NCBI RefSeq assembly: GCF_947568905.1
Contig: NC_079171.1
Span: 19,592,001-19,656,000, forward strand
Direction of reading: 5' to 3'
Origin: Ostrea edulis
Taxonomy: Eukaryota
Length of the DNA stretch: 64,000 nucleotides
Position 1 is the stretch's first letter. The number at the start of each line of letters is the position of its first letter. Below the pieces are notes generated by a model that was not told the DNA's origin, did not search any database, and saw nothing but the letters and a program-made list of their open reading frames with translations. Positions 1-64,000 of this stretch are shown here, in pieces. A program made the translations under genes and the position numbers.

Positions 1-271
1 GCCGAACAAGCATCACGTGAATGAAAACAGCCAACAGGACGTCACGATTCAAAACTACTTCCCGAAATTCTTTATTTGATGTAATGCATGTTCCGCCTTC
101 CTGGAATATCCCATAGAGCTCTAGCTGTCTACAACACACTCGTTTCGTGGGCCCCTCTGCCGCCTCACATTGTCCACATTGGCACCAATCCAGTTCATGC
201 GCATCTGACCGTTCTATCAACACGCGCCCTTCTGCGCATGCCTCTCCATTTGTCGTCTGTGGAGGAAACAT
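1..271 (-). CDS. Partial ORF with a P2X7 C-terminal (ballast / Zn-coordinating Cys)-like domain, nested in the NPR-like intron; possibly transposon-derived
   Basis: Hand translation from ATG 271 is open to the window edge: MFPPQTTNGEACAEGRVLIERSDAHELDWCQCGQCEAAEGPTKRVCCRQLELYGIFQEGGTCITSNKEFREVVLNRDVLLAVFIHVMLVR. It shows the WCxCGxC...CC...CIT...F..VxLNxDVL pattern. Confidence 0.65.
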   Translation of the reverse strand, partial: MFPPQTTNGEACAEGRVLIERSDAHELDWCQCGQCEAAEGPTKRVCCRQLELYGIFQEGGTCITSNKEFREVVLNRDVLLAVFIHVMLVR

Positions 272-777
272 GGCTGCCATGGTATTTTAGTTTAACGTTT
301 GTAGTACATCGATATTATTACCACGAATAACGTTTCTTAGCTTAATACGATACCAAATTCTCCACCTTGACAACAATCTCAAAGTCTGGTACTGAGAATT
401 ATATATCAATCAGGAAATTTCCTATAAATAATTATACTTGGAAGGAAGGGAAAAGAAATCACAAGAATTCAGGGGGATGAATCAGGTATACACAAGGGCG
501 AAGTACAACAACATTTAAAGTCAAAGAAGCATAGAAGCCGTATTAATCAGGAAGGCAGAGATTATCATTAGAGAGCAAAGAAAAGAATATGTGTGTCTTT
601 GTGTGGACCATTGCCGAATTCAGGTTGAAAACATTTTCAAGAACGGAGCTTTGAAATGTCAAGAAGTAAACATTCTAAGCGTCATTATTCTACATAAACA
701 GACATTGTATAAAATTTCCATTATCATTACTGAGTGCATGAAATATGGAGAGAGAGCACAGAGGTAACTTGACATAC

Positions 778-904
778 CCTAGTGAGACTGAGATTGCTGC
801 CTTGACGTCTCATCTTCCGGTCGTTTTCCATGGTACCGAACATTATGTCGTCCCACCGCACGCGCCAATTCATTTCCGCTAACTCGGCCTCCAGCTTTAT
901 ATGT
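778..904 (-). CDS. NPR1: NPR-like receptor exon 8 (cytoplasmic juxtamembrane, leading to the kinase-homology domain); gene continues off the left edge
   Basis: Acceptor TCTTAG|A, donor AGG|GTATGT; 127 bp. Encodes HIKLEAELAEMNWRVRWDDIMFGTMENDRKMRRQGSNLSLTR, resembling the LExEL...WRVRWED segment of receptor guanylyl cyclases. The cyclase domain is not in the window, so GC activity is inferred. Confidence 0.9.
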
Positions 905-1080
905 CTAAGAAAAAGGAATACACTCACTTTAACTTCGATTCAATAGTCAATGTATTTATCATATCAGACAACAAAAAGGCATTGTAGGCATGTTAGACAA
1001 ACAAAGTTTATCACGCGAGGCAATAGTCAATGTATTTATCACATAAGGTAGCAAGCAGTCACTGGATTTATTACATCGTA

Positions 1081-1433
1081 TAGTCAGTTTTTAAATCGCG
1101 GCAAGCTACTGACAAACAAGTTGATGGTACAGGGGTTTCAACAGTCTCGATTGAAGTCGTTATAACGATCTAGTTCGTCAATACAACCTATCATTGGGTC
1201 AAATCCTGTCTGGCGTGTTTCATACCGATTGTTAGGCCGTTCTTGACACTCCGTTTACCTGATCAGGATACAATGCTCACGGTGCGTGTGACCGGTCGAC
1301 AGGGAATGCTTACTCCTCCTAGGCACCTGATCCCACCTGGTGTGTCCAGGGGTCTGTGTTTGCCCAACTATCTATTTTGTATTGCTTATAGGAGTTATGG
1401 GATTGATCGCTGTTCGTTATCTTCACCTTTCAT
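1081..1433 (+). mobile_element. 3' fragment of the same Penelope-like family
   Basis: Matches the reverse complement of 3727-4110: FLNRGKLLTNKL coding end, GTTAGGCCGTTCTTG, CCTAGGCACCTGATCC, TTCGTTATCTTCACCTTTCA. Confidence 0.8.
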
Positions 1434-2669
1434 GAGGCGACAAACAGCCATTGTATTTATCACGTGAGGCAACAGACAGTCACGGTATTTATTATATCAG
1501 ACAACAAACATCATTGTATTTATTATGTAAGGCAAAATAGTCATTGTATTTATCATGTCAGACAAACAAAATTAAAATACATCTTGAATTATACAAAAGT
1601 CAAACATATTCCTGGATTAATCCGGCACAACCCTTTTATATACGAAACTTTATTATATGAGTGTTGATTCTTTTTGTCAGCTTTGTAATTCAATAATTAG
1701 GTGTAAATCATTTTTACAAAAACATTATAACAAGAATGAACCAAGGTAGGGATTGTCAAGAATAAAAGGTGGTAGACAAGGGGGTCTAACTTCCCACCAT
1801 TCTCTTTATCATGCACGGAGATTCTTGCTATTAGATTAAGAGGTAATAAACTAATACGGGGATAAAGATAGGGAAAGTCACAATTTAACATCAAAATTTG
1901 CAGATGATATTACTCTTTTCTCAGATGGCACTAGACAATCCTTGGGGGCTTTTATTCAAGAATGAAATGTATTCAAACAAATATATGGTATATCAGTAAA
2001 TCGCAAGTTACGTAAATTTAAAGGAAAAATGAACACATATTTGACATGGGAAAATAGATATTTTAAAGTACTGGATATAGAATTTAACGGAATTACGAGA
2101 GATTGTTAAAAGTATTCTAAATATTTTTTAAATGTATTTAAACTTTGTTAAAAACATGTGAAAGAAGAAATCCCCCCTATTGCTTGTACCACTGTAATTG
2201 AATCACCTGTTATATTCAAACTGGTACATTTATTGATTACTTTACCAAATCCATCTAAAGATATGTTTTCTTTGAATTCTGTCCTCATTTCAAATTAACA
2301 AGAAAGAAGTAGCAGTGCAGGATTATAAAAGGGGAAAACTTGATTGGTATAGAGAATGTTAAAGACACCATGAAAATACCTTGGGTGAAATTACTTAAGG
2401 TTTCTGCCACATGACAGTCATGTATAGATGCAGATATTGATATCAATAAAGTTACTTCTTAAGGGCCACTTTATGCTCTACAGAAAGTGGGGAAATCTAA
2501 GGAACAGTTTTGGTTTGATGTATTTCAATCTTGGAATAAACTTGTTAATTGTTATACACATGACGATAATACCACTCAAGCACAGTTGTCTTCAAGTGCG
2601 TTATAGTATAATGGGAACTGTATACCTTAAATATTGCATTCATGGAGTGTTTCTTTTTGTTTCACGTTC

Positions 2670-2885
2670 TGTAAATGATTTTCACTCATATTCAGACGTC
2701 ACCAGTCGTAGGTGAAGTACCTACGGTTAGCGCTCACTGCTGTAGCAGTGAGGGTTCTTTAACGTGCCAACTCCTGTCGCGACACGGGATCTCCGAAAGT
2801 CAAATCTGAAAACCCTTGATTCTCACTTCTAAATGTCAAGCGTTTGGCGAAGAAGCATTACGAAGCGAATGCTCTACCGCGACCG
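2670..2885 (-). mobile_element. SINE fragment, same family as 49378-49715
   Basis: GACGTCACCAG..GTAGGTGAAGTAC..GTAGCAGTGAGGGTTCTTT..GACACGGGA..TTCTCACTTCTAAATG is the reverse complement of the 49.5-49.7 kb copy. Confidence 0.7.
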
Positions 2886-2982
2886 TGAAACTAAATCAGA
2901 TATCTTTCAGAATTGTAAATGAATGGATTATTGAAACTTTTTCATTTAATGTTATAACTAGTAAAATGAGCATATGGCTGTA

Positions 2983-3148
2983 TCATGAATGACTACCTTA
3001 AATATATGTATATTATGTCGATGTCATGAACGACCACCTTAAATATATGTATATTATGTCGATGTCATGAATGACTACCTTAAATATATGTATATTATGT
3101 CGATGTCATGAATGACTACCTTAAATATATGTATATTGTGTCGATGTC
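2983..3148. repeat. 41-bp tandem repeat, ~4 copies
   Basis: Unit TCATGAATGACTACCTTAAATATATGTATATTATGTCGATG, starts at 2983 and 3024. Confidence 0.9.
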
Positions 3149-3726
3149 AGTGCAGAAATTTAGTGTTGATATATACAATATACAAGAATGACCATGTTGG
3201 AAACTTACAAGTAAAAATGAAAGTTACTTGGGCGACAAGAATGTATAGTAATTGCAATGATATTTTATATCCCTATAATATATATGAATAATCTTTCATT
3301 GTATTTTCTGTAATTAAGTGTAAATTAAAAGACTGCCATTATGAGAGGGCCTTTGTCCTTGGCACACAAGTGCACTATTGATTCTACACGAGTATGAAAG
3401 GTATTGATTGTAATATATTTTTCTTTTTGCTGTTCTATTCTCTCACTGTTCCTTTATTTGATAGCTCTTGTTACCTGGACATTTAGTTACATGTAATATT
3501 CATATAAATACCCCACACCCAATGGTTAGGTTGGAATTCGGAGGTTTGGAGAAGTCTTGACCAAATGAATCAACAGTCACTTCCCAAATAATGCCAGGGT
3601 AATAGGCAGTTACTGTAAATGCAGCATATTTAGCGATTTTCTCTGATGTAGGCCCCAGAATACAAGGCTTTTCGTGGTAAAGATGTGAATCGCATCCGGC
3701 GTATTACAGACTACGCAGGACATCTG

Positions 3727-4740
3727 TGAAAGGTGAAGATAACGAACAGTGATCAATTTCATAACTCGTATTAGCAATACAAAATAGAGAGTTGGGCAAA
3801 CACTGACCCCTAGATATACCTGAGGTAGGATCAGGTGCCTAGGAGGGGTAACCATCCTCTGTCGAACGGACACACCCGCCGAGAGCCCTATATCAGGTAA
3901 ACGGAGTTATCCGTAGTCAAAATCAGTATGCCAAGAACGGCCTAACAATCGGTATGAAACAAGTCAGACAGCATTTGACCCAATGATAGGCTGTATTGGC
4001 AAACTAGATCGTTATAACGACCATATAATTTGCGATTTGCTGATTTTATACGAGACTGTTGAAACTCCAGCACCTTGAATTTGTTTGTAAGCAGCCTGCC
4101 TCGATTTAAAAACTGACCATACGCAGAACAAACTCTTGCGTATCGAATCAGTTGAGATATATAAACACCATATGCAGGTGATAATGGATTATTACTACAT
4201 AAATAAGGGAAGTCGACGATGGAGAAGCTGAAATCATCCCGTTCGTCATAAAGTTGAGTTGATAGTTTGCCGTTAATATATATTTCCAATAAAATATCTA
4301 AGTATGAAGCAGAAGTGGACGACTCTGTGGTGTATTTTATTTCGAGTTTCACTGGGATATATCGAATCGACATATGAATGGGAATTATTATTGGTAATAG
4401 ATATGTCGAATATATATAACGAATATGTCGATATGTCATGTGATCCAATGGTCGATATATCTAAATGTCAAATTGAAGGCCACAACAAGATATTTTTTCT
4501 TCTCACGTAGAAGTTTTTGAATAAATTCTGCTTCATATGAATATAAAAACAGTTCAGCTAACAAAGGAGTACAATTCGTGCACATGGGAATTCCAACAGA
4601 CTGTTGGAACAGATCACCAAAGACCACGAAAATATTGTCAATGAGGAACCCCAGCATATTTTTAATTTCAAATTCTGAGTACTTGTGCATGGAATCAGAG
4701 TGGTGTTTAACAAAGTAATTTTTTGGATGACTGATCACTG
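3727..4740 (-). mobile_element. 5'-truncated, disrupted Penelope-like retroelement (RT C-terminal half + 3' UTR)
   Basis: ORFs 4436-4738 and 3942-4448 give QQSVGIPMCTNCTPLLAELFLYSYEAEF..TFRYID and LYDERDDFSFSIVDFPYLCSNNPLSPAYGVYISQLIRYAR, typical PLE RT motifs. The YIDD region is broken by a short insertion/frameshift. Confidence 0.8.
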
Positions 4741-6786
4741 TGATAGATACAAAAATCTATTTGCTGTCATTTTTGTTTTCGTCTTTTAGATATAAAATAT
4801 CTTAAAGTGGCCTATTTTATATAAATGCATTTATTTTCAGTTGAACAAAATATTTTATTCGAGAACAAGCTGCTTCAGTTTTACACTTGGACCTTATGTG
4901 CACAAAAGATGGCAACTCCCGAAAACATTTATTTGAATAAAATATACAAAATATTCAAACATATGAGAGAAGCGATTTTTCTATAGGAATAAGAAGGGAA
5001 GTAATTGCTCAGTTAAGAGTTAATTTGGAGAGTGTGTCATCTATCTTGTCATGTGACCCAAAGTGTGTTCAATATAGTGATGTATCACATCCGAGGTTTT
5101 TTTCTCGACAACCGAGTGGTACTCCGATTGACTTTAAAACTGTTGACCTCTCACTATAATCAACAATGTGACCGCGTCACAGACAAGCATGCATACACAC
5201 ACATTTTTTGTCTTTCTGTCAACTAGGAATTAATCTATCACCTCATCATCAACGTGAATTTGGAATATATAATGGCGTACATATTAAATTTATTATTCTA
5301 AGTTACTTGATCCGGAGCCCTGTTCTCTTGACATGCGCGGATCATCAGATCAAATTCTATGCTCCGCGTCTTGTTTGATCTAGCCTGGGTTTTTCGTGTG
5401 TGTGTGTGTGTGAGGGGGGGGGGGGGGGGGGGCAACAAATCTTGGAATTAGAAATAAGATTTTACTTAAAAGACTGCTCAAATAAAAAAATCAGTTTGAG
5501 ATATTTTTCGAGAAATTTAAGATTCGATTTAACATTTTTTGTTGAATATGAATTGTCTTTATTTTTGTAGGATAGATGTAAGTACTCATTGAGGTATAAT
5601 ATTTGCTCATAAACTAATAATATCTAAATAAATTTTCCACGAAGTTGTGCATTAACTAAACAGTATTTTTGGCATATGCGTGACATTTGCTGCCTATGGA
5701 AACTGATGAAAGCAAGCAGCCACAGTATTTATCATGTAAACCACGTAACGTACACCCGCTACAGGGGATCTGTTTTTGCGTTTTTCAATGTTCGTAAAAA
5801 ATCAGGTAATCAAATTTCCCTTTCATGAAATATATTTCTTTAAAAACAATTGTTCACCAAACGGAAATTTGCACCATGCAGTGTGTACTGTTCCCGATAG
5901 AGAATGCTCACATATAGCGATTTATCAGGCGCTAGTAAGACATAGGGAATGATAGATCTAAATATTCTGTACATTCTGGGGAAATAACGCGATAAAACGG
6001 ACAATCTGTGAAATCAGAAACTATAATGGATTACTGAAGGAAAGCCTTTTTTCTATGTCTTCTCATTCTTAATTTGGTACGTTGGAAACAGTCCAGTGCA
6101 GTACCGAGTCTGCTAGACAGCTCCCTAATTGAAAATTCATGGCCTTTTATTTTACAGACATACTACTTTCAGTAGCATTGTTTCAACGACGGTTAAAGAA
6201 TAAAGCTTAATGAATTAGTTTCTAAATACGCTACACAAATCCAGCCATTAATTGTTTTTGATGGTATCACAATTTTCCTGGATCCTTCTGTTTTCGATCT
6301 GTTGCTCACTACCAGGCATTCACTGTTCCATTTCAGGACATTTAAGACAATTTTTGATTTACGGTGTCTTTTTGTCGTTTTTTTGGCCCAGATCATTATA
6401 TTGAGTATTCCTTCTCCTCTAACTAAATCATTTCCTAATTTGGCAGATATTTGGATGGAGTAATTTGGAATATTAAATTAGAACAGACGATATAATTGGC
6501 AGTAATGAATGACGTCAGAGATGTGACCTGACAGTCTCAGACGCTGATCCCCTCTGCCGACAATAATGCACAATCTTGGATTTAATCCATTTTAAAAACC
6601 TTTATGCGTTTGTGAACATAAACGGAGAAAACAAACCTTCAGCAATAATTTGGAAAAAAAATTAATAGCACGCAACTTGTAATGTCCCTTCGTGATTTGC
6701 CAGAAACTGGCATACATATTAAGGAGAAAGAAAAAAACCCAATTGAAATGCCTATAATAGAATTCTAAGAATTGTATATATAAACA

Positions 6787-6920
6787 AGTGAAGATAACGA
6801 ACAGTGATCAATCTAATAAATCCTATAAAGAATACGAAATCAAGAGAAGGACAAACACGGACCCATGTACATAGCATATGTGCTCAAGAGAAGTAAGCAT
6901 TCCCTGTTGACCGGTAACAT
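6787..6920 (-). mobile_element. Short 3' UTR fragment of the same Penelope-like family
   Basis: GTGAAGATAACGAACAGTGATCAATC...CAAACACGGACCC...AAGTAAGCATTCCCTGTTGACCGGT matches the 3' ends of the other two copies. Confidence 0.7.
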
Positions 6921-7049
6921 ACATATTTAATTCTGATACAAAAACCCCCCAAAAAACCCACTAACCATCGTGATAACTGTATGACGAGTCCGATGTATAT
7001 AGACTAAACTTCGAGAAGAAGAGAGAGATATACACGAAGAGGGATAAAT

Positions 7050-7395
7050 GCATGAAGATAGATAGATAGATAGATAGGTGCATATATAAATAAGTAAATA
7101 GATAAATACATGTAGATAGATATATAATAGATAGCTGTAGACACATGTAGATAGATATATAATAGATACATAGTTACTAGACATGTACGTAAGTAGGGAG
7201 GTAGATAGATAGATGTAGATAGATTGATAGATAGATGTAGATAGATAGATAGATGTAGATAGATAAATGTAGTTAGATAAATAGATGTAGATAGATAGAT
7301 AGATAGATAGATAAATGTAGATAGATAGATGTAGATAGATATAGTTAGATAGATGTAGATAGAGAGATGTAGATAGAGAGATGTAGATAGAGACA
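7050..7395. repeat. (GATA)n/(GATGTA)n compound microsatellite
   Basis: Direct inspection. Confidence 0.95.
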
Positions 7396-8697
7396 CAGAC
7401 TTATGAACATTATGTACATATGTAGCAATAACGGACTAATCACCGCGATGACGTTTTGAGAAATACACAGAAATCTTTGAAATGGGGGCTGTGGTTTTCA
7501 TGCTTGTGTAATCTAAAAATAAAAAGATGAGATTGATACAGGAAATTTCTATTGATATCGGTGTCGAATGTGTTTCACTACAAATCCGTCATAAATCACT
7601 CATGGGGCTCATTCTCCTTTGTCTGCCATCACAACTCTTACAAAATGAATATCAGCTTTTGTGGCAGACAGAATGCGTTGTATGAAGTTCCGTGGCATAT
7701 GTTGTACAGTTCATTCATCTTGTCTGTTCGTAATCAAATGTTTACATCCCCAATGTATTTGCCTTTGTTTCTTTAGAAATTATAATGATAGCCATTTCCT
7801 TATGAATGTGACGCTGTTGTGAACAATGCGCGTATGAATCTTGATAAATATAGTGCGTCTATTCTAATGACTGGGAAATCTGACAGAAACGAAAGCAGAA
7901 TGTGAATTAAGAAAAAAAAAAGGAATTTCATTTTTCAAGACACGTGAAGACACTATGAAGTGTAACGTGCTTCATGGCGGACACCGACGGCATGCATCGC
8001 AGTATTTTCAAAAAACTGAAATTTCTTTCTTCAATAAAAATTTCAAACCCCGAGAAGTAAAAAGGCGATATTTTTCGTGATAAAAAGTAACATTTATTTC
8101 TTCTAATGTTTCTTAATTAGAAAAGTATGGTTTGAAGTGAAATTTGTAAATTGTTATCAATGACTTTGAAAAAGATACGGTCATCAACCCCGGGGCCTCC
8201 TGAAACGAAGGGCGAAATTACAAGGTCACTGCGACCGGCTGTTACTGCATTACTAAGAATGTGAAGCAAATATTTCTGACAAGTGACCAGTTACCCAGAC
8301 GTCGGCTAGTTCACATTAATTCACTGTCATTGTACACTGTCTCTTCATAATCAATATTCATGCCCCCTTAACTTTTCTTTCCTTTTCATTTTTATGACTA
8401 TTTGCCACCAACACATGTCTTGGTACTCAGGAGAGCTAAAATCTTGAAAGTTATTTTGTCTCTTTAATTTCAGAGTCCAGACCAATCCACCCTATTGTAA
8501 TTAAAGGAGTTGTTTGTCCATTGAAACATATCTATTATTTTTTTTAAAACAACACAAATAAATATCATTTATGAATGTAATGATTAAAATCAGAAATCAC
8601 GCATTTTTCTTTTACACTAATCTAAAGTAATGTTGAATACCAAATGCAATTTTTTTTTTTAAATAAAAGAACTGCTACATGTACTATCTTTTGACTC

Positions 8698-9019
8698 TCA
8701 CATGTAATATTAGTCACATGTATTATTAGTCACATGTAATATTAGTCACATGTATTATTAGTCACATGTAATATTAGTCACATGTATTATTAGTCACATG
8801 TAATATTAGTCACATGTAATATTAGTCACATGTATTATTAGTCACATGTAATATTAGTCACATGTATTATTAGTCACATGTAATATTAGTCACATGTATT
8901 ATTAGTCACATGTAATATTAGTCACATGTATTATTAGTCACATGTAATATTAGTCACATGTATTATTAGTCACGTGTAATATTAGTCACATGTAATATTA
9001 GTCACATGTAATATTAGTC
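8698..9019. repeat. 16-bp minisatellite, ~20 copies
   Basis: AGTCACATGTA(A/T)TATT, with the two variants largely alternating. Confidence 0.95.
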
Positions 9020-9057
9020 AATCGGTGTGATGACATTTGGGACGTTCGATAGAAAGA

Positions 9058-9150
9058 CGTCACCATGATGTCCAATAGTGACGATACTGACGTCACCATG
9101 ATGTCCAATAGTGACGATACTGACGTCACCATGATGTCCAATAGTGACGA
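9058..9150. repeat. 33-bp tandem repeat, ~3 copies
   Basis: GACGTCACCATGATGTCCAATAGTGACGATACT. Confidence 0.9.
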
Positions 9151-9249
9151 TCCTGAACACAAACTGACAACGGGATTTATGCTCAGCTACAGACTTTTAA
9201 GAACTATGAAGTTAAATTTAAACTGCAGCATTTACTATTACACTGTATA

Positions 9250-9745
9250 TTCTTTAGAGAGTTATTCATGACGGGTTACACTATATATTCGCTAGAGAGA
9301 GTCTATTCGTGACTAGTTGCACTGAATATTCGCTAGAGAGAGTTATTCGTGACTGATTACACGGTATATTCGCTAGAGAGGGTTATTCGTAACGCGTTAC
9401 ACAGTATATTCGCTAGAGAGGGTTATTCGTGACTGATTACACGGTATATTCGCTAGAGAGGGTTATTCGTGACTGATTACACTATATATTCGCTAGAGAG
9501 AGTTATTCGTGACTAGTTACATTATATATTCGCTAGAGAGAGTTATTCGTGACGAGTTACAGTGAATATTCGCTAGAGAGAGTTATTCGTGACGAGTTAC
9601 AGTGAATATTCGCTAGAGAGAGTTATTCGTGACGAGTTACAGTGAATATTCGCTAGAGAGAGTTATTCGTGACTGATTACACTATATATTCGCTAGAGAG
9701 AGTTATTCGTGACGAGTTACACTGTATATTCGCTAGAGAGAGCTA
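9250..9745. repeat. 40-bp minisatellite, ~12 copies
   Basis: TTATTCGTGACTGATTACACNNTATATTCGCTAGAGAGAG. Confidence 0.92.
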
Positions 9746-10243
9746 TACGGGAACTTCGTAGATTTCTCTGGGGTTGAAAAGTAATTTTGGGTTCCTGGTA
9801 CTAATCAGTCACGTGGTCTAAATTCTGGAGCATTTGACACAATCACATTACATCATCTAACCATTGTATTGTAATGTCAATCAGAGTTATTTTCGGTACA
9901 GTGAAACCTGTCTAATCCGACATACACTGGGATACATTTTTGTCCAAATACAGAGTGTGTTGATAAACAGTGTGTCGGAATAAACAGTGTAAAAATGAAA
10001 ATATGAAATTGAGAATGAAGAAAATGGTCGGAATGCCTAGTCAAACGGGTTGCATAAGGGTTGGATTAGGCAGTTTTCACCGTGTAATGCTTGTTATTAC
10101 TCTGTATGGTCTACACGTACAGGTATCGGTATATAAATATGTATTGTGCTCCCTGTGTTACCTAAATTCCTATAAATATTATTGCAGTGACATACCTGTA
10201 TAATACATATATATCTGTACATATATATTCCTGTGTCACCTAC

Positions 10244-10328
10244 CTGTATATAAAAAAAGCCGCCACCAGCACTATCACCAGTAGAGTTCCCAGTACAATG
10301 ATAACGATGCCATACTCAGGGAATGGCT
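10244..10328 (-). CDS. NPR1: NPR-like receptor exon 7 (transmembrane helix)
   Basis: Acceptor TTTTAG|AG, donor TAC AG|GTAGGT; 85 bp. Encodes (K)PFPEYGIVIIVLGTLLVIVLVAAFFIY(R). Phases match exons 6 and 8. Confidence 0.92.
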
Positions 10329-10389
10329 CTAAAATACAAATACACAATGCTTTAATCAATGCATTAAGTACAGGTGTGAAGTTTTATTT

Positions 10390-10745
10390 AAACAAGACAC
10401 CTGTGGGTCACATAACTCACCTGAACTACTGCATTTTATTATGCAAAACATTACATCTAAATCGGGGGGGCCCCTTCTTTGAACCCATGGTATGAACAAA
10501 CAAGCTACTCAAAATGAAAATACTTGGATATGAAATATGACTTATTGATTGTGCCCTTATGATTCTCAAGTAGAATTTTTTTTAATTTTTCCTACATAAT
10601 CCTATGTAAAACTTTGAATACCTTATATCCCAGAGCCCTGAACAAACCTGAATCTACATTATATAGCAAAACTGACAAAGAATTTGATAAATGGCACCCT
10701 TGTGACAGACAGTCAGACAAACGTCGATCTTAGAAGCTCTGACAC
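10390..10745. mobile_element. Degenerate non-autonomous element resembling bivalve Helentron-associated (HINE-like) repeats
   Basis: Starts AACAAGACACCTGTGGGTCACATAACTCACCTGAA and ends GACAGACAGTCAGACA...AGAAGCTC. A similar start occurs near 44865 (GGACCATATCGCTCACC). Recognised from memory of such elements only. Confidence 0.35.
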
Positions 10746-10919
10746 TTTAATTTTCATATCCAGGTGAGATAAAAAGGGTATATCAAGGACTTAAGTAGAA
10801 AATTTAAAAAGTTTGCAAATCATATTTTATCAAACACCCAGTGTACCAGTGATTAACTATTTCATAGATATATTCTTCTGTACAGTATAAACGTTACACA
10901 AATTCGAAAACACCCTTAC

Positions 10920-11058
10920 TTTCAGGAGGACATTTGGCACCGTCGAATCCACACTTAGGTGTATCGGGTGGTGCTGACTTCCTGTTTCCAGCCCAGTGAA
11001 TTTGCTTGTTGGGGACCGGCATATATTTTTTGTCTTTACCAAAGTAATTAGCTACCAC
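10920..11058 (-). CDS. NPR1: NPR-like receptor exon 6 (membrane-proximal ectodomain)
   Basis: Acceptor TAACAG|GTG, donor GAA A|GTAAGG; 139 bp. Encodes VVANYFGKDKKYMPVPNKQIHWAGNRKSAPPDTPKCGFDGAKCPPE, with the juxtamembrane PxDxPxCGFD..C motif. Confidence 0.93.
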
Positions 11059-11433
11059 CTGTTATAAAATGAATGTAAAAATCCCAAAATGAAACAATCA
11101 TTTTACTGTCCAGTAGACAGTGCAGATATCCTTGTACTGTTGAGTTATTGTTGGAACCAATTTTCCCTAGAAAAATAGTACTTTTCATGAAAATACCTAA
11201 TATTTCGAATCTTCCAGAATTTTTTAATAAATTTCAATAAATTGCTTTACTTTTCTGTTAATGATTTCTTGTTTACATTTTCAGTCAAACTGACGACATC
11301 ATTTCAATGTTTAATAATCATCATGAAAACTGGCTTTGAAATTAAATGGACCAGTGATAGATGCTTTCAAACTCCTATTTCTGGAAATCGAGTAATGATT
11401 TATAAGATTGAGATTCGAACTTGGGATTCTGAC

Positions 11434-11525
11434 CTCAAACTTTCCATTTTTGGGGTTCATGTCTAATAAGGAGTAGTCGGCGTTTCGGTCGCCATTGCTG
11501 TCTATGCTGACTGTTCCCGTGATTC
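11434..11525 (-). CDS. NPR1: NPR-like receptor exon 5
   Basis: Acceptor AAATAG|GA, donor GAG|GTCAGA; 92 bp. Encodes (G)ITGTVSIDSNGDRNADYSLLDMNPKNGKFE (family motif GITGxVxIDxNGDRxxDYSL). Confidence 0.93.
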
Positions 11526-11875
11526 CTATTTAAGAAACAAACAGAACATGTTATCTTCAAAAGACTTGGACAGAAACAAACAGACCATGATAGCTTTAAA
11601 ACTAGGACAGTCTTACATAACAAACATACCATGATAGCTTTAAAACACAAGGACAGTTAGGTTTATAATAATTTATAATATTCTGAGCAATTAATTCTAA
11701 GGTTCTGAATATTGGTAACATTTCTTCACGTGTTTATCCTGAAGTGGTTTTGTCTTGTATTTATTGTTTAAGAAGACCTTTGACAAAGATCGATAACAAT
11801 CCACATAATTGATCTTGAAAGTATTTCTGATTGCTGAAATCACGCGTTGTCATGTAATTGCGGGAAATAGCTCAC

Positions 11876-12011
11876 CTTCAAATGTTCTGTTCCACATCCG
11901 GTGGGTGATTTCCGTCCCGTTCGTTATGGAGCGGTTATTGGCCAGAGTCTCGTTCAGTGCTAAGGCATAAAGAATGACTGCGTCATGAAACGCACCGACA
12001 AAACTATTCAC
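11876..12011 (-). CDS. NPR1: NPR-like receptor exon 4
   Basis: Acceptor TTTCAG|GTG, donor GAA G|GTGAG; 136 bp. Encodes VNSFVGAFHDAVILYALALNETLANNRSITNGTEITHRMWNRTFE (family motif FHDAxxLYAxALNETL). Confidence 0.93.
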
Positions 12012-12315
12012 CTGAAACGAAGTTAGAAGGACACTGTGTAAGTGTGGGACAAGTAAATGCAATTTTTTATTGTTTTTTTTTAAAAGTTCATGGCTGTAAA
12101 CCTAACTCACATCACTCCTTAAGTAATCAAACGCCAAACAAAGAATACCATATATAGCAAAGAGTATCACGAATTGTGTTTTCATTTTCAATCAACTTTT
12201 TAAACTTGGATGGAATGCGTTGCGTAATTCTATAAATAAGCTAGTAGACTAAATATAGCCATTGGAATTTTCCATTACTTTGAGGTGCCATACATGCAAT
12301 AATGACGTCACTAAC

Positions 12316-12505
12316 CTCGTCTTCACCATATGTGAAACTATCATTTCCGGCTCGCCGTTTGACCTCCTCAGAAAAGTTCCGGTAGGCAGGACTCGTTGGT
12401 TTCCGGAGTGTTACGGTCATGAGTGCCTCATACGCTTTCTTGGCCCTCTGATTCCTCTCCGGTGTATCGTTCTTCCTGTACCATGGCTTTTCACTGTCCT
12501 CCTTG
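12316..12505 (-). CDS. NPR1: NPR-like receptor exon 3
   Basis: Absent from the ORF track; translated by hand. Acceptor CCACAG|C, donor GAG|GTTAGT; 190 bp. Encodes KEDSEKPWYRKNDTPERNQRAKKAYEALMTVTLRKPTSPAYRNFSEEVKRRAGNDSFTYGEDE. Confidence 0.92.
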
Positions 12506-12759
12506 CTGTGGATACAAATATATTACATTTACGTACATATCTAATTCATGGAGTTACTTTGTTTTCCTAAAATACCACTATCATGTATATATGAATGATT
12601 GTGGATTTTGTCTGACTTTAAGATCTGAGATAAATCAGGCCACCTGTAGTAATGCCACTTTGGAAAGTGAATCATTGGGTATTTCACTCTATGTAAAGTA
12701 TATTTCTCTAGTTTGGATATCTCATTGTGTTTTCTTGTATTTTGAACGTCTGTACATCT

Positions 12760-12877
12760 CACAGTATAAAGTCATTAACGACTCAACACTCTGTACATCT
12801 CACAGTATAAAGTCATTAACAACTCAACACTCTATACATCTCACAGTATACAGTCATTAGTGACTCAACACTCTGTA
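12760..12877. repeat. 41-bp tandem repeat, ~3 copies
   Basis: ACTCAACACTCTGTACATCTCACAGTATAAAGTCATTAACG. Confidence 0.88.
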
Positions 12878-13084
12878 CAGTTTCCATGAAACTTGTGTAA
12901 AAATAATCATTAATGCACAATGAAGCGAATAACCATACAAAAGTCGTTTCAATAGGTATTGGTACAATTTAACATTAAAACTTATATACAGATTACTTAG
13001 ATAACATTTACCATTACATTAATCAATTGGTAGCTTAAGTTAGCATCCAATATTAAGACACTGCGCGATAAAATAACGAAGCGA

Positions 13085-14570
13085 TGTGTCATGGTTTATG
13101 TTGATGTGCCGTGGTTTATGTTGATGTGGTGTGCCGTGGTTTATGTTGATGTGGTGTGCCGTGGTTTATGTTGATGTGGTGTGGTGGTTTATGTTGATGT
13201 GGTGTGCCGTGGTTTATGTTGATGTGGTGTGTCGTGGTTTATGTTGATGTGGTGTGTCGAGGTTTATGTTGATGTGGTGTGCCGTGGTTTATGTTGATGT
13301 GGTGTGGTGGTTTATGTTGATGTGGTGTGCAGTGGTTTATGTTGATGTGGTGTGCCGTGGTTTATGTTGATGTGGTGTGTCGTGGTTTATGTTGATGTGG
13401 TGTGTCGTGGTTTATGTTGATGTGGTGTGTCGTGGTTTATGTTGATGTGGTGTGCCGTGGTTTATATTGATGTGGTATGTGGTGATTTATTTTGATGTGG
13501 TGTGCCGTGGTTTATATTGATGTGGTGTGTCGTGGTTTATGTTGATGTGGTGTGTCGTGGTTTATGTTGATGTGGTATGTGGTGATTTATTTTGATGTGG
13601 TGTGGTGGTTTATATTGATGTGGTGTGTCATAGTTTATGTTGATGTGGTGTGTCGTGGTTTATGTTGATGTGGTGTGTCGTGGTATATGTTGATGTGGTG
13701 TGGTGGTTTATGTTGATGTTGTGTGCCGTAGTTTATGTTGATGTGGTGTGTCGTGGTTTATGTTGATGTGGTGTGCCGTAGTTTATGTTGATGTGGTGTG
13801 TCGTGGTTTATGTTGATGTGGTGTGCCATGGTTTATGTTGATGTTGTGTGCCGTAGTTTATGTTGATGTGGTGTGTCGTGGTTTATGTTGATGTGGTGTG
13901 TCGTGGTTAATGTTGATGTGGTGTGCCATGGTTTATGTTGATGTGGTGTGCCGTAGTTTATGTTGATGTGGTGTGTCGTGGTTTATGTTGATGTGGTGTG
14001 CCGTGGTTTATGTTGATGTGGTGTGTCGTGGTTTATGTTGATGTGGTGTGTCATGGTTTATGTTGATGTGGTGTGTTGTGGTTTATGTTGATGTGATGTG
14101 TCGTGGTTTATATTGATGTGCTGTGTCGTGGTTTATGTTGATGTGGTGTGTCGTGGTTTATGTTGATGTGGTATGTGGTGATTTATTTTGATGTGGTGTG
14201 GTGGTTTATATTGATGTGGTGTGTCATGGTTTATGTTGATGTGGTGTGTCGTGGTTTATGTTGATGTGGTGTGTCGTGGTATATGTTGATGTGGTGTGTC
14301 GTGGTTTATGTTGATGTGGTGTGTCGTGGTTTATGTTGATGTGGTGTGCCGTGGTTTATGTTGATGTGGTGTGCCATGGTTTATGTTGATGTGGTGTGCC
14401 ATGGTTTATGTTGATGTGGTGTGCCGTGGTTTATGTTGATGTGGTGTGTCGTGGTTTATGTTGATGTGGTGTGCCATGGTTTATGTTGATGTGGTGTGCC
14501 ATGGTTTATGTTGATGTGGTGTGCCGTGGTTTATGTTGATGTGGTGTGTCATAGTATATGTTGATGTGTC
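13085..14570. repeat. 25-bp GT-rich minisatellite, ~60 copies
   Basis: GTGGTTTATGTTGATGTGGTGTG(C/T)C. Confidence 0.97.
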
Positions 14571-14627
14571 GTATTTTACGCTGATGCGATGGTACTTAAG
14601 ATTTGTGTTTAATGTGATTGTTCATTT

Positions 14628-14750
14628 AAACACATTTTTATTGCGATATGATATTTACCATGGAATGACACATTTTTATTGAGATATGATATTTACCATG
14701 GACTGACACATTTTTATTGCGATATGATATTTACCATGGAATGACACATT
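14628..14750. repeat. 38-bp tandem repeat, ~3 copies
   Basis: ACACATTTTTATTGCGATATGATATTTACCATGGAATG. Confidence 0.88.
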
Positions 14751-14978
14751 TTGGTGTTTGTTATCCTTCTAGAGGATCGAGATTGAATGCCAGCGTAATG
14801 CCGATATAAGATGGATGAATTCAAAATAGCATGTAGGTTTTAACATCAATTGGTTCAGTTACGTTTAGGTAAACTCGTGTTACGATTGCGCAACCATGTG
14901 CGTTTCCAGAACGTATGGTACGTCTGTTGCTATGTTTCCGGTCAGTTTCTCAACTGAGTAAGGCCATATTTGACTTAC

Positions 14979-15090
14979 CTGCTGAAAAGGTCGATGTTGA
15001 GGAAAACATATTCTCCATTATCAAAATTCAGCTCATTTGCCTTTATCATGATGTCCCTCACGGAGTCTGCAGATGCACATAGCACCACAA
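14979..15090 (-). CDS. NPR1: NPR-like receptor shared exon 2
   Basis: Acceptor TTTTTTTCAG|TT GTG and donor AG|GTAAGT; 112 bp, phase 1 to phase 2. Encodes (I/V)VVLCASADSVRDIMIKANELNFDNGEYVFLNIDLFS, which resembles the vertebrate NPR xVYIC...NGDYVFFxLDxF segment. Confidence 0.92.
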
Positions 15091-15110
15091 CTGAAAAAAA
15101 ATACAAGAAT

Positions 15111-15232
15111 CCTTCAGTAAAGAGACAGAGATGTAAAGTGTCCCAAAATGTAACCCACAATCCCTCAGTAAAGAGACAAGAAGCTAGAGTGGCTCAAAAT
15201 ATAACCCACAATCCCTCAGTAAAGAGACAGGA
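15111..15232. repeat. 51-bp tandem duplication (~2.5 copies) next to the exon-2 acceptor
   Basis: CC(C/T)TCAGTAAAGAGACA recurs at 15111, 15162 and 15213. Confidence 0.8.
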
Positions 15233-16271
15233 AGGTATTTGTTAGTGTACAAAATGTCCCAAAACATAACGTGTCAAATGCAGGTGATTTGAGGTAAAAT
15301 ACTGACAACACCAAGATTGACAGATATCATTTTGTCGTCCATCTCTCTATGTGCCACAGTAAAGTTAACTTCTGTTTAAGTTCCATTATAAAATACATAA
15401 TCACATCGCTCACCAAAATTTGGTGTTTGGGTGGGGTTGTGAGTATAATTAGTACTGTGTTTAGTATTTCTTATTATTAACTTTAAAATAAAACAACAAT
15501 AAAGGAAATCTATAATAAAAAGTGATGAATCACAATTGAATAACAGCTGAAACAGATTCATCCTATTTCTCCAAATCCCGAATCGATCACTTTTGAAAGA
15601 AATCTTTAAAACCCGATCAATCATTGACAGCGAACTGTTTGTCTGCGAAGGGAAGTGATAAGTGTGATCGGAGTGTTTCAGGACAAAAACAACAACGTAC
15701 AAGAAGAGGCCGTTCGCTCATCTCCAGGGACGATATGACAAGGCTTGAAACATGTGGTTTCCATGCGAAACCGTTCACATTGATTAGTATTTTAAATCAC
15801 ACAAAAATATTGAATCTCTATGGAAATAAGTTTTTACAAAAAATCAGTATTTACAAAACCATGAAACACAAACACAATGAACACAAATTATCTCTCAAAC
15901 ATATTTGTTTGTTTAAAATCCGTCGAGAATTTTTAGCTCATAGTGAGGTACCACTTTAGACCTGAGGACCGTGGCAATGAAAGTCCTTCACTGTCACGAC
16001 AGAGCTGCGACTCTCGCATCTAGATACCGAGCGTCTGATGGAGGAACAATCACTACATATTTTTCCGTCATAGGAACGGGACTGAAACCTACGACCTCCA
16101 AGTCACTAATCATTGAACCAATAGGATATATGTAGATCCCACTCAATAGCGTAGAAACATAATGACACTGGTACTTGAATATGGATGGAATTATAGTGTC
16201 TTCTAATGTTAATATCGAGAGCACGTTAATACCGTAACGTTACAGTCAATATCCACATTCAGTGTTGGTAC

Positions 16272-16375
16272 TGACATGACAGCGAGTTTAGTTTCAGTAT
16301 TGACATGACAGCGAGTTTAGTTTCAGTATTGGCATGACAGTTAGTTTAGTTTCAGTATTGACATGACAGTTAGTT
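16272..16375. repeat. 29-bp tandem repeat, ~3.5 copies
   Basis: TGACATGACAGCGAGTTTAGTTTCAGTAT. Confidence 0.85.
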
Positions 16376-16477
16376 GTTAGATGATGCATATGTTGACAAA
16401 GGTCGTTTTTTTCTTATACAATGAATCCATATAGATAGAACAGTGCGTTTAAACTTATCAAATACTGTCAAAATCAA

Positions 16478-16795
16478 CAGTGTATTGAAACTTTATCAAT
16501 ATCGACAGTGTATCAAAACTTATCACGTGATGTCAATATCGACAGTCTATTGAAACTTATCACGTGATGTCAATATCAACAGTGTATCAAAACTTATCAC
16601 GTGATGTCAATATCGACAGTCTATTGAAACTTATCACATGATGTCAAAACCAACAGCGTATTGAAACTTATTACGTGATGTCAATATCGACAACGTATTG
16701 AAACTTATAACGTGATGTCAATATCGACAGATTATCAAAACTTATCACATGATGTCATGTGATAATGTCAGTGTATTGAAAATTATTACATGATG
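16478..16795. repeat. 37-bp minisatellite, ~8 copies
   Basis: TGTCAATATCGACAGTCTATTGAAACTTATCACGTGA. Confidence 0.88.
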
Positions 16796-16834
16796 TTAAA
16801 ATCGACAGTGTGCGTCACATCAGCTGTTATTAAC

Positions 16835-17065
16835 TGATTTGTATATTGTTTAACGTCCCTCTCGACGCATACATGTATGAAGACGTCACCGCACTGCAAA
16901 TGCTCGGTGCCTAAGGCCTTTGAGCAAGAAGGGATCTTTATCGTGCCACACCTGCTGTGACACAGGACCTCGGTTTTTGCGGTCTCATTCGAAGGACCGC
17001 CCCATTTAGTCACCTCTTACGACAAGCAAGAGGTCTGAGGACCTATTCTAACCCGGATCCTCACT
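16835..17065 (-). mobile_element. SINE fragment (related family, conserved GGCACGATAAAGATCCC central domain)
   Basis: TATTGTTTAACGTCCC..GACGTCACC..GGCCTTTGAGCA..GGGATCTTTATCGTGCCACAC..GTGACAC; homologous to 30845-31065 and 47745-47890. Confidence 0.72.
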
Positions 17066-18069
17066 GGATTACATCAACTGTGAAATGATAATACAAGAAA
17101 TCCTTGTTGACCCTGTACAGGATATCAGTGCAGTCGGTGATGGTTCATTTGATCACCTACATACTTTATCCATATCGTAAACATGGTAACAAATGACACT
17201 TACTTCCGAGACAGATATGGAGAAATATTTTGTCTTGCAGAATTAGTGTTGTATTGTGTTATGATTACATTGATAAGTCCTCTATGCGTCCTTACATCAC
17301 CAGAAACCAAAACACATGTAGAGATACATGGAATGTGTCAGACAAATAAGATTAGGCATGTAACGAAGAACTGGTGTGGTTTCTTGTACCCTGTAATTGA
17401 GCTGAGTGTTATTACTGTTCCGGAGAGGACCTTTTCATGTCACTTCATGTATGTTATCCATGCATTTAACCAGAAACACTTTCTTTCAGCAGTCGCGCAT
17501 CATCCACATACAAATGATAAGCGACATTTTTGACCTGTTGGGTGACCGGTCTACGCTCGGTGGATTCCTCTCTCACCGCGGGCTTTACTTTGTTTATTAA
17601 ATATCATACATTCACATCGGATTATATTTTACCCACTGGTCAGCGATGTTCTTGGTAACAATCTAAATTATCTAAAAGTATGCGTCATCAATCAAACTCG
17701 TAAGATTAAGAGATTTACACACAAAAAATGATCTCATGTTACAAAGCAAGTAATAGATATTGTCTACAAAAAATATTACAATACAGATCAGTTAATTACA
17801 TTGAACATGGGAGAAGAAACTGGGGAACTAATGCCCAGTGCGGGCCTGTAATGCTGGTATCTTAGCGCGTAATGAGGATAAATCATTCAGTTTGTAACAG
17901 GGCAACTGGGGATGTCTTGAAATGCTTGAACATAAAATCTGTAATTTACTTAAAAAGGAATGTCTGTTAGCTTTAATTGATTTAAAAGTAATTATCTGAA
18001 TTACAACGTAATGTATACGTGATTGTCATCAAATCTCACGTGTATTGTGTATAACGTTATTTCTTCGTA

Positions 18070-20102
18070 CAGTACCCGCAACGTTATTCTTGACATGATA
18101 AACGATAGAACACGATACACGCACGATAGGATAGGATACACGCACGATACGATAGGATACACGCACGATACGATAGGATACACAATAAACCTGATAAACG
18201 CAAAACCTGATAAACGATCTTCACGATAGACCTGATAAACGCAAAACACGATAAACGATCTTCACGATAAACGGAAAACCTGATAGAAATGTTGTAAATT
18301 TAGAAACGGTTTAGACGGAACGAAATTTTGATACCTACAACATAATTACATTATGTTTACATTATGTTGATAATAATATTGAAGGATTTCAATGTTCATT
18401 ATATACCTACATTACGGACAAAGCGGATTTCTTGTTTCCCGCGTTCTCGCGATGGAAAAAAATCTAACGCGGTAATCTATAGGTAACTCAGGAAAACCGC
18501 GTTCTCATCGCGGGATGACTATCAGCTACCTGTCCCCGTCGTGGTAACATTTGTTTAAAGCATTGATCGGTTTTGTACCATATAATTTGTTTAATCCACG
18601 GTCATACGTTTTTTTTGTGTTGGTTTTTTTAATGCCATCACAGCTAAAATTTAAAAAAAAAAATAAAATAAAATATATACGGCATTGAATTCATTATTTG
18701 ATATCTATATGAATTTTATCAGCCAATGATTCTAAAACTTATATTGTCACCTAATGTTTAATATATAGATTATACAGGGAATTAACTAAATGTAATACAT
18801 TGTATAATGTAGTGATATCATGCTTCAGTAGCTATCTTATGCTAATGTATATTACCTTGGGTATGAAATAAAACCAAGTAATATTGTGCGTGTAGCGTGG
18901 AGGGGGTTATTTTGCATCAAGCTCTAAGTTCACGGCTCATTCAACATCTCAAGTTATTTTCATAACGACCGCTTTAAAAAAAAATCAACCGCACTACACC
19001 TGTTAGATATTTTTACACTATGATTGATAATTGATAGTCATAAGTAATTGGAACATATTTATTTGAATTGATATTTTGTTAACAAAACATAAATATACTG
19101 TTTAAAAAACATAAACAAAACCCGGCTTGTTTTAAATTCGCAATTTTGAAACGCTTAGTGTGTAAAAAAAATTCAAATAATCATCAAAACCAACATAGAT
19201 TTCCAGTATCTACACGTACGAGTATTGGTACATGTACAAGGTATATAAAAAAAGAACAACGATGACAGCGGAATCGTGCCCAGTTGAGCAGAATTTTGGG
19301 GGATGCAACACCCTTGCACCCTTTTAAAACTTAATCTTCTAAATGTGTGAAATACAATGTCCCTGAGAATGTTAGCTGTCAAAACACGGGTGATACACAA
19401 AATCAGATATAAGGACGCTCACAAGTTCAGCAGTTGCTATATAAGTAGCATACACGTGGGAAAAAAATCGGAAGAAAAAGAACCATTATTAAAATATACA
19501 TGTATGTGATAAACAATGTAATTTACTGATTTTTCCTTTCAAATCGGAAATCCCTATTTTTCTGTTAGTGTTAATTACAAATAACTGTTTCTAGACAAAC
19601 AAATGTTTATGAACTTCAGAAGGAGCTTTCAGATTTACTGTGCTCGGTTTACTGTCCTACTTTCCAGACTACTTAGAATTAAATTGTGATAAATTTTCAC
19701 TCTCTCTCTGGACAGACAAATATATCTTCTTCTGCCTTAAAATCGACAACTTTATGTTCTCCTTCAAATATACCATCTTTCCTCGATTCCTAAAAATAGC
19801 TTCTTTAACAAAACGAATAAAGGTTTCGGAAAGTATCGTACTTTTTCATTAGATTTTATATACGATCCCGATAGTTTCCGAAGCTACACGATAAACGATT
19901 TTCATGATAAACGGAAAACCTGATACACGCAAAACACGATACACGATAGACCTGATAAACGCAAAACACGATAGAAAACGGAAAACCTGATACATGATAA
20001 GATATGATACACGCACGATACGATAGGATACACGCACGATACGATAGGATACACGCACGATAGAGCACGATAGGAATGTCAAGAATAACGTTGCGGGTAC
20101 TG
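18070..20102. mobile_element. Non-autonomous DNA transposon (Tc1/mariner-like) with 27-bp perfect TIRs and TA target duplication
   Basis: TA|CAGTACCCGCAACGTTATTCTTGACAT (18070-18096) ... ATGTCAAGAATAACGTTGCGGGTACTG|TA (20076-20102). Subterminal arrays at both ends; no transposase ORF seen. Confidence 0.85.
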
Positions 20103-21068
20103 TATGTTTGGGAATCCCATGACAAATTAAATCAAATTGTTCGAAAGAACACGTGTCGCTTGCAAGGACATCAGATGCGAGGGCGTCCGTGATCATTGTA
20201 TAAATTAAATGACCTTTACACAAAAAACTTGCATGCTAAGCATCAAAGCCCCATCTTATAGAATTTCCAAGTTTTAAGTTGTGACAGACACACAAATGCC
20301 AAGCGACAGACAAAGTCAAACCTCAGTATCGCTATGCTTTATAAGTGACCAAAAAAAAAAAAAAAAAAATGAATGCTATAAAGGTTAAAGAACGATTTCC
20401 CTCTGAAAAAGCACTTAGATTTCATCACTTTTCATGACATGATAATTTGACTATCTAATCATAAATTGCCAATCTTTTGTCTATCTGTAACCATTTCTTC
20501 AGTTACATTTTCAACTTCTTCAAGACATGTCATCATGCTGTATAAAAAACATAGAGAATAACTTTCTGTCACATAGTTCTCCCACAGGATAATGATTGAA
20601 TTATAATTGGACTAAAAATGCTGCCATGGTGCTCATAAAAACATGCGAATGCATCTTTGAGCTATGGCAAATAATTTAGAAAATCCCAACATATGCATTT
20701 TAATATCTGTTTCATTATTACTATCATGAGGAATAATAAAACGTCTAGACTCAGTGTGTTCAGAGCTACTTTAATGCCCTATCGTAGCCGTGACATTACA
20801 TGGCGAAGTCAATATTTACGACCGTGACCTACATGTAGCATTGGGATGTCAAGGTCTGTGAAATAGCCTAGAGATATCAAGGTATGTGTTTATGACATAG
20901 CCTTGGGAGGTTAAGGTTTAAACAAATATGAATCTGTACCACGTGAGGCTCTTAACGTATCACGTTCATCGAATGTTCCCCTGTGATTTATGAGGAGAGG
21001 ATTTTCAAAGATTTTTTTCAATTCATTCTTTCAAGATAAAACTTTAACATTCGATTGTGGTCTCATTC

Positions 21069-21245
21069 TGTATCCGGGGTTATGGTTTCTGTATCCGGGG
21101 TTATGGTTTCTGTATCCGGGGTCATTGTTTCTGTATCCGGGGTTATGGTTTCTGTATCCGGGGTCATGGTTTCTGAATCCGGGGTCATGGTTTCTGTATC
21201 CGGGGTCATGGTTTCTGAATCCGGGGTCATGGTTTCTGTATCCGA
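21069..21245. repeat. 21-bp minisatellite, ~8 copies
   Basis: TCCGGGGT(T/C)ATGGTTTCTG(T/A)A; explains the four overlapping 7-aa-repeat ORFs. Confidence 0.93.
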
Positions 21246-21878
21246 AGTCATTGTTTATTTGCACAACATGAAGACGATTGCGTGTTGTCTGAACAAAAGG
21301 AGCGTCATGCATTAAAACTGGAAGACTTTTGGTTACCAAAAAATACTGGACAACTGAAACCGTACTGATGACAGCCTAACATAGCATTTATCATGGTACC
21401 ATCCCTGGCAACTTCCGTTAGGATGGGGATGAAATAGTTCGTCCCATTTAACAATTTGAGTAGAGTCAATAATAATTGATTCAATTGCATTCTGAAGAGT
21501 GGCGAGTACTTAGGGTCGACGGTTAAAAAACCTGGCATAATTAACGCAAAAGACAATTAGAAAAGTCCAAAGCGGAAATCACTCGTGTTCCCCGTCTTTT
21601 TCAGGTAGCGAGATGCCATTTACTGGAGGTTGCGTGGGTTGTTAAGTGTTGTCATGCAGCGAAACCCTGTTGTAACAGCTCCACAGAAATGGATTCTAAT
21701 GACACTGAAGGGTCCTCAGAAATATGGCCGAATGTTGATCGACACCATTAAAGTACTAAATAACTAGTTTCCCGAGGATCTGGCATTTTGTTGATAACAG
21801 TAGTTGTGATCTAACATGGTGCATACTTAGTACAAAATAGTCTTATTTATCATGTATTACTACAATATTACAAGCAAA

Positions 21879-21882
<4 letters not shown>

Positions 21883-21925
<43 letters not shown>
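21883..21925. repeat. (GA)n microsatellite
   Basis: Direct inspection. Confidence 0.97.
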
Positions 21926-21927
<2 letters not shown>

Positions 21928-22144
21928 TTCACTCTGTACAGTGATATGTGTCCTACGTAAGCTTTAATCAGAAATTACAGAACCCGCCGCATCGTTAGGG
22001 AGAAATCCTGTAGTCTTTAATTCTGTTACGTCAAAGAATCGAGGTCCACCTTAGATAATCTCCGAGTAATTCCAATACCAAATAATTAAACCAGTTTGTC
22101 AAATAGCTGGTAGTTACCATGTATAACGGGTAACTTCAGCACAC

Positions 22145-23030
22145 TAGTCAGTACTGGTTTTAGTCAGCATGGTCTTAGTCAGTACTGGTCTTAGTCAGCA
22201 TGGTCTTAGTCAGTATTGGTCTTAGTCAGTATTGGTCTTAGTCAGTATTGGTCTTAGTCAGCATGGTCTTAGTCAGTATTGGTCTTAGTCAGTACTGGTC
22301 TTAGTCAGCACTGGTCTTAGTCAGCACTGGTCTTAGTCAGTACTGGTCTTAGTCAGTATTGGTTTTAGTCAGTACTGGTCTTAGTCAGCATGGTCTTAGT
22401 CAGTACTGGTCTTAGTCAGCATGGTCTTAGTCAGCATGGTCTTAGTCAGTATTGGTCTTAGTCAGTATTGGTCTTAGTCAGTACTGGTCTTAGTCAGCAC
22501 TGGTCTTTGTCAGCACTGGTCTTAGTCAGTATTGGTCTTAGTCAGCACTGGTCTTAGTCAGTACTGGTCTTAGTCAGTATTGGTCTTAGTCAGTACTGGT
22601 CTTAGTCAGCACTGGTCTTAGTCAGCACTGGTCTTAGTCAGTACTGGTCTTAGTCAGTATTGGTTTTAGTCAGTACTGGTCTTAGTCAGCATGGTCTTAG
22701 TCAGTACTGGTCTTAGTCAGCATGGTCTTAGTCAGCATGGTCTTAGTCAGTATTGGTCTTAGTCAGTATTGGTCTTAGTCAGTACTGGTCTTAGTCAGCA
22801 CTGGTCTTTGTCAGCACTGGTCTTAGTCAGTATTGGTCTTAGTCAGCACTGGTCTTAGTCAGTACTGGTCTTAGTCAGTATTGGTTTTAGTCAGTATGGT
22901 CTTAGTCAGTACTGGTCTTTGTCAGCACTGGTCTTAGTCAGTACTGGTCTTAGTCAGCACTGGTCTTAGTCAGTACTGGTCTTAGTCAGTATTGGTCTTA
23001 GTCAGTATTGGTCTTAGTCAGCACTGGTCT
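22145..23030. repeat. 15/16-bp minisatellite, ~55 copies
   Basis: GGTCTTAGTCAG(TACT/TATT/CACT/CAT). Confidence 0.97.
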
Positions 23031-24435
23031 TCATACTGTTCAGCCATATTATACGTTCAAAATTTTCTTTTATTAATTTTGTTGCACTGTAATAAATACC
23101 ACTGATTTTGGTGATATTCACATTTCTTTGTGATTCTCAAGATCTAAATATCTCAATCTAATCGAATGACTACTCTAGTGTACCGGAATACAACAGCAAA
23201 ATAAGTAACCCTTTTTGCAGTTACAGGTTCTTGACTAAGAAGTACGGAAAGTTAGAGAAAATTTGACTATTTTCAAAACGGCAAATGTACACGGTGTTAA
23301 CACGAGAGTCACAAAATTATTTTTGAAATTTATGGAATATGTCTAGATACAATGACGTCTTGGTGGGCATCATTCAGTTCTCCAGGAGCAGCTCAATCAA
23401 TTTCCAATCAATTTCACAAACATTGCAAGATCAAAACCAGGCTTGATCTCTTAGCACCCGCATGCATGACAGACGTGGTGCAATATTTCGGGAATTGAAT
23501 ATAATGTGCGGGCAACCACATTATTTGATTAGATCTGTTTTGTATTTGATTTGTTGTGATTTCGGCTGTGTAACCCGCCGTTTTGCAGTGCTTTATCACT
23601 CTTCAAAACTAGATAGTCATGATAAAGGCGCATTTGCTATATTAAATATCATTTGAAGAATTAATAGTTCATAAATCTGCTTAATTGACAAGCACAGTAA
23701 TCTGCGTACAACCAGCGATTGATGGACTTTGTGCATCGCATTCCGACAATCAACAGCTTTTGTTTTCTATTTAGACGTCGTTTTAATGTCGCCGATAATT
23801 AAATGCATGAAAGACTCAATCGTCCAAAGAAAGTTTTGTATGAAGCCGTTTCCGGAATCTGCTTACCGGGTTTATATTAAAATCTATACATCACAGGATC
23901 GTTTTGAAGCAAGAGGAAATGGCGGTAATTCGCCGCGAAATAGCCTCGCCAAGACGATACAATAAAATATAAACCCGTCTAACGTCATTTCAACTGTCTT
24001 ATTCATACGCATTATCAAGCGATTTTGTCATACACAAAGAAGAGCGTGCAATAGATTCAATTGCTGTTCTTCGAAATAGCTGATGTTTTGCAAATACATG
24101 CATTCATAAAATCCTGGAAACACGTTTGAAACATAAATTATTAGTCCATGGTCTTTCATTTACACTTATTTCAAAGAATGGCTTTAAGGCATAATGGAGA
24201 ATTGATTCCGATGTTCGGCTAACTCACAGGGATGTTTTAGTTTTCATCACGTACAATCTCTTTCGTTCCAACTGATGTTAATTAAGGGTGTAGAAAACGC
24301 TTACTAGATTGTCACGAATGAAAACCACGGGGTATATGTAATAATGTTAAACAATCACCTCATGAAGCACGAAATTCTAATTCTAGTTCTGAATTATGAA
24401 AAATCATGAAATACCTGCGGGATTCGAACTAATGG

Positions 24436-24873
24436 TCTGTAGATTGTCAGTTAAACGCCTCAAAAGCCCACCGAACTAACTACACTAATGTTCTGTAGAT
24501 TGTCAGTTAAACGCCTCAAAAGCCCACCGAACTAACTACACTAATGTTCTGTAGATTGTCAGTTAAACGTCTCAAAAGCCCACCGAACTAACTACACTAA
24601 TGTTCTGTAGATTGTCAGTTAAACGCCTCAAAAGCCCACCGAACTAACTACACTAATGTTCTGTAGATTGTCAGTTAAACGTCTCAAAAGCCCACCGAAC
24701 TAACTACACTAATGTTCTGTAGATTGTCAGTTAAACGCCTCAAAAGCCCACCGAACTAACTACACTAATGTTCTGTAGATTGTCAGTTAAACGTCTCAAA
24801 AGCCCACCGAACTAACTACACTAATGTTCTGTAGATTGTCAGTTAAACGCCTCAAAAGCCCACCGAACTAACT
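24436..24873. repeat. 56-bp minisatellite, ~8 copies
   Basis: TCTGTAGATTGTCAGTTAAACG(C/T)CTCAAAAGCCCACCGAACTAACTACACTAATGT, starts at 24436, 24492 and 24548. Confidence 0.95.
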
Positions 24874-25094
24874 AGACATAAAGCTAAAGAACACTTTTCT
24901 TCTTTCATTTCCAGTTTTGAAAAACTTTTGAAGATGTATTATTTCTCCTTAAGGACATACATGTACGTGACATTTCTGACATTTTCTCAATCTTGTTTTT
25001 CTTTTCATCTCCTTAATATGACGACTTCTTTCGTGATTTCCGAAATAGGTTTAAATTTTAAACTGTAGTAATGTTACCACAATTTGCATATCGA

Positions 25095-25175
25095 CCTGGG
25101 TAGCCCAATGGTTGGGTCACTTAACTAGTAATGCAAGGGCCCTGGGTTCGATAACGGAACGTTCCGCAGATTTCA
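25095..25175 (+). mobile_element. tRNA-like SINE head (degenerate)
   Basis: TAGCCCAATGGT (A-box-like) ... GGGTTCGATA (B-box-like). Confidence 0.4.
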
Positions 25176-25618
25176 CTCTCGTCTAGATTTATACAAACTT
25201 CTGTACTTCATATTTTCACTTGCAACAACCACAAACTATCAAAATATACTAATGTACAACATACGTAGTAATATACGCAACTTTTGTAGAAACGAGATTA
25301 AATGTAAGTGAATTGTACGTAAAATGTCACGGAAAATTATATATTATTAAAAAACATCAAGTATGTCCTTACATCGTGTTATGAATGTTGAGTTTGTTGT
25401 TTCATGAAATTACAACATGAATCATATTTCATTTGTGCTCAATTTAGTGTAGAATGGAAAACGCATTTCCTCCTTCAAAATACAACTCTTGTGCATTATC
25501 TACGACAGAGTAGCAAAGACAATGAAATATAACTCACCGATATTAAAAATGAAATTGGTCAAAAACATTATAATTCTAAAACAAATGATGATACTATTTG
25601 ACGCGGATGTATACTTAC

Positions 25619-26306
25619 TACGGGTGTTTTTAGCCGCATCCTCAAGCAATGCTTGTAAGTTATAGGATCCCTTGACGCCTTCGTCAAACATCTTATACCA
25701 AGGTTCCGATACGTTACTTTTGAACTTGTGAAATATAGCTTCCATGGTAAAAAATTCCGTACTTTTACTTCTTTCTCGGTTAACGACATTATCATGGAAC
25801 AAGAGCCCGACGGTGGTCCAGTTAAAGGTTTGGGTAATTTCGAACACAACTTCTGCCACCTTTCCATACGTGGTTAACATACGGGTCAGTGACTTGTACT
25901 CGTTCTTTTTGTCGGAAAAGGCTTGGACAAAGGCACCGGCGGATATGACGGGGATGTTCCAATACGGTGCGAAGCGGGCAACGGGTGCCACGGCGAAATC
26001 GCAACAAGGACCCAGGTACACGTCGACCTCCTTAGCGACGTAAAGGTCAATTGCCCGTAAGGGACCCATCGTCTCGGAACACTCATCATCTTTATAGTTT
26101 ATCGTAATGTTGTGATTCGGCAGGAACTGGCCAGATTCCACTTTCTTAACAGCTATTTCTATAGCAGGAAGAACCTTATATTTCACAAACGGAAATTTCC
26201 CTTGTTCTGGAAGTAACACTGCCAATTTTACCGTATTATTCACACCTCTAGCAACGTTCAGCATATATATTCCCACCAAAATGAATAACCCACGTGCTAG
26301 TATCAT
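25619..26306 (-). CDS. NPR1: NPR-like receptor, alternative first coding exon B (proximal): signal peptide + N-terminal ~229 aa of ligand-binding domain
   Basis: ATG at 26306, signal peptide MILARGLFILVGIYMLNVARG, then KLAVLLP..TINYKDDECS..GPCC..PVARFAPYWNIPVISAGA..EYKSLTRM. Donor CGT A|GTAAGT at 25619/25618, phase 1. Confidence 0.92.
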
Positions 26307-26390
26307 ACTGTTCAGGACAACTTGCCGTTCTCAGTCTTCATAACATCACCTCTCCCCATCTGTCACTCGCACACTTCCACAGGGAAAAAG

Positions 26391-26397
26391 TTTTATA
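26391..26397 (-). promoter_or_regulatory. Candidate TATA box for exon B
   Basis: TATAAAA on the minus strand ~90 bp upstream of ATG 26306; would place a TSS near 26367. Motif only. Confidence 0.25.
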
Positions 26398-27717
26398 ACC
26401 ACGATTACAAGACTTCAATTCCTAAGTTTTAGTTTCCATTCACATTCAAACGGGGGAGAGAAAAAAATACACCAATATATGTAGATTTCAACACATGTCG
26501 GTGACCTTACTTAGATTTCCAAACCCCAGACTATTCTTAACAGCTGTTGAATAATGCAACAGTGGACCGTCACTGGAAAAAAACAACGTTGAGATGATTA
26601 TGACAGTAAGGTCTGTATGACGCTTGGTCAAAGCGTGGTGCGGAGAAACAGCACGCGCTACCATTGATTTCGGACGAGGACCCGCACAATTAGCGCCTGT
26701 CCACTCGGTGAGGAGAGATACACTGAATGGAGATGCGCATCCCCCGTACAATGAAAACTGTATAATCAGAAACTGTCTTTGTTATTCCTGTAACAAGCTC
26801 CACTAGTTTCCGTCAATGCTTGGGAGAGCGTCTAATCGCTGTGTTAAGCTATCAGCGGCAACAGCACAATGAGGTAGCACGAGCCCATTGTACAGTGCAG
26901 TATTATTTCATTTTATGGCATATTTCTGTTACAATCTTATAAACATCTGATTGTATACATGAATTCCTATCAATAAGGCACAATTCCAATAATTATTCTA
27001 TTTGCAACATTGGCTGTGATTTGTTGAGACTAAGGAAATGCGCTATACCCACCTGCTCAATTTATCAATACTGGTGTTTTTATTTGATGTATATTTAAGT
27101 GGATATCAATATTCAAATTACGTACTTTTATGTTATTTTTATTTTCCACATTTTCTTTTTAATCAAAAAAGTAATCTTAGTAATAATGCTCTTTAATGAT
27201 TTAGGGGTCTATCGCAAAGTGTACCTAATTGGTTTTGAATAACCAGATAGCTCATTTAAATTATATCGTTAAAATTGTGTTTAATATATTCCCGCACGAG
27301 CTGCATAAATATGTACATTTATATTAGAGATATTAACCACATGGAAGGTGTTTAAAAAATAGTAACAAAACACCACCCGTTGTACTACCGTAAATCAGCA
27401 AATTTAGAAATGAGGGTTCGATAGACGACTACAACGATAAAACAGAGGAATTGTGTCATAGTGCAGCCCCCAAATCAGCTGTGTGTACATGCCAGGAGTC
27501 TGTGTAGTAATGTGTCAAATTTTGTCATTATGTCATTATATCATTATTTTTCTAAATGCGCATCTGGTGCATCAAAATTGGTACCGTACAGGTTTGACAT
27601 CAGTTGTTTCATTGTTTCGGTACAGTTATAAATGATTGATGAAAACCACAATGACACATTCCATGATAACATTTTAAAAACTCGTGTTTTTATGAAATGT
27701 GTTATTCTGATTTTCAT

Positions 27718-27721
<4 letters not shown>

Positions 27722-27770
<49 letters not shown>
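27722..27770. repeat. (TA)n microsatellite
   Basis: Direct inspection. Confidence 0.97.
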
Positions 27771-27773
<3 letters not shown>

Positions 27774-27880
27774 CCTAGATGGTCGAGCGGTCTAGTGCGC
27801 TGGTTACATGCTGCTAGGGGAGTTGGTTCCGCGGGGCATGAGTTCAACCCCGGGTGGGGACGGAAGTGGGTATCCAAATA
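27771..27880 (+). mobile_element. tRNA-like SINE head (degenerate)
   Basis: TGGTCGAGCGGTCTAG (A-box-like) ... GAGTTCAACCCC (B-box-like), directly after (TA)n; no intact cloverleaf recognised. Confidence 0.45.
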
Positions 27881-28011
27881 AAAGTGAAATATTCTGTGCT
27901 TTCTTCACTTAGGGCAGTTATGTTCATTGCTATTTCCGTGCTCTCTCTCTCTCTCTCTCTCTCTCTATTAAAAAAAGCACTGAAAAGACCACGACTGTTG
28001 ATTATTTAACA

Positions 28012-28048
28012 CTCAAATTTTCGACGCAATCCGCGTCTTTATCAAGGG
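28012..28048 (-). ncRNA. Minimal type-I hammerhead-ribozyme-like motif (U3-A8 variant)
   Basis: Minus strand reads CCC-TTGATAA-A-GACGC-GGATT-GCGTC-GAAA-ATTT-GAG: core, perfect 5-bp stem II, GAAA, palindromic AAATTT stem III, and a 3-bp stem I with one mismatch. Confidence 0.5.
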
Positions 28049-29319
28049 ACATATATACATATATTATATATGGAATATATATATCTGACGAAATATATTG
28101 TTTTGTCCACTACCCAGAGATATTTTTTTCTTTTATTAATATTCACAGGTTACGTGTAATAAGTTAGTTACAGCAAAACCGATAACTTCAAAAACAGCGC
28201 GGAGGTAGAGCCCTCATCTATCTCCATCCGGCTTCCCTTGACTTTTTTGTACGGCTTTCTCTAATCCTGTTAATGTGCGGAATAAGATTTCGTGATCTCC
28301 AAATGAATTTTCCCTTGGTATCTAGTCTGTCGGAGGAAAACTTACGTGACAGTAGTCGACAATGGCGCCTGCAAGTGTCTTGTTAACCAAATCTTTGTGA
28401 GAATTCAAAAGAAAGGATTCTGATTGAATTTTACTGCCGCCGGAGTTTATCGAAATCCACATTTCCTAAAGCTGTGGAACGAGAAAAGCCTCACAATCAC
28501 ATTCTACTACTATAGAGAAACATACTGTAAATCGCTTAGCATTCGCATACTTTATTTCCGCAAAATAATGACATGGTAAATTTTCGCGAGACAATGCTAC
28601 TCTGAAATGCGATTAAAGTTCTCCTATTTCTTGTAATACTAGTAAGTGAGAACTAATCAGCACTTATCCCCTGGTTGGTTCTTGTAAAATCCATGAGTTG
28701 TTCAGTTTTAAATCTGCTGAGAACATGTCGACAGCTACTCTCTGAAGTTTTTGCACCAAAAAGTCGTTATCAGTAGCGCAACCGATTTCTGAAAGCTATA
28801 CAGTCCCGTCTGTTAAAGATAACTGATTTAAAGGACGCCGTTCCAGGAATTAAAAAGTCACAATTCAAGACTTGGTATAGGGATCAGTACTCCTGAAACA
28901 GAGGCAGGTAACCCTTATCTATTCTTGGAAAGTTTGCTTTGCAATGCCAATATCTAAAAAAAGGTATTTGCAAAATAATATCATACATTCATCTTAAAAC
29001 TTGCGTTTATTTTGAACTGAGTATTATATTTGAAGATCAAATGGTCAGCTTTATGGTTTTCATCTTGTTTACGTAATTACGCACAAACTCGGTATATACG
29101 TTAATATGAAAGCGATGTTTTTTAAAAATAATACATCAACTGTATACAAGTACATGTAACTGTATTATGCACGATAATTTTATTTTCGAGTTGAGAGAAT
29201 CTTGCGTGAACACGCACAAATAAAGTTTTTAAGAAAAGAACGTCATTTTAAAGTAACACTGAATTTACTTTTACATGAGTATAGTCTTTGTACTAGTACA
29301 CACTCCCTATTTCTTTAGT

Positions 29320-29670
29320 AATATGTCACGTGCTAGAATTCTCAACGCAAGGATTATACGTCACGTGGTAAAACTCTCAACGCAAGGATTCTACGTCACG
29401 TGTAAAAACTCTAAACACAAGGGTTCTATGACACGTGCGAGAACTCTCAACAAGAAGGTTCTACGTCACGTGAGAGAACTTTCAACACGAGGGTTCTATG
29501 TCACGTGGGAGAACTATTACCACGAGGGTTCTATGTCACGTGGGAGAACTCTCAATGCAAGGATTCTACGTCACATGCGAGAACTCTCAACAAAAGGGTT
29601 CTATGACACGTGCGAGAACTCTCAACAAGAAGGTTCTACGTCACGTGAGAGAACTCTTAACACAAGGGTT
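29320..29670. repeat. Degenerate ~35-bp minisatellite, ~10 copies
   Basis: GTCACGTGNGAGAACTCTCAACNCAAGG(A/G)TTCTA(C/T); explains ORF 29275-29733. Confidence 0.85.
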
Positions 29671-30417
29671 CTAAGTCTCAATCTTCTTGTCCGAGGTACA
29701 CCGGCGTATGATTCCCCAGTATATTTTACATGATCAAAATGGAAATGAAATCATTCTGCCGATTAATGTGTTGAAAGGAAACGGAGAGACTTCCTAGCTG
29801 TTCATATATGTGGCATTTAAGTAGATATTTCGGACTAATGGATGGACATGGGGGCCATTCTCTCACGTACGCTATAGAATAACAAAGGCCGGTAATTAGT
29901 GAAGATGTTCTGTGATGAACAACTGTGTAGTGTGCACGTCTCCGTCAGTTTATTGTGTTATGAATCATCAACTTTATCAATCTATCACACAAAATTTGGA
30001 GCAAGCTTAGGAATTAATTATACCCCCCCCCCCAATCGGAAACATTGCTCCCTGCATGAAACCAGCAGCCCCGTGGGAGTTGATGTTCACCTGATAATCA
30101 CACCCTGCAGAACGTAGTATAACGTGTCGACTGGGCTGGGTTCTTATCACAATCGGAGGTTGGTTATCTTGGAAATTTCAATTGTTTCCCCCTCACAAAA
30201 TTATGATGTGGATTTGTAACATTGCGGAAGGTGACCTTGACCAAATATAACTTGATTCAGAGTAGGGACAATGTTTAAGTGAACAAATTCAAAGTGATCA
30301 CCTGAACAAACACTTCCATTTAATTTACCAGTGACCCAGACTTTTGTCAAATGACATAAGCTCATGAATATTCATGACACGTTGTCTGGTTGTAAGTAAC
30401 GTCTATGTCCAAAACCA

Positions 30418-30520
30418 GATGTTCAGTAGTTGAGGGCACACTCAATACGTATGAACAAGATGTTCAGTAGTTGAGGGCACACTCAATACGTATGAACAAG
30501 ATGTTCAGTAGTTGAGGGTA
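30418..30520. repeat. 41-bp tandem repeat, ~2.5 copies
   Basis: GATGTTCAGTAGTTGAGGGCACACTCAATACGTATGAACAA. Confidence 0.85.
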
Positions 30521-30844
30521 CAATCATTACGTCTGTTCAGTATTTAAGAGTACAATTATTACGTATAAAGCAGTTGCTCAGTAGTTGGGGGTACAATTGT
30601 TAATTTGTATTGCATGAGCCATATAACCTAAAACATAAGATTCACCAGTTTTTTGGTTGAGTCCTCATAGCTTATCATGCACTTTGTTGAAGAATGTTTT
30701 AAATATAGTATACATTTTTCAATATTTCATTATTTGATCTTCCTCCCTGGGACTTGAACCTCTGGTCTACAGCTAGACATGAACGAATGTGTAACGAGTT
30801 TGTTTGCGTTAAGGAGTAAAGAAGACATTTAATGAACACAATAA

Positions 30845-31065
30845 TTCCTAAGAGGCGACTAAATTGGGCGGTCCTAAGAGGTGACTAAATGGGGCGGTCT
30901 TTCAGATGAAACCGCATTAAATCCGAAGTCCCGTGTCACAGTAGCTGTGGCACGATAAAGATCCCTCCCTGCTCAATGGCCTACATTTTACAGCCCTTCA
31001 CTGGCAGTGGTGACGTCTCCTTATGAGTGAAATATTCTCAAGAGGGACGTTAAACAATAAAATCA
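30845..31065 (+). mobile_element. SINE fragment
   Basis: GACTAAATGGGGCGGTC..GTCCCGTGTCACAG..GGCACGATAAAGATCCCTCCCTGCTCAA..GTGACGTCTCC..GGGACGTTAAACAATA. Confidence 0.72.
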
Positions 31066-31361
31066 TTGATTCCGATATAACATCCCTCTTTACTTGATAT
31101 CCTGACCCAGGGAACATGGTTTTTTACAACTTGGGTAAAGGTCTTCATGTTCAATACGACTAGTCACGCAGATTATTATTCTTGATGTCCAGGAGTAACG
31201 AAGAAACTTTTAAAGGATTGCACTAGTGTTAGAAGCACACTTATGCCCCCCCCCCTCCCAAAGATCTGTAATCGCTCTCCCGAAAGGTAGCACAGCAATT
31301 TGGTGAAACTTTATTATACAATTTCTGAGAAGTAGAAACTGTTCAAGAATTTACGATGTAA

Positions 31362-31540
31362 CTGTTGACTTGGGGGACCCATAAAGGGGGAATAAGCCGT
31401 ATATATACCTGTGAGATGACATAATGTTGACTCGGGGGACCCATAAAGGGGGATAAGCCGTATATATACCTGTGAGATGACAGAATGTTGATTCGGGGGA
31501 CCCATAAAGGGGGATAAGCCGTATGTATACCTGTGGCAGG
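31362..31540. repeat. 61-62-bp tandem repeat, ~3 copies
   Basis: TGTTGACTCGGGGGACCCATAAAGGGGGATAAGCCGTATATATACCTGTGAGATGACA. Confidence 0.88.
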
Positions 31541-34299
31541 ACAGAATGTTGGAATCTAGTAAGTAGTGAATGCATTCTTTTACAAAAACGTGCACAAAAA
31601 CAAAAGTTGCCAATAGATTTACACCGTTCCCGTGTATTTTACATGCACTATCTTTATGCGGTGTTAATGACGGTAATTGCTTGATAAGCCAACAATGTTA
31701 CTATGGTAATTGCTCACGGGGCACATTGATTGCATATCATGTTGAAATTTTCAAAACCACATGTCAACGTATTCCTTCATTATTTTGATGTATTTTCTTT
31801 GGATCTTGTTTATTAACTGATTCAATGGACAAGATCAGTTCCTAATCATTCTACATTAACTTACAGTTTAGTTTTTTGCTAATTGTGCTTAGCAGAAATA
31901 CTTAAGATCGTACGACATTATAGCGGACGTTCATTTTGTTAAACCGTCTTCGTCCTTTCAAAATTTGACGTTCAACACACAGATGTCCAGAACAATATTG
32001 ATACGAAACTGTGGAGGAAATACATTACGTTGTGTGCGATTTTTGGGATTACCCTCGTATCCAAGTCTATACAAATACAGTGACGATTTTAGATACTGAC
32101 TACTGATGCAGCATTAGATTGACCTAATCAGACGTTGAAGTACTAATTTCTTTCTGATTAATAACACCAATTTGAAACTCTCTTACAGAGAATATAAATC
32201 GCGATTTCCGTTTAGCATAATATATAATTATCTTTACTTGTACAGCGTACTACATATATACATGTATACTATACAGCAGGGAAATTGTTGACGAACAGAA
32301 GACAGACAGACCAGGCTAGGGTCACCAAAGCTCAGCGTTAGCCTCCGTGAACTATCCTACATGAATCAATAACAACAAAATATTGAATTTTCGTTAATAA
32401 TGACATTTATAATTGTCTTCTGAATACTATGTAACAAGAAACTAGAATTGATCATTCAAACCATTCAGGGATATTCATACACAAGTCTATCACCTTACAG
32501 CTGACTAGGCCCAAGTCTTGGAAAATGGATGACAATATTTTATATTATGTATTGCATGTCAACAACGAAAAAGAAGAAATGTGATAGGCACGACTTTCTG
32601 TAGTTTTCATAAGCTTCACATCATCTGACAAATGGAAATCACAACACCTCATGATAACCAGTTTTTAATTTAGATTGTAGATATCATCACTGCAAATGTA
32701 TAATCGTGCACAAACGTTGCTATTCAAATTTTAAGAAAAGATATATCATCATATAGGGGGTTGTAGAGTAATTGCGTGGGCTCTGATATACATAAGCGAG
32801 GCTAACCGGATGCTATGGGGAAAAGTCAGCTTGTGCATGCGCAAGTGTACGTTTTCGCCTTGATGACGCGATCTTTGTTTATAGATTGGAACCTAGGGTA
32901 GCACATGACCGTATACACGTGTGGGGGATGTAACATGTTTATTGGAATCACCACTGTTTCTTAAACAACTTTAAGTGATTAAAAAATGGTCTGTTTGATT
33001 TGTTAAAGACAGTATTAAGTATTTTTAATGAAAACTATTAATGTTACGGAGTCTAATGTATTCACTTATACATAGTTAAATGACAACATGTTCACCTCAG
33101 CAACGCTCAACAAAGCAAATGATATGTTGTTATTCATCTTTCATGTTGCTCTGAACTTAGCTTTTAAATGAGAAACAGCAGTCAAACTTGTGAGCATCAA
33201 CAGTTTTTGCCAGAGATATTTCGTTACCAGATCTTTATCATTACATTAAGTATCAAACTTATACGTTATTATTTAGACCAGAATATATCCCCTGATGAAT
33301 TTAAACGTTATGGTCCAATTTGAATACAAAGATGGCTCTTAATTGTGAGCTTAAAGGTCAAAGCTACAAATATCTCATATCCATTAGGCCTATACATCAT
33401 TACCGCTCTAACAATAGGACTTTTAAAAGAAATATTTGCGTATGTTTCAAGATAAGAATTATTTTAAAACACATTTTCATTTTAACCTAGAATATTTAAT
33501 GGTTTCGGTTAGAAGCATATGCCTATGGTCGACATATGGCAGTTTTTCATTAAAAGACAGCAACTTGTTGAACTTCTTATTGGTGAATTTTGCCCGATAT
33601 GGGTTTGAAAAAATCACAAACGTGCGAGTTATCTGGCCTTTGAATGTTTGTCCACCAATTCAATAGAAAATACTGAAGTCAATGCCAATTTGTGTCTAAT
33701 CGATGTCCGTCAAAGAAATTTTTATAAAAACTTGCAGGTATGAACAGGGTATATCCTTGTTAACCTTTGAACCTGAAATCCTGTATCTATGGACAGTCGG
33801 AGTTTGATGCTCAAGTTTTATACCTACAATGTACCAATTATACGACTCCCGATATATATCCTAGATAGGACATTCTTAGTTTTATCCATTCGTGGGTAGA
33901 ACAGTAGACCTGTTTTATTGTATGTATACCTTTATACTTTGATGACCTTGGTGCACCAATCTAAATATACACAGATAACATAGTGCACTTTTGATCGCAC
34001 TAATGCACAGTACGGAAAATAGTTCATCACCTACATTATGCATATATGATTGCATCAAATTTTGAATTCACAGGCAAATATTTCGTCCATCTTTGACCTT
34101 TTTGACCTGTAAATTGGTATAGGTCACTTGTTTGGACAGCTCTAGCGAGTACAGTTTTGTCGGGTACATTTTACGGGTTCCATGCTCAAGGATTACATAC
34201 ATGTAATTCCCATATTCTAGTTCTACTTTTTTAGATTTGATTTTTTTTCTTCGTATTATATGTCTTTGATATTTGAAAATCATACTATTTACACGGATT

Positions 34300-34892
34300 A
34301 GGCGATGATTACTTTCCTGTACGACTCATTAAGATGAATGCTTTTCTGTACGACTCATTAAGATGATTACTTTCCTGTACGACTCATTAAGATGAGAGTT
34401 TTACGTACGACTCATTAAGATGAATACTTTCTTGTATTACTCATTAAGATGAGAGTTTTACGTACGACTCATTAAGATGAATACTTTCCTGTACGACTCA
34501 TTAAGATGAGAGTTTTGCGTACGACTCATTAAGATGAGAGTTTTGCGTACGACTCATTAAGATGAGAGTTTTACGTACGACTCATTAAGATGAGAGTTTT
34601 ACGTACGACTCATTAAGATGAGAGTTTTACGTACGACTCATTAAGATGATAGTTTTACGTACGACTCATTAAGATGAATACTTTCTTGTATTACTCATTA
34701 AGATGAGAGTTTTACGTACGACTCATTAAGATGAATACTTTCCTGTACGACTCATTAAGATGAGAGTTTTACGTACGATTCATTAAGATGAATATTTTCT
34801 TGTACGACTCATTAAGATGAGAGTTTTACGTACGACTCATTAAGATGAATACTTTTCTGTACGACTCATTAAGATGAGAGTTTTACGTACGA
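34300..34892. repeat. 28/29-bp two-variant minisatellite, ~20 copies
   Basis: GTACGACTCATTAAGATG followed by AGAGTTTTAC or AATACTTTCCT. Confidence 0.95.
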
Positions 34893-36044
34893 CTGACGTT
34901 CACGGGTCGCCCTCTTTCGTTGATTAATCTGATTCTTAATTGGGCCGGAGTATTAAGAGATGGAATTGATCGGACGTGATTTATTATGTTCGATCTTTTA
35001 TTCAAACATCATATAGTTTATTGTTGACGCTAGCTTGACTTAGTTTATCTTAGAAATTGTGCTTGTTGTACATTTGTTTGGTTCACATACAGTTGTATGT
35101 ACAAGTCCTTAGTTTCCCGAAAATTTGACAAGTTTAAATGTTCGCGTCGGTTGTCATTTTTGCGTTTTATATAATTTATCCATAGACCTTGTATCTTCTT
35201 TGAATATCCGACATATTTGGATTTTAGGGTGTTATGGGTTTTAGTACTTTATATATATGCATACTTACACGACTTGCATGTATCAATTGATTTACAACAA
35301 CTGCATATGTCTATCGGAACAAAAGTATTGTATAATCTTAGCGCTTATTAAAATAGAAATCAATTCCATGACGAATTAGATTTGAATATTTAAACTACAG
35401 TCTATATGTACATGGTTTCAAGAGCATACTACCACCGGAGAAGACGACGCTCATTTCGGACATACATGTATGTGCTTAAAATCAAGAATTATCATATCGG
35501 GATTTCCTAAACACTTCAACGGGATATTTGAAAATGTGCTTGTATTACAACCCGGGGGTGGGGGGATGTTGTCACTTTTTTCAAAAAGTTCCGACAAATT
35601 GTGGGGCCCGGACTCTCTGTTTGCTAGAATCTTGTGCTTTTAAAAATATACAAACATTAAAGTTCATCGCAAAATCAATATTGAAGAATCCAATTTAATT
35701 CATATTTCCAGATTACAACAGAACTCAGAATGCGTTATTGCGTAATTTACGGACGATGAAGGAATATTAACGCTGAAATATTTGAAGTAAAAGAGGCTCC
35801 ATCACAATAACCGCCAAAGCTGCTGACAAATGGCAAGATACAGGGAATATTGAAGAAATTAATGCTCAGTTCCAAACACAGTTGAAAACAACGACTTCTG
35901 GCAGCCATTTCATTAATGGTGGTTCCACGTCTATTTTCAGGCAATTTATTCTATGAATCCATTCATTTACTAAACAAGCGGAAATTCGAGCAGTAGGCCA
36001 AATTAACAAATGGTTGTGATTTACCGGCACTTCTTTTCACTAAC

Positions 36045-36597
36045 ACACAGATTTTACTAAATTATTGTGATTTGCATTTCACTAATATAACACAGATTTT
36101 ATTAAATGATTGTGATTTGCATTTCACTAATATAACACAGATTTTATTAAATGATTGTGATTTGCATTTCACTAATATAACACAGATTTAATTAAATGAT
36201 TGTGATTTGCATTTCACTAATATAACACAGATTTTATTAAATGATTGTGATTTGCATTTCACTAATATAACACAGATTTTATTAAATGATTGTGATTTGT
36301 ATTTCACTAATATAACACAGATTTTATTAAATGATTGTGATTTGCATTTCACTAATATAACACAGATTTAATTAAATGATTGTGATTTGCATTTCACTAA
36401 TATAACACAGATTTAATTAAATGATTGTGATTTGCATTTCACTAATATAACACAGATTTTATTAAATGATTGTGATTTGCATTTCACTAATATAACACAG
36501 ATTTAATTAAATGATTGTGATTTGCATTTCACTAATATAACACAGATTTAATTAAATGATTGTGATTTGCATTTCACTAATATAAAACAGATTTAAT
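36045..36597. repeat. 45-bp minisatellite, ~12 copies
   Basis: CACAGATTT(T/A)ATTAAATGATTGTGATTTGCATTTCACTAATATAA. Confidence 0.96.
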
Positions 36598-37328
36598 TGC
36601 GTGAACTTGGTTATCAGCACTAATTAATTACAGACACCAACAAGCATAACAGAGATAATGCTTGTTAACAGTTATTACATAGACTACATACTACATACAT
36701 CCTCAGGCTTGTTTTCTCTAAGCATGGACGCATGATACAAAAAAATACCAAGATTAGGTCATTCTTTCACATTGCTACCATGACCTCCAACTAGACATCT
36801 CCGCGACAAATTACAAGAGATAACCAAAACAGCCGATTCATCATCCTCTATAATTTGAAGTCGTGTCCAATATCATAGCCGACATAGTGATTTAATGTCA
36901 CCGGAACGGCATGAACCGTGCCGAGAGCCCACTGAGAATTCGGACAATGCTTATGTAATGAGAGCGTGCACGGATACACACACGACGAGCACAATAAACA
37001 CTGTAAATTCACGTATAGACCGAGATTAAAACGTGATTTCGAGCTGCAGCGGTGACTGTCAAATACACAGCAATATATTCAGCGTGGGTATAAGGTATTT
37101 TACTTATCTACTATATAAACGCCAGTCATTACAGAAACATAATTCAGAACACGATGCGTGCACTCTAACAGCCCTTCCTTTACTCCGCTGAAGGTTTCTG
37201 CTCGACGATTGTTCGTTGTCTGTCTGAATCTGAAACTTATTACTCACAGAGTTAAATGTTGTGAACAAGAATGCTTGTATGATTTTGAGGAAAATCTATA
37301 ATAAAAAAACCCCCCAGCTTTTCTCTCA

Positions 37329-37417
37329 AAAACTACAGGGCCTTCCCGCACAAAAACTACAGGGCCTTCCCGCAACTACAGGGCCTTCCCGCACAAAAAC
37401 TACAGGGCCTTCCCGCA
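37329..37417. repeat. 24-bp tandem repeat, ~4 copies (one shortened)
   Basis: AAAAACTACAGGGCCTTCCCGCAC. Confidence 0.88.
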
Positions 37418-37758
37418 CATAGTAGTTTCCGTTTAAGTATTTCATCTAATGACCGTCATGATAAGGTCATAATTTTATAAAGTTTAAAGTGTCTGTTCTC
37501 AGATAAGCAAATTTATTACTATTTGTCAACTTGCTTACGATGATACAACATTTATCCGATTGTAGGAAAGCATATTGAATCCTAAATCATATGCGCATTT
37601 AAAGTCTGGATAATGGAAGTCTTGGTAAGTTGCCACGGCGTTGACAGATACCGCACAGCCTTTCAGAAATTAAATATCTAATATATTATTCATTTGGGAT
37701 AATCCTCGTAATGTAAATCTCATCATCACGACTATAGAAATCCAGAAGGACCGACAGG

Positions 37759-37769
<11 letters not shown>

Positions 37770-37802
<33 letters not shown>
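37770..37802. repeat. (GA)n microsatellite
   Basis: Direct inspection. Confidence 0.95.
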
Positions 37803-37806
<4 letters not shown>

Positions 37807-38554
37807 AATAGTGGACATTTATAAACACTATAAAGTCATCAATTTGGGAAAATCTATGATGTAATTAGGGCACGGCTTGTTCAACGTAAGATAAACTACA
37901 CAATCTGTATATATAGTGAGAGCCGGGAGTCTCATACCCTAAAAGCTAAATTAGCATTTCTATCTCGATGAACTCTTCGTTCCTCATCGATTTTGGCTCT
38001 AAAAGCCTTGGTTTCTGCTTACTTCAAACGGAGACAATCCCCAACAAATTACACTCTCATCAAATTCTATTTTACCCGGCTCGTTAAGTCATAGCAGCGT
38101 GCTCACAATTGATTTCTTTTCTTGAGATATCATTAAGAACCGCGGAAAAAAATCTTGTTTACTTTTCTTTTTAGAATTTATCAGGGAGAAAACAGCGACC
38201 ACCTCTAGACGTTGTCAAAGCAAACACCACGGGCTGAAGATTTGAAATGAATTCTATCACTGGGTTCTCTCAGTCTTTTGGTCTCGTCAACTTTCGTACA
38301 GTAATAAGGATTTCCTGCTACAAGAAAACCCAGTAATGAGATTCCTCCGCGATTTGAAACTCTGTCTTTCGATGTAACTTTCTCATTGCTTTTTGCAAAA
38401 GTAGAAGATTATTGATTTGGGTTTGTCTGCAAGTCTGTCTGTACAATGTTAATAATGATACATGTATATCATTTTTCATCATTTGAAATTCCAAATGAAG
38501 TGTCTCTACGACTAAAGGTTACCGGTAATTCAAAGGTAAGAGTAGCATTTTTTT

Positions 38555-38727
38555 CGGATAGTACCTCAACAACGGAGGTACCATGTATTTCGGGTGACAC
38601 CTCAACAACGGAGGTACCGTGACTTTCGGATGGTACCTCAACAACGGAGGTCCCGTGACTTTTGGGTGGTACCTCAACAACAGAGGTCCCGTGACTTTCA
38701 GATGGTGCCTCAACAACGGAGGTCCCA
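38555..38727. repeat. 36-bp minisatellite, ~5 copies
   Basis: ACCTCAACAACGGAGG recurs at 38563, 38599 and 38635; explains the 12-aa repeat ORFs on both strands. Confidence 0.9.
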
Positions 38728-41717
38728 TGGCACGGTGGGCGTCAGCATGATAATGCGCCATGCATTACATTTCATCTAAAGCCGGTGATGTTCCTATATG
38801 AGTGAATTACTATCGAATAAGACGTAAAACAAATAAAATCCGGGAGGAACAACTAGGGCTGGCGACTGATATTATTTATATGGCAATTAACGCAATCAAA
38901 GAACAAGATAGATGTATAACTGAAGGGCATGGAGCATGCAGCGTGGATTTCACTAAAGAGCATAGATTATGCAGCGTGGATTTCATTTCCTGAAGTACTT
39001 TTGGAATATGAAGAGAGGAGGTGAACTTGACCCCCTCCTATCAGTCATTTATTGTCGCGTGGTCTTAACTAAAGCTTGTCTATTTCGTTCTCACATATCA
39101 CCCTAAGTCAGCGATTACAATGACACGCCCCCTCCACAAAGACAAGCAACAAGAAGCATTATGTCATGCGTATATATATTTACATTATGTATACAGTTGT
39201 ACAAGGTTATATATTTTCCCATTTTCTAATGTGTACAATTTCATGTATTTTTCCTTTATTTCTTGAAGCTGTGCTCCTTTTTCTTCTTTATGTACTGCAT
39301 TTAAATTTTGTGCTTAAAGTGGCATATAGGTCCGATAGGTCGGGTGTTTAATTTATTTTTAAACTGTCTATGAACATAATGCATACACGTGTCACTATAA
39401 ATAATTACTTGCGTATAAAATAATTGAAAGCAATTGTTACCGGAAGTATGCAACCGACATTAAGCTTTGGTTTTTATTTCTTCACATTTTCAACCGACCC
39501 AGGGAGTATGTCCTGACTAAAAAAATGTTGCCATCAAATTTCCATAAAATGTTTTATTTCAAAGTTAGAATGTTTTATCTTCGACAGGTTGACTTGAATA
39601 TTTAAAAATATTTGTGAATGTGATTTGTTTTCAGATTTGAATGTCTAAACTATTTTTAAACAACAACGAAAATTGGTCACAAAGGATCGATAATTATAAT
39701 TAATTGAAGTCATTTAGGATAATGACTTCAATTAATTTATTTGGTGAACATCTATTGAACAAATCTAAACTTTAATTAACTACCTAGAAGTAAACACAAT
39801 TACTTGGTGTGAAATTATTAAACACTTCTAACAATAAAAATAGTGTAGTACAACCCTTGATAATTTATTTCCTTGTAGTATAACTTTTAATATCACACAT
39901 GTAGTTTACTAGAATAGTAAAAACTCTTAAGTTTTTTGTTACTTAAATATTCATGTTGGAAAAAAATAAAACAAACAAACAGAATTTTAGGAAAACTTAA
40001 ATTTTGCCAAATACCGCGAGTAAAGATAATCCCCGTGCTGATAAATAGATTTGGTCAAGTTTCGCGTTAAACTGACCACACTTAGTAATAAAACAACCTT
40101 CGCCTGACATTCGCTTTACAATGTAAGAAAGACAATTCAGACAAACACTACACCGCGGGTCGTCAGAATTATAACAGGAATTTATCTCTCTTGTCCCAGC
40201 GGTCTATCCTGAACCAATCCAATTTTTCATGAGGTCTTCGACGTGAAAGAGGAGATAAATCTGTCTTCTAATCGAATTAAAAGGCCATTAGTCTATATCC
40301 ACGTTATGAATGGAAAGAGATTTACTCTCGTGATCTTTTCAGAATATATCAATCTGGAAATCTTAAATTTATATAGAAGAAATCCGTCAAAGGCAGAACA
40401 AATTTATAACTTAATTAGAAAAGTTAAATTTCAACAATGTGTTTGCATTTGTACGAACAAAGGGTTACGTCTTTCTTTTTGCAATTCGTTTTAATAGATT
40501 CACGCTTGGACTGCATTGGAATTGACACGGGCTGTATAAAATCTTGAAATAAAAAGCATTCATTTTCTGAATTCTTTGCATGTGATATAAGCAAAACAAC
40601 TTAATCTTGATCATGAAATCGTATGTTGAAGTGCAGATGTACAGTGTAGTTATGATAGATGTATGTTTAAATTAGTTTTGTGGGATTTTTCCCCAGCACA
40701 ACCATTCTTTAATTAATGCCAATATGTTATTTTGTTGAGAGTTATGCCGAAAACCTCATAAATAATAATAAACAATAATTGCATGATGACATCGATTTTG
40801 TGCATTATATACGTCTATGAACCCCGTCCACTCTTTCATGTTTCTATCGAGAAATATCGGATGCCAGGATTATAGCTCTCAAATACACCAGGAACTCATA
40901 ATACTAAAGTCTATTATCTGTCAAATTACACCGTAATGAAATCCACATCACTTTAATCTTCTTAAAAATCATGTTAAAAGCGATGTTTTACTCGTCACAG
41001 TAATAAGCAGAAAGCTAATCAGCACTATGTATTTAATATACGACATCCATTTCTTATTGTTTTCAACGTCAAAAGAAGTTCCCGGGTATATTGACGACTT
41101 GACTTTATTGAGTTACGCGTGGAAGACAGTATCGACGGGGCATTTTCTTGGTGAATGGAAGAACGGCGTTCTAATTCAAAACAAGCAGTGACTGTCGGTC
41201 AAACGAAATCTTTAAAAAAAAAAAAAAACCGAGGTCCTGTGTCAAGGTAGGCGCAAGCAGAATAAATACATGTAGCACTCAACGCATCAGGATAGCCCAA
41301 ATAAGGAGAATCACACCCAGCTGGTGTCTTCTTCATATATGGGGGTATACACAGAACATTCAATGTCTATGCAATGAACCAATACTTGGAATATTTTGAA
41401 TCATTATATTTAAATAATGTCGGACATCATGAGTGATATCTGCTATTTAGATAATGCCGGGCAGCATGAGTGATATCTGCTATTTAAAAACCGCTCTGTA
41501 GCTGCTAGAACTACATGTAGAATTAACGATAAAAACCGTAATAAGTCGCATCAATACCTATATCAAAATGTAGCAACTACATCGAACCGAATTAACTATA
41601 TCAAATATATAACTGTCTCAAATCTTCTTGATTTAAGAACTCACTACAACACGATGAATTTTGTCATCAAAGCGTGGAATGTGCGACAGAAGCGGCGAGA
41701 CAATCCTACCCTGTTAA

Positions 41718-41856
41718 GAGAGTTCGTCAGATTTCTACGCTGTTAGAGAGTTCGTCAGATTTCTACGCTGTTAGAGATTTCGTCAGATTTCTACGCTGTT
41801 AGAATTTTTGTCAGATTCCTACGCTATTCGAGATTTCGTCAGATTTCTACGCTATT
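41718..41856. repeat. 28-bp tandem repeat, ~5 copies
   Basis: GAGA(G/T)TTCGTCAGATTTCTACGCTGTTA. Confidence 0.88.
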
Positions 41857-43679
41857 ATATTTTTGTTACTTTATCTTATAGAAACATTGATACATGTAGC
41901 GTATAACATAAGATATTGCGACCTGTATGTATAATAATGTACTTACGTTCCAATCTTAACACGTTCTACACGATCGAAATGCTCATTGCAATGACATAAC
42001 GGCTATTAACAAATTAGAAAATCACTGAAATGTAACAGAGATAATTGATTAAACAAGGGTAAAATTAATATCAATTGAGACACTTAATTAAGATATATAA
42101 TTGCTGCAGGCAAGGTCCATTAACAATTAGCACTGTGGTAAGGATCTGATAGCCATTTAAAGGGTTCGTTCCGTTCGATGGCATACGTCTTTGATAGAGA
42201 GTCTCCATTTTAATCTACACTGTATGAGATACGTGTACTAACCACGTGGTACAATCTAACTTTATAGTATTGGTAACTTCCTCTCGGTAGGGGTGTTTAT
42301 GTTGATGTAGGTTCCTAGTAATCACCACGGTGCATACAATGCAGCTACTTTTTCAATTAGTATGTCACAACATGGCCGATTTCTTAAACGTTTCATTCAT
42401 AGTTTTAAATATGTCCAATTTTATACACAGTCATCTTGCCACTGGACTCTTCATATCAAGTGACTATATTATGCGTATAGCGAGATCCGTTGACCAATTC
42501 GGAACCGACGGTACCCGTTTAGTTTTATAATAACAAAAAAGCCTACACCACATTGTTCTCAAGAATTTGATCACATAACAAAGTAGTGAAATGCCGAGCG
42601 ACATGTAAATGAAAGACTTAAGAAATAAATGACATTGAAGTGTACGACTTCTTCGTTGGAGCAGAAGTCAATTGAAAGCCCATAGGTGATGCTCCTTAGA
42701 CACAACAAAGAAGGCTGTTATTGTAAACACGCTCCAGAGGCAGTTCAAAAGGGCTTCATATGATTGATCCCGGGAAAAAACGGAAATTAGTTTACCAAAA
42801 TGAAGTTTGGGACAAGACATCAACGTTAAGCCGTGTATAGAAAGCGTATACACCTGATTACATTACCAATCTTACAGATATCTACGTACATTTCTCACTG
42901 CCCTGTGAACCGTGTAATTTAACATTGCTGCAATGTTTTCTTGTCTGGTTGTTAACCTTACGGACGGCGACAACCAACAAACTCGATCTTTATACAATTA
43001 CATGAAACACACGATTGGCGTGTTCAAAGTCAACCTTAAGAAGCTGTTGGCCTTACACTTTCTCAGATCCCAAATGTTTATAAAGGTATAGCTTTTAAAT
43101 AAAACTAGCACCGATAGAAATATACGAGAAAAACATACAATATATTTGCATGCGGTATGATGGTGTTGTTACAGGTTTTGTCGATATTATCAAAATCTAA
43201 AAATGGGGAGTTACATGTATATACAGTACTATTTTCACAGATTATTTTCATGAAACCTGATCCGTTGAAGTTCAGCAACTTCAAACAATTATTAGACTGG
43301 AAACGTCAAACTTAAGCAGGAAAGCCACTAGTATCCTGTGGTCTATGCACCACTCAACCAATTACTATCTAATTTACATCAAAATACGTTCGTCGTTTGG
43401 TTACTCATGTAGCTTATAACTGATATTATATTGTAACTTAATATACGACTATTTGAATCATGTAAATTCATCACATGAATGATCATGGATTTTATTTTCT
43501 ATAAAATTTTCAAATCAACTTATTATCACTGTTTCTTTGTCTTCGTGTGTTCTATTTCATGCAAATTATTTCGTTACTGTTTCATGTTTATCTTCCATAA
43601 AGGTCTCCAAAATTGGAAATGTGCGATTGATATGTGCAGAAGAAGGTTCTTTTAATTCACATACATGTATACGTATCAA

Positions 43680-44240
43680 GCCTACAGTAATATGGGGTCT
43701 CGGTTTATATGATCTCACGCGCTACAGAAATATGGGGCCTCGGTTTATATGATCTCACACCCTACAGAAATATGGGGCCTCGGTTTATATGATCTCACAC
43801 CCTACAGTAATATGGGGCCTCGGTTTATATGATCTCACGCGCTACAGAAATATGGGACCTCGGTTTATATGATCTCACGCGCTACAGAAATATGGGACCT
43901 CGGTTTATATGATCTCACGCGCTACAGTAATATGGGGCCTCGGTTTATATGATCTCACACCCTACAGAAATATGGGGCCTCGGTTTATATGATTTCACAC
44001 CCTACAGTAATATGGGGCCTCGGTTTATATGATCTCACACCCTACAGTAATATGGGGCCTCGGTTTATATGATCTCACGCGCTACAGTAATATGGGGCCT
44101 CGGTTTATATGATCTCACACCCTACAGTAATATGGGGCCTCGGTTTATATGATCTCACACCCTATAGTAATATGGGGCCTCAGTTTATATGATCTCACGC
44201 GCTACAGTAATATGGGGCCTCGGTTTATATGATCTCACAC
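43680..44240. repeat. 40-bp minisatellite, ~14 copies
   Basis: (C/G)CTACAG(T/A)AATATGGGGCCTCGGTTTATATGATCTCAC(A/G)C. Confidence 0.96.
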
Positions 44241-47200
44241 GTGGGTGCAGTGGGTTCCCTTTCCTCACTTATACAGAATATTGATCACCGCAAAATTGTC
44301 CTTGTGTTCACCTTCAGACCATAGGGCGTGACTTAGGTACTAGTAAGTGATGAGAAGCTAGATAGGGAAGATTGCTTGTATCTTAAAAAGTATCTTTAAT
44401 CTTAAGCGCAGCCAAACAGACAAAAATATAACAATTGAAGGCATTTAAACAAGACGGATACTCTGTGACCCATAAAGCAAGGAGAGGTAATTCCGAATAG
44501 ACAAAGAATGCAAAAAACACAGGTAGCTATGGATTTAGTATACCTGCATATTATGTTATTGAAGCAATATGTGTTCATTACTCACAAAGCTACATCTGTT
44601 GGTAATCGATTTTACACGTGTTAGTTTCATATCAAGAGTGAGTTACCACAGCTCGCACCCTGTCAGAAATGTACAATAAACGTAACACAGTCGTAAATAT
44701 CAAGTTTCACTATTGTAAGATGTCAGACAAATTTCATCATCGGCCCAAAACTAGTCCATTAATGAATGTATTTCTAACAAATGTTTTCATTGTTCACAAC
44801 ATTATCTGTTTTTGTACATTTTATTTACAGTATGTTCCACATACATAAATATTAGTATCTAAAACATCAGAACTACGGACCATATCGCTCACCAGTGCAG
44901 TAATATTTCCCGCATGTTCATAAAGCATAAAATTCTGATTCTGAATGAAAATGCATACAGAAAAAAAAATTAATTTACACTGCATGGGAATACATAGATG
45001 AGATTTTTATGTGTTATATAGTTATGCATCTTGAAAAGATTTAAAAAGACGTGCGGCCTCGACCAGACTACAGGGGTTGTGCTACGGATAAATCTGAACC
45101 CACACTACATGGAGATCTGGTATGTTACTCGGACAGATTATACATGTTTGATTTTCCTCTGCATTTGAACCCCTTTTGATATCCAGGAAAACAAACCTGA
45201 ATCTTATTTGACAAATTTTATCGTTGTTATTAAAATCATTTATAATAAATTGTCCGATATATTCATATGGGAAGATTTAAACCTATATCAATAACTTAGC
45301 TCCGTGGTCAGTGTAAAACAAATTATGTTTTCAACACCACGCCCTAATTCCATTATTTCCAAACGATCCCATTGGAATGAATCATAATTGAATCCCCTTA
45401 ACCACAACGTGCTTTGTGACAAGTTGAGAGAGAAAGAAACCAACAGACAACAAACATTTTATAAAAATGACTTAATATCGGCTATTTAAACACCCATCTA
45501 CGACTCGTCAGAATTTACGACAAAATGTGGACATGCAATTTCGATTATTGTTATTCAGAAACAGGGTCGACAAGGGAACATGAATCGGAATCAACATTAG
45601 AATGAAATTGGATGCGTTTTCTAAGAATTATTACGAAAACAACACATCGGTGACAGGCATATTCAAAGTTCTCGGTTTCCTTGGAAATGTAAATAATATG
45701 AATATAAAATGGTACTGAAAGGATGAATTGCTGATAACTAAATGTCAAATGAATAATTCTCCTGAAGACGGATAACTGTATCATACGTGTTCGAAGAACA
45801 AATAAAACAAACAGTCTGAGACTTTAAAACCGCACAATACAATGTCATTTTGGAGTTCTCGTTACTGCACAATACAATGCCATTTTGGAGTTCTCGTTAC
45901 TCGTAATGTGACGTCAGATTGGAGGGTTTGTCCGTTGTTGGGTGTTTTTCCTTATATATATATTTGTGTGATTTTGAATGGGGGAGCTAAATCGTCATAT
46001 CTTTGAAAATTAATTCAAATGTAGATTTTACATCATCTTAGGGAAATTAATTCATGTATCGTCGGATCATCAGTATTTGTCTATATGAATTAAAACACAC
46101 ATGAGAAAATTGTACATAGACTCTTCACACATTTGTTAGAAACGTTGCTTCCGGCAATCACTTTCGAGATTAAAATTAGGCCCAAACAATATACGTTCCT
46201 TCCATCTTGACACAGAACTTCGGTACTACTGAATTATTGAATGAAAGTATACCATGTGACTAATGGTTGTGAATAAAAAAATTTAATTATCTTGTAGATT
46301 TTGATGTTAAAACAAGTTACTGTGTAAAACAAACTAATAAAATATGTATCACTAGATCTGCATTTAGTCCTAACCTTTTAATTATGTAATAGCTTTACTT
46401 TACCATGAAATGAACGATCCAGCACCCGGATACTTGTCACAGAAATACAACTTTAAATTCAGTATCCTATCTATTTTCACGAATTCTTATTTAGAAACAA
46501 AACAAATGTCATTAATTTTAATAGGAATGGTTGAAAGGGCCGCTATATTATCTTTAAAACCAATAGCGTATAATACATGCAAAGTCTCGATTATCAAACC
46601 GCTAACTATCAACAAACAGTTTCATCCAATCTACCACGCCACGCCGATCAGCAATCGATCCTATCTCTGTCCTCCATAGCATGCTCGGGCAAGCGACCGC
46701 TGGGCTATAGTAACATGATACTTTATTGGCAAAATTTGGTAGATATTTTTCTATAATTCAGATAAAATGAGGGTGAATCTGATATAACTGTACAGAATAC
46801 GCCATAACAATATAACAACTATAACAATAACTACAGCAACTAGGCTTAGACGATATTGGTCTAGTTTAGATTCCATTCGTTTAATCTAGATTATAATCCT
46901 TGTCCAAGTGCTATATTATTGGTTTAGCGGAGGTGTTACTGGTCATTAGATGACATCGGTCTAGTTTTGACATTAAGGGTATAGTTTTAATGTTGTTGAT
47001 CTAATTTAAATGTTATTGGTCAATTTATATGTTATTGGTCTAACTTAAGACATTTTTGATTGGTTTAAATGTTATTGGTCTAGATTGTAATGTTATTGGA
47101 ATAGCTTAGACAGTATGTTACATACATGCATGAAAGGGTGGACACGTGAGACACCTTGGCGTCTCGTTAAAGATAAAATTGTAATCAATGAAAATTAGAT

Positions 47201-47324
47201 AAAACATGCGCATTTGTGTTTTAATTATGTAGTAATCAAAATCTGGAAATAAATTATTTGGCGGAAACTTGCCACTTCAATGTAAAATTATCAAGAGAGA
47301 AATCATGACCCTTGTACAACTCGA

Positions 47325-47725
47325 ACTCATGATCTGTAGAATGACAGAGCACTGAAATCATGATCTGTAGAATGACAGAACACTGTACTCATGATCTGTA
47401 GAATGACAGAACGCTGTACTCATGATCTGTAGAATGACAGAACACTGTACTCATGATCTGTAGAATGACAGAACGCTGTACTCATGATCTGTAGAATGAC
47501 AGAACACTGTACTCATGATCGGTAGAATTACAGAACACTGTACTCATTATCTGTAGAATGACAGAACACTGTACTCATGATCTGTAGAATGACAGAACAC
47601 TGTACTCATGATCTGTAGAATGACAGAACACTGAACTCATGATCTGTAGAATGACAGAACACTGAACCCATGATCTGTAGAATGACAGAACACTGTACTC
47701 ATGATCTGTAGAATGACAGAACACA
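47325..47725. repeat. 31-bp minisatellite, ~13 copies
   Basis: TCATGATCTGTAGAATGACAGAACACTGTAC. Confidence 0.95.
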
Positions 47726-47744
47726 GAACACTAAGCAGACAATG

Positions 47745-47890
47745 TTGATTGATTGTACTCGTATATTGTTTAACGTCCCGCTCGAGAATATTTCACTCAT
47801 ATGGAGACGTCACCAATGTCAGTGAAGGGCTGCAAAATGTAGGCCTATGTTCGGCGCTTACGGCCTTTGAACAGGGAGTTATCTTTATCT
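47745..47890 (-). mobile_element. SINE 3' fragment
   Basis: TGATTGATTG tail, TATTGTTTAACGTCCCGCTCGAGAATATTTCACTCATATGGAGACGTCACC..GGCCTTTGAACAGGGA. Confidence 0.7.
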
Positions 47891-48604
47891 TAGCAGTTTA
47901 TTTATATGTGTGATATTTTCTGCATTTAATTTTGATATTTTGAGACGGCAATGCAAGAATATAGCGATATAAAGTCTCAATCGTGTGCAGATTTTTCCGC
48001 GCCGTAAATCGAGGGTTTTAATGAGGCGTGGATCTGTAGCTCTCTGATCTGTCACGTTATTTTCTCAGAGAGCTACTGATCTGCAGCCAGTAGAGGTGTA
48101 TATATAACTGGGAATTGTTTTCATGAAAAACAAATGTCTCCCCAGCTCCCCAAAAAGGAAGTGCTCAAATGAAACCTCCTCCCCTGAATGTACTGCATGG
48201 TATAGACATTATGAACTCCGATAAGCCACAGGAGAAGTGTTCACAAACTATTCAAAACCCTCCATCTATCAGATCTACTATAAATTTAAGGATAACAATT
48301 GGATCCTCTTGTACCTACAATATTCACATCTGCAAATACCATTAAAAATGCATACAATTTCAAGTCACATAGGAGGAGAAACGTTTAGAAGCTAATTTAA
48401 CATCCTCCACCCTTCTTAGATCCACTATATCTTTTATGATAACAACTGGATCATCCTGTCCCTACAATATGCACATCTACAAATTGTTGTTGTTTTTTTT
48501 AAATGCCATTGAAGAGCCGTGGAGCGAAAGCGCTTTGGAATAAATGTGAAATCTTCATCTGAATTTTTTCTCTATATTTACCTATAGACCAAGGACTTAT
48601 TTTA

Positions 48605-48610
<6 letters not shown>

Positions 48611-48664
<54 letters not shown>
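48611..48664. repeat. (TA)n microsatellite
   Basis: Direct inspection. Confidence 0.97.
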
Positions 48665-48665
<1 letters not shown>

Positions 48666-49377
48666 CATATTTGAACGTACATAATTATATACCCTAAAAT
48701 CTAATGACCTTGAATCAGGGTCAGAGCAGACAACTTCTGCGTCAAGTTGTCTCCCCATTGTAAGTACTGAAACAGTGGGGCTGACAGGACTGACTCAAGG
48801 CGGTTTTCCTATCATTTGTTTAGAAGTATTACCGTGAACATTTATCGTGTAAATTAAGTGTCAATATGGTTTTTTTGAAGTTCAAACAGTACTTGAGAAA
48901 CTATATTAATTTTAGAAAAGTGAGATACTAAAGCCCGGACGCCATTCAACTTAATATATTTACATTCCCAATGTATCATTACCAATGACAGCCATTTCCT
49001 CATGAATTTGATTCAGCTGTGAACAATCCGCGAATGAATCTAATTCCGATACAAAAGAATGAAGCATGTAAATATAAATTCCCCTTTTTGAAAATACATA
49101 AAGGTATGAACTGCAACACTAACGCGATTCACGCAGTATGCTGGCTTCTAGCGTCGCAGTTCATACCTTACGTATTTAAAAAAAAAAAAACAACCCACAT
49201 TTATTTCTCATGGAAACCGAGTACGACTTCAACATATCACAGACATTTGTAAGTGCACTTAATGAAAGGCAGCTGCTCTTACTTCTAATACCAAATTATG
49301 AAGATACTACTTTTGGTGGAAATAATCAATGTTTGATCTTTATCATTGTCTTGGGAATACAGTCACAAGATACACTG

Positions 49378-49715
49378 GTCGCAGTAGCTCAGTGGTACAG
49401 CGTTTGCCTCGTAACCGGGAGAGGGGGGGGGGGCGTGAGTTTGAGTCCTCAAACTTAAGACGTTAAAATAGGGAGTGATTGCTACTTCGCTAAACGCTCG
49501 GTATTTAGAGGTGAGAATGACGGGTCTTTCGGATATGACCTTAAAAATGGAGGTCCCGTGTCACAGTAAGCGTTTACATGATAAAAGACCCTCACTGCTA
49601 CGGCCCTGAGCGATAAGCATACGTCTAAAGTTGTGGTACTTCACCTACAGCTGGTGACGTCTCAATATGAACGAGAAATTCTCGACGGGACGTATATATA
49701 AAATACATACAGCAA
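49378..49715 (+). mobile_element. Near full-length tRNA-derived SINE
   Basis: A-box-like TAGCTCAGTGGT, B-box-like GAGTTTGAGTCC, central GTCCCGTGTCACAGTA..ATAAAAGACCCTCACTGCTAC, and 3' GGTGACGTCTC..GGGACGT shared with other copies in the window. Confidence 0.75.
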
Positions 49716-49739
49716 GAGACATCTTCAGTGCTCTCAAAT

Positions 49740-52700
49740 CCCGAAACAACCAATCCCGAAGTGTGATACGGATCCAAATGAAACAACCAATCCCCAAGTG
49801 TGATACGGATCCAAATGAAACAACCAATCCCCAAGTGTGATACAGATCCAAATGAAACAACCAATCCCCAAGTGTGATACGGATCCAAATGAAACAACCA
49901 ATCCCCAAGTGTGATACAGATCCAAATGAAACAACCAATCCCCAAGTGTGATACAGATCCAAATGACACAACCAATCCCCAAGTGTGATACAGATCCAAA
50001 TGAAACAACCAATCCCCAAGTGTGATACAGATTCAAATGAAACAACCAATCCCCAAGTGTGATACAGATCCAAATGAAACAACCAATCCCCAAGTGTGAT
50101 ACAGATCCAAATGAAACAACCAATCCCCAAGTGTGATACAGATCCAAATGAAACAACCAATCCCCAAGTGTGATACGGATCCAAATGAAACAACCAATCC
50201 CCAAGTGTGATACAGATCCAAGTGAAACAACCAATCCCCAAGTGTGATACAGATCCAAATGAAATAACCAATCCCCGAGTGTGATACAGATCCAAATGAA
50301 ACAACCAATACCCGAGTGTGATACAGATCCAAATGAAACAACCAATCCCCAAGTGTAATACGGATCCAAATGAAACAACCAATCCCCAAGTGTGATACAG
50401 ATCCAAATGAAACAACCAATCCCCAAGTGTGATACAGATCCAAATGAAACAACAAATCCCCAAGTGTGATACAGATCCAAATGAAACAACCAATCCCCAA
50501 GTGTGATATGAACGTACCCACGGATCCAAATGACACAACCAATCCCCGAAGTGTGATACGGATCCAAATGAAACAACCAATCCCCAAGTGCGATACAGAT
50601 TCAAATGAAACAACCAATCCCCAAGTGTGATACAGATCCAAATGAAACAACCAATCCCCAAGTGTGATACAGATTCAAATGATACAACCAATCCCCAAGT
50701 GTGATACAGATACAAATGAAACAACCAATCCCCAAGTGTGATACAGATCCAAATGAAACAACCAATCCCCAAGTGTGATACAGATTCAAATGAAACAACC
50801 AATCCCCAAGTGTGATACAGATCCAAATGAAACAACCAATCCCCAAGTGTGATACAGATCCAAATGAAACAACCAATCCCCAAGTGTGATACAGATCCAA
50901 ATGAAACAACCAATCCCCAAGTGTGATACAGATCCAAATGAAACAACCAATCCCCAAGTGTGATACGGATCCAAATGAAACAACCAATCCCCAAGTGTGA
51001 TACAGATCCAAGTGAAACAACCAATCCCCAAGTGTGATACAGATCCAAATGAAACAACCAATCCCCGAGTGTGATACAGATCCAAATGAAACAACCAATC
51101 CCCAAGTGTGATACAGATCCAAATGAAACAACCAATCCCCAAGTGTGATACAGATCCAAATGAAACAACCAATCCCCAAGTGTGATACAGATCCAAATGA
51201 AACAACCAATCCCCAAGTGTGATATGAACGTACCCACGGATCCAAATGACACAACCAATCCCCGAAGTGTGATACGGATCCAAATGAAACAACCAATCCC
51301 CAAGTGCGATACAGATTCAAATGAAACAACCAATCCCCAAGTGTGATACAGATCCAAATGAAACAACCAATCCCCAAGTGTGATACAGATTCAAATGATA
51401 CAACCAATCCCCAAGTGTGATACAGATACAAATGAAACAACCAATCCCCAAGTGTGATACAGATCCAAATGAAACAACCAATCCCCAAGTGTGATACAGA
51501 TTCAAATGAAACAACCAATCCCCAAGTGTGATACAGATCCAAATGAAACAACCAATCCCCAAGTGTGATACAGATCCAAATGAAACAACCAATCCCCAAG
51601 TGTGATACAGATCCAAATGAAACAACCAATCCCCAAGTGTGATACAGATCCAAATGAAACAACCAATCCCCAAGTGTGATACGGATCCAAATGAAACAAC
51701 CAATCCCCAAGTGTGATACAGATCCAAGTGAAACAACCAATCCCCAAGTGTGATACAGATCCAAATGAAACAACCAATCCCCGAGTGTGATATGAACGTA
51801 CCCACGGATCCAAATGACACAACCAATCCCCGAAGTGTGATACGGATCCAAATGAAACAACCAATCCCCAAGTGCGATACAGATTCAAATGAAACAACCA
51901 ATCCCCAAGTGTGATACAGATCCAAATGAAACAACCAATCCCCAAGTGTGATACAGATTCAAATGATACAACCAATCCCCAAGTGTGATACAGATACAAA
52001 TGAAACAACCAATCCCCAAGTGTGATACAGATCCAAATGAAACAACCAATCCCCAAGTGTGATACAGATTCAAATGAAACAACCAATCCCCAAGTGTGAT
52101 ACAGATCCAAATGAAACAACCAATCCCCAAGTGTGATACAGATCCAAATGAAACAACCAATCCCCAAGTGTGATACAGATCCAAATGAAACAACCAATCC
52201 CCAAGTGTGATACAGATCCAAATGAAACAACCAATCCCCAAGTGTGATACAGATCCAAATGAAACAACCAATCCCCAAGTGTGATACGGATCCAAATGAA
52301 ACAACCAATCCCCAAGTGTGATACAGATCCAAGTGAAACAACCAATCCCCAAGTGTGATACAGATCCAAATGAAAAAACCAATCCCCGAGTGTGATACAG
52401 ATCCAAATGAAACAACCAATCCCCGAGTGTGATACAGATCCAAATGAAACAACCAATCCCCAAGTGTGATACAGATCCAAATGAAACAACCAATCCCCAA
52501 GTGTGATACAGATCCAAATGAAACAACCAATCCCCAAGTGTGATATAAACGTACCCACGGATCCAAATGACACAACCAATCCCCGAAGTGTGATACGGAT
52601 CCAAATGAAACAACCAATCCCCAAGTGCGATACAGATTCAAATGAAACAACCAATCCCCAAGTGTGATACGGATCCAAATGAAACAACCAATCCCCAAGT

Positions 52701-54730
52701 GTGATACAGATCCAAGTGAAACAACCAATCCCCAAGTGTGATACAGATCCAAATGAAACAACCAATCTCCGAGTGTGATACAGATCCAAATGAAACAACC
52801 AATCCCCAAGTGTGATACAGATCCAAATGAAACAACCAATCCCCAAGTGTGATACAGATCCAAATGAAACAACCAATCCCCAAGTGTGATACAGATCCAA
52901 ATGAAACAACCAATCCCCAAGTGTGATATGAACGTACCCACGGATCCAAATGACACAACCAATCCCCGAAGTGTGATACGGATCCAAATGAAACAACCAA
53001 TCCCCAAGTGCGATACAGATTCAAATGAAACAACCAATCCCCAAGTGTGATACAGATCCAAATGAAACAACCAATCCCCAAGTGTGATACAGATTCAAAT
53101 GATACAACCAATCCCCAAGTGTGATACAGATACAAATGAAACAACCAATCCCCAAGTGTGATACAGATCCAAATGAAACAACCAATCCCCAAGTGTGATA
53201 CAGATTCAAATGAAACAACCAATCCCCAAGTGTGATACAGATCCAAATGAAACAACCAATCCCCAAGTGTGATACAGATCCAAATGAAACAACCAATCCC
53301 CAAGTGTGATACAGATCCAAATGAAACAACCAATCCCCAAGTGTGATACAGATCCAAATGAAACAACCAATCCCCAAGTGTGATACGGATCCAAATGAAA
53401 CAACCAATCCCCAAGTGTGATACAGATCCAAGTGAAACAACCAATCCCCAAGTGTGATACAGATTCAAATGAAACAACCAATCCCCGAGTGTGATATGAA
53501 CGTACCCACGGATCCAAATGACACAACCAATCCCCGAAGTGTGATACGGATCCAAATGAAACAACCAATCCCCAAGTGCGATACAGATTCAAATGAAACA
53601 ACCAATCCCCAAGTGTGATACAGATCCAAATGAAACAACCAATCCCCAAGTGTGATACAGATTCAAATGATACAACCAATCCCCAAGTGTGATACAGATA
53701 CAAATGAAACAACCAATCCCCAAGTGTGATACAGATCCAAATGAAACAACCAATCCCCAAGTGTGATACAGATTCAAATGAAACAACCAATCCCCAAGTG
53801 TGATACAGATCCAAATGAAACAACCAATCCCCAAGTGTGATACAGATCCAAATGAAACAACCAATCCCCAAGTGTGATACAGATCCAAATGAAACAACCA
53901 ATCCCCAAGTGTGATACAGATCCAAATGAAACAACCAATCCCCAAGTGTGATACAGATCCAAATGAAACAACCAATCCCCAAGTGTGATACGGATCCAAA
54001 TGAAACAACCAATCCCCAAGTGTGATACAGATCCAAGTGAAACAACCAATCCCCAAGTGTGATACAGATCCAAATGAAACAACCAATCCCCGAGTGTGAT
54101 ACAGATCCAAATGAAACAACCAATCCCCGAGTGTGATACAGATCCAAATGAAACAACCAATCCCCAAGTGTGATACAGATCCAAATGAAACAACCAATCC
54201 CCAAGTGTGATACAGATCCAAATGAAACAACCAATCCCCAAGTGTGATATGAACGTACCCACGGATCCAAATGACACAACCAATCCCCGAAGTGTGATAC
54301 GGATCCAAATGAAACAACCAATCCCCAAGTGCGATACAGATTCAAATGAAACAACCAATCCCCAAGTGTGATACGGATCCAAATGAAACAACCAATCCCC
54401 AAGTGTGATACAGATTCAAATGATACAACCAATCCCCAAGTGTGATACAGATACAAATGAAACAACCAATCCCCAAGTGTGATACAGATCCAAATGAAAC
54501 AACCAATCCCCAAGTGTGATACAGATTCAAATGAAACAACCAATCCCCAAGTGTGATACAGATCCAAATGAAACAACCAATCCCCAAGTGTGATACAGAT
54601 CCAAATGAAACAACCAATCCCCAAGTGTGATACAGATCCAAATGAAACAACCAATCCCCAAGTGTGATACAGATCCAAATGAAACAACCAATCCCCAAGT
54701 GTGATATGAACGTACCCACGGATCCAAACG
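49740..54730. repeat. 37-bp satellite array (~5 kb) with higher-order structure
   Basis: GATCCAAATGAAACAACCAATCCCCAAGTGTGATACA, with a recurrent insertion variant TA(T)GAACGTACCCACGG. Confidence 0.98.
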
Positions 54731-56408
54731 AAACAACAAATATATACAACCATGAAGTGGGTTTTTTTTCCATCGACAAAAGTTTGACTTCATTATGATA
54801 CATGATTCTGCGGCGTTTTATTCTTCACCTCAATGGCGACAGCCACTGATGCAGATGATCATTTTAAGACCTCCCTTTCGCAATTATTACTTGTAAAATA
54901 TAAAATGTAGTGGAAAAAATCTCCACCAACATAATATTCTAATTACGTAGGGATAGTTTTCGTTGGTAAACGTATCTAATCAATTCATCATAGTGCTACA
55001 ACGAAAATATATTGACTTCATGTTTCTTATGCTGTCTGAGGAACGAAGTACGTGTGATATCAAAGCGAATAAGACTAAATAAAGCGATTTATTTCTTTAC
55101 CCAGATTCCCTTCCTCTGAACAAACAAAACATGCAAAATTTATCTTTAATTACTAAAATTAAAACACGGACAAAGGTCACGCTCATTGGTATTGGAGAAA
55201 ATGCTTTTAGTATTAATTTTTTTTTAAAAATTAATATGGGAATACTGCCACGCACACAATGTTACATGCAAAAGTAAAATGGTAGTAATTGACTCTTTTC
55301 AGCTATACCCAAGATAGGCAATTGTAAATATCACACTCTGAGTAATGCGTTGTAGACAGATTGACAGCAATCAGCAATATGCTCTCTTCACAACAAAGGG
55401 AAGCGTAGAATCAGAAAATGGATTGCATAATAAAAGTTTTTGTTTGTTTTAAACATACGGATATCATTCTTTTGTGTTGTTAAATGAACATACAGACTTC
55501 TTAATAACGGACACGGGGGTTAGATTTCTATAACGATAGAACATCATGCACAATATCCACGTTTTGTAAAACATCGTGGAAGTCCGAGATGAGTAACTGC
55601 AAACCGAACGGCTTGGAACCACTTCATTTCTTGGTTCATTAATCCTGCGTGTATCGATGGGCCATTAGGGTGACTTCATGAAAACATCATGTAAGCATTC
55701 AGTAAAAAAAACCAAAAACCTGTAGACACAGCTTTGAGTCAGAGTACGTCAAAATTAGATCTTCGTTTGCAAAATACAGAATACAGTTTAAATACATGGA
55801 ATTTTAAATGTCCATCATTTTTCTCGATTTTAATACATGTATATGATTTTACTGAGATTATGCGGCCAAAAAATGAAGTAGTATTACGTCTTCAGATTTA
55901 AAACTGCGACTAATTTTAAACCCCTTGCTTAAAACTCGCAAGCAATCATTTTTCAAAACTAATTACCGTATCGTATAACTATCCACGAAAGCGTCTACAG
56001 CAAACTGCTTACACTAACGCACAATGTACTCTCTCTTTCTCCATCTCTCAAAATCACAGAAGACATACGAGAAAACAGAAACCACTCTCTAATTATCCAA
56101 TATTCCAAATGTTTCATTTATTGCATATTGAACTATTAGCAACGACATGATCGTGACATTTATAAAAATTCCTAATAATATTTATTGTACAATCCATGTT
56201 TATTATTTATAATTCTGGACATGAAAACAATTTTCTGGTGCTGTCAAATCACGGCACAATAACCTATAAATGTGGCTATTAATTAGACTATAATAATGGA
56301 ACAATCACGTGCTTATACAGTTATCCAGAATGACTTCGGCCGAGGAGGAAATTAAAATTTCTGTCTGCAAACTGCCCCCAAAATATAATAGTGAAGTGTC
56401 TGTCTTAC

Positions 56409-57117
56409 CTCGACATCTGACACTGCCCTCCCTGAGTATGGAGCCCAGGTTGAACTGGTCCATGTAATTGACATCTATCTGGGACGACCACTGGTGGGTG
56501 GACTTGTCTAGTTTGTCATACACAGGCTTACAGAGAAAAAACGTCTCAGCATCCCCCACATTCGTGTTGACTTTGTTATTGTGATAAATAATTCCGATTT
56601 GTTTCCAAGAAAAGTTAGACAGGATGGAATGGACAGCGTCTGCCGTGTTGGAATAGGACCCACTCATCCGGGTCAGTAGTTTGTATTCATCTTTATCCTT
56701 GAAGCCGTCTGCCCGGGCACCGGGCGTAATAACCGGGATTTGCCAGTAAGGAGAATAACGGGCCACGGGGGAGGTAGCATAGGTGCACATTGGACCAAAA
56801 AACACGTGGGACTCCTTCTTATAATACATTTCCATCGCCAACAGGGGTGCTTGGGTGCCCGAACATTTTGAATCCTTATAGTTAATTGTGAAGTTAACAT
56901 CCCTCACTAATCCCTCCAGCCGGACCTTCTCCAGTCCTATCTGTATTGCCGTCAGGGCCCGGGATTTCTCCGGAATGTCTTCCTTGTCGCTGACTGCGGG
57001 GATCAGAACACCCAGCTTAATCTCCAACGGGTCTGTACTGCCCTCTACAAGAGACGGGCAGGCTACCAAGGTAGTGAATGCCAGTACCAAATAGGACATT
57101 AGTATATCCATGTTCAT
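56409..57117 (-). CDS. NPR1: NPR-like receptor, alternative first coding exon A (distal): signal peptide + N-terminal ~236 aa of ANF-receptor ligand-binding domain
   Basis: ORF 56305-57153 encodes KLGVL..TINYKDSKCS..GPMC..PVARYSPYWQIPVITPGA..EYKLLTRM, the ANF-receptor family pattern. The track start at 57153 is TTG; the first ATG is 57117 (alternatives 57111, 57099), followed by a hydrophobic signal peptide. Donor CGA G|GTAAGA at 56409/56408, phase 1. The symbol is family-level (NPR1/NPR2-like). Confidence 0.88.
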
Positions 57118-58509
57118 ATTAGAGTTGCCATCACACACCGATAAATAATTCAACTCCCTAAATACAGAACAATACTGAAGAACACGGTTTTATCCGGCTT
57201 CAGTGATTAAAAACACATCTTTAGTGCTAGAAACACATCCAAATGCACAGAAATTAGCGGGTACTACCTTCCCATCCACACCCAATGCGTTCTCTAGATC
57301 TTTATTGTTCAATCGTATACAAACTATCGAGACACAGTCTGGGGCGACGAGAACTGCACACCGTGTAAGCCACTGATTAAATGCCGGTAGATTTTTCCGG
57401 GTAAATTACGGATCGCTCATTTTTATTTTCTAGATGAACTATTCGTCTGTACAAGCCACTGTGAAAATCTCGGATCAATCGCGGTACTTTCTACAGTATA
57501 TATAAATGATGAATGTTGCCGATCAAATATTCACTACTCGGTAGTGGCGTGGCACAACCGAATGTATTAAAATCAATCTAATTAAAAGAATGTCGCACCA
57601 CACAAGGGCAATTATAATTGTTAGATAATCTGATCGGTACTGACCACGCCTACAACGCCTAATTCTCTAGATGGAATCAGTGTCATTCAGCCATGACAGG
57701 TTCTGGCAGTTTGACCGTCCTGTGTAGTTCATTATGGTGAGTCCATTAGACTGGTACGGTAACTTTTGACTGCTGATGAGCAGTGGGTGCCGAGATACAG
57801 GGACGTTCCAATCAATAGACCACTGGGCAGGTTACGGATACTGCACCTTACTAAAGCTCACAATCCTTACGGCAAATATAACAATAAAAATGGTGTTATG
57901 ATTCCATTAACATCCCTTGTATATCACATAGAGAAGCTGTACGTGTACACTCGTGATAAAAACATATTCGATCCGAGGTATGGCCGGTTATTTAAGTTCA
58001 CCTGTTGCCGAGTTCAGAACTAGGGGTTTTTGTATAGAAAAAGTCTGAACAATGATCTCTGTTGATAGCTCCATCGCACTTGCTTCTCTTCAAGTCTCAG
58101 GAGAGTTTGAATTTCCTTGTCACAGAGTGATATCCTGCAAGCATCTGTGAGATGAGGACAAATATTGGGACTTGCTACTGTAATTGCCAATGGTGACGGA
58201 GACCATTGGTGTGCTGTCTATAGAGACAAGTAAATAGTGCCTGGCTCAACCTTTTGTTCACTGAAGATTAACTTCTTATTGTTGTGACCATCTTATAATC
58301 AACAAAACAGTTTGCAAACCCTTGATTAATTCTTTATACTTTCATACAAACACACAGAATCCAAATATCATCGCCTACGTATTATAGTGATATCACCCTT
58401 TAAAAAAACTCTTCTGCTTCCCATATTTGTCTCTATTTCTGTAGCTTTCCTTCAATTTCAACAACAAAATTTGTAAAAATGTCTCAATATCATACATCAT
58501 ATATCTTAG

Positions 58510-59665
58510 TACCATGTCAGAGTTGTGTACACTATAAATCTGTACAACGTCAGAGTGATCCATACTATAAATCTGTACAATGCCAGGGTTGTGTACACTA
58601 TAAATCTGTACAATATCAGAGTTGTGTACACTGTAAATCTGTACAATGTCAGAGTTGTGTACACTATAAATCTGTACAATGTCAGAGCTGTGTACACTAT
58701 AAATCTGTACAATGTCAGAGTTGTCCACACTATAAATCTGTACAATGTCAGAGCTGTGTACACTATAAATCTGTACAATGTCAGAGTTGTGTACACTATA
58801 AATCTGTACAATGTCAGAGTTGTCCACACTATAAATCTGTACAATGTCAGAGCTGTGTACACTACATATTTGTACAATGTCAGAGATCTGTATACTATAT
58901 CTTAGCACAATGTCAGAGTTCTGTATACACTATAATTGTTTACAGCACAATGTCAGGGTTCTGTATATACTATAATTGTTTACAGTGTTTACAGCACAGT
59001 GTCAGGGTTCTGTACACACTATAATTGTTTACAGCACAATGTCAGGGTTCTGTATACACTATAATTGTTTACAGTGTTTACAGCACAATGTCAGGGTTCT
59101 GTATACACTATAATTGTTTACAGTGTTTACAGTACAGTGTCAGGGTTCTGTATACACTATAATTGTTTACAGTGTTTAAAGCACAATGTCAGGGTTCTGT
59201 ATACACTATAATTGTTTACAGTGTTTACAGTACAGTGTCAGGGTTCTGTATACATTATAATTGTTTACAGTGTTTAAAGCACAATGTCAGGGTTCTGTAT
59301 ACACTATAATTGTTTACAGTACAGTGTCAGGGTTCTGTATACACTATAATTGTTACAGTGTTTACAGTACAGTGTCAGGGTTCTGTATACACTATAATTG
59401 TTTACAGCTCAGTGTCAGGGATCTGTATACACTATAATTGTTTACAGTACAGTGTCAGGGTTCTGTATACACTATAATTGTTTACAGTGTTTACAGCACA
59501 GTGTCAGGGTTCTGTATACACTATAATTATTTACAGTGTTTACAGCTCAATGTCAGAATTCTGTATACACTATAATTGTTTACAGCTCAGTGTCAGGGTT
59601 CTGTATACACTATAATTGTTTACAGTGTTTACAGCACAATGTCAGAGTTCTGTATACACTATAAT
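58510..59665. repeat. Compound minisatellite: 33-bp unit grading into a related 40-50-bp unit
   Basis: GTACAATGTCAGAGTTGTGTACACTATAAATCT up to ~58860, then GTCAGGGTTCTGTATACACTATAATTGTTTACAG(TGTTTACAG)(C/T)ACA. Confidence 0.93.
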
Positions 59666-62600
59666 TATTACATGTCTCGGACTATAAATGAGCACAATGT
59701 CAGAATTCTGCTTTCTATAAGTGTGTATAATGTCAAGAGTTTCACTCCATAGACGACATGTACTTTACATTGTTTAAAATGCTACCATCTTAGTTGGCCC
59801 GATGGAAACTAACGCATTGTTTTATCGAGGGACAATGTTTGACAGCAATCTGTTCGTCCTGCATGTATCTTAGGCGTCATTTCTTGTTAATTTGTCTTGT
59901 TTTGATGTCCCGGCCCATTTTACTAACTAGCTTTGTCAGTTTAATTACACTGGCATTCCACGACAGCGTCACAATCCCTCATTAATGGAAGTTCCTCGAT
60001 CTAGTTCAGATCTAGCTATCCTTAGCATTTTTTGTCCGGAATGTTCAATTTCCATACAGACGATTTTTGTTTATATGGCATTTTGAATCCATTTATGTCT
60101 GGTAGTTCCAAACCAGACAATTTTGTTGTTCTTGCCGGTTAAACACATGCGCTCCTCACGTGGAGATACATATATTTTCGTCTAGGGTTTATTCCCCCAG
60201 TCTGAGTTTGCCTGTGTAAAAAGTTGGACTACATTACGTAAGTAAACATATTTGATGAGAAACCTTAGTGATCACGTTGTAAGGTAGAAATACTGTCCAC
60301 AATAAGCGGAAGATATTGCAGAGAAACTCCGTGGCTAATGCATATGATTTATGATATTTACAATACTAACCCCCCCCCCCCCCAAAAAAACCAAGCTAGC
60401 ACCAAGTCATCTTTTTAAAATGGTGATTTCAAATGAATACAAGATTAACGAGAAGATAAATAGTATATTTCGAAAGATTTTTATGTGTTTAATATTGCGC
60501 ATGAGTGTGCAATTTGGAGAGAAAAATATATTCAAATGTATACAAGATACCAATAGTTTGGTCACTACTAAATCTATGCTGTTTCAATGTCTTTATTTCT
60601 CGATGAAAGCACCGACCTGTCAAAGTATAGCGTTGTTTTTTCGCGGAGTAATATATCTGGCTTATTTTAGCGGTTTGGTACCATGCCCCAAATTGTTAAT
60701 ATCACCCGAATGCGTTTAATCATCATATTTTTCCAAATCTCGTGCCGTCGAAGAGATATTAAAAAACTTCAATACTCATAAGAAGAACTGGTCAAACTTC
60801 AAAGGTATGTGTGTTAGGAATAAATGTTTAGATTGCTTGTATTATAAGGGATGGAAACAGGCGAAGAAAGGGATACTGTGTGCGTAATCGACGATTCTGC
60901 TTCTTACATGCAGTGAGTGCTTACGTTGTTTAATACTTCTATAATGTACACCACTAAACACCTAATCCTTATTTACTGATAACTAGTAATTGTACGTGGA
61001 TTTTTATACGCTTAAAGCTTTCATGTACATGTAATTACTTGTATTACGTGAAAACTTAATTTAATGAAATAGCAAAATAGCGTTAATTAAGGAGAATGCA
61101 AATGGTTGTTATCTGCGTCCAGTCACGAGAATGCAGAATGGCCAGTGTTTAACAAAGCCGTGAAAAAAACATTTGATTTTGCGAGAAAAACTCCTCGGGA
61201 ATGAAGGCGAGTATTAATAACTCGCGATTATAAAGATTTTACAATATCAAACGTTATTGCATAAGCTGTTACAATTCATTGTTGATATTTCGTAAATGAT
61301 GCCTTTGATACGTATGCGCCTGGTCTTAGTGAAGAATACTATCAATATCACCCACTATTGATTGAAATGCCAATTTGTGAGATAAAACATGAATTATTGA
61401 AATATCAATAAACACATTTGAGAAACCGTTAATCAGTTGGGATGATACCCTTTAATCAGCATCTCGTCTTGACTTTCATAGATATTTATCAAAATTGCAT
61501 TTATCTACACATCAAAGTTAACAGTCATCAAAAATTCAGGCAATACGTAATGCTGGCTTGAGAATTATTTCCCCTCGAGAAAGCCCGGCGATGAATGATT
61601 AACAGAAGCTGTTACGCGACTTTTGGACAGCTCAATTCTCACCAAATCGCTATAGAAACCTAGTACCTGTCAAATTATAGAAATGAGCGAGATTTAAAGT
61701 GTGGGCAAAGTAATGGTTGTAAAGTTTGGAACCTTGTCATAAAATTGGACTGGTCATTCAGAATCATTCCTATACACAAAGCGAATAAATATGCTGTGAG
61801 TTTTCACAAATCTTGGTCATTTATTAGCCATAAAGATAATGTTACTCAGCACGAAGTTTCAATCACGGTTAGAGTACCGGCGCGTGATGCGATTAAAAGG
61901 ACCGGCACCGATTGGACATCTCTGGACTAGCGATCGTTTCGTGTATCCTATTATTAATTACCAATATCAAATCCTGTCACGGGTTTAGATGGATTTGGCT
62001 GCCACATTATAAGACTAAAATTACACGATCTGCTCTCCTACACGTCAGTCTGCTTTTATTTCATAAATATATAAAAAAAATCATTGCTATAACTTCACAC
62101 TTAGAGACAGCCCACTTATAGACACCTTACAACACGGCAACTTCCAACAATAACATGTTTAGCTTCTGAAAAACAAGTGCGCGTGTCATCCACTAAAACA
62201 CATACATAGTTTACTAATGATTGCCATTCTACGCATGCCATTGAACAAAGTATTATTTTCAAACAAAAAACTAGATTTAATTACCAAAATTGAAAAGTAA
62301 AATTTAAAAAAAAAAAGCCACCACAACCGAAATCGACATTTTAACTAAATCCAACACATTCAGATTCGGTAACAGATAACGACTCGATAGATATATAGCA
62401 GTAATTTTAGCATACGAAACTACAGCATCTCCCCAGTTTTCAGATAAAACGGTATACAATTTCTTTACTTAATCTAATTAAAAAGCAGTTAGATTTTTAT
62501 TACTGCGTTTGAACTTTAACTGTCTGTAATTCGCGTTTCAATCATTCGATATTCTGCGACAACTAGCCTAGGTTTTAAAACCAATGACTGTGTGGACATT

Positions 62601-62929
62601 ACTGAATGTAAGGTGAACCACTCGCCATGAAATATCTCAAAATAAATGTTTTAAGTTAGAGCAATACTGGCGGGAACATCAAACAAGATTCTCAGTAAAG
62701 GCAGTTTTCCGTCAAGGTGACCATGGACTCGGACATAGAGAGGATCTCCATAATGAGACTATTGCCCCCATCCAATGACTAACCATTTAACATTACTTGT
62801 GTGATTGCTAGACCCTCTCAGGTTTAATGAATGAACGATATCTACTTTAAATTTCTGATGTGTGGTTATATCCTCGTAAACTGTCTGAAATGCTTTGAAC
62901 TGATGTAATAAGTTGACGATGCTGCCGTT

Positions 62930-63125
62930 AGATTGATTGATTGATTGGTGTTTCCGCAACACTCAACAATTTTTCAGTTATTTGGTGGCGCCAAGTTTTT
63001 ATTGGTGGAAGAGAGAACCCAGATACAATGTACCCTCCGAAGTAAACTGGAAAACATTCTCACTTACCGGCGTAAGGGGGATTCGAACCCGCGCCGACCA
63101 GAGACTACCGTTAGAACGAGGGCAG
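62930..63125 (-). mobile_element. tRNA-derived SINE (different family), with (TCAA)n tail
   Basis: Plus strand has a GATTGATTGATTGATTG tail and GGGGATTCGAACCCGCG (reverse-complement B-box). Confidence 0.55.
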
Positions 63126-63681
63126 CTAAATACACATGTATATGCGCGGATCCAGACATTTTCACCTCAGAATTGGGTTCCATACTAGGAACTATCATTT
63201 AGTATTTTACAACTGGAAGTGCATGAAAATATACAAGTTTATATTCATTTTTTACCAACCTTAGGGAATAGTGGTTAGAACCCTTAATGCAACACCTCCT
63301 TCCTGCTATATTCACGCCTGACATAACCTTTACATGTACCAAGGAATTAAGATTTAATTGAAAACGGGGGAAATCTTATATGTAATGAAAATCACAAAAT
63401 AGAATAATGAAAATCGTCAAAAATCTGTATTTAACATCATGGCAAAGATAATTCTGAAAATGGTAATACTTCAAAGTAATCAATGCATATAATTATGCAC
63501 GTTATTCCGGACTACAGAAAATTACATGTTTGTTATAAATTGATATCATCCACGTTTACTGTGCATTCAATAGCAAGCTAAGGACAATAAACATGTCATT
63601 TGTAGTGTAAATACGCTAACAGATTTAGTACTAGCTTTTCTGTACATCTTTTATCATCTTTAGCCTTCTTATAAAACTTTT

Positions 63682-63726
63682 TCGTTTGTACTGAGGAAGG
63701 GACAGGTCGTCCCGAAAGTTTAACGA
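63682..63726 (+). ncRNA. Degenerate hammerhead-ribozyme-like motif
   Basis: CTGAGGA-A-GGGAC-AGGTC-GTCCC-GAAA-GTT. Core and stem II are clean; stems I and III are imperfect. Confidence 0.38.
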
Positions 63727-64000
63727 TGCAATTGTTCGTCTCGTTGGTCATATTAGCGCTTTATATCATTTTTGTGTTTGACTTCCCTCCACGTTATGGA
63801 CCCGACACGTTTAGGTAGCGGGTGTTGTTGAAATCTAGTGCTTTATAGAGTTATAGCCTTCAATGTGTGATGACTGGGAGCCCGTAAAACTCAGTCAAAA
63901 AATGCATGGTAATTCATAAACAAACGAGGAGTGATTAAATTAGAGCTAAATTTGATTTAGAATATTTTTCTTTGATACAAGGTAGATCTTGAACTGTATT

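What the first reader, a model, noticed from the sequence alone, without database searches (positions are those of the whole stretch)
14979..57117. Receptor guanylyl-cyclase-like gene with two interchangeable first exons, each encoding a different N-terminal ligand-binding module
Seen in the sequence: two paralogous ~700-bp coding exons 30 kb apart (A 56409-57117, B 25619-26306), each with its own ATG and signal peptide, about one-third identical by hand count. Both stop one base after the homologous Arg codon at a GTAAG donor (phase 1). The single exon 2 starts with TT, so A gives ...VRCR-V-VVLCAS and B gives ...KNTR-I-VVLCAS, both in frame. By eye I found no second copy of exons 2-8 between 26.3 and 56.4 kb. 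Established: in NPR-family receptors this N-terminal part of the ectodomain contributes to dimerisation and hormone binding, and the variable-first-exon/constant-region layout is how UGT1A and clustered protocadherins diversify. Inference: one locus makes two receptors with different peptide specificity or expression on a shared TM/kinase-homology/cyclase core, possibly heterodimerising. I do not know this layout for NPR genes; further variable exons could lie beyond the right edge.
Basis: partly seen in the sequence, partly recalled or inferred. Interest (0 to 1): 0.88.

Follow-up and report, generated by a model that had tools for sequence, protein, structure and literature searches.

The report
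Receptor cyclase gene, interchangeable first exons
An oyster hormone-receptor-type guanylyl cyclase gene has at least two alternative first exons, each coding a different front half of the ligand-binding domain and joined to one shared body. The layout is real and conserved, and NCBI's RefSeq gene predictions already list it as isoforms, but I found no paper describing it.

Summary

- **The two exons.** Exon A (56409-57117) and exon B (25619-26306), both on the minus strand, are paralogous N-terminal halves of an ANF_receptor domain (37% identical, E 1e-50). Each has its own ATG and a phase-1 GTAAG donor.
- **One constant set.** The window holds a single set of constant exons 2-8. tblastn with 274 homologues and a profile scan found no second set between B and A.
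- **Match to RefSeq.** My spliced model A+exons 2-8 is 530/530 identical to RefSeq XP_048750951.1, [quoted passage not shown]. That protein continues into kinase-homology and cyclase domains.
- **Transcript evidence in a relative.** In a related oyster, an RNA-derived contig joins the A-type exon to exon 2 at the same boundary. Its 236-nt 5'UTR is collinear with genomic DNA, which suggests the exon has its own transcription start.
- **Other oysters.** Magallana gigas isoforms X2, X5, X8 and X9 share an identical 852-aa constant region but have different N-terminal modules.
- **Selection.** Both exons are under purifying selection (dN/dS 0.11 for A, 0.05 for B).
- **Still inferred.** Different ligand specificity, different expression and heterodimerisation are not tested.
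- **Novelty.** The layout is annotated in RefSeq and has a precedent in C. elegans gcy-28 promoters. I found no paper describing it.

The parts
56409..57117 (-). Variable first exon A, coding part: ATG, signal-peptide-like start, N-terminal half of the ANF_receptor domain, phase-1 donor G|GTAAGA
   Evidence: 530/530 identity of A+constant model to RefSeq O. edulis isoform X3. Orthologues 63-83% identical with intact ORF and conserved donor. dN/dS 0.115 against L009.
25619..26306 (-). Variable first exon B, coding part: own ATG, signal-peptide-like start, paralogous N-terminal half of the ANF_receptor domain, phase-1 donor A|GTAAGT
   Evidence: Orthologous B-type modules are spliced to the constant region in Pinctada (P0179), Mytilus (P0262) and Dreissena X3 (P0295). 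dN/dS 0.049 against L013.
14979..15090 (-). Constant exon 2, the shared acceptor for A and B (starts TT, completing the split codon)
   Evidence: cDNA L011 943-1054 aligns exactly to 15090-14979.
12316..12505 (-). Constant exon 3
11876..12011 (-). Constant exon 4
11434..11525 (-). Constant exon 5
10920..11058 (-). Constant exon 6 (end of the ectodomain, CGFDGAKCPPE)
10244..10328 (-). Constant exon 7, transmembrane helix (GIVIIVLGTLLVIVLVAAFFIY)
778..904 (-). Constant exon 8, juxtamembrane. The kinase-homology and cyclase exons lie beyond the left edge of the window.
   Evidence: P0306 Pfam domains.
26307..56408 (-). 30-kb stretch between B and A. It is intron for A-initiated transcripts and holds no second copy of exons 2-8 and no other recognisable gene. 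It contains many tandem repeats, including a 5-kb 37-bp satellite at 49743-54706.
58068..58198 (-). Conserved non-coding block about 1 kb upstream of exon A, collinear in four oyster loci. Candidate exon-A-specific regulatory element.
   Evidence: long invariant runs although dS for the exon is above 2 against L010 and L012
61793..61996 (-). Conserved non-coding block about 4.8 kb upstream of exon A. Further collinear blocks lie at 59887-60101 and 61378-61621.

Best explanation
The window carries the 5' part of one very long receptor guanylyl cyclase gene of the natriuretic-peptide-receptor type. It is probably Ostrea edulis 'atrial natriuretic peptide receptor 1-like'. The gene is built like UGT1A: several paralogous first exons lie in tandem upstream of a single set of constant exons. 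Each first exon carries its own start codon, signal peptide and the N-terminal ~205 mature residues of the ligand-binding ectodomain. This corresponds to about residues 1-208 of NPR-A and ends just before the conserved (V/I)VVLC strand. A transcript starts at one of these exons and its phase-1 donor is spliced to the common exon 2. The resulting receptors share the C-terminal half of the ectodomain, the transmembrane helix, the kinase-homology domain and the cyclase, but differ in the front half of the binding domain. Two such exons (A and B) are in the window, and oyster RefSeq isoforms imply more lie upstream of the right edge. Shown: the exons, the frames, the single constant set, the A-to-exon-2 product in RefSeq for this species and in RNA of a related oyster, and purifying selection on both exons. 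Inferred: each exon has its own promoter, and the isoforms differ in ligand specificity, dimer interface and site of expression.
For: A and B are paralogous ANF_receptor N-halves. The window has only one set of constant exons and only two first-exon modules. Both spliced models are open. Model A equals the first 530 aa of RefSeq XP_048750951.1, isoform X3 of Ostrea edulis, which carries ANF_receptor, kinase-like and Guanylate_cyc domains. The RNA-derived contig L011 (4659 nt, 1088-aa ORF) reads ...HNCR|IVVLCAS. Its bases 1-942 are collinear with genomic contig L012 at 98.6% and stop exactly at the donor, and bases 943-1054 match window exon 2. M. gigas X2, X5, X8 and X9 and C. angulata X3, X5 and X8 have identical 852-aa constant regions and N-modules only 28-41% identical to one another, and X2 is the A-type orthologue. 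The A-type modules form a clade with 100% support, and B groups with Pinctada and Mytilus. dN/dS is 0.115 for A and 0.049 for B at dS about 0.83. The C. virginica gene spans 157 kb with a separately called 230-aa ANF_receptor ORF inside it. The junction aligns to ...RKGR|VIYIC of NPR-A ectodomain structures.
Against: I could inspect no RNA read from this species. RefSeq isoform X3 is a Gnomon model whose evidence I could not see. I recovered no O. edulis protein with the B-type N-terminus, so B usage rests on orthologous models in other bivalves, its position next to exon 2 and its conservation. Transcription starts are not mapped. The 236-nt collinear 5'UTR comes from another species and covers A only. 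The upstream regions of A and B share no promoter motif, so a protocadherin-like shared choice mechanism has no support. Functional differences between the isoforms are untested.
Confidence: 0.88

Rival explanations
1. A and B are mutually exclusive internal coding exons transcribed from one shared upstream promoter beyond the right edge, rather than true first exons with their own promoters.
For: No transcription start data exist for this species. Oyster genes of this family extend 150-200 kb with more distal first exons, so upstream transcription does pass over A and B.
Against: Each exon has its own ATG and signal-peptide-like start. In the related oyster the cDNA's 236-nt 5'UTR is collinear with the genome directly upstream of the A-type exon, with no splice. 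Four conserved collinear non-coding blocks lie within 5 kb upstream of A. The family member gcy-28 in C. elegans uses separate promoters for its isoforms.
Confidence: 0.08
2. Exon A is an orphan duplicate of exon 1 that is no longer used, and the RefSeq isoform is a prediction artefact.
For: A lies 41 kb from exon 2. I could not inspect the evidence behind the RefSeq model.
Against: dN/dS is 0.115 at dS 0.82. The ORF is intact and the donor conserved in seven or more species clusters. Two independent RNA contigs (P0305, P0320) in a related oyster carry the A-type exon spliced to the constant region. M. gigas X2 is the same arrangement.
Confidence: 0.03
3. Exon A starts a separate tandem paralogue with its own downstream exons that were missed.
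For: Tandem duplication is common in this family. The oyster kinome paper counts 23 receptor guanylyl cyclases in C. gigas.
Against: tblastn with 274 homologues (E<=1) and a profile of the constant region find nothing between 26.3 and 56.4 kb. The constant exons are 85-98% conserved across oyster genera, so even a diverged copy should be detected.
Confidence: 0.01

Closest known systems
UGT1A locus (vertebrates): tandem variable first exons, each with its own promoter, spliced to shared exons 2-5
   Same: Paralogous first exons each encode the substrate- or ligand-recognising N-terminal half of the protein. There is one shared constant set and one donor per variable exon. The upstream regions of the variable exons are distinct, with no shared motif between A and B.
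   Different: The protein family differs: a receptor guanylyl cyclase rather than a glucuronosyltransferase. Here the exon boundary cuts through a single bilobed periplasmic-binding-protein-type domain. Promoter use is not shown here.
Clustered protocadherins (Pcdh alpha and gamma): variable first exons joined to constant exons
   Same: The variable exon encodes the signal peptide and extracellular recognition part of a membrane receptor, and the constant exons encode the intracellular part.
   Different: A Pcdh variable exon encodes the whole ectodomain plus the transmembrane helix, and choice is stochastic through a conserved promoter element and CTCF. No shared element was found here, and only half of the ectodomain is variable.
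C. elegans gcy-28 isoforms (gcy-28.c and gcy-28.d)
   Same: It belongs to the same receptor cyclase subfamily; some hits are named gcy-28-like. The isoforms have separate promoters with different expression (c broad, d in AIA and a few other neurons), different start codons and a common 3' end (PMC9249223; PMC8816384).
   Different: I could not retrieve the worm sequences, so I have not tested whether the alternative worm exons encode the homologous ~230-aa half-domain with the same phase-1 junction.
Vertebrate NPR1, NPR2 and NPR3
   Same: Same domain architecture. The ectodomain matches NPR-A and NPR-C structures at E 1e-70.
   Different: Vertebrates obtain receptor diversity from separate genes. 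Here one gene supplies several ligand-binding front halves.

Membership tests
Natriuretic-peptide-receptor-type membrane guanylyl cyclase | Extracellular ANF_receptor (type I periplasmic-binding-protein fold) domain | tested here: met
   PF01094 scores E 1e-23 for each first exon alone and E 8.5e-60 over residues 54-407 of P0306. phmmer to NPR-A and NPR-C ectodomain structures gives E about 1e-70.
Natriuretic-peptide-receptor-type membrane guanylyl cyclase | Single transmembrane helix after the ectodomain | tested here: met
   Exon 7 encodes GIVIIVLGTLLVIVLVAAFFIY followed by basic residues. This was read directly from the translation; no TM predictor was run.
Natriuretic-peptide-receptor-type membrane guanylyl cyclase | Intracellular kinase-homology domain and class III cyclase domain | tested here: met
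   These lie outside the window. P0306, whose first 530 aa equal the window model, has PK_Tyr_Ser-Thr at 559-806 and Guanylate_cyc at 876-1060.
Natriuretic-peptide-receptor-type membrane guanylyl cyclase | Activated by a natriuretic-type peptide ligand | not testable with these tools
   The ligand is unknown.
Variable-first-exon / constant-exon gene (UGT1A and Pcdh type) | Two or more paralogous 5' exons, each with its own start codon, upstream of one constant set | tested here: met
Variable-first-exon / constant-exon gene (UGT1A and Pcdh type) | Each variable exon is spliced directly to the same first constant exon | tested here: met
   For A: RefSeq isoform X3 is identical to the model, and an RNA contig in a related oyster shows the junction. 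For B: the frame is compatible and orthologous models exist in Pinctada, Mytilus and Dreissena. No reads from this species were inspected.
Variable-first-exon / constant-exon gene (UGT1A and Pcdh type) | Each variable exon has its own promoter or transcription start | tested here: inconclusive
   The 236-nt 5'UTR of the relative's cDNA is collinear with the genome upstream of the A-type exon, and conserved blocks lie upstream of A. No transcription start data exist for this species or for B.
Variable-first-exon / constant-exon gene (UGT1A and Pcdh type) | Shared conserved promoter element in front of every variable exon (Pcdh-specific) | tested here: not met
   5 kb upstream of A and of B share nothing beyond chance 13-17-mers.

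The most novel reading that the evidence does not exclude
The tandem array of interchangeable half-ectodomain first exons may not be an oyster peculiarity. It could be an old, widespread way for NPR/gcy-28-type receptor cyclases to diversify ligand recognition. On this reading, five or more modules per gene are maintained for hundreds of millions of years in molluscs, and equivalent arrays exist in brachiopods, chelicerates, nematodes and amphioxus. Because the variable half carries the dimer interface, isoforms would form isoform-specific dimers, each tuned to a different peptide and cell type. Hints: gene models in Lingula, Limulus, Bulinus and Branchiostoma string two or three such modules in series. 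Patella and C. virginica genes span 157-212 kb. gcy-28 has isoform-specific promoters.
Probability: 0.3. Interest if true: 0.7.

Novelty: new member of a known kind. Interest (0 to 1): 0.45.

Why it matters
Vertebrates use separate genes (NPR1, NPR2, NPR3) to recognise different peptides. Here one gene swaps the front half of the binding domain while keeping the signalling body. This gives a compact, promoter-addressable set of receptors. It also offers a natural domain-swap experiment for asking which half of the NPR ectodomain sets ligand specificity and dimerisation. For mollusc neuroendocrinology it means that counts of receptor cyclase genes understate receptor diversity, and that expression studies must be exon-specific. 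The layout is visible in RefSeq isoform lists. My full-text searches found no description of it, so it is an easy, well-supported thing to report, though not a new kind of mechanism.

Tried and rejected
- **Second copy of exons 2-8 between B and A.** tblastn with 150 and then 274 homologues, plus an HMM of the constant region against all six-frame ORFs, found nothing above noise.
- **Further first-exon modules in the window, including the second class ending ...(E/K)(I/V)G..(Y/F)(G/S).** The module HMM finds only A and B.
- **Other genes between exon 2 and the right edge.** ORFs of 110 aa or more are satellite artefacts or have no Pfam hit.
- **Genomic loci of relatives, to count first exons at the DNA level.** The C. 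virginica and Patella genes are too long to be served (157 and 212 kb). M. gigas X2 and C. angulata X3 are not on record. The Aplysia and Plakobranchus loci split the module into 2-4 exons and were uninformative.
- **Shared promoter motif upstream of A and B.** None found.
- **Rfam scan of the region upstream of A.** Only sub-threshold hits inside tandem repeats.
- **Literature.** Eight full-text searches found no paper on alternative first exons in mollusc receptor cyclases. The Tsunozaki 2008 gcy-28 paper is not held.
- **Structure prediction.** Not run. The sequence match to solved NPR ectodomains already places the junction.
Full report
**What is in the sequence**

The gene runs on the minus strand. 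Exon A (56409-57117) opens with ATG and a hydrophobic signal-like stretch. It ends ...AGA TGT CGA G|GTAAGA. Exon B (25619-26306) does the same and ends ...ACC CGT A|GTAAGT. Exon 2 follows a long pyrimidine tract and CAG at 15090 and begins TT GTG GTG CTA TGT.

The two exons are 37% identical over 207 residues (E 1e-50). Each covers positions 2 to about 133 of the 353-position Pfam ANF_receptor model (E 1e-23). The window has no N runs.

**The constant part**

Stop-to-stop ORFs, tblastn and a cDNA of a related oyster define seven constant exons:

| Exon | Coordinates | Note |
|---|---|---|
| 2 | 14979-15090 | shared acceptor |
| 3 | 12316-12505 | |
| 4 | 11876-12011 | |
| 5 | 11434-11525 | |
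| 6 | 10920-11058 | end of ectodomain |
| 7 | 10244-10328 | transmembrane helix |
| 8 | 778-904 | juxtamembrane |

All have AG/GT boundaries and consistent phases. Joining A or B to these exons gives open reading frames of 530 and 523 residues.

**Does exon A have its own downstream exons?**

No. tblastn with 274 homologous proteins at E<=1 gave strong hits only at A, at B and at the single constant set. A profile of the constant region and a profile of first-exon modules were run with all filters off against every six-frame ORF of 15 aa or more. They found the same exons, and nothing else scored better than E 0.5. The constant exons are 85-98% identical between oyster genera, so a diverged copy would have been seen. 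The 30 kb between B and A holds tandem repeats, including a 5-kb 37-bp satellite, and no ORF with a Pfam match.

**Is exon A used, and what is it spliced to?**

- A search of 1.84 billion representative proteins and a word-indexed search found A-type orthologues at 63-83% identity. All were single-exon ORFs reading a few codons into the intron after a conserved ...CR|G/A-GTAAG donor.
- The 90% cluster of the window's own A ORF contains RefSeq XP_048750951.1, [quoted passage not shown], 1089 aa. Its first 530 residues are identical to my model exon A + exons 2-8, with no mismatch. It continues into kinase-homology and guanylate cyclase domains.

Independent transcript evidence comes from a related oyster. 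Logan contig L011 (4659 nt, run SRR14492765) encodes a 1088-aa receptor whose A-type module is 71% identical to window A and is followed by ...HNCR|IVVLCAS. Bases 1-942 of this contig are collinear at 98.6% with a genomic contig of the same or a sister species (L012). The match stops exactly at the donor, and bases 943-1054 align to window exon 2 end to end. The 236-nt 5'UTR is thus unspliced genomic sequence directly upstream of the A-type exon. This favours a separate transcription start for that exon. A second contig with the same product exists (P0320).

**The layout in other species**

- M. gigas RefSeq isoforms X2, X5, X8 and X9, and C. angulata X3, X5 and X8, share an identical 852-aa constant region beginning (V/I)VVLCASADSVREIM. 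Their N-terminal modules are only 28-41% identical to one another. X2 carries the A-type orthologue.
- B-type modules are joined to the same constant start in Pinctada, Mytilus and Dreissena models.
- In a tree of modules, the A-type sequences form a clade with 100% support. B groups with Pinctada and Mytilus. A second class of modules forms other branches.
- The C. virginica gene spans 157 kb and contains a separately called 230-aa ANF_receptor ORF. The Patella gene spans 212 kb.
- Gene models in Lingula, Limulus, Bulinus and Branchiostoma string two or three such modules in series, which hints at tandem arrays there too. I did not test those loci.

**Selection**

Against the orthologous exons of a sister species (JGI contigs L009 and L013), dN/dS is 0.115 for A (dS 0.82) and 0.049 for B (dS 0.84). 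Neither exon is a decaying duplicate.

**Where the junction falls in the protein**

Aligned to solved NPR-A ectodomains, the junction corresponds to ...RKGR|VIYIC. This is about mature residue 208, just before the strand carrying Cys213, using the published rat NPR-A numbering as I recall it. The variable exon therefore supplies the first segment of the membrane-distal lobe and much of the first segment of the proximal lobe. It is not an independent domain. From the published NPR-A structures, again from memory, the chloride site, the head-to-head dimer contacts and most hormone-contacting residues lie in this N-terminal part. That is the basis for inferring different ligand specificity and isoform-specific dimerisation. 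Neither was tested here.

**Regulation**

Four non-coding blocks lie within 5 kb upstream of exon A: 58068-58198, 59887-60101, 61378-61621 and 61793-61996. They are collinear and 68-79% identical in Crassostrea-type loci whose synonymous sites are saturated, and they contain long invariant runs. They are candidate A-specific regulatory elements. The upstream regions of A and B share no motif, so the arrangement resembles UGT1A more than the protocadherin clusters.

**Comparison with what is known**

The mechanism is a known kind: variable first exons joined to a constant set. Within this receptor subfamily, C. elegans gcy-28.c and gcy-28.d have separate promoters with different expression, different start codons and a common 3' end (PMC9249223; PMC8816384). 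I could not check whether the worm exons are homologous modules. Eight full-text searches found no paper describing this layout in molluscs. The oyster kinome paper counts 23 receptor cyclases and does not mention it.

**Verdict**

It is a real, conserved variable-first-exon receptor gene. It is already present in RefSeq isoform annotation and, as far as I could search, undescribed in the literature. The mechanism is ordinary and its application is moderately interesting.

Noticed in passing
window 1-256 (minus strand; acceptor AG at 258-257): The P2RX7_C-like Cys-rich ORF (PF20478, E 1e-12) has a pyrimidine tract and CAG acceptor. It starts in phase 0 and is in frame with exon 8 (...SNLSLTR|TTNGEACAEGRVLIE). 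GenBank models in Pinctada imbricata and Mactra antiquata splice exactly this way. It is probably an alternative 3'-terminal exon giving an ectodomain-TM receptor with a P2X7-ballast-like tail and no cyclase, conserved across three bivalve orders.
   Followed up: partly
window 58068-58198, 59887-60101, 61378-61621, 61793-61996: Four collinear conserved non-coding blocks lie upstream of exon A. They are shared with Crassostrea-type loci L010 and L012 (68-79% identity, long invariant runs) even though synonymous sites are saturated. They have no Rfam match.
   Followed up: partly
window 49743-54706: A 5-kb satellite of about 132 copies of a 37-bp unit (93% matches) sits inside the A-to-exon-2 intron. 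It has strong strand skew and produces long spurious ORFs in all three frames.
   Followed up: no
window 57114-57131 (minus strand): A five-codon upstream ORF (ATG GCA ACT CTA ATA TGA) overlaps the exon A start codon by four bases (ATGA). I did not check whether it is conserved in orthologues.
   Followed up: no
P0003 (Branchiostoma lanceolatum), P0322 (Limulus polyphemus), P0006 (Lingula anatina), P0004 (Bulinus truncatus): Annotated proteins contain two or three first-exon-type half-ANF modules in series. In Limulus these are followed by the constant region. They probably reflect gene models reading through tandem alternative first exons, which hints that the layout is widespread in bilaterians.
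   Followed up: partly
window 3945-4756 (minus strand): ORFs of 106-172 aa with a transposon-like look lie in intron 7. They have no Pfam match.
   Followed up: no
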